Program-made: the position numbers and the translations under genes
From: an uncultured Candidatus Saccharibacteria bacterium
GTDB taxonomy: Bacteria; Patescibacteriota; Saccharimonadia; UBA4664; CAZOQX01
Direction of reading: 5' to 3'
NCBI GenBank assembly: GCA_964582465.1
Contig: CAZOQX010000001.1
Coordinates: forward strand, 89,214 to 153,213
Length of the DNA stretch: 64,000 bases
Shown here: positions 1-64,000 of the stretch, piece after piece
How positions within the stretch are numbered: position 1 is the first letter of the stretch
Layout: each line of letters starts with the position of its first letter
The notes under the pieces: generated by a model
Databases searched by the model: none
Seen by the model: the letters and a program-made list of their open reading frames with translations, nothing else
Told to the model about the DNA's origin: nothing

Positions 1-181
1 CCCCTGAAATCGTGATATTACCAGACACTGGCGGCGGATCGGCACTTACTGCCTTGGTGTAGGTCATTAAAAAGACGCCCAAGAGCAATAGGATAAAGCT
101 CAGCAACGCATAGGATGTATGCTCATGCGGCAACAAACGGCCAGTATGGCGATGATTACTAACTTTAACCTTTAGGGCCAT
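1..181 (-). CDS. Partial CDS: N-terminal part of a membrane or secreted protein, continuing beyond the window start
   Basis: Minus-strand ATG at 181..179. Open frame runs off the window start: MALKVKVSNHRHTGRLLPHEHTSYALLSFILLLLGVFLMTYTKAVSADPPP..., with a hydrophobic signal/anchor-like stretch. Not in the ORF track because it is truncated at 60 codons. Confidence 0.3.
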   Translation of the reverse strand, partial: MALKVKVSNHRHTGRLLPHEHTSYALLSFILLLLGVFLMTYTKAVSADPPPVSGNITISG

Positions 182-320
182 TAGGGCCCATTATACCACT
201 TATGCTTACCTGATATAGTGACGATAACCCTGTGTAATACCGGCAAATACTTTGACATCCCGCTCCTGGGCCAGGCGGTGGCTTCAGCAGCCCTAAATTC
301 GTCTTTATCTGAGAATCAGG

Positions 321-349
321 TTGACAAGCTTCTTTAGGTTAGCTAACCT
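321..349 (+). promoter_or_regulatory. Candidate promoter (TTGACA -35) with a perfect 14-bp palindrome AGGTTAGCTAACCT (336..349) overlapping the spacer/-10 region
   Basis: TTGACA at 321..326. Palindrome read directly from the sequence. GAGGGA Shine-Dalgarno then ATG at 379. Confidence 0.35.
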
Positions 350-378
350 GGTAATTACGATTAAGTGAGGGACCATAA

Positions 379-576
379 ATGGCCTACGCGCACACTAACT
401 CAAAGGGGCAGACTTATTATCTGCACATGAAGGACGTCAACCTCAAGGGTGGCCGCGTCCAGCGTATTTACTTTTTTGCCCGTGACGAGCGCCCCGGCGC
501 CGTCGACGAAATGCCGGCTGGCTACCAGGTGGTGGAAAACGCCCGCACTGGCTTGCCGATCCTGAAAAAGGCCTAA
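379..576 (+). CDS. Small hypothetical protein (65 aa)
   Basis: ORF with a GAGGGA RBS 6 nt upstream. Basic, Tyr-rich. No recognisable family. Confidence 0.45.
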   Translation: MAYAHTNSKGQTYYLHMKDVNLKGGRVQRIYFFARDERPGAVDEMPAGYQVVENARTGLPILKKA

Positions 577-668
577 TATCGATCTTGATAGCTAAGAGCT
601 CCCGCTAGCCGGGGGCTTTTAGTTTGTGGTTGTCGTCGTTCAGGTGACTGCGCTATGCTTGTAAGGCT

Positions 669-1436
669 ATGGCAGTGCAAACCGGCTCAATTCTACAAGT
701 TCATAATCTCAAAAAGAAATATGGCGACTTCGAAGCTGTGAAGGGCGTTAGTTTCGAAGTTAAGCGCGGCGAGGTTTTTGGTATTTTGGGACCGAACGGC
801 GCCGGCAAAACCACTACGCTTGAAATGATCGAAGGCATGCGGCCAATCGGTGAGGGGGAAGTTTCCCTTGACGGTCATAATGTCGCCAAAGAGAGATATC
901 GCGTCAAAGAATTAATTGGTGTGCAGCTGCAATCATCCGCCTTCTTTGACCGACTGAGTTTAGTGGAACTCCTGAACTTGTTTGGCAGCCTATATGCACG
1001 GACCGTACATCCTCACGCCCTGCTTAAGCAGGTTGGCTTGAGCGAAAAGGCCAAATCATATGTGAAGAGTTTATCGGGTGGTCAGCGCCAACGTTTCAGC
1101 ATTGCCGCCGCGCTGGTTAATAAGCCCATTGCCATCTTCCTAGACGAACCGACTACTGGTCTTGATCCGCAGGCACGCCGCAACTTATGGGAGCTAATTC
1201 AAGAGATTCGTGCCTCTGGCGTCACCATCCTACTGACAACACATTACATGGATGAGGCTGAGGTTTTGTGCGACCGTGTAGCCATTATGGATGAGGGTAA
1301 GATCATCGCCCTTGATACGCCGCAAAATTTGGTGACGCAATTGCTCGGCCGCGGCTTTAAGCCCAAGCGGATGGTGGCGCCGGCCACTCTGGAAGATGTT
1401 TTTATTGATTTAACCGGTCACGGCTTGAGGGAATAA
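669..1436 (+). CDS. ABC transporter ATP-binding protein
   Basis: Walker A GPNGAGKTT, ABC signature LSGGQRQR, Walker B IFLDEPTTGLD. Paired with the downstream permease. Confidence 0.9.
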   Translation: MAVQTGSILQVHNLKKKYGDFEAVKGVSFEVKRGEVFGILGPNGAGKTTTLEMIEGMRPIGEGEVSLDGHNVAKERYRVKELIGVQLQSSAFFDRLSLVELLNLFGSLYARTVHPHALLKQVGLSEKAKSYVKSLSGGQRQRFSIAAALVNKPIAIFLDEPTTGLDPQARRNLWELIQEIRASGVTILLTTHYMDEAEVLCDRVAIMDEGKIIALDTPQNLVTQLLGRGFKPKRMVAPATLEDVFIDLTGHGLRE

Positions 1437-1437
1437 G

Positions 1438-2640
1438 ATGCGTGTATTAATTGCCATACTTGCCGGAATTTTGATCCTAGGTGCTTTGCGCCGGCAGGTG
1501 ATGAGCCGATCATCCCTCAATCCTCTGACGCTCAAAATTAAAAATCGGGCGGTGCGGGCTCTCATGAGTTTAACCGGAGCTTCGGTGAAAATGTATTTCC
1601 GCAATCGTACGGCCGTTTTTTTCACGCTGTTCATCCCAGTCATCTTCATTCTCATCTTTGGGGTGTTGAATTTTGGCGGTGGCGGTTCAATCGGCATTGA
1701 TGTCACAAACCATTCGCAGTCGCCTCTGGCCAACCAATTCGTGAGCCAGGTCAAAAAGATCCAAGCCTTTAAGGTCAAGGTTGTATCCGAACAGGCGGCT
1801 CGTGATGAACTCGGTAAGGGTAAGGCCGACCTGCAGCTGATTATTCCAAGTAGTTTTGGCGCTGTGACGCAAGCTCAGGCTAAGAGCAGTAATACCATCC
1901 AAGCTTATTATAATGAGGCGCGGGCCCAAACTGGGCAGACGGCTGGACTGATTTTGTCCCAAATCGCCAACCAGATGAACGCTGTCATCACTCAGGCGCC
2001 GCAGGTGATTGCCCTTAAAACCACCGGCGTGAAAGTCAGAAACTTGACCTACATCGATTTCCTCATTCCTGGGATTGTGGCCATGAGCATCATGCAGCTT
2101 GGGATTATCAGCATTGCCTTTGCCTTTGTATCGTTTAAATCTACCGGGCAGCTGCGCCGTCTTCAGGCAACACCGATCCATCCGTCTTACTTCCTTTTCG
2201 GTGAGTCAATCGCCCGCTTGATCATTGGCATGTTGCAGGTTGTGGTATTGGTAGGATTGGGGCTCGCTATTTTCCATCTGCATTTAATTGGCAGCCTTTG
2301 GAACTTGCTGGTGCTAGCGCTCATCGGAACGGCTACATTTCTGGCCATGGGCTTCATGGTGGCCGGACGGGCCCGGGACGAAAATCAAGCTGCTCCAATC
2401 GCAAACCTAATTGCTTTTCCGCAGATGTTCCTTTCCGGCGTCTTTTTCCCGCGTGACTCCTTGCCGCACTGGCTGCACACAATCACTAACTACTTGCCGC
2501 TAACTTATCTATCCGACGCCATGCATCGTGTTTCCAATGAAGGAGTTAACCTCTGGGCCGTTCGCAGCGATGTACTGGGTCTGGCGGTATGGGGCGTCAT
2601 CTCGTTCTTTATAGCGGCGCGCCTGTTTACCTGGGAGTAG
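1438..2640 (+). CDS. ABC-2 family transporter permease
   Basis: 400 aa. N-terminal TM segment, large extracytoplasmic loop, then 5 C-terminal TM helices typical of ABC-2 exporters. Start overlaps the ATPase gene stop. Confidence 0.8.
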   Translation: MRVLIAILAGILILGALRRQVMSRSSLNPLTLKIKNRAVRALMSLTGASVKMYFRNRTAVFFTLFIPVIFILIFGVLNFGGGGSIGIDVTNHSQSPLANQFVSQVKKIQAFKVKVVSEQAARDELGKGKADLQLIIPSSFGAVTQAQAKSSNTIQAYYNEARAQTGQTAGLILSQIANQMNAVITQAPQVIALKTTGVKVRNLTYIDFLIPGIVAMSIMQLGIISIAFAFVSFKSTGQLRRLQATPIHPSYFLFGESIARLIIGMLQVVVLVGLGLAIFHLHLIGSLWNLLVLALIGTATFLAMGFMVAGRARDENQAAPIANLIAFPQMFLSGVFFPRDSLPHWLHTITNYLPLTYLSDAMHRVSNEGVNLWAVRSDVLGLAVWGVISFFIAARLFTWE

Positions 2641-2705
2641 CTGCTTAGCTACGCACAGCCCGAGTTGCTAAAGCGGCTACCTAAACCTTACAATCCAAGA
2701 GGTGT

Positions 2706-2780
2706 GGGCCTGTAGCTCAGCGGTAGAGCGGCACTCTTATAAGGTGTTGGTCGATGGTTCGAATCCATCCGGGCCCACCA
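2706..2780 (+). tRNA. tRNA-Ile with anticodon UAU
   Basis: Cloverleaf folded by hand. Acceptor GGGCCTG/CGGGCCC, discriminator A and encoded CCA. D-arm GCTC-AGCGGTA-GAGC. Anticodon loop CTTATAA (anticodon TAT). T-arm GATGG-TTCGAAT-CCATC. Acceptor and D-arm match the bacterial tRNA-Ile consensus. Confidence 0.7.
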
Positions 2781-2817
2781 GTTTTACAATCTGGAGCCTA
2801 AGAACTATGATTATGAC

Positions 2818-3648
2818 ATGCGATTTTTAGCCGGACTGCTTGGCTCGCTCCTGACTATTTCGATCATAGCTGTCTCAACTAGTTTTGTATTAGATCGGAC
2901 ACTACTTAGCTCCAGTTATTTGGAGAGTAAGGCTCAGCAGACTAACCTTTATAGTGACCTGGCGCGATTGCTGCCGGAACAAATCGGCGCTCACGGTGCG
3001 GCCACCGCGGCTGGGCAGGCGCAAATTACCGACAAGCTCAAAACCGTTATCACACCTGAGGCCATCAGGCAGCACGTGGAGCCGGCCTTAACGCAGATGG
3101 AACAGTTTTATAAAGCTGGAGCTGCCGCACCGGCTGTAATCAACTTTAGTGACCTGGCGGACCGGGCTCGAGCTGCCGGCCTCGATATACCGGCCAATCA
3201 GTTTGATCAGCAAGTGATTCTCACACCTACTGATTCGCCCGCGCGCCCAGTGATTCGCAAGTTCGAAGTGGGCAAGAACTATGCGCTATTTGCAGCTTTG
3301 GCGCTACTGATTGGTCTCGGTTTTGTCAGTTACCGATTGAAAAAGTTTGGCCACTTGCTCGCCGCGCTGATTATCCCTGCCACGTGGTTTGCGGTTCTGG
3401 CTTTTGGTGTGACCAAATTACCGGGCTTGGCAAACGCCAACTTTAAGCTTAACGACCAGGCACAGCCGCTGGGCCCGACCGTAGGCCACTTGGTTGGCGC
3501 GATTTCCCATGATCTAAGCGTGAAATTTCTCGATCTTACAATTATTCTTGTGGCCTTAGCTTTAGCGGTTTACGGCGCTCACTGGTTTTTGTACAAACGT
3601 CCTCGAGCTAGTCAGTCGGTGGGTAAACCCATGGTAACCAAAGCTTGA
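2818..3648 (+). CDS. Hypothetical membrane protein (276 aa)
   Basis: N-terminal TM helix plus 2-3 C-terminal TM helices. Ala/Gln-rich extracytoplasmic region. Confidence 0.5.
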   Translation: MRFLAGLLGSLLTISIIAVSTSFVLDRTLLSSSYLESKAQQTNLYSDLARLLPEQIGAHGAATAAGQAQITDKLKTVITPEAIRQHVEPALTQMEQFYKAGAAAPAVINFSDLADRARAAGLDIPANQFDQQVILTPTDSPARPVIRKFEVGKNYALFAALALLIGLGFVSYRLKKFGHLLAALIIPATWFAVLAFGVTKLPGLANANFKLNDQAQPLGPTVGHLVGAISHDLSVKFLDLTIILVALALAVYGAHWFLYKRPRASQSVGKPMVTKA

Positions 3649-3703
3649 CACTAGCCAGGGCATACAGCATCATTAAGCATAAGAAGAATAATAAGGAGTA
3701 AAA

Positions 3704-4603
3704 ATGGGACCTTCCGAAAGCCCTTTGTCGCCCGATCATATTGAGCACGCTAACCATCACCGGGTGCTGGAGAGCAAGCTAAAAACTTCGAAGTGGCTGC
3801 TCGGCCTAATGGCTGTGGCGGTAGCTGGGGTTGGTGCTGTGGTAGTATTTCTCACTCATGCTGGTGGTACGGGCGACCAGTATTACTCTTTCCAACTACA
3901 GGAAAGTTACACTTCCTACAATAATGGTAAAACTAGTCAAAAAGCCTATACCAACCCGACAGTTTGCAAAGCTAATTACTATATCTGCCATGATCCGAAT
4001 GGTAGTTTGGTACTGGAAAATAGCTATGATCCTTATCAAACCAACTACGCCTGGAAGAGCGGCCCGGCTACTGCCGGACCGGTTAAGGCTTGGTTTGGCC
4101 CGTATTTCTGGGAAGGAAGCTCCGATTACGCCTACAACTGGGGATACACCGGCAGCAATAGCGCCTGCTTCTACATGCAGGATGTGTCAGGCGGTCAAAC
4201 TCATGCTAACGTTACCTTTGCCATTACAGGACGATCGGTAGCTACAAACCAGCTGCGAGTACTCGGTTCGACGCGGGGCAATCTATCGGGCACATACAAA
4301 AACTACTACAACTTCCTTTGCTTGCCCTACTACCACGCGGACGAAGTGAAAGACATTCAATATCGTCTCACTGTTAACAGCGGCCGGGTGCAGACCGACT
4401 TCGTGGAGGTTCAGATTGGCTACTACAATCCATACCCGTACTACGGTGGTGCAGCGATCAAGAACCATAACGGCGTCGAAGCTACGGCTTGCAGCAGTAA
4501 ATCACGTACCGGCAGTTGCGCAAACTCGGCCGATACCACCAAGTACAATGTCAAACGCCAACTTACAAATGTTGATACCAAGCCCGCAGTAGATCTTGAG
4601 TAA
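3704..4603 (+). CDS. Hypothetical Tyr/Asn/Cys-rich membrane-anchored protein (299 aa)
   Basis: One N-terminal TM anchor (LLGLMAVAVAGVGAVVVFL). The rest is Tyr-, Gly-, Asn-rich with 8 Cys. No known family. Confidence 0.5.
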   Translation: MGPSESPLSPDHIEHANHHRVLESKLKTSKWLLGLMAVAVAGVGAVVVFLTHAGGTGDQYYSFQLQESYTSYNNGKTSQKAYTNPTVCKANYYICHDPNGSLVLENSYDPYQTNYAWKSGPATAGPVKAWFGPYFWEGSSDYAYNWGYTGSNSACFYMQDVSGGQTHANVTFAITGRSVATNQLRVLGSTRGNLSGTYKNYYNFLCLPYYHADEVKDIQYRLTVNSGRVQTDFVEVQIGYYNPYPYYGGAAIKNHNGVEATACSSKSRTGSCANSADTTKYNVKRQLTNVDTKPAVDLE

Positions 4604-5729
4604 ACAACAAGCCAGTTCATTTTTTAAGGAGTCCGCGGCCCGCGCCAAGGGCTCCTTAAATGTTTCGACCTTGGCACTTGCCCTAGCAAGCTTGCCGCTG
4701 TCTGCCATTTGGCTACGGCAATTCGGCCTGGCCTGGTTCTACGTATTGGCTGTAATCGGGCTGGGAGCGTGGTTGTGGCGACAGGGCTACTTATCATTGC
4801 CGAACAATCGGCTGATTGCTGGTGCAGGGCTGCTACTTGGCTGGGGTTTGCTTTCATGCCTATGGTCGCCTAGCCGACTGAATAGCTTGGCCTGGACAGT
4901 GCTTCTGCTCGTGAGCTACCTTTTCTTCATTTTGGCCATGCAATTAAAACCGGAGTGGTGGATGCGAGCCTTTGCGATTATAAATGGCGCTTTTGGCTTC
5001 TGGGCGGTGGTTAGCAGGCTGCAGCATGTCGGGCGGTTTGGCGGTACCTTTTTCTGGCCCAACCCAGCGGCGGTCTTTTTAGCGGTTGGCGTAATCATTT
5101 CACTTGCCTTGTTTTTGCATGGCCAGCGCTTCTTCCTAATTTCTTTGGGTTTTAGCTTTGTCGGCTTGATTTTAACTGGCTCAAAAATTGCCTTGATCGC
5201 TCTACTTGCTGTGCTTGGGATTAGATTTTTGCGGGCCCGGCAGACCAAAACGCTCTACCTAGTGGCTGCCCTAATCTTAATTGCAGCGCTGGGATGGAGT
5301 TTAGTGCGCCCGGCCGGGCAAAAGGCGGCGAGGGTCAGTCTGCGCGACCGCACTCGTTATGCGCGGGAGGCTCTTGATGTTTGGAGAGCACATCCCGTTA
5401 TAGGCCTGGGAGCGGGCACGTATCCACTAATAGCACTGCGCGAAACCGCTGGCGAAATCAATCCTTCCGTTAGTGTCCACAATTTTTATTTGCAGAGTCT
5501 AGCCGAGCTCGGCTTGGTGGGTGGTCTAATGCTGCTTGGTCTTGTCATTTTCTTGATGCGGCCACTTTGGTCCGCGTTTGCGAGTGAGGCGTGGGCACTG
5601 CCGGCGGCGGCTTTGATGCTCGCCCTCCACTTTGGCCTAGAGGTCGATAACTTGTACCCGTTGCTCTGGGTGTTGCTCGCGATTCTACTCGGCTTTAGCT
5701 ACCGGGCTGGCGTGCCTGAGAAGCATTAG
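4596..5729 (+). CDS. O-antigen ligase / polymerase (Wzy/WaaL) family membrane protein
   Basis: About 10 TM helices. Conserved O-antigen-ligase motif region HNFYLQSLAELGLVGGL. Confidence 0.7.
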   Translation: MSKQQASSFFKESAARAKGSLNVSTLALALASLPLSAIWLRQFGLAWFYVLAVIGLGAWLWRQGYLSLPNNRLIAGAGLLLGWGLLSCLWSPSRLNSLAWTVLLLVSYLFFILAMQLKPEWWMRAFAIINGAFGFWAVVSRLQHVGRFGGTFFWPNPAAVFLAVGVIISLALFLHGQRFFLISLGFSFVGLILTGSKIALIALLAVLGIRFLRARQTKTLYLVAALILIAALGWSLVRPAGQKAARVSLRDRTRYAREALDVWRAHPVIGLGAGTYPLIALRETAGEINPSVSVHNFYLQSLAELGLVGGLMLLGLVIFLMRPLWSAFASEAWALPAAALMLALHFGLEVDNLYPLLWVLLAILLGFSYRAGVPEKH

Positions 5730-5746
5730 CGTAAAATAGGGGTGTT

Positions 5747-6106
5747 ATGCGCTGGAAGTCGATTCTTTATTACGGTCTAGGGCTGATCTTTTCGGTCTAC
5801 CTTTTTGGCAATCTGATTTCTACGGTGCGTCGTAATTACGACCTGAAATTGCAGATTGCCACAGTGGAGCAGGAAAACGCTGTGCTGAAAGCTCAGAACG
5901 ATCAGTTGCGTTACCAAATTACCTATTATCAAACCCCGGAGTTTGCCGAAAAGGAGGCCCGCGCTAAGTTGGGCCTGCAGCAACCGGGCGAAAACGTCAT
6001 TATCCTTCCCGGCACACAGGCCAAATCGCAGCAGGCACCCGTGAGCATGCCCAAGCCGGCTCCTCAATCCAACTTTCGTCAGTGGCTGAGCTTTCTGTTC
6101 GGCTAA
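5747..6106 (+). CDS. ftsB: Septum formation initiator FtsB/DivIC-like
   Basis: 119 aa. N-terminal TM, then a coiled coil (LKLQIATVEQENAVLKAQNDQLRYQI) and a Q/P-rich tail. Confidence 0.65.
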   Translation: MRWKSILYYGLGLIFSVYLFGNLISTVRRNYDLKLQIATVEQENAVLKAQNDQLRYQITYYQTPEFAEKEARAKLGLQQPGENVIILPGTQAKSQQAPVSMPKPAPQSNFRQWLSFLFG

Positions 6107-6156
6107 AGTCTAAATCTTGATCTTAAAACGGTTAGAACCTATACTACTAAGCGCGT

Positions 6157-6231
6157 CGCGGGGTGGAGCAGTAGTAGCTCGTCGGGCTCATAACCCGGAG
6201 GTCGGTGGTGCAATTCCACCCCCCGCTACCA
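6157..6231 (+). tRNA. Initiator tRNA-fMet (anticodon CAU)
   Basis: Anticodon loop CTCATAA. Three consecutive G-C pairs at the base of the anticodon stem (TCGGG/CCCGG). 1:72 mismatch (C:U) in the acceptor stem CGCGGGG/CCCCGCT. Encoded CCA. Confidence 0.85.
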
Positions 6232-6306
6232 AGAATTCTGGCTTAGTCTGCGAGAGTCCGCTATCATGCGGGCTCAATTTTTTCCAATAGCTCTACTTTA
6301 GGGGAG

Positions 6307-6342
6307 CGAATTGTAAACCAAGCGATAGCTGTTTACAATTCG
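6307..6342. repeat. Perfect 12-bp inverted repeat (CGAATTGTAAAC ... GTTTACAATTCG) with a 12-nt loop, between two tRNA genes
   Basis: Read directly from the sequence. Possible tRNA-processing or terminator-like hairpin. Confidence 0.6.
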
Positions 6343-6352
6343 GAAGAGGCGA

Positions 6353-6427
<75 letters not shown>

Positions 6428-6494
6428 GTAATAATTTGGCTTTGTTGGGCCGGTATATACGTGTTTTTATCTGTAGGAACATAATATGCTTCTA

Positions 6495-6523
6495 TTGACA
6501 TATTATGGTTCTTATGCTATTAT
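6495..6523 (+). promoter_or_regulatory. Near-consensus sigma70-type promoter: TTGACA-N17-TATTAT
   Basis: TTGACA at 6495..6500, 17-nt spacer, TATTAT at 6518..6523. Sits upstream of the high-GC gene at 6579. Confidence 0.5.
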
Positions 6524-6578
6524 TCCTCCGTTCTTAGTGTGGATGACGGGTGACCGTCTTGACAGAAAGGGGGCAGCG

Positions 6579-6971
6579 ATGCCCGCAGTTACCATGTACT
6601 ACCCACGAGGTTTCTTCGACTCCACCGACAAGGCCCGCTTCAGGCGGGACGTCAAGCAGAGCGTGGCCGGCTACATGGACGCAATCGATCCCGCAACGGG
6701 TGAGCGAACCAAGTATGGAGCCGACCCGGACGCGTTCATCGACCTCGTCCTCATCCCCTACGACCCCGACGACGCCGAGGTCACGACGCCGCTCCTTGGC
6801 ACGATTGTGACCTACGAGTGGCCCGACCGGATTGTCAACCTGCGCGACCGGATCAATGCGATCACCAACGAGGTCCGGCGGTCCCTCCCAACCGAGCTCG
6901 TACCGAGAGACCAGGAGGCCATCTCCTTCACCTTCCTCGGCAAGATGGCTGGTGCCTGGGCGGTGGCCTGA
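6579..6971 (+). CDS. Hypothetical protein (130 aa) in a high-GC island
   Basis: ATG with an AAAGGGGG RBS. Codon usage is GC-rich, unlike the flanks. Starts MPAVTMYYPRG. Confidence 0.55.
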   Translation: MPAVTMYYPRGFFDSTDKARFRRDVKQSVAGYMDAIDPATGERTKYGADPDAFIDLVLIPYDPDDAEVTTPLLGTIVTYEWPDRIVNLRDRINAITNEVRRSLPTELVPRDQEAISFTFLGKMAGAWAVA

Positions 6972-7002
6972 CCATCAGTATCCCGCTTCACGCGGCGAGA
7001 CA

Positions 7003-7034
7003 CCCGTCTCCCCCGTGGGGCGGGTTTTTCGTTT
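7003..7034 (+). terminator. Intrinsic terminator: GC-rich stem followed by TTTTTCGTTT
   Basis: CCCGTCTCCCCCGTGGGGCGGG hairpin, then a T-tract, directly after the 6579..6971 stop. Confidence 0.5.
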
Positions 7035-7174
7035 AAGCTTAAACCAAGTCCACCAAATTATTCTTTTGCCATATGGTTTGAAGCGGCGGCGGCTGGTATG
7101 ATAAAGTGGCAATGGATTTTAGGAGAGCACATCTCCTTATTTGTTCTAAACGCATGAAACATTAGAGGAATCAT

Positions 7175-9022
7175 ATGAAAAAACGCACACGCAATTTTTT
7201 GATCTTTATCCTAGCCCTCCTGGGCATCTCCGTACTTCTGGCCTCGGCTACGCCCAGCACTAAGACGCAGAATGTATCGCTATCGCAGCTAATCGATGAG
7301 GTTAATTCCAACAAGATTTCGCAAATTGAGGTGGCGGGTGATAAGTTGACAGCCACTCCTAAAGAATCTGGAGCGGCTAAGCAAATCACATTTAAAGAAA
7401 GCTCGGCTAATCTTAAAGATTACGGTATAGATTACAGCAAGGTGAACGTGGTTACCAAGAATCCGGACGGCGGTGGCAGTCGTATCTTCGACGTTATATT
7501 AACGCTACTACCGATTCTGGTGATCATCGGCTTCTTCTACTTCATGATGCGCCAGGCGCAGGGTTCGAGTAACCAGGCCATGAGTTTTGGTAAGAGCCGG
7601 GCCAGATTGTTTACAGCCGACCGCAAGAAGGTGACATTCGCCGAGGTGGCGGGTGCCGAGGAATCAAAACAAGAGTTGGCCGAGGTGGTGGAATTCTTGA
7701 AATATCCCAGCAAATTTGAGTCGCTTGGGGCAAAGATTCCCAAGGGCGTGCTGCTGTTTGGTCCACCTGGAACAGGTAAGACGTTGCTCGCCCGAGCGGT
7801 AGCCGGCGAAGCGGGCGTGCCGTTCTTTAGCATTTCTGGTTCGGAATTTGTGGAAATGTTCGTCGGTGTCGGTGCCAGCCGGGTGCGCGATCTCTTCCTG
7901 CGGGCTAAGAAGAACGCGCCGTGCATTGTTTTCATCGATGAAATTGATGCCGTCGGTCGCCAGCGTGGTACCGGCATGGGTGGCGGTCACGACGAGCGCG
8001 AGCAAACTCTTAACCAGATCTTGGTTGAGATGGATGGTTTCGAGCAAGGTACAAACGTCATTGTGATGGCGGCGACTAACCGCCCCGACGTGCTTGATCC
8101 GGCCCTGCTGCGTCCTGGCCGCTTTGACCGTCGGGTGACGCTGGATTTGCCTGATCGCAAAGATCGCTTTGCAATCCTTACGGTCCATACCGAAGGGAAG
8201 CCGCTGGCGCCAGAAGTTAATCTCGACGAAATTGCCGCAAAAACTCCGGGTTTCTCCGGTGCCGACCTTTCGAACCTCGCAAACGAAGCTGCTATTTTAA
8301 CTGCCCGGCGCAATATGAAGAAGATTGGTATGAGCGAACTGCACGAGGCCGTGGAGAAGGTGGTGTTAGGGCCAGAGCGCAAGAGCCACATTATGAATGA
8401 TAAGGAGAAGGCAATTACAGCCTACCACGAAGCTGGGCACGCCCTAGTTGGGCATGTCTTGCCCGGGACTAATCCGCTGCATAAAATTTCGATCGTGTCG
8501 CGGGGGAGAGCTGGCGGCGTCACTTGGAGCCTCCCGACCGAGGACAAGTATATGTACACTTTGGCCGACTTCCGGGACGACCTAGCCATGGCCCTAGGTG
8601 GCCGGATGGCTGAAAAAATAGTTTATGGTGCGGAGAATATTACCACCGGAGCCGAGAATGATTTGCGCGAGGCGGCCGATTTGGCTCGCCGGATGGTGAC
8701 AGATTACGGCATGAGCAAGAAGTTGAAGAATCGCGTCTTTAGCTCGGGCCGCAGCCTGTTTTTGGGGCGGGACTTTGCCGAGCAGCGTGAGTACTCCGAA
8801 GATGTGGCAAAAGTAATTGATGAAGAAATCGCCGATTACATTGAGGAGGCCAGCCGGCGCTCCGAAGAGGTCATCACTGCTCATCGACCGATGCTCACTA
8901 AAATTGCCGATAAGTTAATCAAAGAAGAAACCATTGAAGGTGAGGAGCTGGAGAAGCTTTTCAAGGATATCGAAAAGGGCATGGGCATGCCGGCCCGGCG
9001 CTCCCGCCCAACTGCGGCATGA
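7175..9022 (+). CDS. ftsH: ATP-dependent zinc metalloprotease FtsH
   Basis: N-terminal TM segments. AAA+ Walker A GPPGTGKT. Second region of homology. HEAGHA zinc-binding motif. 615 aa. Confidence 0.95.
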
Positions 9023-9552
9023 TCACCCTTCCTATTTCCGAGGAAGAGCGGCAGGGTATATTCAATCAATTTTTACATGCCACCAGGCACGGAGCTTTTA
9101 AAACGGAAGTTTTACAAGACTACTACGAGCTCGATGCCTGCCCATCACTAGATGCCTGGCTAGCGGGAGAGCACAAAAAGTCTCTTGAACTGATGCTGGC
9201 CGATGGGCCGAATGAGTGGCAACTGGCCTACGGTCAATTGCAGGTTAAGAAGACGCGAGTTCATGTGGTGGAGCGGCCGTATTCACCTTACATTGAATGG
9301 GAAATTGAAGGGTATAAGCGGGTCTTGGCACAGGCGACCGGCGAAGACATTCGCCTGGTCGATCAGGACGAACTCGGCCAGAGGTGGTTACCTGACGGCG
9401 ATTTTTGGATTTTTGATGATGACAGAGTAATTCAGTACCACTATGAAGGTACCCACACCGTCTCGGCCGATGTTTACGATACTGGTGATGACATTTCTAA
9501 ATTCCTGGAACTTAGAGAGAGCTTAATAGCGAAGAGTAAGCCACTTAGATAA
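9019..9552 (+). CDS. Hypothetical protein (177 aa)
   Basis: ATGA overlap with the ftsH stop. Acidic, no recognisable motif. Confidence 0.5.
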   Translation: MITLPISEEERQGIFNQFLHATRHGAFKTEVLQDYYELDACPSLDAWLAGEHKKSLELMLADGPNEWQLAYGQLQVKKTRVHVVERPYSPYIEWEIEGYKRVLAQATGEDIRLVDQDELGQRWLPDGDFWIFDDDRVIQYHYEGTHTVSADVYDTGDDISKFLELRESLIAKSKPLR

Positions 9553-9568
9553 TTGCGCGGGCCAGACC

Positions 9569-10057
9569 TCAACCCGCAGTCGAAGTCTGGTGGGAATTGG
9601 CAAGCGCCAATTCACGGAAGAAGCGTTTGATGTCGTGGGTCGTTCGCAGCTTGGATGGTTCCAGCCGACCCTCTTCACGCAGCCGTTCGGCCGCAAAGAT
9701 CACGAAGTCGACCACGTCGCCTTGCTGGTTACAGCCGTGGCAGAAGAACCGACTGTTCGGCCACATTGTAACGGACGGCGTTTTCTCGCTGTGGGCTGGG
9801 CACAGTGCTACAAGCTTGTCGCCACTTTGACGACCTTGCCAGCCGAGCTCAGATAACACCTGTTTCCAAGTAACGGCGCCGCGCGCCCAGGCCGCAAAAT
9901 GGCGACTGATGCGCGGTTGATAACTCGGGACGGGCAGATAGAGCCGGTTGTAGCCCTTGCGCCGGTCGTACATGTAGACGTCGTAGCCAAGCTCGCGACC
10001 GTAGTCTTTGGTGTAGTCCGATAGGGGCCGCTCGTAACGGCGTAACTTTATGCGCAT
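9569..10057 (-). CDS. CHC2 zinc-finger (DnaG-primase-type) domain protein; orphan, mobile-element-like
   Basis: Motif CPAHSEKTPSVTMWPNSRFFCHGCNQQGDVVDF matches the primase CHC2 zinc finger. Local GC is elevated. No primase catalytic domain. Confidence 0.5.
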   Translation of the reverse strand: MRIKLRRYERPLSDYTKDYGRELGYDVYMYDRRKGYNRLYLPVPSYQPRISRHFAAWARGAVTWKQVLSELGWQGRQSGDKLVALCPAHSEKTPSVTMWPNSRFFCHGCNQQGDVVDFVIFAAERLREEGRLEPSKLRTTHDIKRFFRELALANSHQTSTAG

Positions 10058-10258
10058 GGCTCCTTCTTTGTCAAAGGGCCCTGGCTGGCGGCCACAACTC
10101 GGCGCCCCGCTTCCAGGTTCGCGAGAGATCAGCTGGGCACTTGGCAGCTTGGCAATCTCCGCTCCAATGAGAACATCGCCATCGGTTCCCTGATGGACTT
10201 ACAGTCTCACCAAGATTATACCTTAATAACTGATTAGCTAGCCGCTATAATGGCATAA

Positions 10259-11836
10259 GTGAATAAACTGCTAGAACGCGCCAATAGAAGAATTAGTACG
10301 GGGTCGGCCGCCGTCTTAATCGGGGCCGCTTTTATGGCGAGCCGCCTGCTCGGTCTACTGCGCGACCGCTTGCTCGCGAGCCACTTCGGTGTGAGTTCCG
10401 TCACCGACGCGTATACAGCTGCCTTCCGCCTGCCCGATATGCTCTTTACGCTGCTTGTCTCCGGCGCTCTGGCTGTGGCGCTCATCCCGATTCTAAGTGA
10501 GCATTGGCATAAGGGCGAAAAGGAACAGACCTGGGAGCTTGCCTCCAGCCTCATTAATAATCTGGCTCTTATTACTATTTTTGCGAGTGTAATTTTATTC
10601 ATCTTTGCTCATCCGCTGGTAAAACTAATTACGCCTGGCTTTGATGCCCACCGCCATCTGCTCGCCGTCAACATGACAAGGATCATGCTCGTGACGCCGT
10701 TCTTGTTTGCGATTTCAAGCGTGGTCGGCTCAGTTAGCCAGGCTTTCGGCCGGTTTTTGTTTTTTGCTACGGCCGGCATATTTTATAATCTCGGAATTAT
10801 TGTGGGCATTGTGGCGCTCGCGCCTCGCTTCGGAATATATGGTGTGGCCTATGGGGTGGTGATGGGGGCGGCCTTGCAGGTAATTATGCAGGTTTTGGGC
10901 TTGACCGGGTTGGGCTACAAGTATCGCTGGACGCTAAAGTGGCGTCGCACCAGCGTGGGCCGAGTGATTCGCCTGATGATTCCGCGCTCAATTGATCAGG
11001 GTATTGATCAAATCAACTACACTGTCGAAACAATCATTGGCTCGCATCTAGCCGCTGGGTCGCTCACGGCCTACTACTACGCCAATAATTTAAAGAACGT
11101 GCCCCTGGTGCTTTTTGGGACATCAATCGCTACAGCCGCTTTCCCAAGCTTGGCGTCTAGTGCGGCCGCCAAGGACCGGACGGGTGTGGTCGAGAACTTT
11201 GTGCTAAATGGTCGGATGATTCTATTCTTGGTTCTACCGGCGGCTACGGCAACCATTTTGTTGCGCGGCTACATTGTGCGCTTGCTCTTCGGATTCGGCA
11301 ACGCTACCACGGCCAGTACCCTGGGATTTTTTGCCGGTACAATTTTGTTTCAGAGTTTATTCTTCTTAGTGGCGCGGGTCTATTACGCTATGCAGGACAC
11401 CAAGACACCCCTTTTCACCAGTATTTTTGCGATCGGCCTCAATATCATTTTAAGTATTATTTTGGCGCGGCACATGCAAGTGGCCGGACTGGCCTTGGCC
11501 CAATCGATCGTGGCAGCTTTCGAAGTGTCGTTACTCCTTATAATCTTGCGCCGGCGGTTGGGTAACATCGGGCTAAAACCGCTGGGCGAGGGATTGCTTA
11601 GGATGCTGATCGCAAATGCCATCATGGGCAGTGCGATCTACATTTTAGTGGCGCGCGTCCTGCCACTTTATAAAATCGATCGTGGATTCCTGGTGGTCGG
11701 TCCCAAGTTTGCCGCCATCGTCATAATCGGCGCTCTGGTTTATCTCATCCCTTGCTATTTGCTCAACCTAAAGGAGGCCAAGCAATTTGTCTGGCGGCTG
11801 TTTAGTGCCTTGCGCCGGCCGATGACATTGGATTAG
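10259..11836 (+). CDS. murJ: Lipid II flippase MurJ/MviN
   Basis: 525 aa, about 14 TM helices. N-terminal MurJ signature LLGLLRDRLLASHFG...DAYTAAFRLPDMLF. Confidence 0.9.
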   Translation: MNKLLERANRRISTGSAAVLIGAAFMASRLLGLLRDRLLASHFGVSSVTDAYTAAFRLPDMLFTLLVSGALAVALIPILSEHWHKGEKEQTWELASSLINNLALITIFASVILFIFAHPLVKLITPGFDAHRHLLAVNMTRIMLVTPFLFAISSVVGSVSQAFGRFLFFATAGIFYNLGIIVGIVALAPRFGIYGVAYGVVMGAALQVIMQVLGLTGLGYKYRWTLKWRRTSVGRVIRLMIPRSIDQGIDQINYTVETIIGSHLAAGSLTAYYYANNLKNVPLVLFGTSIATAAFPSLASSAAAKDRTGVVENFVLNGRMILFLVLPAATATILLRGYIVRLLFGFGNATTASTLGFFAGTILFQSLFFLVARVYYAMQDTKTPLFTSIFAIGLNIILSIILARHMQVAGLALAQSIVAAFEVSLLLIILRRRLGNIGLKPLGEGLLRMLIANAIMGSAIYILVARVLPLYKIDRGFLVVGPKFAAIVIIGALVYLIPCYLLNLKEAKQFVWRLFSALRRPMTLD

Positions 11837-11903
11837 CTGATCACGCTTGTGTTTTAGCGGGTGAGTGGTATGCTAAAAACTAGCATTAAAGTGGAGTAGA
11901 GTT

Positions 11904-12074
11904 TTGGGAAAGATCGAAGCACTAGTCATAATTCTGGTTATTGTCCTGGTTCTCTTCGGTGGTAAAAAATTGCCAGAGCTGGCCAGGGGTATTGGCCAAT
12001 CTGTTAAGGAAGTTCGTAAGGGCTTTACCGGTGATGTCGATGAGCCAAGCAAAGACGAAAAGCCCAAGTCCTAG
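11904..12074 (+). CDS. tatA: Sec-independent translocase TatA/E; missed by the ORF track because under 60 aa
   Basis: TTG start after a GGAG RBS. Translation (L)GKIEALVIILVIVLVLFGGKKLPELARGIGQSVKEVRKGF..., i.e. TM helix, hinge, FGxxKLPEL amphipathic helix. Immediately upstream of tatC. Confidence 0.7.
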   Translation: MGKIEALVIILVIVLVLFGGKKLPELARGIGQSVKEVRKGFTGDVDEPSKDEKPKS

Positions 12075-12080
12075 ACTTCC

Positions 12081-12968
12081 ATGAGCAAGGGCGTTGCCAG
12101 TCCGTTTTACACCCATGTTCAAGAATTTCGGCGCAGGCTATTCTGGACAGCTTTAGTTTTTCTGGGAGGCGCTGGAGCTGGCTATTTCTTTCGTTTACCA
12201 CTGACTAAGGTACTAAACCAGCCGATTGCTCAGCCACTTTTTTATACTTCTCCGAGCGGCGGGTTTGATTTCTACGTGAAGATTAGTTTGGCGGTTGGGT
12301 TGATGGCTGCAATCCCGGCAATTCTGTATCATCTTGTCCGTTTTATCGACCCGGCTTTTGAACGGAAAATCCATGGCCGACATCTAAGCTTGCTTGTCTT
12401 GCTCTCGTTTACGTTGATGCTAGCCGGCATGGCGTTCGCTTGGTTTGTGGTGTTACCAATGAGTTTGCACTTCTTTTCGAGCTATAACAGCCACTTTTTA
12501 AATCCACTCATCTCGGGTACGGAGTACCTCGCCTTTATTATCAACATGTTGGTAACATTTGCTCTCATTTTCCAGCTGCCCCTGCTGCTGCTGTCCGTCA
12601 ATTGGATTACCCCGATCAAGCCGCGCAAATTATTGAAGTTCCAACGCTACGTGATCGTGGGCAGCCTAATTATTGCCGTCATTTTGCCCTTTACCTACGA
12701 CCCAATTACCCAATTTGTGATTGCGCTGCCGATCATCGGTCTCTATGAATTCTCGGTGCTATTGATTTGGATGGTCAACCGCAGGCCGAAGTATAACTTT
12801 GACGCCTTCCCGAATTATCTACCACAGGACAATCTTAAGCTGGCTGGCCCAGAGCCGGCTACGGTGTTCGTCGATTTGCCTACGCTTGCCCCACCTGCGA
12901 AGATATCCCACCCTGTGCCCTCAAGGGTGCTTGACCTCAGGTCACCACAGCGTAATTACGCCGCTTAA
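12081..12968 (+). CDS. tatC: Twin-arginine translocase subunit TatC
   Basis: 295 aa, 6 TM helices. Conserved N-terminal region HVQEFRRRLFW. Confidence 0.9.
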   Translation: MSKGVASPFYTHVQEFRRRLFWTALVFLGGAGAGYFFRLPLTKVLNQPIAQPLFYTSPSGGFDFYVKISLAVGLMAAIPAILYHLVRFIDPAFERKIHGRHLSLLVLLSFTLMLAGMAFAWFVVLPMSLHFFSSYNSHFLNPLISGTEYLAFIINMLVTFALIFQLPLLLLSVNWITPIKPRKLLKFQRYVIVGSLIIAVILPFTYDPITQFVIALPIIGLYEFSVLLIWMVNRRPKYNFDAFPNYLPQDNLKLAGPEPATVFVDLPTLAPPAKISHPVPSRVLDLRSPQRNYAA

Positions 12969-12973
12969 GCCCA

Positions 12974-15208
12974 TTAGCTAGCTCCCGTTCTAGCTGAGGC
13001 AACCGTGCGAGTGGCAGATAGCGATCGGGTAGTAGCGCTAGTGTGAGTCGTGGCTGAGGGACGCTTGGTAGTAAAGTCAAAGCCAGTGTTACCAGAAACA
13101 TTGGTACCATGGTAGGCCAAGACGGGTGTACGGGTACCGGTAACCGTGATGTCTTGGATGGAGTTATAACTCGATACCCAGGTGCCCGAGGAGCCGAGAG
13201 CGATGGTGGCAGCAGTACCACCAACATTAGATTTGATAGTCAAAACCTTAGTTGAGATCCCAACCGAAGTGAAAGACGTCTGAATGGTCTGAGTAACGTT
13301 CGGACTTAAGTTAATAGTTTTGGCACTTCCCCCGATAAGGAGGCGGTTATAGGTATTCGCTCCCGTGACTGTCAGGGTAGCCGTAGAGTTGGAATCATAT
13401 GTCACTGTACCAAAAGTGGTTCCGTTCGGCGCAAAAGTCATAGTTGCTACAGCTGATCCTGGAGATATCGTAAAAGTCGCTGAGCTAGCATTCACAGTAC
13501 CGCTCGTAACATTGACGATGCTAATGGCATCACGGTTACAGTTCAAAATGATATTCGAGCTTCCCAAGTTGAACGTTCCGCCCGTACAGGTAAACTGGCA
13601 GACAGTGACGGTTTTGCTGTTAGTATCGAAGGTTCCCGCCGAGGCGGTAACGGAAGAGGACGTCGCCCCAGAGGCGGGGGCAAAAGTCAGATTGTCTTGT
13701 AGAGTATAGGTTCCGCCGCCAGATGCCACCTGCGGCCGCCAGCCTAAACCCAAACGCATGCCGTTCGTGGTTAGAGTTTGGCTGCCCCTCCCCCGAAGCA
13801 CCCAGTTGATTACTGCAGCGTCTGCAGTCATGGCTCCTAGAGTTAAGTTGCCGTAAAAGGTGGAATCAAGGTTAGGCGCAAGAGTTGGATTATTAGCAAT
13901 AGCCGAGAAATTCACATGCCGACCTTTACGGGGCATGTCACCGGTGATCGTCCTTCCAGTTGAAGTAATCGAATTGGCGGTAAAGAACACATCGTCCTGC
14001 GCCAAAGGCACCGTTGCACCTGAGGCACCGCCATCTGAAGTTGACCATGAAGTAGTGTTACTCCAGTTACCGCCGGTCGTTGCTACCCAGTAACGATTGA
14101 CGCCGTTGCCGCCATTAGATGTACCGGCGTTAACAGTGAAAGTAATATTCGAATTGCCTAAAGCATCTCCGAGCGAAGTTCCCGTCCAGGCCGCGTTACC
14201 GGGCAGACCAGCACCCGTGATGTCTTGAAAGTCGGCGTTAGTCAGCGAAATGGCCCCAGCTGTAATCGTGGTTGCGGCTCCAAGGGTGTTAGCCTGCACG
14301 AGCAGTCTATTTGTCAGCGAGTTACCAGTAGCAGTAAAGGTGTTCGTGATAGTAACGGAGGAGTGACCCCATGATATTGAGTCAGTCTTGGCGGTCGTAC
14401 CCGTACGGGTAAGGTTTGTGTACGTTGGGTTAGTCGCGTTATTGTCGCCCATGGTCACTATGCCAGAGCCAGAAAAGATCACGGTCCCGTAAGTAACTGC
14501 GGTATTGCCCCCTCGAAAGGTGACGGCTGCCCCTGAGCAAGTAATCGTTGAACTCGCAGCATTGAGCGTCATCCCGCTTGAGTTCTGAGATTGCCATGAA
14601 GTACCGGCGCCTGTGATTGTGATAGCTGAATTTGTAATGGTCAAAGTCCTTGTATTGGTGTTATTCGAGTTAAAATTGCCCAACGAAAGTGTTTGGCCAT
14701 TGGTGTCGAGCGTACCTTGGGTCAGTGTGACAGTACCCGTTGAGTTAGTATTTAATGCACTCGTCAATTGGTAGCTTCCGGTCACGCTCCCCGACCCGAA
14801 GGTAACAGTATTGGGCATGGTCTTGCCCTTAGTGTCAACCACTTGGGGGGTAGCAGCGGTTGTCCTAAGCAAGACCTGGGCCGACTTATTGACCCCCAGT
14901 GTATAGGTCATGGCGTTAGAAAACTTCAGGATTACGTTACCAGTTCCCGCCGTGGCATCACCCATGTTAAGTAGGGTGGAATCACTATGGGTCAGAACGC
15001 CCCCGTAGTCACCCGTTCCAGAGGTACAGTCCAAGGAACGGCAAGCCGAGTTAATGTCTATTGTGACGTTGCCACTGCCTGTTTCGAAAATAACGTCATC
15101 AGCAGTCGTGGGTGGGCCAGACGAATCACCCCCAGCCGACGAGACGTTAGACCATGTACTAGCGGCACTCCAATTGCCACCAGCTGCTTTAGCGTAGAGC
15201 GTAGCCAT
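12974..15208 (-). CDS. Giant paralogous Thr/Ser/Gly/Asn-rich beta-helix-like surface/adhesin-like protein (744 aa), paralog 6 of 6
   Basis: N-terminal module MATLYAKAAGGNWSAASTWS...PPTTADDVIFETGSGNVTID. Repeated GTLDTNGQTxSxG and NxxNTRTLTxxNS motifs. Conserved C-terminal tail ...PVLAYHGT...TRTGAS. Start overlaps the upstream stop (TAATG). Confidence 0.8.
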   Translation of the reverse strand: MATLYAKAAGGNWSAASTWSNVSSAGGDSSGPPTTADDVIFETGSGNVTIDINSACRSLDCTSGTGDYGGVLTHSDSTLLNMGDATAGTGNVILKFSNAMTYTLGVNKSAQVLLRTTAATPQVVDTKGKTMPNTVTFGSGSVTGSYQLTSALNTNSTGTVTLTQGTLDTNGQTLSLGNFNSNNTNTRTLTITNSAITITGAGTSWQSQNSSGMTLNAASSTITCSGAAVTFRGGNTAVTYGTVIFSGSGIVTMGDNNATNPTYTNLTRTGTTAKTDSISWGHSSVTITNTFTATGNSLTNRLLVQANTLGAATTITAGAISLTNADFQDITGAGLPGNAAWTGTSLGDALGNSNITFTVNAGTSNGGNGVNRYWVATTGGNWSNTTSWSTSDGGASGATVPLAQDDVFFTANSITSTGRTITGDMPRKGRHVNFSAIANNPTLAPNLDSTFYGNLTLGAMTADAAVINWVLRGRGSQTLTTNGMRLGLGWRPQVASGGGTYTLQDNLTFAPASGATSSSVTASAGTFDTNSKTVTVCQFTCTGGTFNLGSSNIILNCNRDAISIVNVTSGTVNASSATFTISPGSAVATMTFAPNGTTFGTVTYDSNSTATLTVTGANTYNRLLIGGSAKTINLSPNVTQTIQTSFTSVGISTKVLTIKSNVGGTAATIALGSSGTWVSSYNSIQDITVTGTRTPVLAYHGTNVSGNTGFDFTTKRPSATTHTSATTRSLSATRTVASARTGAS

Positions 15209-18200
15209 CAGCTGGCCCCCGTTCTGGTAGAGGCTAAAGTTCTGGCGTTAGCGCGTGCCCTCGTGACTCCTATCACGCTGCGGGTTACGCTGTTCGGCCG
15301 AATGGCGGAGAAATTGAAGCCCGTGTTGCCCGAAACGTTAGTGCCACGATGAGCTGCCACGGGGATATTGCCAGTCACGGTGATATCGGTTAGAACATTA
15401 TTAGTTTGTGACCAAATACCGGTAGCACCGAGCGCAAATATAACGGGCGTGCCCGGAGTAGCGGAACTGATCGTAATGGGTGAACTAGATCGCCCGATTG
15501 TAGTCATGTACCCCGTAACTGTGAAGGTTTGACCGGCTTGAACGGAAATGGTGTTCACGTCTATAACCACATTCCTAAACGTCGGCGACTGGTTGAACGT
15601 AAACGCCGGTGTTGAGCGGCCTATGATGAGGTCGATATTAGTATAAACATTATTGCCCCAAGATAATTGATGCGGTGTGACTGCCGCCTTATCCCCGACG
15701 ACAATCTGTCCCGCTGATGGGCCGATAGTTGTAGCAGTAGCACTCAGGGTGTATGGCGTACCATTAACACCAATCCCCAACCCAGTGATGATAATTTTGC
15801 CATTATTAAAGGTCAAAACTTTGGTTTGTCCATTATTACCGTTAAAAAGCGGGGTAGTAAGAGCGAACCCATTTAAATTAAGTTCTCCCGTTCCCAAACT
15901 GTTTACGCCCGTTGCACTGGTGAGGGTCATATTATCCATTAATTTATAGCTACCTATGCCGGCTTGAATTTGGCAAGGGGGAGCAATAACGCCGCCTGTG
16001 GTGAGGGTTTGGATGCCTCCGCGTCCGTTATAAATAACTACGTTGTTGTACGTCCCATTCGTTGTTCCGGTCTGGTTCCAGTTGCCCCCAACTGTCACGG
16101 CACCACCGGCGTTGAAGCTTAGTGTGGGTCTATTTTTAACGGCCGAAAAATCAATATCTTTACCGATTCTTACTTGATCCACAGTGATGGTCATACTGGT
16201 TGAGCCGACTGATGCGGCGTTAATATTTACCGCGTCGTGGATTAAGGGGATACTGGCTCCACTTGACCCTCCCGATGAAGCCGACCACGAGTTAGTACTG
16301 GCCCAAGTAATGTTTGGATTTTTGACTGTCACTGTGGCGGCGTTCGTAGAGCTTTCGGTGAACGAGGCTGTACCGGCCGACTGCGTCGTAAAGTTGGCAT
16401 CAAAGGCTGTTGTCCCGGCAATACCGTTTAAAACTACGACTCGGTAAATGTTACCCGTTGCCCAGTTGGAAGTACCGCCGCCGTTACCGATTTCCAGTAG
16501 CTGTGTGCCATCAAACAAGCCCTCAATCGTGGTCGATATGTTTGCGCCTAGCTGCGTCCAGACACTCGGAACGCTGGCGGAATCAGCGGCGGTGAAGAAC
16601 TGCACCGTGCCGGTAGTGCTGTCTCTGGTTGCCCGTACCCACATAGTTGCTCCATTAGTAATACCATTTACCACCGTTGAAGTGGCAGTGCGGAGGGTTG
16701 AACCGTTGGCGCTAGTTCTAAGATTGAAGTTACCCGCCGTATCAACGTAAAAAGCATAGGAGCAGGTTGAGGTCGAGGCGTACTTTGCTGCTAAGTACTG
16801 AACGGCCGCAGGATTGGTCCAGTTATCTAGAGCGACCCTCACCCTTATATCAATCGAGCCGGTAATGGATAGGGCAGCTGAGTCAGGGGCGGTGGCTTCA
16901 CCTGTAGTTAAGCCATTCAGTCTTAAGTATGATCCGTTAAGAGCAGCTGCCGAAACCATATACCTTGTAACTGGGGTGGTAAATTTAGTGCCGGCATTGC
17001 CGTTGCCGTCACCAGAGAGCCCCGTCACCGCCGATAGATCGAGAGGGGTTGCCGTAGTGCCCCCAACCACCCACGTTGAGGCCGAATTAGCCTTTTCAAG
17101 CATAGAACCATCGATATAAAACGTAGTTGCTAGGGTGCCATTGACCTTGACTCCTACCTGCAGGGCATTGCCGAGCGTCGGGTGGGGAGTATTGCCCATC
17201 GTTAAAGTAATTGAGTACCGATCCCACCCTCCGGTAGCAGTACCACTGGAAGTGTAGACGGCACCGTTAGCCCCAAAGTCTACTCCCGCCAAAGTGATGG
17301 GTGTGCCGGCCGGAGCCAGGATATATGTTGAATACGTGTAGGTTGTACCCGACGCGCCATCGGGCAGGCCTTGGCTTGCGCCCAACACATATTGCCAAGC
17401 GCCTTCAGTGGCTCTGGCCGTATCAGTTACAACCTGGAAAGAATAATTTCCTTCCCAAGCAAAGTTAGAGCTAAAGGCGCTACTGGCAGCAGCATTGGCA
17501 GTAGAGTTGTTAGAGTTGGCGCTCCAGCCGCCACTTGAGATTTCCACCCTAGAGCAATGGGGCCTTAAGATATTGTCGCCGGCATTAAAGTTACTCTCCT
17601 TATAAAAGAAAATGTCCTGAAAGTCGCAATTGGAGATCGACGGGGTGTTAGTGTAAATGATATATCTGGCGCTGCCGACCGTGCCGTTGACCACGCTAAT
17701 ACGGTTTGTCACGCTATTGCCCGCAAAAGTGATATTAGTACAAGTCACCGTGGTACTAAGGGCAAGACTGTCTAGTTTAGAGGCCGTGCCGGTGCGAGTG
17801 AGGGTAGATATGGTTGTGCCAGTCGCTGCCGATGTTAAAACTGCCTGCCCGGTCCCCGTGAAGTTGACTGTGCCATAGGCTTGGCCACTGCCCGAAAAAG
17901 TAGCGGCCGCCCCACTTATGGTGATGGTTGAAGAAGCCGCTGAACAAGTTAAACCGGTAATCGCTCCCATGTTAAACGAGGTACCAGTACCAGTGATGGT
18001 TACATTAGCCGTACCAAATACAATCGTTCGGTTGTTTGAGTTATTGGTATTGAATAGTCCCCAAGAAATTGTCTGATTATTTAAATCAAGGGTTCCACTG
18101 CTGAGAGTGGTGGTCGAAGTAGCGGTAGACGTCCAAGCCCGGGTTAGTTGCCACGAACCACCGCTTTGGAACTGAACGTTCCCGGTAGTCGTACCTACAC

Positions 18201-18573
18201 CAAAGTCAACCGTCTGTACCGTTGCCGATGTCGAAGAGAACCTCAAGAGAGAATTTGTGGCACTCACTGGCGTATATGTTCCCGTGAACTTCCAAGCCAC
18301 GTTGCCCGGGCCTGGCGTAGCGTCTCCAATGTCTAATATAAAGGTGGTGTTGTGTGTGAGTGTGCCGGCATAATTGCCTGTCCCAGCGGTGCAGTCTAGG
18401 CTGCGGCAAGCGCCCGAGGCGTCGATAGTTACATTCCCTGAGCCGGCTTCAAAGATAACATTGTCGGCAGACGTTGGAGGTCCGGCCGAATCACCTCCAC
18501 CAGAACCAGTCGCAGACCATGTACCGGCAGCAGACCAGTTACCACCAGCGGCTTTAGCGTAAAGCGTGGCCAT
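15208..18573 (-). CDS. Giant paralogous beta-helix-like protein (1121 aa) with CBM4/9-like and LamG-like inserts, paralog 5
   Basis: Same N- and C-terminal modules. Internal carbohydrate-binding-module-like segment (...FYIDGSMLEKA...). Concanavalin-A/LamG-like segment (YLRLNGLTTGEATAPDSAALSITGSIDIRVRVALDNWT). Confidence 0.8.
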   Translation of the reverse strand: MATLYAKAAGGNWSAAGTWSATGSGGGDSAGPPTSADNVIFEAGSGNVTIDASGACRSLDCTAGTGNYAGTLTHNTTFILDIGDATPGPGNVAWKFTGTYTPVSATNSLLRFSSTSATVQTVDFGVGTTTGNVQFQSGGSWQLTRAWTSTATSTTTLSSGTLDLNNQTISWGLFNTNNSNNRTIVFGTANVTITGTGTSFNMGAITGLTCSAASSTITISGAAATFSGSGQAYGTVNFTGTGQAVLTSAATGTTISTLTRTGTASKLDSLALSTTVTCTNITFAGNSVTNRISVVNGTVGSARYIIYTNTPSISNCDFQDIFFYKESNFNAGDNILRPHCSRVEISSGGWSANSNNSTANAAASSAFSSNFAWEGNYSFQVVTDTARATEGAWQYVLGASQGLPDGASGTTYTYSTYILAPAGTPITLAGVDFGANGAVYTSSGTATGGWDRYSITLTMGNTPHPTLGNALQVGVKVNGTLATTFYIDGSMLEKANSASTWVVGGTTATPLDLSAVTGLSGDGNGNAGTKFTTPVTRYMVSAAALNGSYLRLNGLTTGEATAPDSAALSITGSIDIRVRVALDNWTNPAAVQYLAAKYASTSTCSYAFYVDTAGNFNLRTSANGSTLRTATSTVVNGITNGATMWVRATRDSTTGTVQFFTAADSASVPSVWTQLGANISTTIEGLFDGTQLLEIGNGGGTSNWATGNIYRVVVLNGIAGTTAFDANFTTQSAGTASFTESSTNAATVTVKNPNITWASTNSWSASSGGSSGASIPLIHDAVNINAASVGSTSMTITVDQVRIGKDIDFSAVKNRPTLSFNAGGAVTVGGNWNQTGTTNGTYNNVVIYNGRGGIQTLTTGGVIAPPCQIQAGIGSYKLMDNMTLTSATGVNSLGTGELNLNGFALTTPLFNGNNGQTKVLTFNNGKIIITGLGIGVNGTPYTLSATATTIGPSAGQIVVGDKAAVTPHQLSWGNNVYTNIDLIIGRSTPAFTFNQSPTFRNVVIDVNTISVQAGQTFTVTGYMTTIGRSSSPITISSATPGTPVIFALGATGIWSQTNNVLTDITVTGNIPVAAHRGTNVSGNTGFNFSAIRPNSVTRSVIGVTRARANARTLASTRTGAS

Positions 18574-20684
18574 TAGCTGGCTCCCGTTCTAGTTGATGCG
18601 ACTGTGCGGGCGGCAGAGACTGCTCTGGTTGAGGCTGAACTGTGAGCAACGGCTGAGGGGCGCACAGTACTGGTGGTGATGCCGGTGGTGTTAGAGAGAG
18701 TGCCGTGGTAAGCCAAGACAGGCCTGCGGGTACCGGTGACAGTGATATCTGTGATGGTGTTGTAGGCGGATTGCCAAGTACCTGAACCGAGAGCAATGGT
18801 GGCGTTTGAACCTGGCGTCGATGAGTTAATAGTGATCACCTTGGTGGGGTCGGCGACGGCGGTCAAGGCTCCAGTGATGGTTTGGGTAATGGCACTAGTC
18901 AGGGTAACAGTTTTGGGCGACTGGATAGTCACGTTAGCAAATGTGTTGGCACCGGTGAAAGTAACGGCTCCGATGCCGCCGCCAGCAATCACGAGGTTGT
19001 TGTAGGTTTTGCCGGCACCAGAGAACTGCTTTGACGAAGCCGTGGTGTTGGTGGAGTTGATAGTCGATGTCTGAGCGTTGACTGTGATGTTCGTGCCAAC
19101 AACCCAAAACTGACTAGTGCCAGTCAAGTTCCAAGTCCCCGAGCCCATGTTGATCGTAGTCCCGTTTATGGCTCCGGACGTGGTTTCGCCCACAGCCGTC
19201 ACGTTATGGCCGTTAGCGTCAAACGTACCTGAAGTGATACTTATAGTATTGCCAGGAATGACAAGATCGTCTTGTAGCGCATAAGTACCACCCGGTGCGG
19301 CGACTATGAACGCTCTTGGCATGGTCTTTCCGGCGCTTGTCATGGTGTAGTTCGAGCGGCCGCTAAGTTGGACTGAAATGTTCCCGCCGAAGGTCATTGC
19401 CGATGATAGGGTCAAAGAGCCAAAGAAGAAGTTCGTAATGCCGCCGCCACCGGACATAGTGAAGGTTCTGGTAAAGTCGGTGAAGTTGACGTTCTTTCCA
19501 AGCCTCGGCATATCTCCCGTCAGGGTCCCAGCCGTGGTTGTGTTGATGATGACGTCATCCTGGGGCAGCGGCACGCGTGAAGTCCAGGCAGCGGCACTCG
19601 ACCAGTTATTGGTTCCGCCAACGTAGGTCTGCGTAACTGGGGCATCAAACGTGATGTTCGAATTTCCTTGAGCATCCCCTAGCGACGTACCCGTCCAAGC
19701 AGCATTGGCTGGCAGGCCAGCTCCGGTGATGTCCTGAAAGTCCACGTTTGTCAGCGAAATGGCAGCCGCGTTGAGGGTACGTGACGTACCGACAGTGTCG
19801 CTCTGGACAAGCAACCTGTTGGTGGTCGAGTTGCCAGTAATTGTCAGCGTACCTGTAACAGTCAGGGTGTTGATCCCGAGAATTAGACTGTCTGTCTTGA
19901 CGTTGGTACCCGTTCTCGTAAAGTTTGCGACTGTCAGGTTGTTATTCAAGAGCTTGGGCGTACCGGCCCCAGAGAACACGACTGATGCGCCATTCAAGTT
20001 TAGCGCACTGGTCACTGGCTGTATTGTATTGTTCCCCGAGTAGGTCCCCGTGAATGTGAGGATAGCCGTGTTGGCTGTGACCGTGAGATTATCGGATCGG
20101 ATTTGGTTGGAACCTGTGCCGTTAAGTGTGATCAGTGAGTTGCCAAGCGTCAGCGTGCGCGTGTTGGCATTGTTGGAGGCGAACTGTCCCCAAGAGCAAG
20201 TCTGACCATTAGTATCTAGTGTACCCAGAGTTAGCACAACTGTTTGGCCACCTGAGTTGAAGGTACCAGTGAGCTGCCATGAACCGCCCGCCCCGTTAAA
20301 ATTCACCGGGCCGCTAGATGTTTGGTTGGCAAAATCGACTGCTTGGACAGTTGAGGAGGTTGATAAGAAGGAAATAGTACCACCAGCTGTATATGTCATA
20401 CCTGCCACAAATTTCAGAGCAATGTTGGAAGCACCTGGGGTGGAATCGCCAATGGCTAGGGTGATACCTCCCGAAGCCATTGCCAGAATATGTGTAAACC
20501 CAGTGCAGTTAATTGAACGACAATTGGAGGCTACGTCGATAGTGCAGTTGCCGGGTGAAGAGGCAGTGAAAAACACATCGTCAGCTGAAGTCGGGACGGA
20601 GAAACCAGAGCTACCACCATCAGAATCTGACCATGATGCGGTCGAGCTCCAGTTGGTGCCGCTGCCGACAAAATAGCGCGCCAC
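18573..20684 (-). CDS. Giant paralogous beta-helix-like protein (703 aa), paralog 4
   Basis: N-terminus MARYFVGSGTNWSSTASWSDSDGGSSGFSVPTSADDVFFT is a variant of the NW-S module. Conserved TRTGAS tail. TAATG coupling at both ends. Confidence 0.8.
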   Translation of the reverse strand: MARYFVGSGTNWSSTASWSDSDGGSSGFSVPTSADDVFFTASSPGNCTIDVASNCRSINCTGFTHILAMASGGITLAIGDSTPGASNIALKFVAGMTYTAGGTISFLSTSSTVQAVDFANQTSSGPVNFNGAGGSWQLTGTFNSGGQTVVLTLGTLDTNGQTCSWGQFASNNANTRTLTLGNSLITLNGTGSNQIRSDNLTVTANTAILTFTGTYSGNNTIQPVTSALNLNGASVVFSGAGTPKLLNNNLTVANFTRTGTNVKTDSLILGINTLTVTGTLTITGNSTTNRLLVQSDTVGTSRTLNAAAISLTNVDFQDITGAGLPANAAWTGTSLGDAQGNSNITFDAPVTQTYVGGTNNWSSAAAWTSRVPLPQDDVIINTTTAGTLTGDMPRLGKNVNFTDFTRTFTMSGGGGITNFFFGSLTLSSAMTFGGNISVQLSGRSNYTMTSAGKTMPRAFIVAAPGGTYALQDDLVIPGNTISITSGTFDANGHNVTAVGETTSGAINGTTINMGSGTWNLTGTSQFWVVGTNITVNAQTSTINSTNTTASSKQFSGAGKTYNNLVIAGGGIGAVTFTGANTFANVTIQSPKTVTLTSAITQTITGALTAVADPTKVITINSSTPGSNATIALGSGTWQSAYNTITDITVTGTRRPVLAYHGTLSNTTGITTSTVRPSAVAHSSASTRAVSAARTVASTRTGAS

Positions 20685-22834
20685 TAGTTCGCCCCCGTTC
20701 TGGTTGAAGATAAGGTGCGGGTGGCAGAAGCAGATCTGGTGGTGGCGGAGGTGTGGTTAATAGCAGAAGGTCTAATCGTGCTCGATGTGATGCCCGAGGT
20801 GTTCGATAGCGTGCCGTGATAGGCCAAGACTGGTGTGCGGGTACCGGTGACGGTGATGTCAGTAATGGAATTGTAGCTAGAGCTCCAGGTGCCGGAAGTG
20901 CCAAGAGCGACGGTGGCGGCCGAGCCACCGGTGACAGCATTGACGGTAATGGGATTGGCGGGGGTGCCCAGTGTAACTATCGAGCCTGTGATCGTTTTGG
21001 TTTGACCAGACTTAAACTGCAGCGTCTTAGGACCACCCTGGATAAAGATATTGGCAATTGTTGGTGAGCTATCGAAGAATATGACCGCACCGGTACCACC
21101 GCCGGCAATATATATATTGCCATAGATTGCAGTACCCAGGCTAAGGGTTTTCGACGTGGCCGAAACATCCGACACATAAATGCTAGCTAAGGCTGCACTA
21201 ACCGTAATACCAGAAGTAGCTACATTCCAGATTGTGCCATTACCGGTAATCATCCATTTGCCCGTGCCCATATTGAGAGTGCGGGTGTCAGTGGTAGTTG
21301 AAGTGAAACTCCCGCACCTCACATTAAACCCATTAGCATCGAAGGTGCCGTTACTTAAAGTTATCCCGCCCGACGCGCCAGTATCAATCGAGTAGTTATC
21401 CTGAAGGGTATAACTGCCGCCTGGCGCCAGGAAATTCCAAGCTTCGGGGAAACGCTTACCGCCCGATGTGATAGTCTGGGCGCCGCGACCCCGAAAGTTG
21501 CTGGAAAAGTTGCCGCTAATGCTGAAATTATTGGTCGCTATCAGGTTACCGAAGATATTGGCACCAATCGTAAAGCTAATGGTGCCAGTAAAGCCCGTGA
21601 AATTGATATCCTTCCCCCAACGCGGCATGTCAGCTGTGATGGTACCGGACGCGCTACCGTTGATGATCACATTATCTTGAGGTAATGGCACGCGGCTAGT
21701 CCAGTTACCGGCTGTCGACCAGCTGCCACCGGCGCCAGAACGTGTTTGCGTAGCCGGTGTATCGAATGTGATGTTGGAATTGCCTTGACCATCTCCCAGC
21801 GAGGTTCCGGTCCAGGCGGCATTCCCGGGCAACCCCGCCCCGGTAGTATCTATAAAATCGAGGTTTGTCAGCGAAATGGCGGCGGCGGTAAGCGTACGAC
21901 TAGTCCCAACGGTGCTAGATTGAACCAATAGACGGTTGGTAGTGGAATTACCAGCCAGGGTCAGGGTATTGGTGACGGTCAGGTTGGATAGTATGTTCAA
22001 AACTTCGGTTTTGGCTGCGATTGAAGACGTAAAAGTGAAGTTAGCACAGGTGGTTGTGCCAGCATTGGTAGAACCAAGCGACATGGTTTGAACCACCGTA
22101 GGGGCATATACAATGTTATTATAAGTCGCCACACCACCGGCAAATGCACCGGTGCTGCCGGTTAAAGTGATGGTTGAGCCGCCCGCATTCAGAGTAAGAC
22201 CAGTAGTAGTGGCTGTAGTCCAGGACGTGCCTGTACCAGTAATCGTTATGTTCGAGTTGCCAAGCGTTAAACTTCTAGTGTTTGAGTTATTGGAGTTAAA
22301 TAGTCCCCACGAGCAGGTTTGCCCATTGGTATCGAGAGTACCTTGGTTGTGCGTAACTGTCCCGCCAGTGCCCATATTGAGTGCTCCCGTCAGCTGGTAA
22401 TTACCGGTTGTATTACCGGACCCAAAAGTGACAATGTTGGACATAGTTTTTCCCTTACAATCAACCGCCTGCTGAGTGGCTGAGGTTGATCTAAGTAAGA
22501 GTTGGGCTGACTTATTCGTGCCCAGTGTATACGTCATACCGGTGGAGAATTTAAATGCGACGTTTCCGGCCCCGGCTGTGCCATCTCCAACATTAAGAAG
22601 AGTTGAGTCATTATGGGTTAGGATTCCACCGTAGTCGCCTGTGCCAGCAGTGCAGTCGACCGAGCGGCAGACGGAGTTAACGTCAATCGTGACGTTCCCA
22701 CTGCCCGTTTCGAAAATGACATCATCAGCTGCCGTCGGTGGCCCAGAGGAATCGCCGCCTGCAGATGAGACATTGCTCCAAGTACCGGCTGCACTCCAGT
22801 TACCACCAACCGCTTTGGCGTAGAGAGTGGCCAT
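20684..22834 (-). CDS. Giant paralogous beta-helix-like protein (716 aa), paralog 3
   Basis: N-terminus MATLYAKAVGGNWSAAGTWS... C-terminal tail ...TRTGAN. Stop/start overlaps. Confidence 0.8.
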   Translation of the reverse strand: MATLYAKAVGGNWSAAGTWSNVSSAGGDSSGPPTAADDVIFETGSGNVTIDVNSVCRSVDCTAGTGDYGGILTHNDSTLLNVGDGTAGAGNVAFKFSTGMTYTLGTNKSAQLLLRSTSATQQAVDCKGKTMSNIVTFGSGNTTGNYQLTGALNMGTGGTVTHNQGTLDTNGQTCSWGLFNSNNSNTRSLTLGNSNITITGTGTSWTTATTTGLTLNAGGSTITLTGSTGAFAGGVATYNNIVYAPTVVQTMSLGSTNAGTTTCANFTFTSSIAAKTEVLNILSNLTVTNTLTLAGNSTTNRLLVQSSTVGTSRTLTAAAISLTNLDFIDTTGAGLPGNAAWTGTSLGDGQGNSNITFDTPATQTRSGAGGSWSTAGNWTSRVPLPQDNVIINGSASGTITADMPRWGKDINFTGFTGTISFTIGANIFGNLIATNNFSISGNFSSNFRGRGAQTITSGGKRFPEAWNFLAPGGSYTLQDNYSIDTGASGGITLSNGTFDANGFNVRCGSFTSTTTDTRTLNMGTGKWMITGNGTIWNVATSGITVSAALASIYVSDVSATSKTLSLGTAIYGNIYIAGGGTGAVIFFDSSPTIANIFIQGGPKTLQFKSGQTKTITGSIVTLGTPANPITVNAVTGGSAATVALGTSGTWSSSYNSITDITVTGTRTPVLAYHGTLSNTSGITSSTIRPSAINHTSATTRSASATRTLSSTRTGAN

Positions 22835-25800
22835 CAGCTGGCCCCCGTTCTAGTTGAGGATAAAGTGCGGGGGGCTGAAAGAGATCGGGTAGAAGCAGAA
22901 CTATGTGGAGTGGCAGAGGGTCGTTTGGTAGTAAAGTCAAAGCCGGTGTTGCCGGAAACATTAGTACCGTGATAAGCGAGGACGGGGGTACGGGTACCGG
23001 TCACAGTGATGTCTTGAATTGAGTTATATGAGGATACCCAGGTACCGGAGGTGCCGAGGGCGATGGTGGCGGGGGTACCCGAAACTGTCGAGTAAATATG
23101 GGTGCGTTGTGAATCCAGCCCCCAACGATTAGCCAGATAATATTCTATTGAACTTAAGTTTGGTATGGTTAAGGCCTGGTTGTAGATTAAAACCTCAAAA
23201 ATATCGCCTACAAAAAATTCAGAATCGTTATTTCTGGCCCCAATTCTGCCAGAGGTAAAGGTAGCGGTGTTATTGACCATTGCGACTGGGTTTGTTACTT
23301 GAGCCCCATCTTTTCTTGAGAAGCCAGAGTCTGCTGCCCAGTAAGAAGTAAAAATATGGGGGTCAGTGTCCAGAGGAGTATAGCGATCGGTACGAGTTAC
23401 TCCGTCATCCCCAGCCCGTGTTTGACCAAATTGCGTCCCATTGGTGATTGCAAACAGATATATATTTGATACACCTCCTAATCCAATAATATCTTTGTTG
23501 CTCGCTGTATTTGTTGCCCTTGCCACTACAAACACAACACAAGGAACATCATTGCCAGCCATCGCAGCCACTAAACCTGCGGGCATAACCATATCATCAT
23601 TCACCCCATCAAAGCGCATTGAGGCCATCCCATTCATAACATTAGTCGTGTAGGTTGGTCTGGCTGTGCCAGATTGGGTAACATCAAAGCCATTACCCGA
23701 TTGATCTTGCCAGGTTGATACGGGGTCACCATTTGACCCTGAGTATTGATCGGCTTTAAGCCATAGTTTGCATCCTGCAATTGAGGTTGGAACTATGATT
23801 GCAGGGTTGGTTGAGCCCGGGCCAATGGTTGTGATCGATTGATTAACCGTCGTAACCTGCGATACAGGAAAGATCAAAGTCTTTTGTCCTTGTCCACTGA
23901 CAATAATCTTATTGAACGTGTTCGCCCCGGTAAAAGACAGTGCTTGGGGAGTATCTTGGGCATATCTCAGGATATTGTAGCTCCAGCCACCGCCCGCAAA
24001 GGTCTTATCTACTATGCCCTGACCCGTCAGGCTGATGGTAGAGGTTCCCGAATTAAGTGAAACCATTGTTGTCGCAGCAGTCCAGACCGTACCTGTACTG
24101 TTCACTGTCCATATACCCGCCCCCATGGTGATGGCTGTCTGTCCCTGAAAAGTAATAGTCGTCGCTTTAACGTTATGATTGTTGGCTGAGAAAGTTGTCC
24201 CGACGGCAATCACTAAATTACGGTTTATCCCCATGTCAAAATCATCTTGGAGGGTATAGTTGCCGCCTGGAGCTGCAATTGTGGTAGTGGCTGTCCCTGC
24301 CATCGCGTGACCCGCCATCGTTATGGTATAAGTTCCTCTGCCTTGGAGTTGAAGATTTATTCCCGTCCCAAAGGCGGTTCCAACACCAGCCCCCAAGGTA
24401 AGACTTCCATATAAGATAGGGGCACCAGTCAGGCTTAGGGTTGGAGAGCCCGTTGCCCCGCTAAAATCAAGACTCTTGCCCAATCGAGGCATATCCATGG
24501 TCACGCTTCGCCCCGCCACAAAAGCATTATTTACAACTACGTTATCTTGAGGGAGCGGGACTCTAGTTGTCCAGCCATGAGTGCTCCAGGTGAAAGAGGC
24601 CGTCCCGGTGGCAGTTTGCGTAGCGGCAGGAGTAAAGGTCATCCCCCCATTGCCGCCAGCATCTCCCGACTTGCCTGTTATGGCCGAGAGATCAACTGGG
24701 GTGGTGGCCGTTCCTCCAACTACCCAAGTGGAGGCCGAGGAGTTTTGTTCAAACATCATCCCATCCACATAGAAGGTGGCGGCAACAGCGGCGTTGGTTG
24801 ATACGCCAAGCATTATGGCATTGCCTAGTGTTGGCGAAGGATTATGGCCTGACGTGAAGGAGACGGATAATCTATCCCATGTTCCTAAACCAGTTGCCGT
24901 ACCAGTTCCGGTGTAAACCGTTCCGTTATTACAGAAGTCACAAACAGCCACTCTGAGTGGGGTTCCGGCTGCTGCCTGAACGTAGGCTGAGAAGGTATAG
25001 GCGGTGTCAGACTGAGCATCGACTAGACCTTGGGCTTTGCCCATCACGTATTCCCACATCCCCTGCAAGCTCACACTTCCTGAAGTTGTCAGCTTCATAC
25101 AGTAAGTCCCTTGCCAAGGAGTAACTTCGGTACTTACCGCCCCGGTTAAGGCGATGTTAGAGGTTGAGTTATTAGAATTGAAGCTCCAGCTGCCGATAGA
25201 AAGAGTCTCAAAAGAGGAGTCGGCTACTCTCATGATGTTGCCTCCTGCCGTATAAGCCGAGTTTTTAAACATTAGAATGTCGGCAAAATCGACGTTGGAA
25301 GTAGTCAAGGTAGTACCGTAAGCAAGATATCGCATTGTCCCCACAGTGTTGCTTTGCACAATCAGGCGATTAGTAACGGAGTTGCCAGCCAGCGTCAGCG
25401 TACCGCTCACGTATATACCAGAGCCACCCAGCGCGACTGACCCCGTTAGAGTCGCTGGCCCATTGACGGTTAGATTCGCCAAGATAAACGATGCGGTACC
25501 CGCCAACGTTATAGCCGAGCCATTGAGCGTAAATGATGCGCCGTTCATATTGAGGGCATTGGAAACATTAAAACCACCAGCGGAAAGTGTCCACGTTGAT
25601 GTGTTTGCCGAGACTGTCAGTAAAGTAGCATTAACCAAAAACGCGGAATTGGACGAGGAGGTGAGGGTTATGGCACTAGCTCCGAGAGTAAGTACTGCCG
25701 TAGTAGAGAGGCTATGAGCGAAAGTGTTCCACGAACAGGTTTGCCCGTTGGTATCTAAAGTTCCAGCGCTCAAAGTAAGGTTTCGACATGTCACACCGGA

Positions 25801-26238
25801 TGAGAATTGCCAACTGGCACCAGCGCCATTAAATGTAACATCAGTTGATGCCCCTAAATTTTTAGCCACGAAATCAACGATCTGTTGGGTCGTAGAGGTA
25901 GATATAAAACTGATAGTAAGAGCCCCCACTGCCGTATAGGTCATACCTGCCGAGAACTTTAGGGCTACGTTCCCTGCGCCAGCCGTTGCATCCCCAATGC
26001 TCAAGACAAAGGCGTTATGGGTCAACGTTCCACCGTAGTTACCAGTTCCCGAAGTACAATCTAAAGAACGGCAGGCGGAAGTAGCATCGATCGTGACGTT
26101 GCCGCTTCCCAATTCAAAGATCACATTATCTGAGGCGGTTGGCGGCCCCGCACTGTCTGCCCCCCCAGATCCTGTTGCGGACCACGTACCCGCCGCAGAC
26201 CAGTTACCACCCGCGGCTTTGGCATAAAGTGTAGCCAT
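22834..26238 (-). CDS. Giant paralogous beta-helix-like protein (1134 aa) with CBM4/9-like and LamG-like lectin inserts, paralog 2
   Basis: CBM-like segment (...ATFYVDGMMFEQNSSASTWVVGG). LamG-like jelly-roll segment (LWLKADQYSGSNGDPVSTWQDQSGNGFDVTQ...RFDGVNDDM...). Conserved N- and C-terminal modules. Confidence 0.8.
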   Translation of the reverse strand: MATLYAKAAGGNWSAAGTWSATGSGGADSAGPPTASDNVIFELGSGNVTIDATSACRSLDCTSGTGNYGGTLTHNAFVLSIGDATAGAGNVALKFSAGMTYTAVGALTISFISTSTTQQIVDFVAKNLGASTDVTFNGAGASWQFSSGVTCRNLTLSAGTLDTNGQTCSWNTFAHSLSTTAVLTLGASAITLTSSSNSAFLVNATLLTVSANTSTWTLSAGGFNVSNALNMNGASFTLNGSAITLAGTASFILANLTVNGPATLTGSVALGGSGIYVSGTLTLAGNSVTNRLIVQSNTVGTMRYLAYGTTLTTSNVDFADILMFKNSAYTAGGNIMRVADSSFETLSIGSWSFNSNNSTSNIALTGAVSTEVTPWQGTYCMKLTTSGSVSLQGMWEYVMGKAQGLVDAQSDTAYTFSAYVQAAAGTPLRVAVCDFCNNGTVYTGTGTATGLGTWDRLSVSFTSGHNPSPTLGNAIMLGVSTNAAVAATFYVDGMMFEQNSSASTWVVGGTATTPVDLSAITGKSGDAGGNGGMTFTPAATQTATGTASFTWSTHGWTTRVPLPQDNVVVNNAFVAGRSVTMDMPRLGKSLDFSGATGSPTLSLTGAPILYGSLTLGAGVGTAFGTGINLQLQGRGTYTITMAGHAMAGTATTTIAAPGGNYTLQDDFDMGINRNLVIAVGTTFSANNHNVKATTITFQGQTAITMGAGIWTVNSTGTVWTAATTMVSLNSGTSTISLTGQGIVDKTFAGGGWSYNILRYAQDTPQALSFTGANTFNKIIVSGQGQKTLIFPVSQVTTVNQSITTIGPGSTNPAIIVPTSIAGCKLWLKADQYSGSNGDPVSTWQDQSGNGFDVTQSGTARPTYTTNVMNGMASMRFDGVNDDMVMPAGLVAAMAGNDVPCVVFVVARATNTASNKDIIGLGGVSNIYLFAITNGTQFGQTRAGDDGVTRTDRYTPLDTDPHIFTSYWAADSGFSRKDGAQVTNPVAMVNNTATFTSGRIGARNNDSEFFVGDIFEVLIYNQALTIPNLSSIEYYLANRWGLDSQRTHIYSTVSGTPATIALGTSGTWVSSYNSIQDITVTGTRTPVLAYHGTNVSGNTGFDFTTKRPSATPHSSASTRSLSAPRTLSSTRTGAS

Positions 26239-29000
26239 TAGCTAGCTCCTGTTCTAGTTGAGGCTACCGTGCGGGTAACGGCCGTAGACCTTGTTGTGGC
26301 TGGGGTGTGTGGTATAGCGGATGGCCGGACGGTACTTGATGTAATACCAGTGGCGTTAGAAAGAGTGCCGTGGTAGGCCAACACGGGGATGCGAGTACCG
26401 GTGACAGTACAATCGGTAATGGAGTTGAAAGCCGAGGACCAAGTGCCAGAAGTGCCGAGACCGACAGTGTATCCCTGTCCGGGAGTGCTCGAATTGAAGG
26501 TAATAGCCTTTGTTGAAGTCCCTAAACTTATGATGTTTGATACGTTAGTAGTGCTTCCTGCGAATGTAGTAACAGTTGTTCCTGCTGGGATATAGATATT
26601 GTGAAAATTTCTACCGGGTGCACCCGTAGAAGTTCCAAAATTGATAACACCAGTTCCTCCAGCAAATCTCAAGTCGTATAAGGTAAATGCTCCCAAGACA
26701 AGAGTCTTCTGAGTAGAGGTCGTGTTGGCAATGATGATTTCTGACGTTGATGGGTTAACCGTAAGATTAGTAACCCCAGAAACGGTAAAAACAGTTCCCG
26801 TTGCCGTTAGTATCAGCTTACCCGATCCCATATTAAAGACTGTTCCTGCTACTGTAGGGGATGAGGAGAAGCCACCACAAGTAAAGTTATGGTTGTTCAT
26901 ACTAAAAGTTCCTGAGTTAAATCCAGAAGCAGAGGCAGAGTTTGAGACAAAGTCATCCTGAAGGGTATACGAACCTGCTAGGGCGTTTATTGACAGTACA
27001 CCCGTCCAAGTTACCCCACTTGAAGTGATTGTGTGCGCACCACGGCCTCTTAATATCTGGCTTTGGCCACCCGAAAAAGTCATGCCCGATCTTAAGGTGA
27101 TACTCCCATAATAAGAGGGGCCGCCCGATACAACAGCGGCGCTTGACAAGGTAAACGCCACAGTTGACCCCGAGCAATCAACATTGGCGCCAATATGGTT
27201 CATTTCGATTGTGACAGTTTTACTGGCCGTTCCCATATTGATAAAGACGTTATCTTGAGGCAGCGGAATACGAGAAGTCCACGAAGTTACAGCTGACCAG
27301 TTGGCGCTGGTTTTATTTATAGATACGGTAGCGGCATTGGCTGAGGATTCAGTAAACGAGAGGGCGTCTACAGATTGAGCCGTAAAGTCAGCATTAAAAA
27401 CGGGTGTCCCCGCCCCTGATCCTAAGGCTGAGCCATAGATTTTAGCATTGTAAACATTCCCTTTCAAAAGAGCATTCGTGCCGGCTGTATTAGAGCCAAC
27501 CTCCAAAATGCTAGTAGTATCTGCGATAGTAGCTACCCCCACCGTTGTAATTGTCGTCCCAAGCTGAGTCCATGTAGAGCCGTCATCTGACATATAAAAA
27601 TTACAGACTCTGTGTCCAGCACCGTCGTTTAACGTTAGCGAGCCTCGTAACCATTTAGTGGAGCCATCTGCCAGGCCAGTCGCGACACTTGATATATTAT
27701 TTAGAAAGTTAGTCCCATCGGCTGATGTTCTCATTTGGAGTGTCCCCGCAACCAGAACTTCCAAGCCATAAGCGAACTGACCAGAAACTGCTACCTTAGC
27801 AACGGTCTCGTTATTTGCTGCCGGTGTCCAGTCGTCCAGTGATACTTTGACGTCTATTGTAATATCAGTTGTTATCGATAGAGCTGCTGAGTCGGGAGCC
27901 GAAACATAACCACCCGACACACCATTTAACCTCAAGCTTGTACCCGTTAGTTGGGCTTGCCCATAGTATTGGGTAACTGGCGAAGGGAAAGTGATGCCGG
28001 AATTTCCTAGGCAATCTCCGAGCAAAGTTCCGGTTAAACTGCCCGCAGAACCAGTGATGATAATATCCATAAAATCAACATACTGGTGGGCACCGTGTGA
28101 GCCATTGACGGTAATGGTTGTAGTTTGGCCAGCAGTACCAGAAAAAACAAGAACTCGGTTTATGGCAGAGTTGCCACTTAATGTAAACGTGCCCGTGACG
28201 GTAATTGCCCCTGTAATTTGAAGACCAAACCCTTTATTGACCGGGCCAGTGTAGGTGAAATTTGTGATGGTTGGGCCAGATGAGACGGTTTGGGTGGCAT
28301 TGGCTAATCCGAAAGAGACAGTGCCATAAGTCATACCCGCCCCGCCCGAAAAGACATTGGAGCCATTTCCGTTTAAGTTAATGGTTGAAGAGGCGGCAGA
28401 CAGCGTAAGGTTTCCTACATTTGTCATCGACCAACTGCCTGAGCTGTTGTTTAGCAAAATCGTGGAAGTTCCGACAGTGATTGACCTGACGTCAGTTGTG
28501 GTTGACGTGAAGGACTTTAAGGTCATATTGAAGTTGGCGGTGTTGAAGGTTCCTTTGTTGACGTTAAAGGTCGTCGAAGAGATGAAGGCATCCTGGAGGG
28601 TAACCGTTCCGCCATTGGTTGACCCTGTAAAACCGATGGCGATAGGACAAGACCAGGTTTTTGTAGCCGTAGTTAAGGCACAGGTTCCGCCCGATGCTGC
28701 AATAGTAATAGTACCTGCATAGGTCATCGTCCCCATCGTGGAAGCCAAAGTTAAATCACCCCGTACTGTTAGATTGAAGGTCCCCGCGAATATGCCGGTA
28801 TAACCGGTGCCACCAGCAAAGGTGAGACTGGCACAGTCGGCGGCCTGGTTGACGGTTACGGTGCCGCCACCGGAAGAGCTATCAAAAGTTACAGGGTCAG
28901 TCGAAACTGGCACCGAAAAACCGCTAGAACCACCAGACGAATCCGACCAGTGAGCCGTATCGCTCCAGTTACCGGTACCGCCAACCCAAAAGCGCGCCAT
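26238..29000 (-). CDS. Giant paralogous beta-helix-like protein (920 aa) with LamG-like insert, paralog 1
   Basis: N-terminus MARFWVGGTGNWSDTAHWSDSSGGSSGFSVPVSTDPVTF. LamG-like segment LRLNGVSGGYVSAPDSAALSITTDITIDVKVSLDDWT. C-terminal TRTGAS tail. Confidence 0.8.
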   Translation of the reverse strand: MARFWVGGTGNWSDTAHWSDSSGGSSGFSVPVSTDPVTFDSSSGGGTVTVNQAADCASLTFAGGTGYTGIFAGTFNLTVRGDLTLASTMGTMTYAGTITIAASGGTCALTTATKTWSCPIAIGFTGSTNGGTVTLQDAFISSTTFNVNKGTFNTANFNMTLKSFTSTTTDVRSITVGTSTILLNNSSGSWSMTNVGNLTLSAASSTINLNGNGSNVFSGGAGMTYGTVSFGLANATQTVSSGPTITNFTYTGPVNKGFGLQITGAITVTGTFTLSGNSAINRVLVFSGTAGQTTTITVNGSHGAHQYVDFMDIIITGSAGSLTGTLLGDCLGNSGITFPSPVTQYYGQAQLTGTSLRLNGVSGGYVSAPDSAALSITTDITIDVKVSLDDWTPAANNETVAKVAVSGQFAYGLEVLVAGTLQMRTSADGTNFLNNISSVATGLADGSTKWLRGSLTLNDGAGHRVCNFYMSDDGSTWTQLGTTITTVGVATIADTTSILEVGSNTAGTNALLKGNVYNAKIYGSALGSGAGTPVFNADFTAQSVDALSFTESSANAATVSINKTSANWSAVTSWTSRIPLPQDNVFINMGTASKTVTIEMNHIGANVDCSGSTVAFTLSSAAVVSGGPSYYGSITLRSGMTFSGGQSQILRGRGAHTITSSGVTWTGVLSINALAGSYTLQDDFVSNSASASGFNSGTFSMNNHNFTCGGFSSSPTVAGTVFNMGSGKLILTATGTVFTVSGVTNLTVNPSTSEIIIANTTSTQKTLVLGAFTLYDLRFAGGTGVINFGTSTGAPGRNFHNIYIPAGTTVTTFAGSTTNVSNIISLGTSTKAITFNSSTPGQGYTVGLGTSGTWSSAFNSITDCTVTGTRIPVLAYHGTLSNATGITSSTVRPSAIPHTPATTRSTAVTRTVASTRTGAS

Positions 29001-29049
29001 TAGCTGGCTCCTGCTCTGGTGTTAGGTGACACCAAGGTAACCACGAGGC

Positions 29050-30630
29050 CTACCTATAACTGATCGTGACGTTGACGTCTGCCGTGGTGGTAAAGTCGGC
29101 GTAAAGTCCCGTATTAAATTTACTGTTAATAGTAACTGAGAGCGGCATGAAGAAGGTCGTCGTAAAAGCGGTTGAAAATATCTTAGTGCCAGAGTTGGTG
29201 GTGTTATCGTAAATATCCAAGTTTCCAGCGGTGGGAGCGGAGTCGTTACAAGCAAAGGTGATGGTGTGAATGAAGCCGGCACCCGATTTGATGAGTGTAT
29301 CGGCAGTCACCATGTTGTAGCTCATCTGCTGCTCGACCTTCATGACGTCGTTGGTTTGGTCTTCGCCGGCCACCTTAGTGGCTTGGGTGACGTACAGGGC
29401 ACCGTTAGCGTCTACCTGGAAGGGTTCGTAATCGCCGTTAGTGTTGCCAGCCGAAAGGTCGGTAGGGGTGGATTGGCGGATACCCAGTACCATAAAGCCA
29501 GTGTCGCCGGAGGTGTGGGCCGCATCCTCATTCTTGGCTGCGGCCAGACGAATACGACCGGCTGAGTCAACCGCTATCGGCGAATAGTCACCGTCAGTAT
29601 CGGTCAGGGTGATGGCGTTATCATTTCTGACACCCAGGCTCATCACTCCGGTATCACCGGAAACGTGGGGAGCGTCTTCGGCTTTACCGAGATTGGCTGC
29701 ACCAGTGCCGGGGGTAACGGACCCGGTAGCATTAGATTTAATGTTTACATCAAGTGCATTGCTAGTTGAGCCAATGACGTTGCCGGAGCCGTCAACTACC
29801 TGAGTTTTTTGGCTACCATCAGACTGCTTGGCGCTAGTGGAGGCACCGGTGGGGAGCGAAACTGTTCCGGAAACATTATTAACATTCCAAGTGCCTGATT
29901 GCGTAGCAGCAACGGTGCCGTCAACGGTAATTGAGTTGCCGCCATCTTGAATGTTGACGGCGTTAGCTCCAGAGCCATTATTAACCTTTGTTCCTACGTC
30001 AGTCTGGTCGCTGGCAATTACAACTGGTGTTGATCCGGCCATGTTGGCCTGCCCCTTGTCGGGAGTTTTGGTATCGATTGAATCCAGCGAAGTATTGCCA
30101 ACATCTTGCTTAGCTTCGGTAGCGGCTCCACTGGGTAGGTCCACACTAGCATCCACTTGCACTTTGCCGTCTTTAACGGTTCCGGCGAGGGTTCCCAGCT
30201 TGGTGTTGCCGTCGTTTTGCTTTTCTTCCGTCGCAGGGTTAATGCGCCCGCCAGCAGCGTTTTTCAGGCCAACCACACCACTAACTGTGCCACCGGAATC
30301 ACTAGGCTGCCAAGTTGATGTACTAGAATCGTAAGCCAGTACTTGACCGCCGCGGGGAGTAATGTCGGCTAAACTTTGGCCGCGCAAGCTCAAGGCGTCG
30401 CGAGCATTTCTTAAAGCAGCTCGAACCTCGGGTGATAAATCAGATACCGGAACACCATCTGCCGGCTTGGTGTACTTCCGCCGAACGTTACTTTCGACGT
30501 CGACGAGACCCGCTACTCCGATTATACCCAATGCGCCGAGACCAAGCTTGGCTAAGAAATCCTTACGACTGAGTGGTTGGTTGATTTGCTCGGGTAGATC
30601 AGGAAGGTGTTGCGAGAAACTCGGTTCCAT
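29050..30630 (-). CDS. Repetitive fibre-like Thr/Ser/Gly/Asp-rich protein (526 aa) with a Tat-like N-terminal signal; first gene of the giant-protein operon
   Basis: N-terminus ...LSRKDFLAKLGLGALGIIGVAGLV is an S-R-K-x-F-L Tat-like n-region plus h-region. Repeated xTE(A/E)KQ(D/N)xGNT motifs. Two ~50-aa tandem repeats (DAPHVSGDTGVMSLGVR... / DAAHTSGDTGFMVLGIR...). Confidence 0.7.
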   Translation of the reverse strand: MEPSFSQHLPDLPEQINQPLSRKDFLAKLGLGALGIIGVAGLVDVESNVRRKYTKPADGVPVSDLSPEVRAALRNARDALSLRGQSLADITPRGGQVLAYDSSTSTWQPSDSGGTVSGVVGLKNAAGGRINPATEEKQNDGNTKLGTLAGTVKDGKVQVDASVDLPSGAATEAKQDVGNTSLDSIDTKTPDKGQANMAGSTPVVIASDQTDVGTKVNNGSGANAVNIQDGGNSITVDGTVAATQSGTWNVNNVSGTVSLPTGASTSAKQSDGSQKTQVVDGSGNVIGSTSNALDVNIKSNATGSVTPGTGAANLGKAEDAPHVSGDTGVMSLGVRNDNAITLTDTDGDYSPIAVDSAGRIRLAAAKNEDAAHTSGDTGFMVLGIRQSTPTDLSAGNTNGDYEPFQVDANGALYVTQATKVAGEDQTNDVMKVEQQMSYNMVTADTLIKSGAGFIHTITFACNDSAPTAGNLDIYDNTTNSGTKIFSTAFTTTFFMPLSVTINSKFNTGLYADFTTTADVNVTISYR

Positions 30631-30657
30631 TAAACCCCACGCTTAATGCTTACGTTA

Positions 30658-30687
30658 AGTATAAAAGTTTTTATGCTTATAATGCAA
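30658..30687 (-). promoter_or_regulatory. Candidate promoter for the minus-strand giant-protein operon (TTGCAT-N18-TATACT read on the minus strand)
   Basis: Hexamers read by eye in the divergent intergenic region between 30630 and lepA. Confidence 0.35.
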
Positions 30688-30761
30688 ATCTTTTTGCCTA
30701 GCCGTAAGCATTTGGTGTTGAAGGTTTTGCCTAATATTTTTTGACTAGCTATGCTAGAGCC

Positions 30762-32543
30762 ATGGATCAATCCAAAATCAGAAACTTTTGCATCATTGCT
30801 CACATCGATCACGGCAAATCGACCCTGGCTGATCGCATGCTGGAGCTTACGGGCACGGTGGCCGCGCGCGACATGCATGCCCAGCTGCTTGATACGATGG
30901 AGTTGGAGCAAGAAAAGGGCATTACGATTAAACTTCAACCGGTCCAGATGGACTGGCAGGGGCACACGCTGAATCTCATTGATACGCCGGGCCACGTGGA
31001 TTTTAGTTATGAGGTGTCGCGTTCGCTGGCAGCGGTCGAGGGGGCGATTCTGGTGGTGGATGCGGCGCAGGGCATACAGGCACAGACCCTCGCCAACGTT
31101 TATTTGGCCATTGACGCTGGGCTTACTATTATTCCGGTGGTAAATAAAATCGATTTGCCAGCGGCGGAACCGGACAAGGTTACGACCGAAATTTGCCGCT
31201 TGCTGGACTGTCGTCCGGAGGAGGTTCTACGAGTTTCTGCGAAACAAGGCACCGGCGTCGAGGCACTGCTTGACCGCGTAGTCGCCAAAGTCCCGGCGCC
31301 TAAAGGAAATCCAGATTCGCCTCTAAAAGCGTTAGTATTTGATTCGATTTATGATGATTATCGCGGCGTTATTTCATACCTGCGGCTCGTGGACGGGAGT
31401 TTGAAAGGCAACCAGATCATTCGCCTGATGGTCAGTGGCGCGGAGGGCCTGGCCGGAGAAGTCGGCGTGTTTAAGCCCAAAATGACACCGGCCCCAAGTC
31501 TGAGTGCCGGAGACATTGGTTACGTCGTCACCAACCTAAGATCGGTCAGTCAGGCGCGGGTGGGTGACACGGTAACGCTCGCGCCAGCTCCTGCCGCCGA
31601 GCCGCTGCCGGGGTACCAAGCCGTAAAGCCGTTTGTCTACGCCGGCTTTTTTGCGAGCTCTGGCGATCAGTATCCCTTGCTCAAAGATGCCTTGAGTAAG
31701 CTAGCGCTGAACGATGCCGCCCTATCTTACACCCAAGAGAACTCGCAAATTTTGGGTTTTGGCTTCCGAGTGGGCTTTTTAGGTCTGCTGCATCTGGAAA
31801 TCATTAAAGAGCGGCTGGAACGGGAATACAGTTTGGATTTGGTAGTGACCAATCCTTCGACCGACTATGAAGTAAGAACCACTGATGGCGGCAAGCTCAA
31901 GATTAAATCGGCGGCCGAGTTACCCGACCCCAGTACGATTGCGGAAATTCTCGAGCCTTGGATTACCGGCGAAATCGTGGTGCCGAGCCAGTACGTCGGC
32001 GCCGTGATTCAGCTGGTGACCGGCATTCGTGGGCGGCAAAAGGATTTGAGCTATTTTGATGACACCTTGGCACTGATTAAATTTGAAGCCCCGCTCGCTA
32101 ATGTTTTGACGGATTTTTATGATGCTCTGAAAAGTACCACTAGTGGTTACGGTTCATTTAGTTACGATCTAGCCGACTACCGTCCAGAGAAACTCGTGCG
32201 ACTGGATACCCTGGTGGCTGGCCAACTAATTGATAGTTTGAGTCGGATTGTGCATGCCGAGGAGGCTTACCGCGTGGGCCAGCGCACACTCGATACACTC
32301 AAAGAAGTCATTCCGCGCCAACTATTTGAGGTAACCTTGCAAGCGGCCATTGGCGGTAAGATTATTGCTCGGGAAGATATTAAACCGCTGGGCAAAAATG
32401 TCACGGCAAAACTCTACGGCGGCGACGTAACCCGCAAGCGCAAGTTGCTGGAGAAGCAAAAGGCTGGTAAAAAGCGCATGAAGCGGGTTGGCAAAATCGA
32501 TATTCCCAACGAAGCCTTCATGGTGCTGGTGAGGAAAGATTGA
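30762..32543 (+). CDS. lepA: Elongation factor 4 (LepA)
   Basis: MDQSKIRNFCIIAHIDHGKSTLADR G1 motif. DTPGHVDF, NKID. C-terminal LepA domain. The ORF-track start at 30741 is probably upstream of the true ATG at 30762. Confidence 0.95.
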   Translation: MDQSKIRNFCIIAHIDHGKSTLADRMLELTGTVAARDMHAQLLDTMELEQEKGITIKLQPVQMDWQGHTLNLIDTPGHVDFSYEVSRSLAAVEGAILVVDAAQGIQAQTLANVYLAIDAGLTIIPVVNKIDLPAAEPDKVTTEICRLLDCRPEEVLRVSAKQGTGVEALLDRVVAKVPAPKGNPDSPLKALVFDSIYDDYRGVISYLRLVDGSLKGNQIIRLMVSGAEGLAGEVGVFKPKMTPAPSLSAGDIGYVVTNLRSVSQARVGDTVTLAPAPAAEPLPGYQAVKPFVYAGFFASSGDQYPLLKDALSKLALNDAALSYTQENSQILGFGFRVGFLGLLHLEIIKERLEREYSLDLVVTNPSTDYEVRTTDGGKLKIKSAAELPDPSTIAEILEPWITGEIVVPSQYVGAVIQLVTGIRGRQKDLSYFDDTLALIKFEAPLANVLTDFYDALKSTTSGYGSFSYDLADYRPEKLVRLDTLVAGQLIDSLSRIVHAEEAYRVGQRTLDTLKEVIPRQLFEVTLQAAIGGKIIAREDIKPLGKNVTAKLYGGDVTRKRKLLEKQKAGKKRMKRVGKIDIPNEAFMVLVRKD

Positions 32544-33250
32544 TAAGGGCGGCGGATGTGCAGGCTGAGCTGCGGAAGCTGGCGCGTCCGGAGACAGCTG
32601 AGTTTGCTGCACGATTTTTTAAAACAGGCCCCGGACAGTATGGTGAAGGCGATCAATTCCTCGGTCTGAAGGTGCCGGAGCAACGCGCGGTGGCTCGAAA
32701 GTTCAAAGACTTGAGTTTGGCCGAATGTGAAAAGTTGCTGCAGAGTCCGGTACATGAAGACAGATTAACGAGCCTTTTAATATTGGTGGGCCAGTTTAAA
32801 AGAGGCGACCAGAAAGCTCATCAGCAAATTTACGAAATTTATCTGGCAAACACAGACTGGGTGAACAACTGGGACTTAGTTGATAGTTCGGCCGGGTACA
32901 TCGTGGGTAGCTATCTGGAGCACCGCGATCGGTCGGTGCTGGAACGTTTGGCCCGGTCCGATAGCTTGTGGGAGCGACGGGTTGCGATTATTGCGACCTT
33001 TTACTTCATTATGCAAGGCGATTCGGAATGGACATTCAAAATTGCGACAATTCTGCTGCGCGACCAAGAGGACCTAATCCACAAAGCCGTTGGTTGGATG
33101 CTGCGCGAAGTGGGGAAGCGCTGTTCGCGGCAGGTTGAAGAGGAATTTTTGCGAGCGCACTACAAGCAGATGCCACGCACCATGCTCAGGTACTCAATTG
33201 AGCACTTTTCTCCAACCGAACGCCAGGCCTACCTAGCCGGCACGGTTTAG
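32540..33250 (+). CDS. DNA alkylation repair glycosylase, AlkD/AlkC-like HEAT-repeat family
   Basis: 236 aa. Pattern matches the DNA_alkylation family: ...WVNNWDLVDSSAGYIVGSY...WERRVAII.... Confidence 0.7.
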   Translation: MIRAADVQAELRKLARPETAEFAARFFKTGPGQYGEGDQFLGLKVPEQRAVARKFKDLSLAECEKLLQSPVHEDRLTSLLILVGQFKRGDQKAHQQIYEIYLANTDWVNNWDLVDSSAGYIVGSYLEHRDRSVLERLARSDSLWERRVAIIATFYFIMQGDSEWTFKIATILLRDQEDLIHKAVGWMLREVGKRCSRQVEEEFLRAHYKQMPRTMLRYSIEHFSPTERQAYLAGTV

Positions 33251-33260
33251 GCCAGTCGCG

Positions 33261-33287
33261 TTAGCACTCTTGACTAGTGAGTGCTAA
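33261..33287 (+). promoter_or_regulatory. CIRCE operator (HrcA binding site), perfect consensus TTAGCACTC-N9-GAGTGCTAA
   Basis: Exact 9-N9-9 inverted repeat. Overlapping TTGACT(33270..33275)-N17-TAGTAT promoter. Second half-site TTAGCACTG at 33306. Confidence 0.9.
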
Positions 33288-33319
33288 TTTAATAGTATCT
33301 GTTTATTAGCACTGAAAGG

Positions 33320-34036
33320 GTGAAAGTGCCAATGTCGCCCAGACAAGAGCAAATTTTAAGGACCATCGTTGAAACCTATTCGGCCACAGCCGAACCAGTG
33401 AGCTCGCAGTTTCTCAGCGAGCGCTTTAACGTGTCTTCGGCTACGGTTCGCAACGACATGGCCGTGCTGGAGCGAGGTGATTATATTACTCACCAGCATA
33501 CATCGGCCGGGCGCATCCCTACGGAGCGAGCTTACCGCTGGTATGTGAACCATTTGAATCAAGATCAGACTACTCCCCAAGCTGGCCACGCCGCTCAAGC
33601 GATCGAGCGCCGCATTCGCGATATTGATGTGGCCGAAGAGGCAATTAAAGAGGCCACGGAATCGCTTTCGAAGGTCACAGGTAACCTGGCCGTCGCCACG
33701 CTGCCCGGGCAAGTTTACCGCTACGGCCTGTCGAATTTAATGAGTCAGCCCGAGTTTATGAGTTTTCAGCGTTTGCACGAAATGGCGCGGATTGTTGATT
33801 ACCTAGACGACTGGATGGGCGACCTGGAGTTAACGAGCCCGATCGATGTTTTGATTGGCCGCGACAACCCGCTGGGCAAACTCAGTAATACCAGCGCCAT
33901 CATCGCGCAGTTCCGCTCGCCCTTCAGTGAGCAGAGCTACATTGGCCTAATTGGTCCGGTGCGCCAGAATTATCCCTACGTGATGCATTTAGTCGAGCAC
34001 GTTGGCCGAGCTCTGGAGGAGGCGATCAATGAGTGA
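33320..34036 (+). CDS. hrcA: Heat-inducible transcription repressor HrcA
   Basis: Winged-helix N-terminus MSPRQEQILRTIVETYSATAEPVSSQFL. CIRCE immediately upstream. First gene of the dnaK operon. Confidence 0.85.
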   Translation: MKVPMSPRQEQILRTIVETYSATAEPVSSQFLSERFNVSSATVRNDMAVLERGDYITHQHTSAGRIPTERAYRWYVNHLNQDQTTPQAGHAAQAIERRIRDIDVAEEAIKEATESLSKVTGNLAVATLPGQVYRYGLSNLMSQPEFMSFQRLHEMARIVDYLDDWMGDLELTSPIDVLIGRDNPLGKLSNTSAIIAQFRSPFSEQSYIGLIGPVRQNYPYVMHLVEHVGRALEEAINE

Positions 34037-34514
34037 AAATAAACTAACTCCGGCCGAGCTCGAACAATCCAACCGCGAGCTGAGTGAAAAGCTCGACGAG
34101 GTAGCGAACTTCCTACAGCGTGAGCGGGCTGATTTTCTCAACTTTCGCCGCCGTAGTGAGGAAGAGCGCGCCGAAATATCCAACCTGGTTAAACAAGAAT
34201 TGGTGTTAACACTTCTGCCCTTGTTGGATAATTTGAGCCGGGCCGCTTCACACTTGCCGCCGGGCTTAGCCGAGGACAATTGGGCCAAGGGCGTGGTGCA
34301 GATCGGCCGTCAGGCTGAGGCAGTGCTAGAGGATTTGGGCGTGACAAAAATCGAGACGTTGGGCCAGCCCTTCGACCCCGCCGTGCACGAGGCTTTAAGC
34401 AGCGATGGCACAGGCGACCAAGTGGTAGAAGAGCTTGCCCCGGGTTACCAGGTGGGCGAGACGGTCCTTAGACCGGCAATGGTAAAAGTAGGCAAAAGAA
34501 AGGGAGAAAAATAA
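34029..34514 (+). CDS. grpE: Nucleotide exchange factor GrpE
   Basis: Coiled-coil N-terminus. [10 protein letters not shown] motif. ATG overlapping the hrcA stop (ATGAGTGA). GGAGGAGG RBS. Confidence 0.85.
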
Positions 34515-36421
34515 TGGCAAAAATTATTGGAATTGATCTAGGTACAACTAACTCGGCCATGGCGGCGATGGAAGGTGGTCAGCCGACTATCATTCCGAAC
34601 GCCGAGGGCGGCCGCACCACGCCTAGTGTGGTAGCGATCGGTAAGAACGCTGAACGTCTAGTGGGGCAGTTAGCCAAGCGCCAGGCCATCATTAATAGTG
34701 AGAACACGATTTTCTCAATTAAGCGTTTGATCGGCCGCCGGTTTGAAGACGAAGAAGTCCAGCGCGATATTAAGCTGATGCCCTACAAGATCGAAAAGGC
34801 GGGTGAGAGTGTGAAAGTCAAAATGGGCGATAAGTCCTACACCGCCGAAGAGGTTTCGGCCATGATCTTGGGTAAGCTCAAGGCCGATGCCGAGGCTTAC
34901 CTGGGCCAGCCTGTGACCGAGGCGGTAATTACTGTACCGGCTTACTTCAACGATGCGCAGCGCCAGGCCACTAAGGACGCCGGTAAAATCGCCGGGCTTG
35001 ATGTCAAGCGCATTATTAATGAGCCAACCGCCGCCGCCCTAGCCTATGGGCTCGATAAAAAGAAGGAAGAAAAGATTGCCGTCTATGACCTCGGTGGCGG
35101 TACCTTTGACGTCTCGATTTTGGAATTAGGTGAAGGAGTGTTTGAGGTCAAAAGCACCAATGGTGATACTCATCTGGGTGGTGACGACTTTGACCTTGCA
35201 GTGATGAACTTCCTGGTGGATGAGTATAAGAAGGAGCAGGGAATCGATTTGGCCAAGGACAAGGCAGCCCTGCAGCGCTTGAAGGAAGCAGCCGAGAAGG
35301 CCAAGATTGAACTGTCCTCGACTAACGAGACCGAGATAAATTTGCCGTTCATTACGGCTGACGCTTCGGGCCCCAAACACTTTAGCTACACTTTGAGCCG
35401 GGCCAAGCTCGAAACGTTGGTGGGAGACTTAATTGAAAAAACTACTAAGCCCTGCCAGGACGCGCTAAAAGATGCCGGGCTGAAAGCGAGCGATGTCAAT
35501 GAGATCATTCTAGTTGGTGGTATGACCCGCATGCCGGCCGTGCAAGCGAAGGTCAAAGCGATTTTTGGCCGCGAACCACTCAAGGGCGTGAATCCTGATG
35601 AGGTCGTGGCCGTCGGCGCCGCCATCCAAGCCGGCGTGCTCGGCGGTGAGGTTAAAGACATCCTCCTGCTGGATGTCACTCCTCTGTCCCTTGGCATCGA
35701 AACTATGGGTGGCGTAAACACCAAGCTAATTGAGCGCAATACCACTGTGCCAACCTCCAAGAGCCAAATTTTCTCAACTGCGGCCGATAGCCAGACCTCG
35801 GTTGAAGTGCATGTGCTCCAGGGTGAGCGCGAGTTTGCGAGTGACAACAAGAGCTTAGGTCGCTTCATTCTGGATGGTATTCCGCCCGCTCCGCGCGGTG
35901 TGCCGCAAATTGAGGTCACCTTCGACATTGATGCAAATGGCATCTTGAACGTTAAGGCCGCGGACAAGGCCACCGGTAAGGAGCAGCACATTACGATTCA
36001 GGGTAGCGGTAACTTGAGCGAGGATGAAATCAAGAAAGCTCAGGCCGAGGCCGAGACCAACGCTGAAGAGGACAAAAAGAAGAAAGATTTGGTGGAGGCG
36101 CGCAATCAGCTCGATACGCTCATTTACACGGGCGAAAAGACTTTGAAAGATGCCGGCGACAAAGTTAGCGCCGAAGTCAAGAAAGAAGTCGAGGACGCCC
36201 TGGCCGAGGCTCGTAGCAAGAAAGATTCCGATAATACCGAAGAGCTAAAACAAGCCGCCGAGTCTTTGAGTAGCAAATTGCAACAGGTCGGTGCGGCCAT
36301 GTACAGTCAGGGCGATCAAGCTGCTCCGGCTGAGGGGGGGAGTGAAGCGCCAAAAACTGATGAGCCGGTTGAGGGCGAGGTGGTGGACGAACCAACATCC
36401 GAGACTGACGAGGAGAAATAG
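34514..36421 (+). CDS. dnaK: Chaperone DnaK (Hsp70)
   Basis: [29 protein letters not shown] signatures. 635 aa. Confidence 0.97.
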
Positions 36422-36423
36422 AC

Positions 36424-36753
36424 TTGGCCAGGCAATACGCCTTGCTGGTTTTGACCTGCGCCGACAAAGCTGAGGCTAGCAAAATCACCTCAGCTTTGCT
36501 CGACGCCCGACTCATTGCCTGTGCCAAAGTGGCGCCGGTTGACTCCATTTTTTGGTGGAAGGGTGAACAGGAGCAGGCGAGCGAAGTTCTGCTTATAATG
36601 GAAAGCGCCGAAGATCTTTTTACCCAAGTCGAGCTCGTAGTGAAATCGCTCCATAGTTACGATACCTTTGTGCTCGAGGCCATTCCCCTCTCGCGCCTGT
36701 CGTCTGGGGCGGCCGACTGGCTGAAGGATAATCTTAAAACCGAGAGTGACTGA
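36424..36753 (+). CDS. cutA: Divalent-cation tolerance protein CutA-like
   Basis: 109 aa. CutA1 pattern: [14 protein letters not shown]...LIACAKV...[17 protein letters not shown]. Inserted between dnaK and dnaJ. Confidence 0.65.
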
Positions 36754-37829
36754 TGCCCAAAGATTACTATCAAATTCTAGGCGTCGCGAAAACGGCGTCG
36801 GCGGAAGAGATTAAAAAGGCTTACCGCAAGCTCGCGCTGGAACACCATCCCGATCGTGGCAACGGCGACGACAAAAGATTCAAAGAGATTAACGAAGCCT
36901 ACGAAGTGCTAAAGGACCCGCAAAAACGGGCGCAGTATGATCAATTTGGCTCAGTCGGCCCGAATCCGTTTGGCGGCGGTACTCAAGGCTTTGGCGGCCA
37001 GGGATTTGATTTTGATTTTTCGCAATTCGGTGGTTTCGGCGACATTTTTGACATGTTTACCGGGGGCGCCGGGCAGCGCACCAGAGCGCCACGGGGCCGC
37101 GATATTGAAGTTGCACTCACGCTCGACTTTAAAGAGGCTGTCTTTGGCGCCGACAAGCGCCTTGATTTAACTCTGGAAGATCAATGCGATCGTTGCCATG
37201 GCGCGGGCGCAGAACCCGGCACTAAACTCAAAGAATGCCCGACTTGCAAGGGCAGTGGGCAAGTGACCAAAATCCAAAATACCATTTTGGGCAGTCTGCG
37301 CCAGACGGCGGGGTGCAGTACTTGCCGCGGTCGTGGCCAGGTGCCTGAGCAGCCGTGCACGCAGTGTCAGGGCAAGGGTACGCTGCGCCAATCCAAGACT
37401 GTGAGTATTAAGATCCCGGCCGGCGTGGACCACGGTACGGTCGTGCGTCTCGGCGGTCAGGGTGAGGCCGTGAGTGGTGGGCCGCACGGTGATTTGTATG
37501 TGCACATCGAAGTGAAGCCGCATCGGCAGTTTAAGCGTGAGGGGGGAAATATCTTGAGCGAGACGGCAGTTTCTATGCCAGAGGCGGCGCTTGGCGTAGA
37601 AATTAAAGTGCCAACACTTGAGCGCGAAGTCACACTCAAAGTTCCAGCCGGCACCCAGAGCGGGCAGGTTTTTAAACTCGCCGGCTACGGCGTGCCCACG
37701 GGTAACCGCCGTGGTGATCAATTAGTAAAAGTTCGTGTCGAGACGCCTACCAAGCTTTCGCCGGAGCAAAAAGAATTATTACAAAAACTGGCCGCAACCA
37801 CCGACCGCAAGCATTTTTGGCAAAAGTAG
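36753..37829 (+). CDS. dnaJ: Chaperone DnaJ
   Basis: J domain with HPD (DYYQILGV...HHPDR). G/F region. Four CxxCxGxG zinc-finger repeats. Confidence 0.95.
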
Positions 37830-37845
37830 CTGGTACAATCAAAGC

Positions 37846-38334
37846 ATGGAAGGACACGGAGAAGAACCACAGGATTCAACTGAGCATCCTGATTTAGCCG
37901 ATATTCGCCACGAGTATGGCTACATGGAAGAGGAGCTGGAGGCTTCGGCAAGGGAGACTAAGTTAGCTGCTGCGGCTGAAATAGTCGAGTCGCTTAAGGA
38001 TCTGCCCGAAGAGCTTGGTTTTGCTGAGGGACCGAGTTTGGACGCTCTTAGAGCAAGGGTTGTGGAGATAGGTCGGGTAGGCGGGGAAGTGGCCAAACTA
38101 GCCGAAGCCTATCGCATTCAGGCTGAGATTGAAGTGGGCAAGCTAGTCGGTGATGCTTACCTGCGGGCTCAAATTGGTTTTGCCGTCAGGATGGCACTAA
38201 TTTGGCAAGCGGCCGGGGAATTGGACCTCTTTGCCGAAGACTTAAGTGATGCCTATTTTTATGCTTATAACGCTAGGCTCGATGAGGTGGCCGTGCTGTT
38301 AGAGCAGGCCATTCAGCTTTATAACGAGGCCTAA
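37846..38334 (+). CDS. Acidic hypothetical protein (162 aa)
   Basis: ATG at 37846 after the dnaJ stop. The upstream ORF-track start overlaps dnaJ and is unlikely. Highly acidic, helical. Confidence 0.45.
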   Translation: MEGHGEEPQDSTEHPDLADIRHEYGYMEEELEASARETKLAAAAEIVESLKDLPEELGFAEGPSLDALRARVVEIGRVGGEVAKLAEAYRIQAEIEVGKLVGDAYLRAQIGFAVRMALIWQAAGELDLFAEDLSDAYFYAYNARLDEVAVLLEQAIQLYNEA

Positions 38335-38405
38335 AGTTTGCAAAAATCAGATCACAAGTGTAACTTTTAAGCACGAACATTGAAATGTGATCAAGGGGGC
38401 TTGCA

Positions 38406-38440
38406 GGGCCAAACGAGTATCGTTCGGCCCGGTTTTCGTT
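38406..38440 (+). terminator. Intrinsic terminator
   Basis: GGGCCAAACGA-GTA-TCGTTCGGCCC stem (one mismatch), followed by GGTTTTCGTTT. Confidence 0.6.
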
Positions 38441-38471
38441 TGGCTTTGCAAGCGCTTGACTGGAGGCTACC

Positions 38472-38645
38472 GTGGCACTAAGTAGCACTTTGTATGTACG
38501 GCTGCCAGACGATCTGTACAACAGACTCAAGTCCCACTGCGACAAGGATGATCGGTCTCTGGCCAGCGCCACACGCAGGGCCGTGAGGGAGTATCTCGAC
38601 CGACATGAGGAGAGGGAGGAACGACGAGATGGCCAAGCGGTATGA
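38472..38645 (+). CDS. Ribbon-helix-helix (CopG/ParD-like) antitoxin-like small protein (57 aa); not in the ORF track
   Basis: GGAGG RBS, 5-nt spacer, GTG start. Translation VALSSTLYVRLPDDLYNRLKSHCDKDDRSLASATRRAVREYLDRHEEREERRDGQAV. High-GC. Overlaps the next gene by 17 nt. Confidence 0.6.
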   Translation: MALSSTLYVRLPDDLYNRLKSHCDKDDRSLASATRRAVREYLDRHEEREERRDGQAV

Positions 38646-38880
38646 CGAAGAGATCGCCGTGGAGGTCGCCACCACCGGGGGTATCCCTGCTTCGTTCAAA
38701 TGGCGGGGGCGGACCTACCAAGTGGTCGATGTAATCGGCCGCTGGCGGATCGAAGGCAGGTGGTGGGATGATGGTCGCGATCGCGAGTACTGGCGGGTGG
38801 AAGCCCGCGGCGGGGCGGTCTGGGATCTCTACCTCGACCGTACCACCAATGTTTGGACGCTCGAGCGGCTCTGGGACTAG
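38629..38880 (+). CDS. Hypothetical Trp/Arg-rich protein (83 aa), second gene of the high-GC cassette
   Basis: ATG inside the 3' end of the RHH gene. MAKRYDEEIAVEVATTGGIPASFKWRGRTYQVVDVIGRWRIEGRWWDD... No known toxin fold recognised. Confidence 0.5.
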   Translation: MAKRYDEEIAVEVATTGGIPASFKWRGRTYQVVDVIGRWRIEGRWWDDGRDREYWRVEARGGAVWDLYLDRTTNVWTLERLWD

Positions 38881-38890
38881 GGAGGTTCGA

Positions 38891-39649
38891 ATGGAACGCT
38901 ACTACATCGACGTACCCAGTTTCGTCTTCCACGGCTGGTCGCGCTGGCAGCCCGATTGGAAGCACTGGGCGGCCGGCTTCAACGTCCGCATGGGAGCCGA
39001 CATCGATGTCTTCGCCGGTGCCGCGGTACAAGAAGAGTCCGAGCGGGGCTTCCACTTCAGCGACTCCATTTCTCACCGCGTGCGCTTCCTGGATGTGCCG
39101 TGGAAACATCACGGTGAGTCGGCGCCGGTGACTTACCTCGATCACCAGATCTGGCTCACGCTGGACAGCCTCATTCGTGAGCACGGTTTGGACGAGGCCA
39201 TCCGGGTCTACCTCGCCAGCGGCGAGGGACAGCTTCCTGAGCTGGTCGGCGCCCCATCGCGCTGGGGCGGGCGGACGCTCCGCGTACCGGTGGATTTCAT
39301 CAGGATCTCCCGGATCGTTTCGTCGTGGCAGCACAGGTACGAATCCGTCGTCGCCACCATCGAGGTCGGCCACCATTTGGTGCTCTGGGAGGTCGAGGTC
39401 ATGCCCGCGGGTCAGCGGCCGACTCCCAAACCTGGTCTGGCGCCGGACGGACCAATCCGCGGTGGTCTACGCGACCTGATCGAGCGGCTCTACCTCAAGG
39501 ATCCGGCGGCCGTCCAGGCTATCGCCGAGCGGCACGAGTACGGCGGCAGAGACCCACGAGATCGCACGTTCACATACGCAGCTCCCGGGGTCGATCCCAA
39601 GAGCACGCCGCCGGCGCTCGAGTTCCTCCAGCCGGTCGCGGCGGGATAG
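38891..39649 (+). CDS. Hypothetical protein (252 aa), third gene of the high-GC cassette
   Basis: GGAGG RBS 5 nt before the ATG, 10 nt after the previous stop. High-GC codon usage. No recognisable domain. Confidence 0.55.
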   Translation: MERYYIDVPSFVFHGWSRWQPDWKHWAAGFNVRMGADIDVFAGAAVQEESERGFHFSDSISHRVRFLDVPWKHHGESAPVTYLDHQIWLTLDSLIREHGLDEAIRVYLASGEGQLPELVGAPSRWGGRTLRVPVDFIRISRIVSSWQHRYESVVATIEVGHHLVLWEVEVMPAGQRPTPKPGLAPDGPIRGGLRDLIERLYLKDPAAVQAIAERHEYGGRDPRDRTFTYAAPGVDPKSTPPALEFLQPVAAG

Positions 39650-39760
39650 GCGCTGGACATGTTCTACCGGGGTGGGTGGCTTTACGCTGCCCGCCCCGGA
39701 TTCGTTATTATCGACTTCAAGACGCAAGGGTTGTAAAATAATGGTATAAGCATTAGCACA

Positions 39761-40252
39761 ATGGTAATCGACCCCAGCATCATCATAATCGGTTTAATCT
39801 GCCTCATCGCCACCTACGGACTGCTGCTCGGTCCGGAGAGAGTGCGGACACTGGCGATCAGCGCCTACGTCGGGATTGTAATGGCCAGTGAGCTTTCGAG
39901 TTTTGTAATCAAGGCTCTCAGCGAACGCGTGCACGGCTCGGCTCAAATTTATCTCAAACTGGGCTTGCTTGTTCTGCCAATTATTCTGCTGGAGCTTGGT
40001 CATCATATTAAGGGGCACCATCGCACCCATTTTAAGCACGGCTTGATTGCAACGTTAGCGCTTTCGGTCCTAACCGCGCTACTACTGGTATCGAGCGGGA
40101 TGAAATTACTGCCGCCCAAGCAGTTGCACGCCGCGCTCGATAGCTCATTTCTGACGATTTGGATTTATAATTGGCGGCTGCTCTGGATCGGCTTGGTGCC
40201 GCTGGCTGTAATTGCAGAAGCTTTCATTCGACCTAAAGAGTCACATCACTAA
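39761..40252 (+). CDS. Hypothetical integral membrane protein (163 aa)
   Basis: 4-5 TM helices. Native-like GC. Confidence 0.5.
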   Translation: MVIDPSIIIIGLICLIATYGLLLGPERVRTLAISAYVGIVMASELSSFVIKALSERVHGSAQIYLKLGLLVLPIILLELGHHIKGHHRTHFKHGLIATLALSVLTALLLVSSGMKLLPPKQLHAALDSSFLTIWIYNWRLLWIGLVPLAVIAEAFIRPKESHH

Positions 40253-40283
40253 GCTACACGGCAAATCGCTTAAAACAAAAACA

Positions 40284-40307
40284 GGGCCGCTTGGGCCCCA
40301 TTTTTTG
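40284..40307. terminator. Bidirectional intrinsic terminator between convergent genes
   Basis: GGGCC-GCTTG-GGCCC hairpin flanked by an A-run upstream and TTTTTTG downstream. Confidence 0.5.
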
Positions 40308-40316
40308 CTTCCGAAT

Positions 40317-40652
40317 TTACATACCAGGCATGGGCAGGAATTCGAGCACCTCAATCGAGGCGCCAGGGCGCTTCAAGTGAGGGTGGCTCTTCACCGCTTC
40401 CTCGACGTCACCCTTGTCACCCTCGAGTATGGAATAGCCTGATACGGCCGAGGAGCTCGTGCCGGCACCCTCAGGAGTGATGTGGCTGACACCTTGGAGC
40501 GGCATGCCAAAGTCGACCTTGACCGACTTCTCGGTCTCAGTCTTCCACTGCATCCATTCATCCATGCTCGCCTTCATTTCGGCTTCACTCGCCTGAGCCA
40601 TGAGGTCGCTAGCTGAGGCATCAGAGTTATACAAAACCATGTATTTTGCCAC
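40317..40652 (-). CDS. Hypothetical small alpha+beta protein (111 aa; YciI/Dabb-like fold is a guess)
   Basis: ORF with plausible size and composition. No firm motif. Confidence 0.45.
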   Translation of the reverse strand: MAKYMVLYNSDASASDLMAQASEAEMKASMDEWMQWKTETEKSVKVDFGMPLQGVSHITPEGAGTSSSAVSGYSILEGDKGDVEEAVKSHPHLKRPGASIEVLEFLPMPGM

Positions 40653-40693
40653 TTTTGCATCCTTTGTTATTAATTAATGATAACATTTCCTAA

Positions 40694-41035
40694 TCAGGAA
40701 TTGATAGCCTTAACTCGGCTAAGGACTATCTTTCGAATGAGCATTTCTGGCAGTGGCCGCTCTAGCGTGAATTGGATGGTGCCTTTGGATAGCTGGTAAT
40801 CTACCAGCTGGTCTTTAAACATTTCAACTGGCTGCGAAGTCGGGAAGAGGCTCAGGTGGTCGCGGAAGGCGGCATAGCCCAGTAAATACTTGCCCCGGTA
40901 TTTGAACCCTGGCATGCCATAGCTAATCACTTCCTCAGTTTCTGGAGCAGTTTTTTTGACGATGGAGCGAATTCGCTCCAGTTCGGCTTTTTTTACGGGA
41001 TCAATTTTACTCAAATAATCGTCGATGGCTGACAT
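40694..41035 (-). CDS. DUF1801 (YdhG-like) domain protein
   Basis: 113 aa with the YGMPGFKYRGKYLLGYAAFRDH core typical of DUF1801. Confidence 0.55.
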   Translation of the reverse strand: MSAIDDYLSKIDPVKKAELERIRSIVKKTAPETEEVISYGMPGFKYRGKYLLGYAAFRDHLSLFPTSQPVEMFKDQLVDYQLSKGTIQFTLERPLPEMLIRKIVLSRVKAINS

Positions 41036-41080
41036 AGTTTAACGGTATAGTAAGATTGTAACTATTTTCAAGGAGGTTTT

Positions 41081-41413
41081 ATGGCAGAGAGTATAAAAAT
41101 ACTGGTGTATCCAGCTAAGGACTTAAATGCAAGCAAGACATTCTTTAATACGTTTTTAGGCACCGAGCCCTACGCCGATGCGCCTTATTACGTTGGCTAT
41201 AAGACGGATGGGCTAGAGGTTGGCTTGGACCCGAATGGTGAGGCGGTGATTGCCTATATTGAAGTGGAAGACATCAAAGCAAGTCTGCAAACTTACCTGA
41301 GTGCGGGTGCTAGCCTGCACCAAGATGTCAAAGACGTTGGCGGCGGCCTGCTAATTGCTCAGGTTAAAGATGCCAACGGTAATGTTCTTGGCCTAAGACA
41401 ACAGCCTAAGTAA
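41081..41413 (+). CDS. Glyoxalase/bleomycin-resistance (VOC) family protein
   Basis: 110 aa. Beta-alpha-beta-beta-beta module pattern. GGAGG RBS. Confidence 0.6.
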   Translation: MAESIKILVYPAKDLNASKTFFNTFLGTEPYADAPYYVGYKTDGLEVGLDPNGEAVIAYIEVEDIKASLQTYLSAGASLHQDVKDVGGGLLIAQVKDANGNVLGLRQQPK

Positions 41414-41414
41414 T

Positions 41415-41490
41415 CTGGAGGGCCATCCGGGATTCGAACCCGGGACACGAGGCTTAAAAGGCCCCTGCTCTGCCAACTGAGCTAATGGCC
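41415..41490 (-). tRNA. tRNA-Lys (anticodon UUU)
   Basis: Reverse complement folds as GGGCCAT-TA-GCTC-AGTTGGCA-GAGC-A-GGGGC-CTTTTAA-GCCTC-GTGTC-CCGGG-TTCGAAT-CCCGG-ATGGCCC-T-CCA. Confidence 0.85.
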
Positions 41491-41624
41491 CGCGAAGGGC
41501 ACTCCATATCCTATTATATATTGCTAAAGGCTTCAATGCTGGTATTAAACTGCTTGTGCTTGGACATAGGCAAGACTATTATGAAAGCACAAGCACCTTG
41601 TTGGAAGAATCAGGAGGCGCGGAG

Positions 41625-41972
41625 ATGGCCGAAACGGTCCAATTCGAACAGCCGTGCCCGGGTTGCTCTGGCACGTTGATCCTGGGAGCGGGTAGCGAGA
41701 TCTACCTGTTTCGCGATGGTCCCCAGTTCAACTACATCTTCTCGCCTCCCTGCGACGACTGCAGCCGGCGCGTCATGGTCTTCGGGGCGGCTGACTGGAT
41801 CGTTCAGCTGATGGGAGTGGGCATCGAGCCCAAGTGGGAGGACACCGCGGGGCGCTGGGTCCAGGCCGAATGCTTCGAGGCCACCTTCGCTGCCCAGCTC
41901 AGCCAGGTCGAGCTCAGCCCGCTCCTGTTGGAGCATCAGTACTGGGGAGGATCACCGAGCGTCGTTACCTGA
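41625..41972 (+). CDS. Hypothetical CxxC...CxxC zinc-ribbon-like small protein (115 aa) in a high-GC island
   Basis: AGGAGG and GGAG RBS before the ATG. CPGC and CDDC pairs. GC-rich codons. Confidence 0.5.
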   Translation: MAETVQFEQPCPGCSGTLILGAGSEIYLFRDGPQFNYIFSPPCDDCSRRVMVFGAADWIVQLMGVGIEPKWEDTAGRWVQAECFEATFAAQLSQVELSPLLLEHQYWGGSPSVVT

Positions 41973-42186
41973 TCAACAGGGTTGCTAGCGTCACCGCGAC
42001 AAGTGGTGGCGCTTCGCCCCGAGTCTTGAAGGAAACTTAAAGATTTAGGGCGAAAGGATTAAATAATCCGCCTTTTATAGTTAGTTTCGGTCGGGATGCC
42101 GTAGATATCGTGCGCAAGTGTTTCTATACTTGGCCAGTACAGTTCCCGAGTCTCACCCTAGCGGGTGGGAGAAAGGAGGCGGACGC

Positions 42187-42573
42187 ATGGGCGACCGCAA
42201 CGCGCAGGGACTCGAGCAGCTCATCCGGCACCCGAAGGTGCTGCAGTGGGCGCGCGACGAGGTGGGAGTCGACTCGCTGTTCATCGAGCCGAGGACCTTC
42301 GGTCAGCCCACCGGGGCGACCACCAAGGGCAGCTCGAGCGGCACGGTCTCCGATCCGGAGACGTCCTACATGCTGAAGGGCGGGATGGGTGGCCAGGAGA
42401 TCTGCATCGGGGGCATCCTCGACCTGGTCACGGCCGTCTCCAGCTTCCGGGACGCGATCGGGTACACCGGGCAGATCGGCCAGCTGACCTACCAGCAGCT
42501 GCTGCAGCAGGTCGAGGTGGCCCAGGAGGAGGGGGCCAGATCGACCTCCGGCGCCCACTCCACTCGCCGCTAG
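42187..42573 (+). CDS. Hypothetical protein (128 aa) in a high-GC island
   Basis: AGGAGG RBS 7 nt before the ATG. GC-rich. No recognised family. Confidence 0.45.
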   Translation: MGDRNAQGLEQLIRHPKVLQWARDEVGVDSLFIEPRTFGQPTGATTKGSSSGTVSDPETSYMLKGGMGGQEICIGGILDLVTAVSSFRDAIGYTGQIGQLTYQQLLQQVEVAQEEGARSTSGAHSTRR

Positions 42574-42594
42574 CTCTGCGCACAACTCGGGACA

Positions 42595-42630
42595 GGGCCT
42601 CTCCGCAAGGAGGGGCCCTCCTCGTTTTTT
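42595..42630 (+). terminator. Strong intrinsic terminator
   Basis: GGGCCTCTCC-GCAA-GGAGGGGCCC 10-bp stem followed by TCCTCGTTTTTT. Confidence 0.8.
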
Positions 42631-42655
42631 GAAATCTTGGGGTCTTCATCTACTA

Positions 42656-42723
42656 TTGACAAAATTAAGCGTTAGTGGTATTATTCAAACCTAGTTGACA
42701 GTTTATGAGGTTTTCCTCATAAT
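42656..42723 (+). promoter_or_regulatory. Two tandem consensus-like promoters with a palindromic operator: TTGACA-N17-TATTAT and TTGACA-N17-CATAAT; palindrome ATGAGGTTTTCCTCAT in the second spacer
   Basis: P1 has -35 at 42656..42661 and -10 at 42679..42684. P2 has -35 at 42695..42700 and -10 at 42718..42723. Inverted repeat at 42705..42720. A third TTGACA at 42738. Confidence 0.5.
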
Positions 42724-42842
42724 TTTTGAATTGTTAATTGACATCTCCGGCTTGGGAGCCTTGCTGCCTACTTGTTAGGCGGCAGCGCTCCCAGGCTGGA
42801 ACCATTCTGGTGACAGCCGCGTACAGAAAGGAGGTCTCCGCT

Positions 42843-43019
42843 GTGAGGCCGATCTTCTTCGCGATCCCGACCATGGGGCCGCCGGGCGACCACGCCCACA
42901 CGGCGCCCAAGAGCGCGAGCTTCCAGAAGATGATGCACATCGACGTCGACGTGGCCGGCCGCGACCGCGGATCCGGGATCGAGATCGCCGGCGGCGCCGG
43001 GGCCCTCGAGACGGGCTGA
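42843..43019 (+). CDS. Small peptide gene (58 aa), high-GC
   Basis: AAGGAGG RBS, 8-nt spacer, GTG start. (V)RPIFFAIPTMGPPGDHAHTAPKSASFQKMMHIDVDVAGRDRGSGIEIAGGAGALETG. Alternative internal ATG (MGPPGD...). Confidence 0.4.
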   Translation: MRPIFFAIPTMGPPGDHAHTAPKSASFQKMMHIDVDVAGRDRGSGIEIAGGAGALETG

Positions 43020-43252
43020 CCTCATCGTGAGGTCGCTCTCGGGTGCGAGCCCGAGGGACCCCGGCAACGCGTCCACCGCTGTGCGCAATCGACGCGCGCA
43101 GCCTGACAGGAAGGAGAGGTCGAGCCAATGCGGTTCCACTTCCTCATAGGCTAGGCGACTAGGGCGCCGGCCGGGAGAAAACCGGCTAAGGCGCTATAGC
43201 AGCTCCTTTCCATGCAGGGCGTCATCACCCTCCCAGCAGGAGGACCTGTGCG

Positions 43253-43276
43253 GGGGGACCGCTTCGGCGGTCCCCC
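43253..43276 (+). other. Perfect 10-bp hairpin with TTCG tetraloop (GGGGGACCGC-TTCG-GCGGTCCCCC) in a structured non-coding region
   Basis: Read directly from the sequence. No T-tract follows. Part of a ~320-nt GC-rich non-coding stretch (43020..43340) with several hairpins. Confidence 0.6.
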
Positions 43277-43293
43277 TCGCGGGGCAACACGAA

Positions 43294-43328
43294 GCCACGT
43301 TCAATTCGAACGTGGCTTTTCGCTTTTG
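43294..43328 (+). terminator. Intrinsic terminator
   Basis: GCCACGTTC-AATTC-GAACGTGGC then TTTTCGCTTTTG. Confidence 0.8.
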
Positions 43329-43360
43329 AGAGGACGTGTTAAGATTTTTAGAAAATTGAT

Positions 43361-44803
43361 TTGGAGGGTCTATGCCCTCCTATGCATTTCAAACGCACTA
43401 CACTCGTAAGCTTATTCCTCGCCGCCACCTTAGGCGGCTTGCTGTTCGCCAAATTCGGTTGGCGCCTTAGTCCTTGGTGGCTGCCAGCTCCGCTAATCTT
43501 GTTTTCCAAACCTCTACGTCGTTCTAAAATTCTGGTGCCGGGCTTAATTCTTACCGGCCTGGCCATTGGTTTAATCCGCGGAAACGTTGCTCTCAAATCC
43601 GAGCGCGCCGTCCAGGGCTTGGTGGGCCAGAAGGTTAGCTTGGTTGGTCGGATTGCTGATGACCCCACCCAGCCCGAGACTAAGAGCTACGCGAGTTTTT
43701 CGCTCAACAATCCCCGCCTAAGTGGCCGCACGCTTCCTGGTCATTTCTACATCATTAGTTATGACACCAAGTTGAGACGATCCGAGCAAGTGGCAGTGTA
43801 CGGAAAACTGCGCCCGGGTTTTGGTAGTTTTCAAGCCGAGTTAATCGCCTCAACGACCCAAGTGCTTGATAGACGGGTGAGCTGGCTGGAGCAATTAAGG
43901 CGTAGCTTCTTTGTGGGCATGCAAACCGCCTTACCGGAGCCGCTAGGAGGGCTAGCCATCGGACTATTGGTTGGCAGCAAATCACTCCTACCCAAAACCC
44001 TACAGGCGGAGCTAACGGCGGTGGGGCTCGCCCACTTAATTGCGGTGTCGGGCTATAACTTAACCATTATTGTAAACGCGGTCCGAAATTTGCTCAGGCG
44101 CGGCTCGAAGTTCATGCGAACGGCCGTATCGGGCTGGCTGATCGCAGGCTTTGTGATTGTGAGCGGGGCGAGCCCCTCGATACTGAGAGCGGCAGTGGTA
44201 GCAGGCCTAATGCTCGCGGCGGATTACTACGGCCGGGCTGTTCGTCCCCTGGTCTTAATTTTGCTGGCAGCCGCGGCGACTGCTTTTATTAATCCGGAGA
44301 ATTTATGGCGTGATGTCGGCTGGCAACTATCCTTCCTGGCCTTCTTTGGCATCTTGGTAATCGCGCCAATTTTTACGGCTAAGCTCCACGGCCGGGCCAT
44401 CTTTCTTAAACAGATCGCACTCGAATCTTTGGCGGCTCAAATCATGACACTACCGCTGATATTGGTAGTTTTCGGTCAGCTCTCCGTGGTCTCGCCGCTG
44501 GCGAACTTATTGATATTACCGCTCGTGCCTCTGGCCATGCTCTTTAGCATGATCGCAGGCCTAGCCGGAATGCTCTGGCCGCTTGGCTCGGGGTGGTTGG
44601 GTTGGCCGGCGCTGATTTTGCTCGAAGTAATGTTAAGCGTGGTGGGGATACTGCACCAGCCGCACTGGGCTAGTTTGCAGCTAACTGCCGCCTGGCCAGC
44701 CGCTGTTGCAATTTATGCTTGCTTTGTAGCATGTCTACTTATGCGGCAGTGGTCGAACGGGCGGAATCTCAAGCAGTTTAGTATAATTGAAGGTGATAAA
44801 TAA
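43361..44803 (+). CDS. comEC: Competence protein ComEC/Rec2 (membrane channel domain only; no metallo-beta-lactamase domain)
   Basis: Multi-TM. Competence-domain hallmark AVGLAHLIAVSGYNLTIIV. 480 aa is short for ComEC. The true start may be M8 (43382). Confidence 0.75.
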   Translation: MEGLCPPMHFKRTTLVSLFLAATLGGLLFAKFGWRLSPWWLPAPLILFSKPLRRSKILVPGLILTGLAIGLIRGNVALKSERAVQGLVGQKVSLVGRIADDPTQPETKSYASFSLNNPRLSGRTLPGHFYIISYDTKLRRSEQVAVYGKLRPGFGSFQAELIASTTQVLDRRVSWLEQLRRSFFVGMQTALPEPLGGLAIGLLVGSKSLLPKTLQAELTAVGLAHLIAVSGYNLTIIVNAVRNLLRRGSKFMRTAVSGWLIAGFVIVSGASPSILRAAVVAGLMLAADYYGRAVRPLVLILLAAAATAFINPENLWRDVGWQLSFLAFFGILVIAPIFTAKLHGRAIFLKQIALESLAAQIMTLPLILVVFGQLSVVSPLANLLILPLVPLAMLFSMIAGLAGMLWPLGSGWLGWPALILLEVMLSVVGILHQPHWASLQLTAAWPAAVAIYACFVACLLMRQWSNGRNLKQFSIIEGDK

Positions 44804-44811
44804 GAGCGCTT

Positions 44812-45555
44812 ATGTCGGGTCATTCTAAATGGGCGGGGATTAAACATCAGAAAGCAATCGCTGACGCTAGACGCGGGCAGGCTTTTACGAAGGTTGCAAA
44901 TCTGCTGGTGCTTGCAGCCCGGCAGGGTGGCGCAAACCCCGAATCTAACTTCAAGCTGCGCTTGGCCATCGCTAAAGCTAAAGATGCCAATATGCCTAAT
45001 GCTAACATTGAACGAGCGATTCAGAAGGGCGCTGGCGGTGGAGCTGACGCGACGGTTGAGGAAATTTTATATGAAGGCTATGGCCCAGGCGGCACGGCCT
45101 TTCTGATTGAAGTTGCAACCGATAACCGTAACCGGGCGGCGGCCAGCGTTCGCTCCACGCTCAGTAAGCACGGTGGCCGCATGGCCGAGTCCGGCTCGGT
45201 GAGTTACCAGTTTGAGCAAAAAGGTGTGATTCAACTGGTCGCGTCCGATCCGGAGCAAGCCGCCCTGGACGCCATTGAAGCTGGTGCGAGCGACATTGAT
45301 GAAGGTGAGGGGGAGTTAACTGTTTACACCCTGCCGCAGCAGCTAGAAGCAGTCCGGGGCAAACTGCAGGTGGCCGGCTACGAAGTAAAATCAGCGGCCC
45401 TAGAGTTTGTGGCGAAGACCCCACTCACAATTTCGGATCCGAAGGTAGCCGCAAGCGTCATTAAACTTGCCGGCGCGCTGGATGAGCTGGACGATGTAGC
45501 GGCCACGCATGCTAATTTTGAAATTGATAACGCGTCATTGGAACAGCTCAGTTGA
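44812..45555 (+). CDS. yebC: YebC/PmpR family DNA-binding transcriptional regulator
   Basis: MSGHSKWAGIKHQKAIADARRGQ N-terminus is diagnostic. 247 aa. Confidence 0.9.
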   Translation: MSGHSKWAGIKHQKAIADARRGQAFTKVANLLVLAARQGGANPESNFKLRLAIAKAKDANMPNANIERAIQKGAGGGADATVEEILYEGYGPGGTAFLIEVATDNRNRAAASVRSTLSKHGGRMAESGSVSYQFEQKGVIQLVASDPEQAALDAIEAGASDIDEGEGELTVYTLPQQLEAVRGKLQVAGYEVKSAALEFVAKTPLTISDPKVAASVIKLAGALDELDDVAATHANFEIDNASLEQLS

Positions 45556-46037
45556 AAGTTCTGGGAATCGACCCTGGCACGGCTACGACCGGCTTTGGCG
45601 TGGTAGAACAAACCAGCCGCACGCTCACATTCATTGATGCTGGAGTAATTCAGACTTCCAAAGAGTCACTCATGCCGGATCGTCTAGAAACTATCTTTGC
45701 GGAGCTAACCGAGCTAGTGCTACAACATCGTCCGGACTTTATGGCGGTTGAGCAGCTGTTTTTTGCCCGTAATGTCACGACGGCTATGACAGTGGGGCAG
45801 GCTCGTGGCGTTATTCTGCTGGTGGCGGCTAAGCAACATGTGCCGGTGAGAGAATTTACGCCGCTGCAGGTCAAAATGGCCGTGACCGGCTATGGCCAGG
45901 CCAAGAAAGATCAAGTTCAACAAATGGTGAAGAATATTCTGAAGTTAAAGGTTATTCCGAGACCCGACGACGCAGCTGATGCACTAGCGGTGGCGATCGC
46001 GGGTTCGGCACAGCTCGAGGTTGGTCGTGGCGCCTAG
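45552..46037 (+). CDS. ruvC: Holliday junction resolvase RuvC
   Basis: MKVLGIDPGTATTGFGVVE with the catalytic Asp. 161 aa. Overlaps the yebC stop. Confidence 0.9.
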   Translation: MKVLGIDPGTATTGFGVVEQTSRTLTFIDAGVIQTSKESLMPDRLETIFAELTELVLQHRPDFMAVEQLFFARNVTTAMTVGQARGVILLVAAKQHVPVREFTPLQVKMAVTGYGQAKKDQVQQMVKNILKLKVIPRPDDAADALAVAIAGSAQLEVGRGA

Positions 46038-46839
46038 GCCTAATTTTAGCCCAGCGCTGATTCGGTCCGTCGCGGATTACGCCGAGAGGCTCGGTTTTAC
46101 CGGCAAAGTCGGTATTAATTCGCAGGCAATCAATAGCCGCTCAATTAGGAGAATGCTACGCAACATGCCTGACTATACTTTTGGTATCACTGCGATTGAA
46201 CAAGCTGTTGGTCGTAGAGAACTCAAGGCCTCAAAAGTCCGGGAAATTTTGGAGACTGCATCTGGGCTCAAGGTGCCGCGTTTCAACACCGCGGCCGCCG
46301 GTAGTTTTGAGCCGACTCAATCTGCCGCCGAGCTGCTGACAGCTGTGAGGCAGATCGCAAAGTCGGCTCAAGCTAGGGAAAAAATCATTTTCGCGACCGG
46401 GCATCCAGGCTCATTGCTCGGCTTTATGCAAATCTTAAGTGCTTGGGCTAAGGAGTTGGGCGGCGAGATTTGGCAGCTTAGTGCTGGTTTCCAAGCCGTG
46501 CGACATCGCAAACTTTTCATTGATGCGGTCGGGGATGTTATCGTCACTTCCGATAGTGCCTCGGCCTGGCATACCCACCGGCCAATTTTTATGGATGTAA
46601 TCCTCGCATCTGTACAGCCGGATTTGGTGGTGGCTGATCATGGTTTTACCGGGGCGGCCTTGAACGCTAATATTCCCTCGATTGGAATTTACGACACCAA
46701 CGACCCAGCGCTGCCAGTAGCGCAGTACCTTGGCCTGCCACTCACGGCTGTACCACTAAACGATAATCGGCTAAACTTACGAGGCACCGAACTGGCTAAA
46801 TTTGTAATCCAAAAAATGGCAGACGAAAATGCAATATGA
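46021..46839 (+). CDS. Hypothetical protein (272 aa)
   Basis: ORF overlapping the ruvC end. Motifs ATGHPGSLLGF and VVADHGF. No family assigned. Confidence 0.45.
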   Translation: MVVAPRPNFSPALIRSVADYAERLGFTGKVGINSQAINSRSIRRMLRNMPDYTFGITAIEQAVGRRELKASKVREILETASGLKVPRFNTAAAGSFEPTQSAAELLTAVRQIAKSAQAREKIIFATGHPGSLLGFMQILSAWAKELGGEIWQLSAGFQAVRHRKLFIDAVGDVIVTSDSASAWHTHRPIFMDVILASVQPDLVVADHGFTGAALNANIPSIGIYDTNDPALPVAQYLGLPLTAVPLNDNRLNLRGTELAKFVIQKMADENAI

Positions 46840-47839
46840 TTTGGCAGCTCTCGAGCTAAAACTAGTTAGAATTCTCCGCAAGCAGGGTTTTGTCACCAAC
46901 GAAATCAGGCTGATTGGTTTGCTGGGGCAGGGTAATCGGGGCAGTGTTTTTGCTTTGACCTTGGGCGGGATTTATCATGTGGTGAAAGTTTATAGCTCCA
47001 AGGATGATCTGCGGGCTGAGCTCAAAAATCTCAAGAAGGTTATTCCCAAGGACCGACTGCTATTTTGGTGGGAAGAGCAAAAGTACAGTCCTAAGGTTAA
47101 CTTTGTGGTGCTGGAGGTTCCGGAAGGACAAGAGCTAAATAGCAGCAATTTAACTGAATCCCGCGCCGAGATTCTAGCCGTTCGCCTGGCCGAGCTGCAT
47201 CGCATTCGCTATCGTCAGAGGGTCTCTGCGACTAGTTTGCGAGAGAAGCTGGAGCGCTCAATTCCAGCGTACCTCAAACACATCGAGCTTATGGGCCGAG
47301 ACATCGCGCCGTACAAAGCCATTTCTGATGAACTTGTGAAAGCGGTGCGCGACAACCCCGAGCAATTTAGAGTCAAGAAAGCTCGTATTCACGGCGATTT
47401 ATGGTGGGCTAATATTATTGTGACCAAAGAGGACGTTTACTTGGTAGACTGGGAAAGCCTACGGCGGGGTGATCCGGCCGAAGATATCGCCAAACTGCGT
47501 GTCATAACCTACGGTCACCGCAGTCCGCAACTACCAACCTTCTTCTGGCAAAGTGGGGACGATACTGGCAAGATGCCAATGCTCATGAAAAAAATACTGG
47601 AGTATTCCGATGATCCTGCACTCATCAAGCGTCTCCAGTTTTACATTGCCTACCAAGCTCTGCGTGAACTTGCTAGCCGTTACATCGGGGGCTCAACCCG
47701 CGAAGCCATGAACAAAATCGTGGCGGATGATCTTTTAAACTTGGCGCATGACCCGCTGGCTGCTCCGCCGGATCTTAACCAGTATGGCTATCTGGAAGAA
47801 GTCAAGCAGGAGCACGCCGTGGCCGGGGCTATCCGCTAG
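46829..47839 (+). CDS. Phosphotransferase-family kinase (APH / choline-kinase-like)
   Basis: HGDLWWANIIV (catalytic loop) and VDWESLRRGDPAEDIA (DxD-like) motifs characteristic of the APH/ChoK family. Confidence 0.65.
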   Translation: MQYDLAALELKLVRILRKQGFVTNEIRLIGLLGQGNRGSVFALTLGGIYHVVKVYSSKDDLRAELKNLKKVIPKDRLLFWWEEQKYSPKVNFVVLEVPEGQELNSSNLTESRAEILAVRLAELHRIRYRQRVSATSLREKLERSIPAYLKHIELMGRDIAPYKAISDELVKAVRDNPEQFRVKKARIHGDLWWANIIVTKEDVYLVDWESLRRGDPAEDIAKLRVITYGHRSPQLPTFFWQSGDDTGKMPMLMKKILEYSDDPALIKRLQFYIAYQALRELASRYIGGSTREAMNKIVADDLLNLAHDPLAAPPDLNQYGYLEEVKQEHAVAGAIR

Positions 47840-47897
47840 GCTGGCCTAACTGGCTAAAAGCCATTAAACTAAAAAGTCGAACCAAGGAAGTAAAGGA

Positions 47898-48968
47898 TTG
47901 AAAGAAACAACCAAACTGCGTATTGGCATCTTAGCTCCGACATTTTTGCCCATCCCATCTCCTAAGTACGGTGGTACCGAGCAGGTTGTTTGGCACCTGG
48001 CTGATGGGCTGGTGGATCGCGGTCACGACGTTACGCTCTTTGCTTCCGGCGATGCCAAAACCAAGGCTAAACTCGTGCCGATTTGGAAACAATCGTTTAT
48101 CGCTGAAGACCCGGTCGATGCCTTCGACTTTATCCGCCAAAGCTTTGCGGCCGCAGTGGCAAGTGGCATTGTGTACGAGCATGCCAAAGACCTGGACGTT
48201 TTGCACAGTCATGTGGAGGAACGTGGGCTGTTTGTAGCCCGCGTGGCCGGCTTGCCGCTCGTAAGTACCATTAATGGTAAAATTACTGGCCCCTACCAAG
48301 CCGTGACATACGATTATTACAAAGAGGTTATGAATATCGCGATCAGTCACAGGCACCGTGAGGTTAACGATATGATCGATTGGGCCGGAGTGGTATATAA
48401 CGGCGTAGACCTTAACCGAATTCCTTTTAAAGCGAAACCCGCGGGTGATTATTTGCTCTTCCTGGGCCGGATTTCGGACGAGAAAGATCCGGCCTCTGCC
48501 ATTAAAATCGCCCAGGCGCTAGGTATGCGCCTAGTAATTGCCGCCAAAATTGACCTGAAAGACCGGCGCTACTTTGAATCCGAGGTAAAGCCACTGCTTG
48601 ATGGCTACAAAAAGGCGGAGTTCATCGGTGAGGTTGATTTTGCGACCAAAGTTAAGCTTTACCAGGATGCTCGGGCGACGCTTTTTCCGATCGACTGGGA
48701 GGAGCCATTTGGCCTGGTGATGGTAGAAAGTATGGCGGCCGGTACACCAGTGATAGCTCGTCACCGCGGCTCAGTCCCGGAAATCGTGGCACACGGAGTC
48801 AGCGGTTTCGTGGGAGAAACGAACGAGGAATTGATCGAGTTTACCAGGCGAGTGGACGAAATTGACAGGGCTGCCTGCCGCGCGCAGGCTGAAAAGTTTA
48901 GTGCCGACCGCATGGTGGAGGGTTATCTGGAGTTTTATCGGCGCGCCATTGCCCAGCATGCTAGGTAG
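47898..48968 (+). CDS. Glycosyltransferase family 4 (GT-B, group 1)
   Basis: EPFGLVMVESMAAGTPVIA E-x7-E motif. N-terminal GTEQVVWHL. Confidence 0.85.
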   Translation: MKETTKLRIGILAPTFLPIPSPKYGGTEQVVWHLADGLVDRGHDVTLFASGDAKTKAKLVPIWKQSFIAEDPVDAFDFIRQSFAAAVASGIVYEHAKDLDVLHSHVEERGLFVARVAGLPLVSTINGKITGPYQAVTYDYYKEVMNIAISHRHREVNDMIDWAGVVYNGVDLNRIPFKAKPAGDYLLFLGRISDEKDPASAIKIAQALGMRLVIAAKIDLKDRRYFESEVKPLLDGYKKAEFIGEVDFATKVKLYQDARATLFPIDWEEPFGLVMVESMAAGTPVIARHRGSVPEIVAHGVSGFVGETNEELIEFTRRVDEIDRAACRAQAEKFSADRMVEGYLEFYRRAIAQHAR

Positions 48969-49025
48969 GTTTTAAGCGGCGTCCTAACCTATAATTCGAC
49001 TCAATCTTGACCTATAATAAAGCCT

Positions 49026-50606
49026 ATGCCTGAGGAGTTTGGGAAAAGTGCAATGCCTGAAAATCCTGGCGAGTCGTTTCGCCCGCCCAGTGCTCTTCGT
49101 GACCTGGAGCAAGTGCGGACACCGGAAGGTGTAGCGGCGAGCGCCGATTATTTATTCGCGAACGCCATCTTTGGTCGCGATTCAATCGAAGTGGCCTACG
49201 ATCTCTACCGCTATAAGCCTGAGATCGCAAAGGACGTTATTTTTTCATTGCTGAATCTGCAGGGCCGTAAAGCTGATTCCGTGACGGCCGAAGAGCCAGG
49301 TCGCATTCATCACGAGGCGCGCCGGCCGGTCGTAGAAGATAGTGATCAGGCTCGACAGTCCAATACTATCCTCGAACGTTTGAAGACCGAGCGCGGTATC
49401 ACTACGCCTGAGTACGTCAGTTATACCTCGGTTGATGCGACGCCACTGTTTGTACGGATGGCGTGCGCTTATCTGAAAGAGCACGGCGATAGTTTATCGA
49501 GTACCCAGAAACAGGAGCTTGAGTCCGGAATAGTGGCGGCGGTTGGGTGGATCGAGCAGCGTATCAATAGTTCTGATCTTGCTCTCATCGAGAGCCTGCC
49601 GCCCCAGCACGCCGCCGGCAGTAACGGCTCAGAGACATTGCTGGATGGGCGGTCGGTTTATATTCACCCGAGCGGTGAGCGCTTTAATGAGTCACAGCCG
49701 CTGGCTTCACCCGAAGTCCAGGCTTACGCCGTGGACGCCTTGCGCGGGGCGGCGGACCTACTGGCTGCGACCCCGGGCTTTGATGCCCAGGCGCAGCGCT
49801 GGGTAGAAGAAGCTGATTTATTGCAGCGTCGCACCCTCGAGCTTTTTTGGATGCCGGAGGAAGGCTATTTTGCTATGGGCATAGACCGTAACGAGTCCGG
49901 CACGCCGCGTCAAATTAGGTCTCAGTCTTTAAACCCGGCCATGATGCTAGACACCAGTCTCTTCGACGGCCTAAACGAAACCGAGGACAAACGCTATGTC
50001 GGAGGCATCATTGAGCACATTTATAGCAACGAATTTATGACACCAGTGGGCCTCAGAACCAAGGCTTTGCGCCACGCCGGCGCCACTGGATACACTGATT
50101 ATCAAGGCGCCTGGACGGTTTGGTATCGCGTAAATTATGATGTAGCGCGGGGTTTACAAAGGCAAGGGTTCGGACACCTGGCCGATCAAATCAAAGCCCG
50201 CTTGTTAAACGGCATTAACTTAAGTCAGGGAAATTACGAATTTGCTATCGTTGATCCAAGCGGCGAAGTCCACTACGATGTCGCCGAACGCTTGGCCGGG
50301 GAGCGGAGAGTCTTAGCGGCCACTAATGTGCCGGAGGCGCCACAGGCCTGGACTGTTTCTTTAGCGCTCGCGATTAAAAAAGAACTGGATGGGCGTGCTC
50401 GCGCCAGTGAGGTGCCAGAAGTGACTGAGGGATGGCGGGGCGATTTGGAAACTGAGAGTTTGCGTCGTGTGCCTGACGTTCAAATTATGAAATGGCGCTC
50501 GGAGTTATTGGAGAGGTTCCAAAATACCACTCTCTATCATATTGATACTGATCTCGGTAAACAGGCTGAGGCCACACGCTACCCCAATACGGGGGCCAAG
50601 TCGTGA
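49026..50606 (+). CDS. Large hypothetical protein (526 aa), possibly (alpha/alpha)6 glycosidase / amylo-alpha-1,6-glucosidase-like
   Basis: EPGRIHHE motif resembles the conserved EPGKIxHE of the glycogen-debranching GDE_C family. Weak, recalled from memory. Confidence 0.4.
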   Translation: MPEEFGKSAMPENPGESFRPPSALRDLEQVRTPEGVAASADYLFANAIFGRDSIEVAYDLYRYKPEIAKDVIFSLLNLQGRKADSVTAEEPGRIHHEARRPVVEDSDQARQSNTILERLKTERGITTPEYVSYTSVDATPLFVRMACAYLKEHGDSLSSTQKQELESGIVAAVGWIEQRINSSDLALIESLPPQHAAGSNGSETLLDGRSVYIHPSGERFNESQPLASPEVQAYAVDALRGAADLLAATPGFDAQAQRWVEEADLLQRRTLELFWMPEEGYFAMGIDRNESGTPRQIRSQSLNPAMMLDTSLFDGLNETEDKRYVGGIIEHIYSNEFMTPVGLRTKALRHAGATGYTDYQGAWTVWYRVNYDVARGLQRQGFGHLADQIKARLLNGINLSQGNYEFAIVDPSGEVHYDVAERLAGERRVLAATNVPEAPQAWTVSLALAIKKELDGRARASEVPEVTEGWRGDLETESLRRVPDVQIMKWRSELLERFQNTTLYHIDTDLGKQAEATRYPNTGAKS

Positions 50607-51157
50607 TCGCTACTATTTCGGGGCAAGTTAGCCAAGTTCGTTCCGGATCGGTGGTGGTGGAGTTGGGCGGCCTAGGCTACGAAGTTTTCTTGCCGCTGTC
50701 GGAGGTTTTGGCTCTGAAGGAAGGGGCGAATATAAAGCTGTTTATTCACGAACACATTCGCGAGGATGCTCATACGCTCTATGGATTTAGTGACAACTCC
50801 GCGCAGGATTTATTCGAAAATCTGTTGAGTGTGAGCGGTGTTGGGCCCAAGGTGGCATTGGCGATTTTATCATCGGCGCCGACTGCAAAAATTAAAGAAG
50901 CTTTGGCTGGCGGCGATGCCGACGTTTTTAAAGCCATCGCGGGCGTCGGCCAAAAGACGGCCCAGCGCATCATTGTAGAGCTTCGGGGCAAGCTGGAAGC
51001 TTCAAGTCAGGCTCAGCCGGCTGATCCAGCCTATCAAGCTCTCATTAGCTTGGGTTACACCGCTGCCCAAGCGGCGAAGGCTGCTGCGGCCGTACCAGCC
51101 GATATCACCGACGAGCAGCATCGTATTAAGGCGGCGCTCAAGGAACTAGGCAGTTGA
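50603..51157 (+). CDS. ruvA: Holliday junction helicase subunit RuvA
   Basis: OB-fold N-terminus. HhH pairs [16 protein letters not shown] / [14 protein letters not shown]. Confidence 0.9.
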
Positions 51158-52185
51158 TCGAGCGTATTACTAATCCCGAAGAAGAGGTGAGTGAGCAAGA
51201 GGGTAACTTTGAGGAAACGCTCCGGCCACATTCTTTTTCTAGCTACATTGGGCAAGTGCCTCTGAAGGACAATATTAAACTCGCTATTGCCGCCGCCGCT
51301 AAGCGTGGTGAACAGATCGACCATACCTTGCTGTATGGCCCGCCGGGATTAGGCAAAACTACTTTGGCTCACGTCATAGCGCGGGAAGTCGGTACGAATA
51401 TTCGAGTGACCTCAGGTCCAGCGGTCGAACGGGCCGGTGATTTAGCATCAATTCTCACTAATCTGAGTGATGGTGATATTTTGTTCGTTGATGAAATTCA
51501 CCGCTTGCACCGGACAGTGGAGGAGGTGCTTTATCCCGCCATGGAAGATTTTGCCCTCGACCTTGTGCTCGGGAAGGGGCCGGCCGCCCGGTCGCTGCGT
51601 CTAGACTTGCCGAAGTTTACAATGATCGGTGCCACTACTCGGGTGGGGGCGTTATCCGCGCCGCTGCGCGACCGGTTCGGAATGGTGTACCGCTTGGAGT
51701 ACTATGAGCCGGCTGATATTGAGAAAATTATTAAACGCTCGGCGCGCATCCTTAAGGCCGATATCGAAACGGCGGCAGCGGAGGAGATTGCCCGTCGTTC
51801 GCGCCTGACCCCGCGCATTGCTAATCGTCTGCTGAAGCGGGTTCGCGACTATGCTGAGGTTAAGGCCGATGGTAAAATTACGCGCCCGTTGGCTCTCGAG
51901 GCTCTGGCCAATCTTGAGATCGACGAGCTGGGACTGGATTCCAATGACCGTAAGATGCTTGCGATCATTATCGAGCGTTACAAGGGCGGGCCGGTTGGCC
52001 TCGACACCATTGCTGCGATCTCTGGCGAAGAACGCCAAACTATCGAAGATGTCCATGAACCTTTTTTGCTCCAAATTGGAATGCTGGAACGAACACCCAG
52101 GGGCAGAAGGGTCACACCCGAAGCCTACAAGCATTTAGGCCACGACGTTCCCGGAGGCCAGTCTAGCTTGCTGGGTCAAAACTAA
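51154..52185 (+). CDS. ruvB: Holliday junction helicase RuvB
   Basis: AAA+ Walker [19 protein letters not shown]. Walker [11 protein letters not shown]. Confidence 0.95.
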
Positions 52186-54077
52186 TGCAGTTGGCTGATG
52201 GAGTCTGGTTGGCAGGGCCGTTCTACATTGATTTTGACGCCCTGGGCCAACTACGTATTGCGGGTCCAGGGAATCATTTATTTTTTGGCAGTGCTGGCTT
52301 GTATAAAAAAGATCTACAGATTGACCAGGTTGAAACCGTCGATGGACAGGCGGTGATTGAGGGGTATATTAAGGCCAAGAGTTTTTTGTGGCACGACCCG
52401 GCGCTGGGACATATCCGTAAGGTTCGGCGTCTGGTTGAACTACCTCATAAAACCAAGCCGACTTTTCTCAAGGTGTTTAAGGAAGATCCTGACGCCCTGG
52501 CCCCTAACTTCATTGGCGCCGAGCAGGAGGCAGGCGGCCATGAAATTTCCTATCGCAGAGTTTTTCAAGATCATTGGTACGGCGTGCGACTAATCTTGCC
52601 GCAGACTGTGCGTGTCAAGCGGAAGGACCGCCAACGTGGCTTTAAACTTATCTTAAATAAGGGCGAAATGATCCCTTTCAAACTGGTGACTGACGCCGAC
52701 CATTTGCCGAGGCCGGAGCTGTCGCAGGTTGTACTGACAGACGACTTGGCCGACATAGTGAAGGCGCGACCTGAGCTCGCCCCGATTATTCGTCGGGCAA
52801 GTGCCGAAGCAGAGTACCTAGTTAAATACGATAAAACCAGCGGCTTTGAATATGGTACGGTTTTTCCTCGTGACTGGGTTGAGTCGGCCGACTTAGGTAC
52901 ACACAATCTCACGCCGGAAGCTGTTCGCTACATGCACCACAAGGCGCTAGAATTCGTCGATCCGGCCGGTGAAGCTTGGCACGAAAATATTATTGGTGAG
53001 TTTGCCTATGAGCGCCGGCAGGAAGCCGAGGAGCTTGAGGGCACGATGGATGATCTTTTATCCCGTTCGAGTAAGCTGACGACGGCCATGCGGACCATCA
53101 TCGGCCAACTCGAGGCGACATATGTCTCTAGGCACATGATTGATGTTGAGCCTCGTTATCTATTGGGTTTATTTTCCTACGACCCGAAGGATTTGAATAG
53201 AAAGGACCTTGAGCGCTTGGCTCGGGTGGCGCGACTAGTATTGGAACAAGCTAGGTCAAACCAGCTGATTACTTTCAAACGGCTCTCTCCTCTCTACAAA
53301 CGCCACAAGCATGATGAGTACCACCAGGTTGGTAATTGGCGAGACAGCCGCACTGCCTATCTCGGAGCGGAGCCGCCGATTGCTCCCTTTGACGTTAATG
53401 CCGTCTTCTACCCGCAGGCGCTCGTGCAAATTAAGCGCTACGCCAAAGTGCTGCAGGTTGAGGCTCCGGACATTGATGAATTAATCGCCAAATGGCTAGA
53501 GGTCAAGAAGTGGTATAAGTTTAAAAACCTCGATGGGCAGACTGCCTATGCTCTGGCATTATATGGGGTGAGTGATGCCAGGGATGGCATTCAATTTAAA
53601 CAGCTGAAAGTTAATCATTTGGATGAGTCGTACGACTTATTCTTCGGCACGCCGAGCGAAGCGGACGTTGCTAGTTTCTCTAAACGCTTGATTGACCCGT
53701 ACTACTTCTTTACGCCTTCGGGGCCGACGCTGGTTGGTCAGCGCGATGGCTACAGTACTACCGGCTACCATGGGACGGTGATCTGGACGAAGCAAACGGC
53801 TTTTACAGTGGCGGGCTTGCGGCGGCAAAAGGAGCGCTCTCGGGCCGAGGGTTGGAGCCAGCCTACTCAAGCCCTGATTGATCAGTCGCTCCGCCAAACT
53901 TCGCATGCTGCCCTAGATGCCTTCATTAAACTAGAGGGGTTTCCCGAACTGCACTACGACCTGAAAGGCCAGCCGCATTTCTACAGCGACCAGCCTAAGG
54001 CGGAAGGTCCGATGAATAAAGTTCAGCTTTGGAGTGCCGTCGGTGCGCTGCGGATTATTCGTGATAGCTTGCTCTAA
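52185..54077 (+). CDS. Large conserved hypothetical protein (630 aa)
   Basis: Long ORF coupled to the ruvB stop. Faint YHGTVIWT motif reminiscent of six-hairpin glycosidases. No confident family. Confidence 0.45.
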   Translation: MQLADGVWLAGPFYIDFDALGQLRIAGPGNHLFFGSAGLYKKDLQIDQVETVDGQAVIEGYIKAKSFLWHDPALGHIRKVRRLVELPHKTKPTFLKVFKEDPDALAPNFIGAEQEAGGHEISYRRVFQDHWYGVRLILPQTVRVKRKDRQRGFKLILNKGEMIPFKLVTDADHLPRPELSQVVLTDDLADIVKARPELAPIIRRASAEAEYLVKYDKTSGFEYGTVFPRDWVESADLGTHNLTPEAVRYMHHKALEFVDPAGEAWHENIIGEFAYERRQEAEELEGTMDDLLSRSSKLTTAMRTIIGQLEATYVSRHMIDVEPRYLLGLFSYDPKDLNRKDLERLARVARLVLEQARSNQLITFKRLSPLYKRHKHDEYHQVGNWRDSRTAYLGAEPPIAPFDVNAVFYPQALVQIKRYAKVLQVEAPDIDELIAKWLEVKKWYKFKNLDGQTAYALALYGVSDARDGIQFKQLKVNHLDESYDLFFGTPSEADVASFSKRLIDPYYFFTPSGPTLVGQRDGYSTTGYHGTVIWTKQTAFTVAGLRRQKERSRAEGWSQPTQALIDQSLRQTSHAALDAFIKLEGFPELHYDLKGQPHFYSDQPKAEGPMNKVQLWSAVGALRIIRDSLL

Positions 54078-54365
54078 CTAGCCGGAAAAGGGGTCGCTCT
54101 TGCCCAAGTTGGTTTTGGGCGCCTGTGGCACAGTTTGGAGATTTGAAATCGAGTTGAGCAATTTTTGGTCGAACTGGAAATGTTTTAACTTGTTGTTGGC
54201 CGTAGTCAAATATTGATCGTCGGGGCCAGCCGCGACGATGGAACTGAGCTGGTAAAGAGAATAACCGCACAAAAGAATTACCACGATCGCGATAAGGAAG
54301 AATTTAATCCGGTCGACGGTGTGTAGGAGTTTGAGAGCTTGGGATTTTATTTGGTCTAATTTCAT
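54078..54365 (-). CDS. Small single-TM protein at the distal end of the pilus operon (PilP-like position)
   Basis: 95 aa, one TM helix. Start overlaps the pilO stop. Confidence 0.4.
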   Translation of the reverse strand: MKLDQIKSQALKLLHTVDRIKFFLIAIVVILLCGYSLYQLSSIVAAGPDDQYLTTANNKLKHFQFDQKLLNSISNLQTVPQAPKTNLGKSDPFSG

Positions 54366-54916
54366 TTCTTTAAGTAAGCGTTAATTGTTAGGTTGATGGT
54401 CAAAGGACTGGACGCAGATACACCCTTGGTTACGTTCATTGCGGTTACGCTATTGAAGCGGTTGAGGGTTTCTAGCCTCTGTAAGAAAGTTAAGAGGCCC
54501 GTGTAGCTGCCATTAATCTGAACATTGGCCGGTAGGCTGAGCAGACCGCCAACTACTTGAGTTTGGCTGGTTGATCCCGGCAAACCGCTGCCCGAGAGGA
54601 AGCTAGTGCTGACTAAATCAACTCCAGAGGCCGCCGCGATCTGTTGCAATTGGTTGACGATGGCTGATTGTTGTTTAGTTTTAGGGAGTGCTTCGTAAAG
54701 CTTAGGCACAGCTGACGAAACGGCTTGGTATTTATTCTGCAGCTTTGCTAGCTCGTCCAGGCTGGTATCGGCCAGTTGGACGTCGGCTAGGCGGATTTTA
54801 AGTGTCTGGATTTCGTGACGCAGCTTAGTATTCGCCCACCCGTAGGTAGCGCCGCCGGCCGCAAGCGCCAGCACGATTATGCCTGTCAGCAGATAATAAA
54901 ATTGCTTAGGTTTCAT
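54362..54916 (-). CDS. pilO: Type IV pilus assembly protein PilO
   Basis: N-terminal TM, coiled coil, PilO-like C-terminal domain. Position after pilN. Confidence 0.65.
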   Translation of the reverse strand: MKPKQFYYLLTGIIVLALAAGGATYGWANTKLRHEIQTLKIRLADVQLADTSLDELAKLQNKYQAVSSAVPKLYEALPKTKQQSAIVNQLQQIAAASGVDLVSTSFLSGSGLPGSTSQTQVVGGLLSLPANVQINGSYTGLLTFLQRLETLNRFNSVTAMNVTKGVSASSPLTINLTINAYLKK

Positions 54917-55455
54917 CTGGTTGCCCCCGGCTTAAAGGCGATGTCGAGTTGGGCCTTATAGGCTCCGGCACTAGGGTTGGTAATATTTTCGATATCGACC
55001 CCCTGGACGCGTTTGGATGACGCTAGGGCATCGCGGAAACCGCTGATGGCGGCAAATGAATTAGCCGTGACGGTAATTTGTGAAGGTTTCTTGTTGTCAG
55101 AGGATAGATTGAGTGAATCCCATGACACCCCGGCCGGAGTCAGTGTGGCTAGCTCCTGCAAGAGGGTAGAAAAGTGAGTTTGGCCTTGTTGGACCTGAGA
55201 AATTGCCTGCAACTGGTCCTGTAAATTCTTAGCATTCTGCTCAGTCGTGCTATACGTCGCGATCTTAGCCATGCGGTCAGCAAGATCGTGAGCCGCCTGG
55301 TCGAGCCGGTGTTTTACAAACCAATCGGATCCGGTCACTACCAAGGCGAGCACAATAGCTGCAATTATCAGTGCCCGGAAGTAGCGCACGAGGGTGGCGT
55401 TGCGCTTGGCGAAGGCTATTTGGTTCTTGAGTTCGGGAGGGAGTAGATTAATCAT
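54913..55455 (-). CDS. pilN: Type IV pilus assembly protein PilN
   Basis: MINLLPPELK N-terminus, diagnostic of PilN. TM, then coiled coil. Confidence 0.75.
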   Translation of the reverse strand: MINLLPPELKNQIAFAKRNATLVRYFRALIIAAIVLALVVTGSDWFVKHRLDQAAHDLADRMAKIATYSTTEQNAKNLQDQLQAISQVQQGQTHFSTLLQELATLTPAGVSWDSLNLSSDNKKPSQITVTANSFAAISGFRDALASSKRVQGVDIENITNPSAGAYKAQLDIAFKPGATR

Positions 55456-56518
55456 AGCCCAACCCCTTCATGGCGAGACCGATGGCGGTGTGATAGTGCG
55501 CCCGCTCGGTTTTGGGCGTCTTATCCGTAGTGAGTTTGTCCCAGGGGTCAAAAGCTAAGGCTGCGAGTCCCGTCGCCTGGGCCAGGTAGTCGGCTAGGCC
55601 AGGTACGGCAGCGCCATCTCCAGTTAAGATCAGGCCTTCAAGGCCAGCTCTATTGCCAGAATGATCTTTAAAGTAGTTTGTAACTCGCTTGGCTTCTGCT
55701 GCCACTTGGTCAAGCGAGTCGGCGCTAGCTTGCTTGATCTTGGGCAGCAAATCGCTTGCGCCGAGGCCCAATTTAGTAATAACTTGGCGGCTTTTGGTGT
55801 TGGTTAGCCCTAGTTTTTGCTCTACATTCTTAATAACCGATTCAGTTCCAATACTGACACTACCGGTGACCCTGATGACGCCTGCGAGCACGGCCAGATC
55901 AATTGATTGGGCTCCAAAGTTAATGATGAGAACTGGCTTGGTTTTAGCGACCGCCAGCTGCGCAGCTCGCGCCAGGGCGGCTAAACTAATCTCGATGACT
56001 TCAACTTCGAGCTCAAGCAGGTCGAATAGTTGGATATAGGAATCAACAATCGCTCTGGGAGTGGCGACTAGCAGGATTTCTTGTTGCGGTGCATCTTTTG
56101 TCTTGGGATCTACCGGTTTGGCACCAATTACAGTGTAGTCAATGTAAAGGTCATTGACCGGCACTGGAATATACTGCTCAGATTGGAGTTTGATTGCGCT
56201 GCTGAGCTCGGTCTTTGTCATCGGCGGCAGTTCAATCGTGCGGACAAAGGTCTTTGCGACTGGCAGTGAAGCTGCAACCCTGCGGGCGGAGAGTTTGCCT
56301 ACGGCTGCTTTTTCCAGGAGCGGCTTTACGACTTGAGCTATAGCTTGGGGGTCGGAGATAATGCCCTCCAAGATCACATCAGGTGAAAACCTCGCAGATC
56401 CGTAGCCCGCTACTTTTAAGCCATGATGGCTCTGCTCGAGCTGCATGAGCTTAACTTCTTCCGGGCCAATATCGAAGCCCAAAATCGGCTGAGGTTTGTA
56501 TACTAGTGGTACGCGCAT
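55448..56518 (-). CDS. pilM: Type IV pilus assembly ATPase-like protein PilM
   Basis: Actin-like fold motifs (ILGFDIGPEEVKL ... LTGDGAAVPGL). 356 aa. Confidence 0.85.
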   Translation of the reverse strand: MRVPLVYKPQPILGFDIGPEEVKLMQLEQSHHGLKVAGYGSARFSPDVILEGIISDPQAIAQVVKPLLEKAAVGKLSARRVAASLPVAKTFVRTIELPPMTKTELSSAIKLQSEQYIPVPVNDLYIDYTVIGAKPVDPKTKDAPQQEILLVATPRAIVDSYIQLFDLLELEVEVIEISLAALARAAQLAVAKTKPVLIINFGAQSIDLAVLAGVIRVTGSVSIGTESVIKNVEQKLGLTNTKSRQVITKLGLGASDLLPKIKQASADSLDQVAAEAKRVTNYFKDHSGNRAGLEGLILTGDGAAVPGLADYLAQATGLAALAFDPWDKLTTDKTPKTERAHYHTAIGLAMKGLGYD

Positions 56519-56553
56519 TTTCTAAGCTTTAGCATTTTCATAATTATAGCAGT

Positions 56554-57945
56554 TTAAAGCCGCTCATAGTACCTGACATCCCAAGTAATGGCAGAGCCGC
56601 CTACTGAGTAGCCGAACGTGATGTTGCCATTGTTCTGCAGCTCGATCGTTTGACCGTTGATTCCGCCGACCGCCCCGTTGTTATTAACAAATACCTTGGT
56701 CCAGCGCGCGTAGAAGAGGGTATTTGCTCCTAGCCCGCTATTGCCCATGGTCATCGTTTTTATGCCCTGAGAATTAGCGAGATTAGCACCAGTAACGTTT
56801 GTGCAATCGGGTGAGCAGCTCGCCTTACTGTAAAAGGTAATGAACTTAAATCCCCATCCCGCCTGATTGGACGCAATCACAGCATTGTTAATAAAGTTTG
56901 CGCCACCGCTGCCATCGATCATGATAACTGGGGCAGCACCCAGAGAATCACTGACCTTGATGGCGGCTTGGTTTTTGATGGTGAAGTCGCCATCAATCCA
57001 AATATTTCCCATGACGGTAACGACGCAGGAGTTGTTCAGGCTTACACTGCCTCCGGTGATGTGGGTATTGGCTGGCCAGGTTTTAGAGCCGCTGGAACAG
57101 CTGGCACTTGCCGCATCCATGGTGTTTGTCACCGCTGCTTTTTGAGCGGCGCGGTCGTAGTCGGGCATCGCCATGTAACTAACGCCGCTCGAACCCACTA
57201 GCCCGTTGTTACTCATGCCTGTCGTTGAAGTTTGGTTATTAGCCGTGACATTGCCATAAATGTGGGCAGTGTTGATGATACTAATAGGTTGCCCGCTAGC
57301 ACATAGGGCAGGGTAAGTGTTGTCGGCCGGCGACGGGCAGTTGTAGTAAGCGACATTAACCGTAGCTGGTTGAGTCACCGACCCAATCGTGGCATTGTTG
57401 CTCAGGCTGATCTTGCCGTCAATGTATACCAGGCCGCCGATGATGGCATTATTGCTCATCGCGAGTCCGCCGGCGCCGCTAACAACGGCATAGCCTTGGG
57501 CCTGTGTACCCTCAATGACGAGCTTAACGGTGCGAGTAAGAATTGGCGTGGTGGCGGTTTGGGGAAAGTAAATTTTTCCAACTGAATAAACGATTTTTTC
57601 ATTGGCGATCGAACCGGCAGCACTGCAGGTTTCATACGTCCCCTTGCCCTGGGTGCTGTCGTTAAAAAGCGTGACCGGACTGGCGCCACTGGAAGTAATG
57701 GGACAAGTGATATTTGTGCCGGTATAGCTATTATTTAAGTTGATGTTGTAGAGGAAGCTGTCTGCTCCTGCTTCGGCGACAGCGAGGGCGTCAAGCCCAA
57801 TAAGATTGCGCCGGGCGGAGTTATAAATCGCCGAGCTGTAGAGTGTGATCGCCACAATCATGGTAAAAAAGATCGCCCCAATTATGATAATGACGGGCAA
57901 TATTAATCCCCGCTGACCCCGGAGCTTTAGTCGAACTTTCATCAT
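56554..57945 (-). CDS. PilX N-terminal domain protein: large Asn/Gly/Ser/Thr-rich pilus-associated protein (463 aa)
   Basis: N-terminus MMKVRLKLRGQRGLILPVIIIIGAIFFTMIVAI matches PilX_N. The remainder is beta-rich and repetitive. Confidence 0.55.
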   Translation of the reverse strand: MMKVRLKLRGQRGLILPVIIIIGAIFFTMIVAITLYSSAIYNSARRNLIGLDALAVAEAGADSFLYNINLNNSYTGTNITCPITSSGASPVTLFNDSTQGKGTYETCSAAGSIANEKIVYSVGKIYFPQTATTPILTRTVKLVIEGTQAQGYAVVSGAGGLAMSNNAIIGGLVYIDGKISLSNNATIGSVTQPATVNVAYYNCPSPADNTYPALCASGQPISIINTAHIYGNVTANNQTSTTGMSNNGLVGSSGVSYMAMPDYDRAAQKAAVTNTMDAASASCSSGSKTWPANTHITGGSVSLNNSCVVTVMGNIWIDGDFTIKNQAAIKVSDSLGAAPVIMIDGSGGANFINNAVIASNQAGWGFKFITFYSKASCSPDCTNVTGANLANSQGIKTMTMGNSGLGANTLFYARWTKVFVNNNGAVGGINGQTIELQNNGNITFGYSVGGSAITWDVRYYERL

Positions 57946-58622
57946 TTGTTCCTCAGGCTGGCAATAGTGGTGAAGCTGCTGGTCAAGGTCTGCCCACCCG
58001 ATGTTTTAGTTTGCTTTAGGGTGACTTTAACTGCCTCTGTCCCGCTGGGCGAAGTGACAGGATTATTGGAGGCATCATAATATTGGGTCACGAGGTCGGC
58101 CACATCTTCCACCACCTTGGCGTCGGCTGGACAGCTCGCTGTAACGGCACTGGGCGGGCAAGTCGTAATGGCTGTGTTGCCTGGAGCGCCCGGATTAGCC
58201 AGGGTGCGGCGATAAAGAATTCTAGTAGTAGGGTCAATGAAATAGATCACATCGTTGACATACGGGGTATTGTGTTGGCCATCGATGTAGAGGATATTAC
58301 CGCTCGTGTTGTGAGCCGGGACCGCCAAAATTAAAGTGGCATTATCGCCGGAGGCAGCCGACCAGCTATACAAGTTGCTCGGCGCGCCTGGGGCATGCTG
58401 ATCAGCTAAGGAGTTGGATGCTTCAACGCCGCGAGCTGACCGAATGGTATCCGAGGTAGTTAGCACTGCTTGTTTTGTATTATTCTGGATAATCGTGATG
58501 GTTTGTTGTCGAGCCAAGTTGGCCAGAACTTTGCCTATAAATTGGCCCATAATCAAAACCATAATGGATGTGACCGCGAGAGCGACCAGGAGCTCAAGTA
58601 AGCTGAAACCACGCTCGCTCAC
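57942..58622 (-). CDS. Minor pilin with prepilin-type N-terminal cleavage/methylation domain
   Basis: MSERGFSLLELLVALAVTSIMVL class III signal. Confidence 0.7.
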   Translation of the reverse strand: MSERGFSLLELLVALAVTSIMVLIMGQFIGKVLANLARQQTITIIQNNTKQAVLTTSDTIRSARGVEASNSLADQHAPGAPSNLYSWSAASGDNATLILAVPAHNTSGNILYIDGQHNTPYVNDVIYFIDPTTRILYRRTLANPGAPGNTAITTCPPSAVTASCPADAKVVEDVADLVTQYYDASNNPVTSPSGTEAVKVTLKQTKTSGGQTLTSSFTTIASLRNK

Positions 58623-59029
58623 TTGTTAATTCCTCGGCTGGCAATTAATGTTGCCACGGCGATATTTTTGGTACTCCCAGCTTCAGTGTAGGCGACGTTT
58701 ATCACAACCTTTTTTAAACTGCCGGCTTGTATTTCCGTGATAGTAGCAGTCGCTGATCTCGGTGTGTGCAGAGATGGGTAGGGGCTGAGTTGGCTGATCA
58801 AGTCCACTGTTCCGACTGGAATTGAATTGTATGGTGTGTTGCGGTAGACCTCTTCTTGCTGCTGGACCACCTGGGTGGCAATCGTGAGGTTCTTGGTTTT
58901 GTGATTAAGATTCTGGATGCCGAAGATGGCCGTGATTATTACGGAGACAATTACCCCCATCACGGCGGCGGCAACTATAAGCTCTAATAGGGAGAAACCG
59001 GCTTGAGGGGCCCACCTCGATTTGCGCAT
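58619..59029 (-). CDS. Minor pilin with prepilin-type N-terminal cleavage/methylation domain
   Basis: ...QAGFSLLELIVAAAVMGVIVSVI class III signal. Confidence 0.7.
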   Translation of the reverse strand: MRKSRWAPQAGFSLLELIVAAAVMGVIVSVIITAIFGIQNLNHKTKNLTIATQVVQQQEEVYRNTPYNSIPVGTVDLISQLSPYPSLHTPRSATATITEIQAGSLKKVVINVAYTEAGSTKNIAVATLIASRGINK

Positions 59030-59081
59030 GTTCTTATTTTAGCGTAAGCGTTTTGATTAAGCTAATGGACTAAAAAGGCTG

Positions 59082-59115
59082 AGGGCCGCCAACTCGGGTG
59101 AGTTGGCGGCCCTCA
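59082..59115 (-). terminator. Intrinsic terminator for the dnaN-like gene (perfect 15-bp stem)
   Basis: GAGGGCCGCCAACTC-GGGT-GAGTTGGCGGCCCTC. On the minus strand it is followed by AGCCTTTTTAG. Confidence 0.65.
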
Positions 59116-59131
59116 TGGGCGCTCGGGTGTC

Positions 59132-60238
59132 CTAGCCCACCGGAGCTGGTATGCGGACGGGCATCACGATGTAGGTGAAGTCCGCGCTTTCGCCGCGAAT
59201 GACGCCCGGCTTCAGGCCGTCGCGAACCTGAATGGTCGCCTCATCATCACCAACTGCCAGTAGGCCGTCGGCGAAGTAGCCAGGGTTGAAGGCCACCGTC
59301 ATGTCCTCGCCTTCGTAGGTACCCTCGATGGCCTCGATGGCGTTGCCGAGGTCGGGCGAAGAGGAGGTCAGGCGGACGCCGAGAGCGTTGAATTCGAACC
59401 GCAGCGGGGTGTTCTCACGGGCCAGGATGCCGACTCGGTGCACGGCCGCGAGCAGGTCTCGCCGGTTGACCCTGAGCTGGTTCTCGTAGTGGTCGGGGAG
59501 CAGCTGCCGGTAGTTCGGGAACTGTCCCTCGATCAGGCGGGTGGACATGGTGAAGTCTCCACCCTCGAACCAGGTTTGGCTCGAGCCGAAGTACAGCTTG
59601 ATGTTACTCTTCGCGTCCAGGTCACCCGCCACCCGGCTCATCTCGCCGATGGCGCGGTTGGGAATGATGCAGGAGCTGTTGCTGGCGCCATCGATCGGGA
59701 GCATTCGTACGGCCAGTCGGTAGCTGTCGGTCGCGGCGAAAGCGAGCTCGCTGCCGCTCAGTTCCAGCAGGACGCCAGTCAGGGTTGGCCGGGCTTCGTC
59801 CCTGCTGGCGGCACGGGCTACCTGGGAGACGGCCAGACTGAAGTCGGCGGCCGGTACGGTGAGGATGATCCCGTCTGGTCTCTGCCAGCTCGGGAAGTCC
59901 TCGGACGGCAGCAGCCGTACCACGCCTTCGTAGGCCTGGCACAGGATGCTCGCTTGGCCTCCGTCGGCGGTGAAGGTCACCACCGCCTGGGGCAGTAATT
60001 TGACGATCTCACCGAGCAGCCTGGCCGGGATCAGCGCGACGCCGGCTTCTTCGACCTGTACGGCCAGGTTCAGCCGTGTGCTCACCTCGAGATCGGTGGT
60101 GGTCAGGACCAGCCCTCCGTCCTCGGTCGCTTCGATGTAGACGCCGGTCAGAGCTGGGATGCCGGGGCGATTGGACACGCCCCGTTGCACCGCAGCCAGA
60201 GCCTCGGCCAAGTCGTCGCGGTCTGCGCGGAACTTCAT
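59132..60238 (-). CDS. dnaN: DNA polymerase III beta subunit (sliding clamp) paralog of actinobacterial type, in a high-GC island
   Basis: MKFRADRDDLAEALAAVQRGVSNRPGIPALTGVYIEA...TDSYRLAVRMLP...EGQFPNYRQLLP...MTVAFNPGYFADGL...YIVMPVRIP closely parallel Mycobacterium-type DnaN. AAGGAGG RBS before M13. About 64 % GC. Confidence 0.85.
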   Translation of the reverse strand: MKFRADRDDLAEALAAVQRGVSNRPGIPALTGVYIEATEDGGLVLTTTDLEVSTRLNLAVQVEEAGVALIPARLLGEIVKLLPQAVVTFTADGGQASILCQAYEGVVRLLPSEDFPSWQRPDGIILTVPAADFSLAVSQVARAASRDEARPTLTGVLLELSGSELAFAATDSYRLAVRMLPIDGASNSSCIIPNRAIGEMSRVAGDLDAKSNIKLYFGSSQTWFEGGDFTMSTRLIEGQFPNYRQLLPDHYENQLRVNRRDLLAAVHRVGILARENTPLRFEFNALGVRLTSSSPDLGNAIEAIEGTYEGEDMTVAFNPGYFADGLLAVGDDEATIQVRDGLKPGVIRGESADFTYIVMPVRIPAPVG

Positions 60239-60399
60239 GCTGGGCGCCTCCTTCTGGAGTTGTGGGGTACGCACCTCTTAATAACCAACCGTACAATTTC
60301 TATGAGTTACTCGCAAGCATAAGTGTTGAGGTTGGCGTTAATATTCGTCGGAGTGTATAAATGTAAAACGAAGGTGTGAACCTACACAAGTGAGGAGTT

Positions 60400-61503
60400 G
60401 TGGCCAAAACCGAAATCCAGTTCTTTCCGGAACGGCTTACAGTGGTAACGGAGCGTCTCTACGCCAACTACGAGCAGAAGGGCTATCCCTACAACCGTCC
60501 TGATGCCGTGCTGCCACAGGACTTCGTGCCGCCGCGCTTGGTGCGCGGTGGCAGGGAAGAGGCACTTTACTTCTTCTACCTGTGCATTTACATGCGCATG
60601 CAACAGAGTAACGTCGCGGCGCGCAAAATGGCTGAGATCTATGACATGGAGTTGTGGGAATACTCCCACGGTGGCAACATCTTTGAGCCAGCCGATGCCG
60701 CTAGGATGGATCCCGTGCAAGTGGGAGAATTCATGCGTGCCAATGGGCTGGGCCAGTTCTACAAGACCAACCCGGGTTACTGGGTGCAGAATTCGGCCAT
60801 GCTGATGCAAGAATGGGATGGGGACCCTCGTAACATGTTTGCGAACATTCGCACATACGAAGACGCGCTCAAACATGTGCGGAAGTTCCGGGGATTCGAC
60901 AAAAAGATGACCAGCATGATCTTGTATTTCATGATGGATGTTGGTCTGATGGAGCCCTTCATATTTCCAATCCCAGTTGATTTCCATGTTCAACGTATCG
61001 CCGCCGAAACCGATTCGGTGACATGGCCATACGGTGTGCAGCCTGGAATCACGAATGATCGCCTGGGTGATCTTTTGCGGCCGTTCTTCCAGGATTACGC
61101 AGAGGAGCATGGTGTTAGCCCTTTGCGCTTGGCTGATGTGCTGTGGTTACATGGCAGCTTGATGTGCGAGGACAATCCGGGCAACCGTACCCACGCGGGC
61201 GAATACAATGCTCGTTCTACGCATATCCAGCCCCATCACGTTACCTGGAAAAGGGCTGAGGTTGCTTCGTTCATGCGGTCGTGCGCCCAATGCCCGGTGC
61301 GGAAGCTTTGCACCACCAATGTACCCTCAGAGTACAACTCTACGCTGGGAAAAATTGTACGGGATTCACCGCGCGAAGAGCCTCCTTCCGATTGGTATGG
61401 CGCGTTTGAGTCTACGTTCGAACCAAACGTGGCGACCACTCCAAGCGCCCCAAAGGCTACCAAGGTTCAGCCCCCTCCTTCCGATCATCCCACCCTGTTC
61501 TAG
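60400..61503 (+). CDS. HhH-GPD superfamily DNA glycosylase-like protein with C-terminal Cys cluster (367 aa), high-GC
   Basis: FRGFDKKMTSMILYFMMDVG...PIPVDFHVQRI parallels the EndoIII/MutY helix-hairpin-helix lysine and VDTHVxRV catalytic-Asp region. SCAQCPVRKLC (C-x2-C-x5-C). Confidence 0.45.
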   Translation: MAKTEIQFFPERLTVVTERLYANYEQKGYPYNRPDAVLPQDFVPPRLVRGGREEALYFFYLCIYMRMQQSNVAARKMAEIYDMELWEYSHGGNIFEPADAARMDPVQVGEFMRANGLGQFYKTNPGYWVQNSAMLMQEWDGDPRNMFANIRTYEDALKHVRKFRGFDKKMTSMILYFMMDVGLMEPFIFPIPVDFHVQRIAAETDSVTWPYGVQPGITNDRLGDLLRPFFQDYAEEHGVSPLRLADVLWLHGSLMCEDNPGNRTHAGEYNARSTHIQPHHVTWKRAEVASFMRSCAQCPVRKLCTTNVPSEYNSTLGKIVRDSPREEPPSDWYGAFESTFEPNVATTPSAPKATKVQPPPSDHPTLF

Positions 61504-61619
61504 CCGCCCCGACTGCCGTGTACGCGATGGTCGGGGCGGTTCTCATTATTATCATTAGCGAAAATGCTTGAGCTAACGAAAGCACGAGCGTAATATTAAA
61601 GTACTTACGGCTACACGAG

Positions 61620-62972
61620 GTGGAAGTAAGTCGCACGTTGAATTCTGACGTGCCCGAGACTATGAAGGGGGTGAATCCCTTGGTGGCTCGTCGCGACGAG
61701 ATGGAGCAGTTGGCGCCGCCCCTCAGGGGGCACCCCGATCTCCACATCGTCAAGTCGATCTCAACATCGGCGCCTCGACGACGGCGCAATTCACTGGTTA
61801 ACCAGAAGCATCGCCGCTTGCCTGTTGCTTGCACCAACGTACTGGCGCAAGAGCGAGAGGCAACCGATCCGGAGCACATTCAGGGCATCGCCAGCAACAT
61901 GGAAGAGCTAGGCATGCTCCAGGATCCGATGGCCATCATTTTCACCGAACGCACGGCACTCGAGCGCTATCTGAAATATTGGAACGCGCTCTACGCCGAT
62001 CGTGAGGTCAGTGAAGGGGTCTTCTGGCATCGTGAAGTGGAAGACTTGGTCGAGTGGACGGGGCACCCCGGCTGCTGGATCATCTTAGTCTTCGGTGAGC
62101 ATCGCTACTCAGCCCGAGTGCTGCAGGGGCGGAAGTGGATCGAAGTCAAGGTCCGCTACAACGTCCGCCCTCGCCGTGGCGCCGACATCCAGGTTTCAGA
62201 AAACAGCGCCAAGATTCCGGCACCGGAAGAGCGCGCCAAGTATCTCGACAAGTGCTGGCGCATGGACCAACTGTTGGCTCACCCGCCCACTCTCAAGACC
62301 TTCGCAAACAAGAAGAAGGTGAGTGAGCAGACCGTTCGCGACGCCATCCGGTACAGCCGGCTCCCCCAGTGGGTGGAGAAGGACCATGTCAAGAAGGGCC
62401 ATATCCGCTACCGGCACGCTGTGGAGATTGCTCGACTTGTTGGCACCGAGCACGACGAGAACCGGATGCATTACTACATCCAGCGCACCATTGTCGGTGG
62501 CTGGAAGCCGGAAGACCTGGCGAAGAAGATCAGTGAGTACCTGAAGAACCTGAAGCAGAACAGCTTCGCAATGATGGTTCAGGACCCGAGCGATGATCGT
62601 CACATCCGTGCCCTCATCGCGCGTCGTGACCTTAGGGCCACTCGCGAGGGATTGCGCTGGGCCAAGGGAGTCACCAAGGCTATCCAAGACGGCACGTTCG
62701 ACAATGTTCTGGTACCGCGAAGCGTCAGCCGTTTCCAGTATGAGCTCGCCGAGCATCTGCTGCAGGCGCTACCGCACTCGCCCAAGGGTCGGGAAGCCAG
62801 CGAGGCCATCAGGCGTGCCATGGACGACTTCCTGGTTCCGCTGCATGCGGAGATCTCGGCGCTGCTTGCCGCCAACCCGGTCGATATCGCCGAGCACGAG
62901 CGGGCTCTCATCGCTGCCGACGACGACGTGGAGAAGATCCACGCCCTCGCCGTCCTCGGAACAACCTCGTAA
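61620..62972 (+). CDS. ParB/Srx-like nuclease domain protein with C-terminal HTH (450 aa), high-GC
   Basis: ParB N-domain-like IQGIASNMEELGMLQDPMAIIF and ILVFGEHRYSARV (GERR-box-like). HTH-like KKKVSEQTVRDAIRYSRLPQWV. The true start may be an internal Met. Confidence 0.5.
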   Translation: MEVSRTLNSDVPETMKGVNPLVARRDEMEQLAPPLRGHPDLHIVKSISTSAPRRRRNSLVNQKHRRLPVACTNVLAQEREATDPEHIQGIASNMEELGMLQDPMAIIFTERTALERYLKYWNALYADREVSEGVFWHREVEDLVEWTGHPGCWIILVFGEHRYSARVLQGRKWIEVKVRYNVRPRRGADIQVSENSAKIPAPEERAKYLDKCWRMDQLLAHPPTLKTFANKKKVSEQTVRDAIRYSRLPQWVEKDHVKKGHIRYRHAVEIARLVGTEHDENRMHYYIQRTIVGGWKPEDLAKKISEYLKNLKQNSFAMMVQDPSDDRHIRALIARRDLRATREGLRWAKGVTKAIQDGTFDNVLVPRSVSRFQYELAEHLLQALPHSPKGREASEAIRRAMDDFLVPLHAEISALLAANPVDIAEHERALIAADDDVEKIHALAVLGTTS

Positions 62973-63061
62973 CGGGGCGTTTTGCCACATCCAGTGGTGA
63001 AGCGCCCCAACGCGTTTTATGCCTAAGTTTGTAATCATCTTTATCTAAGTCAAATTTAAAC

Positions 63062-63088
63062 AAAAACTCCGGCGAACCGGAGCTTTTG
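63062..63088. terminator. Bidirectional intrinsic terminator between the ParB-like gene (+) and pilA (-)
   Basis: AAAAA-CTCCGG-CGAA-CCGGAG-CTTTT. Confidence 0.6.
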
Positions 63089-63105
63089 CGTGAAGGACCT
63101 AACTG

Positions 63106-63528
63106 TTATTGAGCTTGGCTTGTAACCTCGTAGGTCGCGGGCGGAACGTTGATCTGTTTGTCGCTGGTGTTCTCCAGCGTCGCGTCTAGCTTGTAGCTAG
63201 TACAGTCGGTTCCGGTACAACCGGCGGGGGTGTAAACGTAGCTTTGACCGCTCTTCGGGTCGCTGGGCATAGCCTTAATGTACTTTGGTGTCAAAGTACT
63301 AGAGAGGCCAGCGTAGTCACCGGATGGGTAGGCCTCGTTATCAGCGTGATACGCTTCCAACGCGGTCTGGGTCTGGCGCAGGTCATTCTTACGCTGAGCG
63401 TCACGAGCCCGTTGCGGGCCGGAAGCTAGATTGGGAACGATCAAGACGGCCAAAATACCGATGATCACAATGACGACCAGAAGCTCGAGCAGCGTAAAAC
63501 CGCCTTGCTTCTTGAGTGCTCTAAGCAT
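63106..63528 (-). CDS. pilA: Major type IV pilin (PilA-like)
   Basis: MLRALKKQGGFTLLELLVVIVIIGILAVLIVPNL prepilin leader. Cys pair near the C-terminus. AAGGAGG RBS. The longer ORF-track start is unlikely. Confidence 0.8.
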   Translation of the reverse strand: MLRALKKQGGFTLLELLVVIVIIGILAVLIVPNLASGPQRARDAQRKNDLRQTQTALEAYHADNEAYPSGDYAGLSSTLTPKYIKAMPSDPKSGQSYVYTPAGCTGTDCTSYKLDATLENTSDKQINVPPATYEVTSQAQ

Positions 63529-63604
63529 ATGAGTGCTTACCTCCTTAATTATTTGGTAGTAGTGTCCTACTTGACCCCAGTATAAAGTGGTTATGCTTCC
63601 TCTG

Positions 63605-64000
63605 TCAAATGGCGTTTGTGAGTTGGGATAGCGGACCGAAAATACTGACCACAAGCAGGCCGACCATGCCGCCCAAAACTACAATTAAAATTGGTTCAAT
63701 AACGGAAGTAAGATTAGACACCACGTTATCAACCTCCTTTTCGTAAAAGTCGGCCAGCTTAAACAAAATGGCGTCGAGTTGGCCGGTTTCTTCGCCTACG
63801 GCCATCATTTGGGCCACAATCGGCGGAAAATCTTTGAATTGCTTAATCTCTTGCGACAACGGTTTGCCGGCTTTGACACCTTCGGCCACAGTAGTGAGAG
63901 CGTTTTGATAAACGGTGTTCGAAAGTGACGTGCGGGTCGAGTTGAGGGCGTCCAGTACACCCAGCCCAGATGACATCAAAGAGCCGAAAATTCGGGCGAA
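63605..64000 (-). CDS. pilC: Type IV pilus platform protein PilC (T2SS F domain), C-terminal part; gene continues beyond the window
   Basis: ...PPIVAQMMAVGEETGQLDAILFKLADFYEKEVD...TM helix. Typical GspF/PilC C-terminal domain. Confidence 0.7.
   Translation of the reverse strand, partial: FARIFGSLMSSGLGVLDALNSTRTSLSNTVYQNALTTVAEGVKAGKPLSQEIKQFKDFPPIVAQMMAVGEETGQLDAILFKLADFYEKEVDNVVSNLTSVIEPILIVVLGGMVGLLVVSIFGPLSQLTNAI

Follow-up and report, generated by a model that had tools for sequence, protein, structure and literature searches.

What purpose is served by six diverged copies of one long protein that stand side by side in a bacterial chromosome, three of them enlarged by additional segments? 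The array occupies positions 12974-29000 on the minus strand of the window, that is, the whole 64-kb stretch of DNA that was analysed, and the ORF listing shows that its six paralogs are translationally coupled. The earlier note had attributed lectin-type modules to three of these paralogs, carried on a beta-helix scaffold with a possibly tailspike-like function. The modules in the three paralogs were confirmed by the ORF listing and a six-way alignment, and the sequence strings that had been quoted for them were found in place, namely ATFYVDGMMFEQN and LWLKADQYSGSNGDP...RFDGVNDDM in the 1134-aa paralog (p1134) and YLRLNGLTTGEATAPDSAALSIT...LDNWT in the 1121-aa paralog (p1121).

Layout of the array

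The six ORFs adjoin end to end, with stop and start codons overlapping as TGATG, TAATG or TAGTG, and all of them are intact. In the six-way alignment they share a scaffold of approximately 700 aa, which is 35-54% identical to that of p744, and three of the six carry extra segments of approximately 200-240 aa at three fixed junctions. The genes and the element ahead of them are as follows.

12974..15208, minus strand: p744, 744 aa, scaffold only (scaffold HMM h1-683), last gene of the array
15208..18573, minus strand: p1121, 1121 aa, scaffold with inserts A and B
18573..20684, minus strand: p703, 703 aa, scaffold only, GTG start, the copy used for the structure model
20684..22834, minus strand: p716, 716 aa, scaffold only
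22834..26238, minus strand: p1134, 1134 aa, scaffold with inserts A and C
26238..29000, minus strand: p920, 920 aa, the most divergent scaffold, with insert B, first paralog of the array
29001..29025, minus strand: junction element ACCAGAGCAGGAGCCAGCTAATG, ahead of the first paralog
29050..30630, minus strand: upstream 526-aa gene, whose product has a Tat-like/TM segment SRKDFLAKLGLGALGIIGVAGLV at the N-terminus and a repeat-rich core behind it

The conserved ACCAGAGCAGGAGCCAGCTAATG element at 29001..29025 has a tail-codon and SD-like sequence identical to those at the five inter-paralog junctions. A promoter and terminator scan of the array gave counts no higher than in shuffled sequence.

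The lobes of the scaffold are 23-66% identical between paralogs, and the best-conserved DNA stretches reach 60-78% identity. Recent duplication or gene conversion was rejected, as direct repeats shared by different paralogs reach no more than 60-78% identity. Because the copies have diverged strongly and yet all six are intact, their function appears to have been maintained. All six begin with M-A-T/R directly at the conserved N-terminus, which is a phage-type N-terminus; a signal peptide is absent from all of them, and no in-frame extension exists ahead of the start, where a stop codon lies 5-25 codons upstream. At the other end, these six proteins, alone among the homologues compared, have a tail of 25 residues rich in Arg, Ser and Thr.

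The common scaffold

The structure model of p703, with a pLDDT of 90.7 and a pTM of 0.86, is all-beta and consists of two lobes in which strands of 3-5 residues recur at regular spacing, followed by disordered residues 677-703. The model suggests that the scaffold is a beta-solenoid resembling a parallel beta-helix. The beta-helix assignment of the earlier note has in its favour that every top entry of the Foldseek search against the PDB is a beta-helix protein, and that the model has full-length matches in BFVD to proteins of uncultured Caudovirales named 'Parallel beta-helix repeat' (E 7.5e-25, TM 0.70, 26% identity). However, no solved beta-helix is matched significantly, the best PDB entry having an E-value of 0.03 and a TM-score of ~0.15. 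At the sequence level, phmmer searches of the PDB with p1134 and p1121 gave noise only, and a profile of 76 scaffold sequences found no PDB sequence match. Pfam returned nothing for the full-length paralogs; it took scans of the inserts by themselves to obtain matches. No description of the scaffold family was found in the literature.

The family extends over both phages and cells. A full-length relative is encoded in at least 120 IMG/VR phage contigs, with one scaffold-positive ORF per locus in 80 phage loci. In the two loci covered for hallmark genes beside the scaffold gene, a major head protein (1e-38) is located just upstream of the homologue in L027, and a portal protein (1.6e-22) together with a major head protein (4e-36) just upstream of that in L052. 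Patescibacteria and other bacteria also have members of the family, which bear signal peptides and are secreted or form giant surface proteins. In eight genome loci and in the giant CPR proteins, a Sec signal peptide is cleaved right before the conserved N-terminus, and the cellular homologues reach 1,800-4,100 aa in Saccharibacteria and Staskawiczbacteria.

The inserted modules

Profile searches and structure prediction applied to the extra segments returned CBM_4_9 for insert A, Laminin_G_3 for the family of insert C and a predicted LamG fold for insert B.

17014..17616, minus strand: insert A in p1121 (aa 320-520), CBM_4_9-type jelly roll
24667..25281, minus strand: insert A in p1134 (aa 320-524), CBM_4_9 domain with a PF02018 match
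16318..16950, minus strand: insert B in p1121 (aa 542-752), predicted ConA-like/LamG-like jelly roll, phrog_5313 at 5.5e-14
27312..27956, minus strand: insert B in p920 (aa 349-563), the copy used for the structure model
23116..23820, minus strand: insert C in p1134 (aa 807-1041), ConA-like domain of Laminin_G_3 type by its relatives, phrog_10356 (virion structural protein) at 7e-17

In p1121, insert A takes the place of p703 residues 319-335, where the N-terminal lobe ends, and insert B is placed in the inter-lobe linker at p703 position 356. Insert C interrupts a loop of lobe 2 close to the C-terminal end of that lobe, at p703 position 611. The three blocks are regarded as real domains and not as products of chance because each has many independent homologues elsewhere: 158 for insert A, 97 for insert C, and 73 for a query of A with B, all 73 of which match insert B.

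The CBM4/9-like segment reported for the 1121- and 1134-aa paralogs corresponds to insert A. The p1134 copy matches Pfam CBM_4_9 (PF02018; the CAZy CBM4/9/16/22 group) with an E-value of 3e-6 and 28.1 bits, which passes the gathering score of 25.9, and the p1121 copy, which has no Pfam match of its own when scanned alone, is 53% identical to it over the full length. CBM_4_9 is also matched by 22 of 26 members of the insert A family. The family profile aligns with solved CBM22/CBM4 modules in the PDB (4xup, 1.1e-9; 1gui, 1.1e-6; 1dyo, 3.5e-5), and it also matches a GTA head-spike fibre; its PDB matches comprise xylanase, laminarinase and alginase CBMs. These matches came only with the wider family from the representative search, and the profile of the two window sequences found nothing in the PDB. 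On this sequence evidence, insert A is assigned to CBM_4_9, for which we know of no universal binding motif. Members of CBM_4_9 are usually appended to a glycoside hydrolase, whereas insert A sits inside the predicted beta-solenoid. After the two window copies, its nearest relatives (next-best E 2.9e-23) are repeated in tandem within large proteins, some of which begin with a signal peptide and some with a phage-tail-like N-terminus; a search of cultured phages gave no homologue of insert A.

The LamG-like segments had been treated as one group, and this part of the description did not stand. Inserts B and C are considered to be different families because their profiles have no detectable similarity (hhalign probability 4.5%); the comparison of B with the insert A family was also negative. 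The LamG-like character itself was supported, by predicted fold for B and by Laminin_G_3 for C, and p920 has the LamG-like segment only, insert B being its sole insert.

Insert C is assigned to Laminin_G_3 (PF13385; ConA-like lectin/glucanase clan) through its relatives, the window copy itself remaining below the threshold of 27.6 with 20.6 bits (E 5e-4). Among the aligned relatives, 24 of 45 match PF13385 at E<=0.01, with a best value of 1.4e-11, and the insert C profile matches the LamG-like S-layer domain 4qvs (1.6e-5) and 5hon (1e-3) in the PDB. Most of the relatives are free-standing proteins of 230-260 aa.

Insert B would be a LamG-like two-sheet jelly roll, as judged from its predicted fold only. 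The AlphaFold (AF2) model of the p920 copy has a pLDDT of 94.5 and a pTM of 0.91 and gives 106 Foldseek matches in the PDB at E<=0.001, with TM-scores of 0.5-0.68. The matches include laminin LG5 (1qu0, 3.9e-6), CBM40 (6er3, 7.6e-6), neurexin, agrin and pentraxins; for the LamG, pentraxin and CBM40 folds the Foldseek probability is 1.0 with E-values of 1e-7 to 1e-5. The CBM40 matches are sialidase or sialic-acid-binding modules. None of 38 members of the family matches any Pfam family at E<=0.01, and the insert B profile has no match among PDB sequences at E<=1. Insert B is thus predicted to share the fold class of Laminin_G_3 without a detectable sequence relation to it, and a genuine Laminin_G_3 domain often adjoins insert B within one protein. 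The PF13385 labels on B-containing proteins were rejected as a label for B, as they refer to a separate domain downstream of it.

Insert B is present in 13 of 80 phage scaffold homologues and in 10 of the 120 best database homologues, where it is located at HMM positions of ~360 or ~615-630. In other members of the scaffold family, phage ones among them, it is again found at the second and the third junction. Ranked as neighbours of each other, the two window copies come only 34th and 19th of 101 and are therefore not mutual nearest relatives. Insert B is further found in proteins containing Mtd_N, collagen or Laminin_G_3, and phages of Arthrobacter, Curtobacterium and Streptomyces have it in proteins annotated as tail fibre or minor tail; it is of a type found in tail proteins of Actinobacteria-infecting phages. 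Its closest relative adjoins an SU10-type portal gene.

Genomic setting and the 526-aa neighbour

The array is flanked by tatA/tatC on one side and by lepA-hrcA-dnaK-dnaJ on the other, and the only Rfam matches are four tRNAs. Within the 64-kb window, PHROGs and Pfam searches of the 30 flanking ORFs detected no gene for a capsid, portal, terminase or tail protein, nor one for an integrase or for lysis. A prophage around the array was rejected on the grounds that these ORFs include no structural, integrase or lysis gene. The tailspike-like character proposed in the earlier note is supported by the full-length relatives in phage contigs and by the head and portal genes near them in two loci, but the window itself is without phage hallmark genes.

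In phage contig L027, the scaffold gene is directly preceded by a gene whose product is homologous to the core of the 526-aa protein (E 2e-31, with 41% identity across 221 aa), and relatives are also found in L019, L031, L060 and L063. The window protein has ~160 extra N-terminal residues with a membrane or Tat-like segment, which are absent from the phage homologue. A hydrophobic or Tat-like N-terminus is present only in this neighbour and in none of the six paralogs. As the paralogs have no signal peptide, their display at the cell surface is regarded as putative.

Discussion

With moderate confidence, the region is read as encoding a set of six ligand-recognition proteins that would be alternatives to one another, all of adhesin or receptor-binding-protein type and all on one two-lobed all-beta scaffold. 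In such a repertoire, a rigid scaffold would present the inserted modules, which would add binding specificities or alter them; envelope polysaccharides are the most probable ligands. With six diverged copies, an organism that, judging from the taxonomy of family relatives, is probably a Patescibacteria epibiont would have several specificities for attachment to other cells, and the putatively co-transcribed, membrane-anchored 526-aa protein may be a partner or an anchor. Carbohydrate binding by the modules is suggested by their families and folds. Epibiotic growth of a Saccharibacterium requires surface proteins that bind glycans (PMC10633639), and for another patescibacterium a part in host recognition was proposed for giant proteins with ConA domains (PMC13059738). 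The reading is weakened by the non-lectin roles that ConA-like and CBM-like folds also serve, by the lack of a sequence-profile link from insert B to any lectin family, by the sub-threshold Pfam scores of p1121 insert A and window insert C when each is taken alone, and by the missing signal peptides.

The array could instead belong to a degraded prophage, or to an element with other genes elsewhere, as a receptor-binding cassette in which alternative tail spikes and an adaptor-like 526-aa protein act only in virions. We regard this as unlikely, even if several features agree with it: the window N-termini are phage-type without a signal peptide and the cellular homologues have one, the pair of 526-aa gene and scaffold gene is syntenic in L027 with relatives in the four further contigs, and phage relatives exist for all three insert types. 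Multi-RBP phages of the CBA120 and phiK64-1 types have conserved termini and a variable middle, which the paralogs resemble. However, the 64-kb window holds no other phage gene of the kinds searched for, the direct flanks are tatA/tatC and lepA-hrcA-dnaK-dnaJ, and the 80 phage loci have one scaffold ORF each compared with six here. The age of the six copies, indicated by DNA identities of 60-78% at best, together with their intactness would be unexpected for a decaying remnant, and the 526-aa protein has gained its membrane or Tat-like N-terminal extension.

It is still less likely that the inserted jelly rolls are not lectins and serve protein-protein contacts, oligomerisation, decoration or spacing, as do many domains of LamG, pentraxin or CBM fold. 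For insert B, the LamG/LNS and pentraxin matches are largely protein binders or Ca2+-dependent ligand binders, the top two Foldseek matches are domains of non-lectin enzymes (dimethylformamidase and an acylase), and no sequence relation links it to any carbohydrate-binding family. Its near-invariant residues are mostly Gly, Trp and Phe and look like core positions, and no conserved aromatic or acidic binding motif could be defined. On the other hand, the families of A and C are overwhelmingly annotated as carbohydrate-binding, sialic-acid-binding CBM40 modules are among the best matches of B, and B occurs in tail-fibre-type proteins beside canonical Laminin_G_3 domains. The least probable of the alternatives is that the paralogs are polysaccharide depolymerases, that is, tailspike-like lyases or hydrolases with an active site on the beta-helix and with A, B and C as substrate-targeting CBMs. 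Such a role would fit the usual attachment of CBM_4_9 modules to glycoside hydrolases, the matches of the A profile to enzyme CBMs, and the best, non-significant, PDB folds of the scaffold, which are PL6 alginate lyases and HK620-type tailspikes. It is opposed by Pfam, which finds no lyase, hydrolase or Beta_helix family in any paralog, by the 76-sequence scaffold profile, which has no PDB sequence match, and by the structure search, which yields no significant match to an enzyme; furthermore, the sole invariant acidic residue of the scaffold alignment is D376, within a repeated PLPQDD motif.

Compared with known systems, the ligand-recognition repertoire favoured here resembles in build phage tailspikes and tail fibres with exchangeable modules, such as those of P22/HK620 and of the multi-spike phages CBA120 and phiK64-1. 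The paralogs are likewise predicted to be elongated all-beta solenoids, with constant termini, a variable middle and beta-sandwich modules swapped in and out; they have full-length homologues in phage contigs, in two loci near head and portal genes, and several diverged copies lie side by side as in the multi-spike phages. They differ in that neither their structure model nor their sequence gives a significant match to a solved tailspike, in having no enzymatic signature, and in the six copies that stand in a bacterial chromosome without other phage genes, where phage scaffold loci are single-copy. A long beta-solenoid is also a feature of autotransporter passengers (Hbp, Fap2), TPS exoproteins (HMW1, EtpA) and the giant surface proteins of Patescibacteria, in the last of which scaffold-family homologues carry Sec signal peptides. 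The window paralogs, however, have no signal peptide, beta-barrel or TPS domain, and the Foldseek matches of the scaffold to such adhesins are non-significant (E 0.07-2, TM ~0.15).

A more specific and rather speculative proposal, to which we give a low probability, is that a Patescibacteria epibiont domesticated a phage receptor-binding cassette, consisting of the adaptor-like 526-aa protein and a beta-helix spike, and amplified the spike to six copies; these, diverged and fitted with different lectin-fold modules, would now serve the epibiont itself in host recognition. Export would then be non-Sec, either by piggy-back on the Tat-signal-like 526-aa partner via the adjacent TatAC or through the Arg/Ser/Thr-rich C-terminal tail of 25 residues.

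Conclusions

The scaffold represents an uncharacterised, two-lobed all-beta family of ~700 aa that comprises hundreds of phage and bacterial proteins and has neither a Pfam model nor a solved relative, and insert B defines an uncharacterised ConA-like module of ~210 aa that no sequence profile recognises. To our knowledge, little is known of host choice and attachment in the ultra-small epibiotic CPR/Patescibacteria beyond type IV pili and a few adhesins. With one conserved stalk, three insertion points and three exchangeable modules, the locus offers a testable set of candidate specificity determinants, and its putative binding modules are drawn from the same pool as those of phage tail fibres. 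If the link from phage to cell is true, receptor-binding hardware would be common to viruses and cellular parasites of bacteria; if it is false, the array would still provide a clean annotation of a modular adhesin or receptor-binding-protein family.

Array architecture and insert sites

The array consists of six abutting ORFs, and a 526-aa ORF lies 49 nt upstream of it on the same strand. As shown by the six-way alignment, a two-lobed all-beta scaffold of ~700 aa, 35–54% identical to p744, is common to the six paralogs (named by length), and three blocks beyond it, inserts A, B and C, are each present in some paralogs only.

12974–29000, minus strand: six ORFs of 744, 1121, 703, 716, 1134 and 920 aa (ORF listing)
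29050–30630, minus strand: 526-aa ORF
p1121 aa 320–520 and p1134 aa 320–524: insert A
p1121 aa 542–752 and p920 aa 349–563: insert B
p1134 aa 807–1041: insert C
15208, 18573, 20684, 22834 and 26238: junctions, TGATG, TAATG or TAGTG after conserved ACnAGAACGGGnGCCAGC
12974–13051, 15208–15285 and 22834–22911, among others: last ~25 codons, Arg/Ser/Thr-rich tail

The earlier note had reported extra blocks in three paralogs, and this observation is confirmed, since the blocks and every peptide string that it quoted are found where it placed them. On p703, insert A replaces residues 319–335 at the end of lobe 1, insert B is placed at residue 356, in the linker ahead of lobe 2, and insert C at residue 611, where it separates two strands close to the end of lobe 2. 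Three defined junctions of the scaffold accept beta-sandwich modules.

Identity between paralogs is 29–66% in lobe 1, 23–45% in lobe 2 and 45–80% in the C-terminal cap, and the DNA repeats between them are only 60–78% identical. The paralogs are old, and all six are intact despite this age.

Each paralog has a phage-type start without a signal peptide, and all six have in common a 25-residue tail (...RPSA..H.S..TRS.SATRT.ASTRTGAS), which was seen in none of the other homologues compared. The tail is positively charged and disordered in the model, and it looks like a possible C-terminal signal. Its conservation is partly explained by the fact that the last six codons and the stop of a paralog double as the SD-like translation-initiation region of the next gene. 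At all five internal junctions the stop and the next start overlap by one base, and ACnAGAACGGGnGCCAGC encodes TRTGAS and holds an SD-like GGAG or GGGGG. The ~21-nt element also lies ahead of the first paralog (29001–29025), where there is no paralog upstream, which suggests that the element is constrained both as coding sequence and as RBS, or that it is the trace of a lost upstream copy.

Identity of the inserted modules

The Pfam scan of the full-length paralogs gave no match, whereas inserts scanned alone did. Insert A of p1134 matches CBM_4_9 (E 3e-6; 28.1 bits against a gathering score of 25.9 bits); that of p1121, 53% identical to it, has no Pfam match of its own. When 1.84 billion representatives were searched exhaustively with HMMER, 158 relatives of insert A were found at E≤1e-3, of which only the two window proteins scored below 1e-30, and 22 of the 26 aligned relatives match CBM_4_9. 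The family profile matches solved CBM22/CBM4 modules (4xup, 1.1e-9; 1gui, 1.1e-6; 1dyo, 3.5e-5) and also the head-spike fibre of the Rhodobacter gene transfer agent (6tb9, 6e-4). The relatives are mostly large proteins with the module in tandem arrays, and a C-like domain is also present in 14/148.

Insert C of the window, scanned alone, scores 20.6 bits against Laminin_G_3, under the threshold of 27.6 bits. Its 97 relatives are mostly free-standing proteins of 230–260 aa, and Laminin_G_3 is matched by 24 of the 45 aligned (best 1.4e-11). Its profile matches a LamG-like S-layer domain (4qvs, 1.6e-5) and an arabinanase accessory domain (1e-3), and the insert matches phrog_10356 ('virion structural protein') as well as virion proteins of cyanophage KBS-S-2A and Erythrobacter phages.

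Insert B has no Pfam match in any of 38 family members, its profile has no match in the PDB, and hhalign gives a probability of 4.5% for the B and C families. Its AlphaFold2 model is all-beta (pLDDT 94.5, pTM 0.91) and has 106 Foldseek matches in the PDB at E≤0.001 (TM 0.5–0.68), including laminin LG5, agrin, neurexin LNS, pentraxins, sialidase CBM40 and the ConA-like domains of dimethylformamidase and an acylase. Because the model is confident and has such matches in the absence of a sequence match, insert B is predicted to be a ConA-like/LamG-fold jelly roll of a family outside the curated libraries.

The profile search and structure prediction that had been proposed as checks were thus both run, with A and C identified by profiles and B by AlphaFold2 and Foldseek only. 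The CBM4/9-like segment claimed for p1121 and p1134 holds, given the p1134 score and the CBM_4_9 matches of the relatives. The two segments termed LamG-like are both of LamG type, C by the Laminin_G_3 matches of its relatives and B by predicted fold; their treatment as one grouping does not stand, as they belong to different families. Modules of CBM_4_9, Laminin_G_3 and ConA-like fold are present in the array.

Insert B is the recurrent partner of the scaffold, being carried by 13 of 80 phage homologues and by 10 among the best 120 database homologues, at HMM position ~615–630 or ~360; inserts A and C were found on the scaffold in the window only. Off the scaffold, insert B is found behind an Mtd_N domain or collagen repeats, as tandem pairs, or ahead of a true Laminin_G_3 domain. 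Among its carriers are proteins annotated as tail fibre or minor tail in Arthrobacter phage Shoya, Curtobacterium phage Teagster and Streptomyces phage phiSASD1 (~30–35% identity, E 1e-8 to 1e-5), and the nearest relative of the p1121 copy adjoins an SU10-type portal gene. As neighbours of each other, the two window copies come only 34th and 19th of 101, which argues that they were acquired separately or exchanged with the wider pool.

The scaffold family in phages and cells

The scaffold matched no Pfam model, and its profile of 76 sequences found no sequence relative in the PDB. The AlphaFold2 model of p703 (pLDDT 90.7, pTM 0.86) has short, regularly spaced strands, with disorder limited to the last ~27 residues. 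It matches full-length proteins of uncultured Caudovirales in BFVD, namely A0A6J5T8W4, 'Parallel beta-helix repeat' (E 7.5e-25, TM 0.70, 26% identity), and A0A6J7X413 (E 1e-21, TM 0.73). The two halves, e.g. p703 aa 1–322 and 352–676, both start with the motif G.NWS....W.....P...D.V, and in p920 the family HMM's second half is the better match for the first half of the protein; the halves are an internal duplication.

A word-indexed database search returned 398 homologues. Among the best 120, 75 have 640–760 aa, i.e. the scaffold only; where homologues are longer, the cause is tandem fusion, internal expansion, a C-terminal extension or an insert. In IMG/VR, at least 120 viral contigs, many of ~40 kb, have a relative at 29–47% identity, with one scaffold-positive ORF per locus. 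Phage identity was checked for two contigs, and both proved to be genuine phages, with a major head protein (phrog_422, 1e-38) in L027 and portal and major head proteins upstream of the homologue in L052. Since head genes are not common to the loci, their phage backgrounds differ. A relative also occurs in one cultured phage, Limnohabitans phage DC31 (32% identity).

Seventeen cellular loci carry the scaffold, from Saccharibacteria, Andersenbacteria, Staskawiczbacteria and MAGs labelled Planctomycetota, Bacteroidetes, Elusimicrobiota and Gammaproteobacteria; at least one of them, L015, is itself phage-like. For the chromosome in the window, the closest cellular relatives of the family and two named database matches point to Patescibacteria, probably Saccharibacteria. 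Many cellular homologues have a textbook Sec signal peptide ending directly before the conserved N-terminus (in L003, ...SSASSAQA followed by ATKYAIAAGGNWS), and some are multi-unit proteins of 1,800–4,100 aa. The modular family is common to phages and secreted bacterial proteins.

Several loci show further variation. The loci L002 (4235–16585), L004, L006, L010 and L011 include giant proteins of up to 4,117 aa with several units per ORF and signal peptides and, in L011, a Planctomycetota MAG, three tandem homologues with signal peptides. Extra modules or tails absent from the window are found in phage loci L024, L027, L037 and L053 and in Saccharibacteria MAG loci L008 and L016: several homologues have a ~211-aa C-terminal module (...TATTSGNLL[IV]AY...YYKIADGTE) with no family assigned, and others have long Ser/Thr-rich tails, a further layer of modularity. 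In the complete Saccharibacteria chromosome OZ246413.1 (L007), a 379-aa ORF (8808–9947) precedes a signal-less scaffold gene (9968–12061), and at its N-terminus that ORF is matched by Arthrobacter phage virion structural proteins (Sonali gp26, 48% identity, E 3e-17) and by those of cyanophages. The pair is the second phage-like one seen in a Saccharibacteria chromosome.

Genomic context

The window is bacterial chromosome, in which ABC-2 transporter, Wzy-like protein, FtsH, MurJ and tatA/tatC genes precede the array, and genes for LepA, a DNA-alkylation repair enzyme, HrcA, DnaK, DnaJ, ComEC, a clamp-loader-like ATPase, DnaN and ParB follow it. No phage structural, integrase or lysis genes were found in the window. 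The core of the 526-aa protein is 41% identical over 221 aa to the L027 ORF directly upstream of the scaffold gene, with further relatives in L019, L031, L060 and L063. The ~160 N-terminal residues are missing from the phage protein and include SRKDFLAKLGLGALGIIGVAGLV (30499–30570, minus strand), a Tat-like or membrane-anchor segment with RK in place of RR.

11877–12074, plus strand: tatA-like small ORF (...ALVIILVIVLVLFGGKKLPELARGIG...)
12081–12968, plus strand: tatC
47898–48968, plus strand: 356-aa glycosyltransferase-like ORF (phrog_3408, 2.4e-19)
33320–34036, plus strand: HrcA-like repressor
2706–2780, plus strand: tRNA-Ile, anticodon TAT
6157–6231 and 6353–6427: two tRNA-Met(CAT) genes

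The tatA-like ORF and tatC are convergent with the array and end 6 nt from its 3' end. The glycosyltransferase-like ORF is 33% identical over 363 aa to an ORF of phage contig L086, which also has a scaffold homologue. The HrcA-like repressor, with an N-terminal HTH and a partial HrcA C-domain, has only 238 aa, shorter than usual for HrcA, and a tRNA-Ile with anticodon TAT is uncommon in bacteria.

Interpretation

The earlier note had proposed glycan recognition, in keeping with host cell-wall binding or a tailspike-like role. Spikes and fibres of beta-helical type are well known to exchange binding domains, and the modular inserts would therefore not surprise a specialist. The arrangement is new, with six phage-type copies and a putatively membrane-anchored, phage-syntenic partner on a probably patescibacterial chromosome. 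Also new are the large scaffold family, which occurs in both phages and cells and lacks a Pfam model as well as a relative of solved structure, and the insert B module, whose predicted ConA-like fold is invisible to profiles.

The phage-type N-termini and the partner's synteny with phage would suit a phage-owned cassette or prophage remnant; however, the flanks are housekeeping genes, other phage genes were not found in the window, and the six copies are old yet intact. The paralogs might instead be depolymerases, against which stands the finding of no catalytic signature in them, or the jelly-roll inserts might have non-lectin roles. Topology is the main weakness of reading the array as a binding repertoire, because the paralogs are signal-less and would need some other route to the surface. 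A candidate Tat link is that the 526-aa protein is a Tat substrate, or that it offers the signal-less paralogs a co-export route. It is unlikely, as a whole, that the array is a phage receptor-binding battery that the cell has domesticated and exports by a non-Sec route.

In the repertoire reading, which is the favoured one, the scaffold would be a rigid stalk, the modules would supply or alter ligand specificity, probably for glycans, and each of the six copies would be one alternative specificity in the repertoire. Epibiotic growth of a Saccharibacterium requires glycan-binding envelope proteins (PMC10633639), and ConA-type giant proteins have been proposed as host-recognition factors in another patescibacterium (PMC13059738); the repertoire reading fits both. 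For a CPR cell that depends on a host, the ligands to be expected would be polymers of the host envelope.

Follow-up and report, generated by a model that had tools for sequence, protein, structure and literature searches.

A phage tail-fibre-type protein with a Tat-like leader, probably exported to or tethered at the cell surface, heads a seven-gene cassette

The first gene of a 17.6-kb, seven-gene cassette in the 64-kb stretch of DNA analysed here (the window) encodes a protein whose body, judged from its sequence, is a phage tail-fibre-type receptor-binding protein and whose N terminus is a Tat-like leader. We conclude that its product is probably a surface-exported or tethered fibre of phage derivation. 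The other six genes encode beta-solenoid paralogues without signal peptides, referred to below as giants. The full explanation, in which a cassette was acquired and the virion-docking end of its fibre was swapped for an export or anchor leader to give a cell-surface binding fibre, is in our estimate somewhat better than an even bet (probability about 0.55). Coordinates of all features are collected in Table 1.

Table 1. Positions in the window of the fibre gene and its parts, the giant paralogues and the tat genes
Feature	Position	Strand	Remark
Fibre gene, whole ORF, 526 aa, tail-fibre-type protein with N-terminal Tat-like leader	29050..30630	(-)	First gene of the minus-strand cluster
Fibre aa 1-20, n-region (MEPSFSQHLPDLPEQINQPL), long, polar/acidic and rich in Pro	30571..30630	(-)	No homologue found
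Fibre aa 21-28, SRKDFLAK	30547..30570	(-)	S-R-R-x-F-L-K except for second R to K and final K shifted by one
Fibre aa 29-43, h-region LGLGALGIIGVAGLV, 15 aa with 5 Gly	30502..30546	(-)	Hydrophobicity marginal for a stable transmembrane helix
Fibre aa 44-51, DVESNVRR, c-region and start of basic cluster	30478..30501	(-)	No AxA; V-E-S before N48 may be a cleavage site
Fibre aa 52-84, KYTKPADGVPVSDLSPEVRAALRNARDA..., widespread fibre module YxKPxxGIPxxDLxxxVQxSLxxAD, a single copy	30379..30477	(-)	
Fibre aa 85-112, QSLADITPRGGQVLAYDSSTSTWQPSD, second fibre module ..P.dGQVLxYdxxxxxWxPg	30295..30378	(-)	
Fibre aa 133-151, ~50-aa KQxxGN shaft module, incomplete copy	30178..30234	(-)	Module HMM
Fibre aa 162-212, full, strong copy of the shaft module LPxGAATxAKQxxGNTSLxSIDTKxPxxGQAxMAxSxPVVIASDQ	29995..30147	(-)	
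Fibre aa 256-300, second, weaker (moderate) copy of the shaft module	29731..29865	(-)	
Fibre aa 316-361, tandem repeat 1 (KAEDAxHxSGDTG...DGDYxPxxVDxxGxxxV)	29548..29685	(-)	
Fibre aa 366-414, tandem repeat 2	29389..29535	(-)	
Fibre aa 440-526, C-terminal 8-strand beta-sandwich, predicted, of tail-fibre tip / stand-alone phage domain type	29053..29313	(-)	pLDDT 75-89
Giant paralogue 1, 920 aa, no signal peptide	26238..29000	(-)	Next after the fibre gene, 49 nt apart
Giant paralogue 2, 1134 aa	22834..26238	(-)	Start overlaps previous stop; insert matches phrog_10356 'virion structural protein'
Giant paralogue 3, 716 aa	20684..22834	(-)	
Giant paralogue 4, 703 aa	18573..20684	(-)	
Giant paralogue 5, 1121 aa	15208..18573	(-)	
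Giant paralogue 6, 744 aa	12974..15208	(-)	Modelled two-module beta-solenoid (pLDDT 89.8) with disordered S/T/R-rich tail
tatA, 56 aa, ...FGGKKLPELARGIG...	11904..12074	(+)	Presumed TatA, assigned by its motif
tatC	12081..12968	(+)	Pfam TatC 2.4e-45; native-type codon usage

The fibre ORF begins with ATG. A mis-called start, which would place the leader outside the gene, was ruled out: after M1, no further ATG and no GTG follows in frame as far as aa 60, the sole alternative start codon being a TTG at L34, and hence the N-terminal extension belongs to the ORF. A helix is predicted at aa 67-84, within the YxKPxxGIPxxDL module. Two tandem repeats of ~50 aa had been described in an earlier note made from the sequence, and both are real: local alignment of aa 319-363 with aa 369-414 scored 110, compared with 22.7 +/- 4.5 for 2000 shuffles (z = 19), and a repeat HMM built from homologues found exactly two copies (aa 316-361, iE 3e-27; aa 366-414, iE 9e-25), each of ~47 aa. 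The periodic KQxxGN motifs described there number three. Two follow ATE(E/A)KQxxGNTxL (aa 133-146 and 170-183) and a third, at aa 264-277, is degenerate; all are portions of the ~50-aa shaft module.

The proposed resemblance to phage tail fibres is well supported by homologues on phage contigs, by fold matches to tail fibres and by the presence of known fibre shaft modules. All modules of the fibre body recur in thousands of metagenomic proteins; the region common to the 2542 homologues comprises the repeats and shaft only. The homologue contigs inspected include two with SU10-type adaptor/portal genes (L001, L002), a 78-kb phage-like contig (L003) and one with Mu-type baseplate genes (L169), and GenBank phages gave just three matches, weak and partial. 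When the fibre model was compared with the PDB using Foldseek, the best matches were the cyanophage A4 tail complex chain (E 1.7e-4) and the short-tail-fibre CBD of cyanophage A-1(L) (E 5.7e-4), which puts the C-terminal beta-sandwich in the company of tip domains of phage tail fibres. In BFVD, 69 matches to this domain were found, among them phage proteins of ~100 aa at TM 0.7-0.78. The full-length AF2 model, a monomer, had a mean pLDDT of 59 and was poor outside the C-terminal domain; a low-confidence shaft is as expected in a monomer model of a chain that would need partners. Sequence searches of the PDB found nothing, and Pfam, NCBIfam, PHROGs and PADLOC gave nothing useful for the fibre and the giants beyond a weak match of the fibre's C-terminal domain to phrog_28102, one of the insert in the 1134-aa giant to phrog_10356 and a sub-threshold one to NF038009. 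The last model, named 'TatB_1', was matched at 16.5-19.9 bits against a cutoff of 100, and we left this match uninterpreted. Matches of homologues to PF21934 ('Yop-YscD_ppl_3rd') were disregarded, as they are sums over short repeats with no single stretch passing alone.

The N-terminal end is where the window fibre departs from its architectural relatives. Two repeated fibre modules in its aa 45-125 have matches in 444 representative proteins; in P0374, P0381 and P0307 both N-proximal modules follow, in equal order, an MxRLPxPGxDDGTWG start. This start, which we infer to be the virion-docking end, is missing from the window fibre, and a 44-residue orphan leader stands in its place. Homologues of the leader were found neither in a word-index search with aa 1-132 nor in an exhaustive HMMER search, which matched only aa ~45-125; conservation thus gives no guide to Tat, and selection on aa 1-44 is not demonstrable. 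Hydrophobic N-terminal leaders do occur elsewhere in both families. Sec-like hydrophobic N-termini are present on six fibre homologues (P0005, P0025, P0026, P0075, P0111 and P0118) and three giant homologues (P0149, P0210 and P0219), and a further giant homologue (P0240), lying within a pilin/prepilin-peptidase cluster, has a type IV pilin N-terminus. Phage-type modules have therefore repeatedly been equipped with leaders of this kind.

Within the leader, SRKDFLAKLG forms aa 21-30 and leads into LGLGALGIIGVAGLV, 15 uncharged residues. S21, R22, F25 and L26, with D24 as x, fall in the register of S-R-R-x-F-L-K, and the K is one place off (A27-K28). The twin arginine is absent within the leader, which has R22-K23 instead, and the native leader fails the default TatP regular expression RR.[FGAVML][LITMVF], taken from PMC1182353. 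With a pattern widened to RR, RK or KR followed by x[FGAVML][LITMVF] and 13 uncharged residues, the fibre had the only credible such N-terminus among all ORFs of the window; the stricter [ST]R[RK]xF[LIVM] with 13 uncharged residues was found in 1 of 4801 background ORFs or proteins. The curated Tat profile TIGR01409 reported neither the native RK leader (at E<=10) nor a KK variant, but an in-silico K23R leader passed it, with 17.2 bits against a cutoff of 16.7 and 19 of 29 profile positions covered. The label "RK-variant Tat-like signal" given to this leader earlier is apt as a description. The native leader matched no family in Pfam, of which the copy searched may lack the Tat-signal model, and the K23R variant weakly matched Pfam UCR_Fe-S_N (E 0.1).

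Measured on the Hessa scale, the 15-mer sums to -0.1 and the best 19-mer to +1.85 kcal/mol, which is signal-peptide-like and not anchor-like. The Kyte-Doolittle 19-residue mean is 2.04, above the usual transmembrane threshold of 1.6. A basic cluster of four K/R follows the h-region (aa 44-58). The charges flanking the h-region are symmetric, +1 on each side, and show no topology bias, so that an N-out/C-in orientation is also compatible. The c-region has no AxA signal-peptidase site; V45-E46-S47 before N48 obeys the -3/-1 rule and may be one. Neither a lipoprotein nor a type IV pilin signal is present, there being no Cys in aa 1-60 and no G|F-T-L-I-E prepilin motif. As had been claimed, an export-signal-like N-terminus is unique to the fibre in this locus: no other gene of the seven-gene run has an N-terminal hydrophobic segment.

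All seven ORFs of the cassette (526-1134 aa) are intact, with stops and starts overlapping at their junctions, a sign of maintenance, and the six giants share conserved N- and C-terminal regions. The codon usage of the cassette is foreign compared with the remainder of the window; RSCU correlation with native genes ranges from -0.20 to 0.41 in the seven cluster genes and from 0.41 to 0.85 in native ones. We rejected recent gene conversion and cassette switching between giants, whose DNA identity reaches only 66-78% even in the best-conserved parts, and likewise integration beside a tRNA, since none lies at the cluster borders. The cluster stands between lepA and tatC, and reading the ORF translations of the 64-kb window by eye revealed no phage hallmark genes. 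The giant family itself is abundant in viral contigs, with at least 495 matches in IMG/VR, and in one locus (L007) a member lies beside a capsid gene. The fibre had been called operon-leading. It is indeed first in the minus-strand gene run, but a promoter and terminator scan of the cluster found sites no commoner than in shuffles, so "operon" refers to gene order and overlapping junctions only. A conserved pairing of fibre and giants was rejected: none of 163 other giant-containing loci has a homologue of the window fibre or a leader-bearing fibre upstream of giants, and the pairing is thus known from one genome only. In two other cellular genomes (L005, L008) signal-less fibres precede giant-family genes, which means that cassettes of fibre and giants exist without any leader. 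As the six giants of the window have no export signal, the cassette in its entirety could have a surface role only through some step that is so far unexplained.

A tatAC pair had been placed adjacent to the fibre gene. Both genes are in the window, a 56-aa ORF being what we take to be tatA from its motif, FGGKKLPELARGIG, but they stand at the far end of the cluster, ~16 kb from the fibre gene and on the opposite strand. tatC is convergent with the last giant, with 5 nt between their stop codons. The gene tables of three related genomic loci that we inspected contain neither tatA nor tatC.

Phage fibres normally fold in the cytoplasm, and this would suit Tat, which moves folded cargo in the first of the routes considered here: TatC would recognise the RK leader, and TatA/TatC would move a fibre that is already folded and probably trimerised. 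Judged from the sequence, Tat routing is plausible, with a chance of about one in three, and Tat targeting and a signal anchor are about equally likely as functions of the leader. That the fibre is a genuine Tat substrate is, to us, less likely than not. After transport, it could be cleaved (possibly between V-E-S and N48) and released, or it could stay as an uncleaved N-terminal Tat anchor, of which Rieske proteins are known examples (PMC7317946). Consistent with this route are the four residues in register at aa 21-26, the long n-region, the Gly-rich h-region with its weak hydrophobicity on the Hessa scale, the single change (K23R) that suffices for TIGR01409, the presence of both tatA and tatC in the window, and the four basic residues after the h-region, a 'Sec-avoidance' feature (PMC7317946). 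SufI and TorA-GFP were still exported, at a reduced rate, when Lys took the place of the second Arg (PMC1182353), but Lys at this place has also been described as 'poorly tolerated' (PMC7317946). The defining twin arginine is missing, even the K23R form barely exceeds the profile cutoff, and the TatP expression alone matches 23% of membrane proteins with RR near the N-terminus (PMC1182353). The lack of an AxA site speaks against Tat as well, and the Sec-like N-termini of homologues suggest that the fibre family does not need it. The distance and convergent orientation of tatAC, its absence from the three related loci, and the native codon usage of tatC next to a foreign cassette count against Tat too. 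Insertion by Sec/YidC as a signal anchor, or export by an ordinary Sec signal, would make RK the positive n-region and the likeness to Tat a coincidence; we consider this doubtful. It agrees with the hydrophobic N-termini of the six fibre and several giant homologues, with the Kyte-Doolittle mean and with the failure of the curated Tat model to report the native leader. On the other hand, the uncharged core has only 15 residues, five of them Gly, the Hessa sum of the 19-mer is positive, Sec signals seldom have a 20-residue acidic/polar n-region ahead of their basic residues, and the full S-R-x-x-F-L register is as rare as the background count shows. Lys and Arg are equivalent for Sec, but four basic residues right behind the h-region hinder translocation of the C-terminal side (PMC7317946).

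It is also conceivable, though in our view unlikely, that nothing is exported: the locus would be a cryptic, satellite or decaying receptor-binding cassette for use in a virion or tailocin, and the hydrophobic N-terminus would be incidental or, in a variant of this reading, would tether the fibre at the cytoplasmic face (N-out, C-in) until lysis. The phage association of both families, the foreign codon usage, the orphan leader with its symmetric flank charges, and the lack of signals on the six giants and on the fibres of comparable cellular clusters all fit such a cassette. Lysis is, moreover, how the signal-less PblA and PblB reportedly reach the surface of Streptococcus mitis. However, capsid, portal, terminase, tail-tube, integrase and lysis genes were not seen by eye among the ORFs of the 64-kb window, no tRNA marks a border, and none of the seven long, tightly coupled ORFs is disrupted. 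The N-terminal module of the relatives, their presumed virion dock, is exactly what is missing, and a Tat-like register is improbable by chance.

We prefer the reading in which the fibre is surface-directed. The seven-gene cassette would have reached the cellular genome horizontally, and the presumed docking module would have been replaced by the 44-residue leader, with its polar n-region, SRKDFLAK, Gly-rich h-region and basic stretch. This leader would most likely act as an export signal or as a weak N-terminal membrane tether (N-in, C-out), by either route, Tat or Sec/YidC. Shaft and beta-sandwich tip would thereby be placed outside the cytoplasmic membrane as a cell-surface binding fibre, perhaps in partnership with the six giants. 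A bolder version takes the RK leader for a working Tat signal: once folded and oligomerised in the cytoplasm, the fibre would be exported by TatA/TatC with the giants docked on it as 'hitchhikers', to give a Tat-dependent, phage-derived multi-adhesin surface fibre in a bacterium, perhaps one with a small genome and of Patescibacteria type, to judge by gene content. This strikes us as quite improbable. The only Tat-dependent fimbria described is archaeal (PMC11821415), and examples of hitchhiking come mainly from redox enzymes (PMC4273604).

If the leader works, the protein would be a clear example of a phage receptor-binding fibre converted to a cell's own surface appendage, an export or anchor signal having taken the place of its presumed virion-docking end, and the six diversified phage-type beta-solenoid proteins alongside would plausibly serve as a toolkit for attachment to other cells. 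Should Tat be the route, its repertoire would be extended by a natural signal of RK type and by a cargo that is fibrous, very large and possibly oligomeric, and Tat-dependent assembly of a surface fibre in bacteria would have a directly testable case. If the leader is non-functional, nothing more than a stranded cassette of phage receptor-binding genes is left.

The closest architectural relatives are the fibres with the MPRLPxPG..DDGTWG start (P0374, P0381, P0307; first genes of the L005 and L008 clusters). Like the window fibre, they have the KYxKPxxGIPxxDL and GQVLxYD...WxP modules in identical order, but they begin with MPRLPxPG and have no hydrophobic segment, whereas the window fibre has a Tat-like leader; the distal part of the latter (KQ modules, EDAAH repeats and beta-sandwich tip) comes from a different fibre family. 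The tip fold is shared with the CBD of the cyanophage A-1(L) short tail fibre (PDB 8ke9) and chain A of the A4 portal-tail complex (PDB 9k09), at 14% identity, with low whole-chain TM-scores and no match at the sequence level. Both cyanophage proteins are virion proteins without a leader, unlike the window fibre. PblA and PblB of the S. mitis phage SM1 are tail-fibre-type phage proteins that act as adhesins once they have reached the bacterial surface; they have no signal peptide, belong to an intact prophage and are released by lysis, whereas the window fibre has a leader and no prophage was seen in the window.

For the leader, comparison lies with Tat substrates. Rieske Fe-S proteins have RR (KR in the chloroplast) and a cofactor that forces cytoplasmic folding, whereas the window fibre has RK, no cofactor and no homology to them. 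Their N-terminus likewise consists of one weakly hydrophobic helix after a Tat-type motif, with basic residues behind it, and yields an N-in/C-out tethered folded domain (PMC7317946). Variant Tat signals (KR in Salmonella TtrB, RNR in penicillin amidase, engineered RK in SufI and TorA) demonstrate that one Arg can be replaced with transport kept (PMC1182353). RK is not among the natural variants cited, which have KR or RNR, and the RK data are from E. coli mutants with reduced rates, which may not hold for the TatC of the window. The Tat-fimbriae ('tafi') of Haloarcula hispanica are archaeal, are built of pilin-like subunits by donor-strand exchange, carry canonical Tat signals, and have no phage link and no homology to the window fibre; as a filamentous surface structure with a Tat-exported subunit (PMC11821415), they are the nearest known case of Tat combined with a surface fibre.

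Searches of Pfam and NCBIfam with the 526-aa target protein returned no family, and a PDB sequence search returned no relative. Among 5.8 billion proteins, 2542 matched the target, almost all within aa ~150–420. The homologue contigs that we inspected were phage-like in every case: SU10-type adaptor and portal genes occur on L001 and L002, small ORFs and RNA ligases fill the 78-kb L003, and L169 combines baseplate genes of the Mu type with a primase and a DNA polymerase. When aa 1–132 were used as the query in an exhaustive HMMER search, 444 proteins were recovered, all aligning just to aa ~45–125. Two fibre modules with many members make up this region ('KYxKPxxGIPxxDLxxxVQxSLxxAD' and '...PxdGQVLxYDxxxxxWxPg'); three homologues (P0374, P0381, P0307) contain both, in the same order as in the target, behind an N-terminal MxRLPxPGxDDGTWGxxLNDFL module. 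Taken as a whole, the AlphaFold model of the target is of low quality (mean pLDDT 59), which is usual for a lone fibre chain, but its C-terminal ~87 residues form a confident eight-strand beta-sandwich. The top PDB match of this domain was the cyanophage A4 tail complex (chain 9k09_A, E 1.7e-4), followed by the carbohydrate-binding domain of the cyanophage A-1(L) short tail fibre (8ke9, E 5.7e-4). BFVD gave 69 matches at E ≤ 1e-3, with TM up to 0.78, including many ~100-aa phage proteins and tail-fibre C-termini, and a weak phrog_28102 match agrees with them. Phage-like homologue contigs, fibre modules and C-terminal fold together therefore bear out the earlier note, which had been reminded of phage tail-fibre repeats.

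The strings quoted in that note were all found in place: SRKDFLAKLG at aa 21–30 and the long repeats at aa 319–363 and 369–414. The tandem repeats are real (alignment score 110 vs 22.7 ± 4.5 in shuffles, z = 19). A homologue-built HMM detected exactly two copies in the target (316–361 and 366–414); homologues contain a median of four and a maximum of nine. The ATExKQxxGNTxL motif belongs to a longer, ~50-aa module, of which the target has a strong, a moderate and a partial copy.

The target gene starts with ATG and is the first gene beyond the divergent lepA, the two start codons being 110 nt apart. After a 49-nt gap come six same-strand paralogues (hereafter giants) of 920, 1134, 716, 703, 1121 and 744 aa, with a stop/start overlap at every junction between them. 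The stop codon of tatC (Pfam TatC 2.4e-45) is 5 nt from the end of this cassette. Since tatAC lie 16 kb from the target and are convergent with the cluster, they are in the neighbourhood of the target but not adjacent to it, contrary to the earlier note. Type IV pilus genes, comEC and the dnaK operon are also encoded in the window; taken with a report that Tat is rare in Saccharibacteria (PMC6031116), they leave a Patescibacteria-type host as no more than a guess.

Positions of the features discussed, in window coordinates
Feature	Position	Strand	Remarks
162-aa ORF	9569-10057	minus	between housekeeping genes
tatA	11904-12074		56 aa, ahead of tatC
tatC	12081-12968	plus	
Six giants	12974-29000	minus	last ~30 codons of each encode an S/T/R-rich tail
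Giant with large insert	15208-18573	minus	
Giant with large insert	22834-26238	minus	1134 aa; insert at aa 822-1056
Target	29050-30630	minus	526 aa
NF038009 sub-threshold match	30496-30582	minus	target aa 17-45
lepA	30741-32543	plus	
Compositional segment	38696-43139		GC 0.587 in places; long overlapping ORFs on both strands
tRNA-Lys	41416-41491		
dnaN-like gene	59132-60274		GC 0.65, GC3 0.82
dnaN-like gene and following genes	59132-62972		GC3 of following genes 0.65-0.75 vs 0.54-0.64 for the rest

The giants form a single family, the window paralogues being 36–54% identical to the 744-aa copy in a 16-sequence alignment and sharing N-termini of the type MATLYAKAAGGNWSAAGTWS. Their DNA identity is just 66–78% even in the best-conserved segments, which indicates that the paralogues are old. 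The model of the 744-aa giant (pLDDT 89.8, pTM 0.86) has two tandem all-beta modules and a disordered tail; its PDB matches were weak beta-helix/beta-solenoid ones only (autotransporter passengers, adhesins, PL6 lyases, tailspikes), none significant. The family is abundant in viral contigs: IMG/VR gave at least 495 matches, and metagenomes at least 363. Most often a single copy is present, and the L007 member lies a few genes past a capsid gene. Cellular genomes also contain the family, in small clusters headed by MPRLPxPG fibres that lack a signal (L008, and L005 on an 817-kb contig). No homologue of the target occurs in any of 163 giant-containing loci; judged from these loci, its fibre family and the giants do not form a conserved pair.

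A conserved tail that is predicted to be disordered (...RPSAxxHxSAxTRSxSAxRTxxSTRTGAS) closes each of the six giants, whereas the other 114 listed homologues lack it; it could be a sorting, wall-binding or partner-docking peptide. Two giants contain large inserts. That of the 1134-aa giant matches phrog_10356 'virion structural protein' (7e-17) and, judging by its own sequence and by the genes next to homologues, resembles a Laminin_G_3/lectin-like domain; the related clusters L002, L005 and L171 are accompanied by Laminin_G_3 genes of their own.

RSCU correlations with native genes ranged from −0.20 to 0.41 for the seven cluster genes, and 24 native genes gave 0.41–0.85; when the housekeeping set was split in two, its halves correlated at 0.94. 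Codon usage in the cluster is unlike that of the rest of the window; thus the cassette is foreign in origin, and probably phage-derived. It is intact and tightly packed all the same. Reading the window ORF translations by eye, rather than with profiles, turned up no phage genes for head, tail-tube, integrase or lysis, and no tRNA lies at the cluster borders. The stretches 38696-43139 and 59132-62972 are possibly further foreign islands or an assembly chimera. The small 162-aa ORF has what, by eye, resembles a CHC2-type zinc-finger motif (CPAHSEKTPS...CHGC), primase-like and of a kind met in mobile elements.

The most economical reading of the target is a domain swap at the N-terminus of a phage-type fibre. 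The N-terminal module of its relatives, for which we infer a role in virion docking, would have been lost, and the 44-residue leader gained in its place would export the protein or tether it N-in/C-out in the cytoplasmic membrane, the shaft and beta-sandwich tip thereby facing outward. We put the probability that the target is an exported or tethered surface fibre at roughly 0.55; the Tat and Sec routes are sub-cases of this reading, not separate outcomes, and its probability does not exceed their sum. A mis-called start as the source of the leader was ruled out: neither ATG nor GTG occurs in frame from M1 up to residue 60, where a TTG within the hydrophobic stretch is the sole alternative, so the leader cannot be removed by start re-calling. 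The exhaustive search with aa 1–132 included, residues 1–44 found no relative, and conservation of the leader is hence unusable as evidence.

Export via Tat is plausible from the leader sequence, though tentative. S21, R22, F25 and L26 sit in the S-R-R-x-F-L-K register behind a long n-region (20 residues), and K28 is followed by an uncharged run of 15 residues (LGLGALGIIGVAGLV, 5 Gly). The h-region is short, Gly-rich and marginally hydrophobic (best 19-mer +1.85 kcal/mol on the Hessa scale), and the four basic residues within 15 positions after it are a 'Sec-avoidance' feature of Tat-inserted helices (PMC7317946). A strict Tat-like pattern with an uncharged run occurred in 1 of 4801 background sequences, and no second case of such a pattern and run was found in the window, which itself encodes tatA and tatC. 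However, the defining RR is absent, so that formally the leader falls outside the class; Pfam gives no family for the native sequence, and TIGR01409 reports neither the native RK nor a KK form. K23R alone, introduced in silico, scores 17.2 bits (aa 20–38) against the curated cutoff of 16.7, a pass that is still borderline. As a description, the RK-variant, twin-arginine-like signal of the earlier note holds. In E. coli, a Lys in place of either arginine makes for slower or impaired export (PMC1182353, PMC7317946), and the TatP regex alone matches 23% of membrane proteins with RR near the N-terminus (PMC1182353). The leader lacks an AxA site (V-E-S/N48 is a possible alternative), and the charges flanking the h-region are symmetric (+1/+1). 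Six fibre homologues have N-termini resembling ordinary Sec signals, so the fold does not depend on Tat; Sec as the route of the target itself is rated slightly below Tat, each being less likely than not. The codon usage of tatC is native vs foreign for the cassette, and tat genes are absent from the three related loci with gene tables read (L005, L008, L171); the nearness of tatAC is probably an accident of insertion. The leader also gave a sub-threshold match to NF038009 'TatB_1, twin-arginine translocation system-associated protein' (NCBIfam; 19.9 bits vs a cutoff of 100), which scores the native RK form above the RR and KK variants. Exit of the six signal-less giants by Tat hitchhiking (PMC4273604) is attractive, speculative and quite improbable.

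Some signal-bearing members of both families lie on phage-like contigs (L169, L170), and the leader alone is therefore no proof of a cellular function. A stranded or lysis-dependent phage cassette whose fibre is not exported is unlikely in our estimate, and the rest of the probability is reserved for readings other than these. Comparable N-termini recur across both families. Six giant-family proteins (P0149, P0158, P0171, P0210, P0213, P0219) have a Sec-like hydrophobic leader ending exactly before ATLYAK. P0210 (L170 8001-10001) is encoded on a phage-like contig two genes past a GDSL lipase and three past an adaptor of the SU10 type; for what seems to be a phage structural protein, having a signal peptide is odd. 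The fibre-family homologue P0075 (L169 8001-10604), with a Sec-like N-terminus, is encoded on the Mu-like phage contig, where its gene immediately follows one for NlpC/P60 and stands apart from the baseplate genes, and may be a secreted phage accessory protein, not a virion fibre. Other members begin like type IV pilins; in one of them, P0240 (L171 8001-11204), such an N-terminus (G/FTIVEIL...) is joined to a giant-family protein, and its gene is clustered with N_methyl pilins and a prepilin peptidase near ligA and ftsW. The arrangement suggests that, in a cellular genome, this phage-type beta-solenoid is displayed in connection with a pilus or pseudopilin.

What is new here, and seen in a single cellular genome, is a phage-type fibre with a Tat-like/anchor leader at the head of a phage-type beta-solenoid cassette. 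PblA and PblB of phage SM1 are phage fibre proteins that act as bacterial surface adhesins. Rieske proteins are a known case of uncleaved Tat signals that serve as anchors (PMC7317946), and a haloarchaeon has a Tat-dependent surface filament (PMC11821415). The architecture of the target is a variation on these known kinds.

Follow-up and report, generated by a model that had tools for sequence, protein, structure and literature searches.

A GC-rich island beside the dnaK operon carries a stand-alone ImuB-C gene, probably orphaned from an SOS mutasome and placed in a new operon

Directly after the hrcA-grpE-dnaK-dnaJ operon of the window (the whole stretch of DNA analysed, 64 000 nt in length) we observed three tightly packed + strand genes, which encode a ribbon-helix-helix (RHH) protein, an 83-aa protein and a 252-aa protein. 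The 83-aa protein, rich in Trp and Arg, is a stand-alone ImuB-C domain (Pfam DUF6504). ImuB-C is known from the ImuA-ImuB-DnaE2 SOS mutasome, in which it makes up the C-terminal part of ImuB and is an accessory of translesion polymerases (PMC3765255, PMC6511836, PMC12926913). We consider it likely that a foreign island has brought this SOS-mutasome accessory gene, orphaned, into a new operon, and that the block is not a toxin-antitoxin (TA) module; the function of the RHH / ImuB-C / 252-aa arrangement is what we infer from sequence.

The following features were delineated in the island (coordinates are those of the window):

38395-38457, + strand: long imperfect palindrome at the left island edge, just upstream of the RHH ribosome-binding site
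38472-38645, + strand: RHH gene, GTG start at 38472, TGA stop at 38643-38645, 57 aa; GGAGG at 38461-38465, 6 nt upstream
38629-38880, + strand: 83-aa gene, stand-alone ImuB-C (Pfam DUF6504), ATG at 38629, TAG at 38878-38880
38891-39649, + strand: 252-aa gene of an uncharacterised family, ATG at 38891, stop at 39647-39649, own GGAGG
39667-39699, + strand: intrinsic-terminator-like hairpin closing the operon, 14-bp stem with 11 GC pairs, then ATTCGTTATT

The ORF check of the window reproduced the three-gene layout described in the initial annotation, along with its ribosome-binding sites, the 17-nt overlap of the RHH gene with the 83-aa gene and the 10-nt gap between the stop of the latter and the start of the 252-aa gene; the gene coordinates stood as well, except that the 252-aa gene starts at 38891 rather than at 38893, its GGAGG being inside the gap. 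The overlap, the short gap, the Shine-Dalgarno sequences and the hairpins at both ends give the block the shape of an operon; a search of the DNA ahead of the RHH gene gave no promoter-like site. An alternative in-frame ATG at 38605 would extend the ImuB-C gene product to 91 aa; the length of 83 aa is favoured because an alignment of 33 homologues has a conserved start, M-x-KRYDE. The island is ∼1.3 kb long, its edges coincide with gene boundaries and hairpins, and it is situated in the core chromosome, the neighbours being hrcA-grpE-dnaK-dnaJ and the genes for ComEC, YebC, RuvC and RuvB.

The palindrome at the left edge occurs once in the window. Its arms of 18 nt (38399-38416 and 38436-38453) are 89% complementary, and its RNA fold of -38.9 kcal/mol (z = -6.0) was not equalled in stability by any of 200 shuffles. 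It may terminate the upstream 162-aa gene, serve as the RHH operator, or both. The hairpin at the right edge has an RNA fold of -31.2 kcal/mol (z = -4.5). We found neither a target-site duplication nor a recurring repeat flanking the island, and saw no integrase or transposase among the window ORFs scanned.

The GC content at 38451-39700 is 64.0% versus a window mean of 52.9% (sd 3.0% in 1250-nt windows), i.e. z = 3.8; only 0.2% of 1250-nt windows have equally high values, all of them in the dnaN island. The GC shift reported earlier is real. In a set of 41 host-like genes GC3 is 0.566 ± 0.042 and reaches 0.65 at most, whereas the 83-aa gene has a GC3 of 0.77 and the 252-aa gene one of 0.80. 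With a GC of 0.57 and a GC3 of 0.60 the RHH gene does not share this richness, so the foreign composition starts approximately where the 83-aa gene does. Proteins with 70-80% identity to the 83-aa product occur in Actinomycetota, at loci that have 71% GC on average. Acquisition from a high-GC donor, proposed in the initial annotation for all three genes, agrees with the GC and GC3 of the two larger ones, both outliers, but not with the host-like composition of the RHH gene. We regard as supported the conclusion that the composition of the two larger genes is foreign and that their source was rich in GC, the block being a small horizontally acquired island inserted in the core chromosome; in the full reading it carries the orphaned mutasome gene. 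The host-like composition of the RHH gene means that the three genes may differ in origin or function. The window contains several further GC-rich islands, a sign that DNA is often taken up, and the host encodes ComEC.

Sharp GC steps at both island ends, together with the resemblance of the ImuB-C gene to that of Actinomycetota abundant in soil and sediment, could also be produced by an assembly or binning chimera in which Actinomycetota reads were joined to a 53% GC contig. We find this extremely improbable. Both junctions are present base for base in the Logan assembly of run SRR9179560 (possibly made from the same reads as the window assembly): contig L001 corresponds to window positions 36946-39572 and contig L101 to positions 39554-41463, each with 100% identity. 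A segment of only 1.3 kb that begins and ends at gene boundaries and hairpins also argues against a chimera, as does the lack of Actinomycetota counterparts for the RHH and 252-aa genes; DNA similarity of the island to the sampled Actinomycetota loci is confined to CDS and amounts to only 77-80%.

Identification of the 83-aa protein was made by several lines of evidence. The match to PF20114 (DUF6504) covers residues 2-82 with an E-value of 1.5e-14 and 54.5 bits (cut-off 24.2). Among the best 120 of 227 homologues, identity to the query is 53-100%, mostly 67-80%, and the only organism named in the annotations of these matches is Actinomycetota bacterium. All 34 family-invariant residues are kept in the 83-aa protein, including the C-terminal ERLWD; W82 (in ERLWD), R4, R52, R56 and R80 are invariant in the ImuB-C alignment. 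According to PMC3765255, members of the family are all-beta and conserve a C-terminal Trp as well as basic residues; the alignment and an AF2 model (six strands, all-beta, pLDDT 86) have all of these traits present in the 83-aa protein.

The connection between DUF6504 and ImuB-C is drawn from a tblastn search of plasmids, in which the 83-aa protein had matches only in lexA/Y-family/DnaE2 mutagenesis cassettes. On a plasmid of Deinococcus sp. QL22 the order of the overlapping genes is lexA, Y-family polymerase, DUF6504 and Pol III alpha; in Thermus brockianus the gene of an S24 peptidase is followed by that of a 443-aa IMS protein, whose C-terminus has the match, and then by dnaE; in Roseobacter litoralis the match is inside the C-terminus of a Y-family protein whose gene is followed by that of an 'error-prone DNA polymerase'. 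PF20114 scores residues 412-484 of the Roseobacter ImuB at 26.1 bits, above the cut-off, and blastp aligns the 83-aa protein to this ImuB with 42% identity over 59 aa. We found no literature that mentions DUF6504 or PF20114 by name. The initial annotation had recognised no toxin family in either partner of the RHH gene, and had counted confident homology between the partners and housekeeping proteins against its own interpretation; taken to cover repair proteins as well, this applies to the 83-aa gene through its confident homology to ImuB-C.

The relatives of the 83-aa protein are chromosomal genes of ∼71% GC Actinomycetota. We surveyed 91 related DUF6504 loci, 56 of which were informative for the downstream gene, while 76 non-identical loci were used for the SOS box. 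A DnaE2-like gene was situated downstream on the same strand in 50 of the 56 informative loci, at a distance of 10-44 nt in eight of them; this polymerase has its best score against the NCBIfam model of error-prone DnaE2. The gene after the DnaE2-like polymerase passes the Pol IV cut-off, and Pol IV is usually present as the next gene. An exact LexA box, CGAAC-N4-GTTCG, was located ≤130 nt upstream in all 76 loci (median 33 nt).

None of these elements accompanies the ImuB-C gene of the window. The sequence CGAAC-N4-GTTCG does not occur within 400 nt upstream of it (the best candidate has 3 mismatches), and no homologue of DnaE, Y-family polymerase or LexA was found in the 64-kb window. Two defining marks of an SOS mutagenesis cassette, an upstream LexA operator and, within 64 kb, an adjacent polymerase, are lacking. 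Within the window the gene has lost its SOS box and the two polymerases, DnaE2 or a Y-family polymerase being possibly encoded in the rest of the genome. Its 10-nt spacing to the 252-aa gene is the same tight spacing as that of the DnaE2-like gene in some Actinomycetota loci. Conversely, an RHH gene or a 252-aa relative was seen beside DUF6504 in none of the 91 loci.

The RHH assignment made earlier holds, as the gene product passes the cut-offs of both Pfam RHH_5 (3.2e-6, 27.2 bits, cut-off 26) and Pfam RHH_1 (1.3e-4, 22.3 bits, cut-off 20.5); it also matches PHROG families of Arc-like repressors. The fold occupies residues 8-45 of 57, leaving a tail of 12 residues. With this length and tail the protein would be sized like a CopG/Arc-type repressor rather than like a typical RHH antitoxin, which carries an extension for binding its toxin. 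No exact copy of the sequence exists in a collection of 15 billion proteins, as would be the case if the gene had been left uncalled ('unannotated' in the initial annotation). No homologue of this RHH protein was found on plasmids, and no close homologue was retrieved.

The 252-aa protein, described earlier as an unknown, does belong to an uncharacterised family. Word-index searches with the protein and with the family profile returned almost nothing; its relatives were found by a full HMMER scan, with E-values from 1e-9 to 1e-4 over residues 3-245. Family members are 230-250 aa long and the window protein is a divergent one, with 27-35% identity; no relative above about 35% identity was observed among representatives of roughly 15 billion proteins. 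The family motifs RFLDxPxxH, LRIPVDFI, GHHLxxW and PPPIRFY are present, the last being degenerate (PPALEFL) in the window protein, and the window ORF reaches 1e-62 against the family profile, to whose alignment its own protein contributes. The invariant residues W125, P133 and H162 are kept; H73 and H161 are also among the conserved positions. Because conservation is limited to two His, one Trp and some Pro/Gly, the protein has no recognisable catalytic set; direct reading of its sequence revealed no P-loop. A confident model (pLDDT 90) had no structural relative in PDB or BFVD; the family is rare, uncharacterised and, as judged from the model, apparently of a new fold. Two candidate relationships were discarded: profile-profile comparison rejected kinship of the family with ImuB-C, and the N-terminal extensions of P0137 and P0145 look like miscalled starts rather than fused domains.

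We examined five loci with relatives of the 252-aa protein (three of the five in genome assemblies, two of these labelled Patescibacteria). The relatives are solitary genes among housekeeping genes, and in none of the five loci was there an RHH or ImuB-C partner beside them. Their genomes have 33-54% GC and are not Actinomycetota; co-transfer of the 252-aa gene with ImuB-C is in this respect unproven.

The initial annotation had interpreted the cassette as a candidate TA or defence-like module. Such a module could be of type II, the antitoxin being the RHH protein and the toxin one of its two partners, or tripartite, as in omega-epsilon-zeta (RHH regulator, small antitoxin and toxin of ∼250 aa). 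The order and sizes of the genes observed resemble those of the omega-epsilon-zeta system, which consists of an RHH regulator, a protein of ∼85 aa and then a protein of ∼250-290 aa. The genes also sit close together or overlap, the island itself is of foreign origin, and the RHH protein has a match to the NCBIfam RelB-like antitoxin (E = 9.5e-5). That match is a weak one, at 22.5 bits versus a cut-off of 50, and the RHH protein is only 57 aa long with its tail of 12 residues. The 83-aa protein is a conserved accessory of the SOS regulon that pairs with RHH in 0 of 91 loci, and the 252-aa protein, with neither P-loop nor catalytic set, has relatives that live alone among housekeeping genes. No toxin match was found for either protein in Pfam, NCBIfam, PADLOC or PHROG, and PADLOC-DB gave no defence-system match; neither family was found in IMG/VR scans, and the 252-aa protein had no match on plasmids. 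For the island as a whole we found no toxin, defence, phage or plasmid signal. With nothing that was tested in its favour, we consider a TA module very unlikely.

The island may instead be debris of transfer, an ImuB-C fragment and an unrelated gene that landed beside a host RHH gene and drift without selection. The arrangement is indeed a singleton, the known partners of ImuB-C are absent within 64 kb, and the several GC-rich islands of the window and the ComEC of the host indicate that uptake is frequent. Yet all three ORFs are intact; ImuB-C keeps 34 of 34 family-invariant residues, while the 252-aa protein keeps its own invariant residues and a confident predicted fold. Strong Shine-Dalgarno sites, the gene overlap and the terminator also speak against debris, and the GC3 of the ImuB-C gene (0.77 versus 0.71 for overall GC of the Actinomycetota loci) fits recent arrival or partial amelioration, not decay. 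Non-functional debris is in our opinion unlikely.

If the orphaned mutasome gene does function in its new operon, the RHH protein would bind the upstream palindrome and autoregulate the operon, replacing control by LexA. In line with what has been proposed for its family, ImuB-C would have no catalytic role and would serve as an adaptor for a bound partner protein, which in the donor may have been the PHP domain of DnaE2. Being translated next to ImuB-C, the 252-aa protein would most likely be the new partner or client; alternatively, ImuB-C could act on the replicative polymerase of the host itself. The functional link between the two proteins is suggested by adjacency in a single genome, the pairing being seen in no other locus examined.

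One could speculate further that ImuB-C was recruited away from translesion polymerases and forms, with the 252-aa protein, a polymerase-independent, RHH-controlled DNA-damage module, in which the part of adaptor or damage sensor would fall to ImuB-C and that of a new effector of repair or damage tolerance to the 252-aa family; we hold this extension to be quite doubtful. Apart from the window, this analysis met the 252-aa family only in genomes derived from metagenomes, of which two carry a Patescibacteria label; this distribution and the gene content would suggest a patescibacterial host. Should the host live as an epibiont on Actinomycetota, the ImuB-C and the sliding clamp of actinobacterial type that are encoded in the window could act on the replication and repair machinery of the bacterium that carries it.

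The main value of these results is corrective, as what seemed to be a Trp/Arg-rich toxin candidate is a member of ImuB-C, a family with a controlling role in error-prone DNA synthesis. A DnaE2-[ImuB-C]-PolY module was proposed in 2026 (PMC12926913), and our survey of loci, with a LexA box always, a DnaE2-like gene almost always and Pol IV often present, provides independent genomic support for it. The island further suggests that ImuB-C can be transferred alone and placed under a different regulator, beside a protein without a relative of solved fold. Since ImuB-C is thought to bind partners, its orphan copy is a natural experiment on further binding partners. The 252-aa family, being rare and having a confidently predicted fold that seems to be new, would be a sensible choice for structural genomics.

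Among known systems, omega-epsilon-zeta is similar to the island in gene order and sizes; it differs in that the island has no Zeta_toxin or P-loop match, its middle protein is the all-beta ImuB-C and not the helical epsilon, and its trio is conserved nowhere else among the loci surveyed. The putative repressor of the island resembles CopG/Arc/Mnt repressors in size, in Pfam and PHROG matches and in the palindrome directly upstream of its gene. The closest counterparts are the actinobacterial DnaE2-[ImuB-C](-PolY-RecA) modules (PMC12926913; defined in PMC3765255; PMC6511836), with which the window copy shares the family, 70-80% identity, a length of ∼83 aa, the invariant residues and the all-beta structure. 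These modules have the LexA box (76 of 76 loci) and adjacent DnaE2-like and Pol IV genes, whereas the window copy is without them; also, the genome that hosts it has 53% GC, while genomes with the actinobacterial stand-alone ImuB-C are near 71%. The operons lexA-imuB-C-polY of Geobacter sulfurreducens (PMC6511836) and lexA-polY-imuB-C-dnaE2 of the Deinococcus sp. QL22 plasmid are, like the island, composed of a regulator, a coupled ImuB-C and a larger effector gene; LexA and a polymerase are in the places taken in the island by the 57-aa RHH protein and the 252-aa protein. Finally, polymerase-independent operons are known in which ImuB-C occurs with Ku/ligase, SplB, SRAP or DUF955 peptidase (PMC3765255); as in the island, ImuB-C is linked there to a partner that is not a polymerase.

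The GC-rich block after the dnaK-dnaJ operon holds three ORFs, arranged as the initial annotation had described them:

38472-38645, forward strand: ribbon-helix-helix (RHH) gene, 57 aa; GTG start 38472, TGA stop 38643-38645, GGAGG 38461-38465
38629-38880, forward strand: 83-aa gene; ATG start 38629, TAG stop 38878-38880, 17-nt overlap with the RHH gene
38891-39649, forward strand: 252-aa gene; ATG start 38891, stop 39647-39649, preceded by a 10-nt spacer that contains GGAGG

The GC content of 38451-39700 is 64.0% versus a window mean of 52.9% (z = 3.8), in agreement with the compositional shift noted earlier, and is equaled in the window only by a dnaN island at 59-60 kb. Host-like genes of the window have GC3 of 0.566 ± 0.042 (maximum 0.65, n = 41); we observed values of 0.77 and 0.80 for the 83-aa and 252-aa genes, which are foreign by composition, and a host-like 0.60 for the RHH gene. 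The high-GC foreign origin proposed for the whole cassette is supported for the last two genes. Both junctions of the island were recovered at 100% identity in the Logan assembly of run SRR9179560 (contig L001, window 36946-39572; contig L101, 39554-41463); therefore, the island is not an artefact of a single assembler. Contig L001, running from dnaJ through the 252-aa gene, carries Illumina adapter remnants at both ends, …GTGTGCTCTTCCGATC and AGATCGGAAGAGCGTCGTGTA, as would be expected of one 2.6-kb library fragment.

The central gene encodes a stand-alone ImuB-C domain of actinobacterial type. The 83-aa protein matches PF20114 (DUF6504) with 54.5 bits (cut-off 24.2); in an alignment of 33 DUF6504 members conservation is extreme, and the window copy has kept all invariant positions, among them the C-terminal ERLWD. 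The protein collection contains 227 homologues; of the best 120, most share 67-80% identity with the query, and the sole organism named in the annotations of these 120 is an Actinomycetota bacterium. A literature search found no mention of DUF6504; the family was identified by a tblastn search against annotated plasmids. In Deinococcus sp. QL22 this search showed the order lexA, Y-family polymerase, DUF6504, Pol III alpha, with genes overlapping; in Thermus brockianus the match was the C-terminus of a 443-aa IMS protein, with an S24 peptidase gene on one side and dnaE on the other; in Roseobacter litoralis it lay within the C-terminus of a Y-family protein preceding an ‘error-prone DNA polymerase’. 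Residues 412-484 of the Roseobacter ImuB are matched by PF20114 above threshold, and direct blastp aligned this ImuB with the 83-aa protein at 42% identity over 59 aa.

The 83-aa protein is ImuB-C as Aravind, Anand and Iyer defined it in 2013 (PMC3765255), an all-beta C-terminal domain of ImuB, also found alone, with conserved C-terminal Trp and basic residues; these authors proposed that it recruits translesion polymerases and is itself non-catalytic. Stand-alone variants were described by Timinskas and Venclovas (PMC6511836), who considered ImuB-C the prime candidate for DnaE2 binding; in a published model it forms a novel-fold beta-barrel and binds the DnaE2 PHP domain (PMC12926913).

We surveyed 91 DUF6504 loci, 11 from exact-protein look-ups and 80 from a metagenome scan, with a mean GC of 0.71. 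The usual layout is DUF402(-), DUF6504(+), an optional gene (small metallo-beta-lactamase-fold gene or UDG), a Pol III alpha gene(+) and a Y-family polymerase(+). A same-strand DnaE was present within 4.1 kb in 50 of the 56 loci having enough downstream sequence, and in eight of those 50 it lay 10-44 nt past the DUF6504 stop. The best NCBIfam model for this downstream polymerase was ‘error-prone DNA polymerase’, at 768-813 bits, under the cut-off of 939; the gene after it scored above the Pol IV cut-off. An exact CGAAC-N4-GTTCG, in Gram-positive and actinobacterial genomes the LexA operator, occurs within 130 nt upstream of DUF6504 in all 76 non-identical loci (median 33 nt). In these Actinomycetota loci (within the series L002-L095) the box sits between 5 and 111 nt ahead of DUF6504, most commonly as CGAACATACGTTCG, and in many DUF6504 loci a second box precedes the DnaE2-like gene. 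The upstream box and the polymerase linkage therefore place the gene in the SOS regulon of its home lineage, travelling with mutagenic polymerases. In one complete 3.1-Mb Actinomycetota genome (L010, 7499-8160) an RHH_1 and PIN (VapBC-type) pair and a UDG gene lie between DUF6504 and the DnaE2-like gene, an example of genuine toxin-antitoxin insertion at such a locus; its RHH is unrelated to that of the window.

The RHH assignment made initially was confirmed, the 57-aa protein scoring above the RHH_5 and RHH_1 thresholds and matching Arc-like repressor PHROGs. The fold takes up residues 8-45, which leaves just 12 residues that could serve another purpose. A 63-nt imperfect palindrome, unique in the window (RNA fold -38.9 kcal/mol, z = -6.0), immediately precedes the gene and could be a terminator of the upstream gene, a putative RHH operator or both; beyond the 252-aa gene there is a strong terminator-like hairpin. 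Core genes surround the island: lepA, an AlkD-like gene, hrcA, grpE, dnaK and dnaJ before it, and genes for a membrane protein, DUF1801, tRNA-Lys, ComEC, YebC, RuvC and RuvB after it.

For the 252-aa protein a word-index homologue search returned no match besides itself, while a full HMMER scan of 1.84 billion representatives gave 33 matches. Family members are roughly 210-270 aa long and 26-36% identical, most aligning over much of their length, with conserved motifs RFLDxPxxH, PxxWxGxxLRIPVDFI, GHHLxxW and C-terminal PPPIRFY and invariant W125, P133 and H162. We examined the loci of five relatives, two in genomes that carry the label Patescibacteria or Candidatus Portnoybacteria, one in a further genome assembly and two on short Logan contigs. 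Each of the five is a solitary gene with composition like its neighbours (loci 33-54% GC); against this background the 252-aa protein of the window is a divergent member, and its gene is foreign in composition. Genes near the relatives include ileS, RarA, UDG, DEAD-box helicase, GIY-YIG and CSD. Among the neighbours in Patescibacteria-type genomes are RarA, a family-4-like UDG, a GIY-YIG protein and a DEAD-box helicase (relatives' loci L009, 7842-10021; L007, 3041-3301; L008, 3330-4556). These neighbours, at five loci and without statistics, give a weak hint of a nucleic-acid-related role.

The cassette had been proposed as a toxin-antitoxin or defence-like module with unrecognised partners. 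Nothing that could be tested spoke for such a module: one partner is ImuB-C, the other remaining in an uncharacterised family; a window-like RHH or 252-aa relative occurs in none of the 91 DUF6504 loci; and a RelB-like antitoxin model scored far under its cut-off on the RHH protein. The expected integrase or defence context was not seen either. Scanned window ORFs (mainly >~110 aa) had no match to integrase, transposase, phage or defence families. IMG/VR scans gave no relative of ImuB-C or the 252-aa family; the 252-aa protein had no plasmid match, and ImuB-C occurs on plasmids inside mutagenesis cassettes only.

The dnaN island (59132-60274, reverse strand; GC 0.65, GC3 0.82) encodes a complete DnaN sliding clamp. 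Its best PDB matches (3rb9, 4tr7, 5ah2, 6d47) are mycobacterial or actinobacterial clamps. Its neighbours are type IV pilus and unknown genes instead of dnaA, recF or gyrB, and a perfect 16-bp hairpin follows the gene (59080-59115). As the window's second replication gene of actinobacterial type, dnaN suggests that DNA was taken up repeatedly from similar donors. Four further GC-rich ORFs have no Pfam match:

41556-41972: 138 aa
42118-42585, strand ambiguous: about 150 aa
42768-43139, reverse strand: 123 aa
61620-62972: 450 aa, GC3 0.75

The ORFs at 41556-43139 lie just past tRNA-Lys (41416-41491) and ahead of comEC, so the 38.4-43.3 kb region looks like a mosaic of foreign inserts. Elsewhere, six large consecutive ORFs (703-1134 aa) stand head to tail at 12974-29000 on the reverse strand, with no Pfam domains in the three that were scanned. 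Together with ComEC, PilM, pilin-like genes and few metabolic genes, they resemble Patescibacteria/Saccharibacteria gene content. A tRNA-Ile with anticodon TAT, uncommon among bacteria, lies at 2706-2780, near two tRNA-Met(CAT) genes at 6157-6427.

We consider the identity and origin assigned here to be rather probable. LexA control and the known partners of ImuB-C are absent locally: no SOS box was found near the window gene, the best candidate having three mismatches, and the whole 64-kb window contains no homologue of LexA, DnaE or the Y-family polymerases. At the DNA level the gene resembles Actinomycetota loci (77-80%) within its coding sequence only. The RHH protein may autoregulate the operon through the upstream palindrome, and ImuB-C would still be a protein-binding adaptor, with the 252-aa protein as its most likely partner; the 252-aa gene starts 10 nt after ImuB-C, a spacing like that of the DnaE2-like gene in some Actinomycetota loci. 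We place far less confidence in such a specific partnership than in the assigned identity and origin. Alternatively, ImuB-C could act on a host polymerase, or the island could be neutral cargo.

The 83-aa protein is a further member of a known family. The combination of RHH, ImuB-C and 252-aa genes is unique among the loci examined; RHH and ImuB-C with a novel-fold protein outside Actinomycetota is a singleton arrangement. ImuB-C is known for joining different repair operons, and the arrangement in the window is a new variant of this habit.
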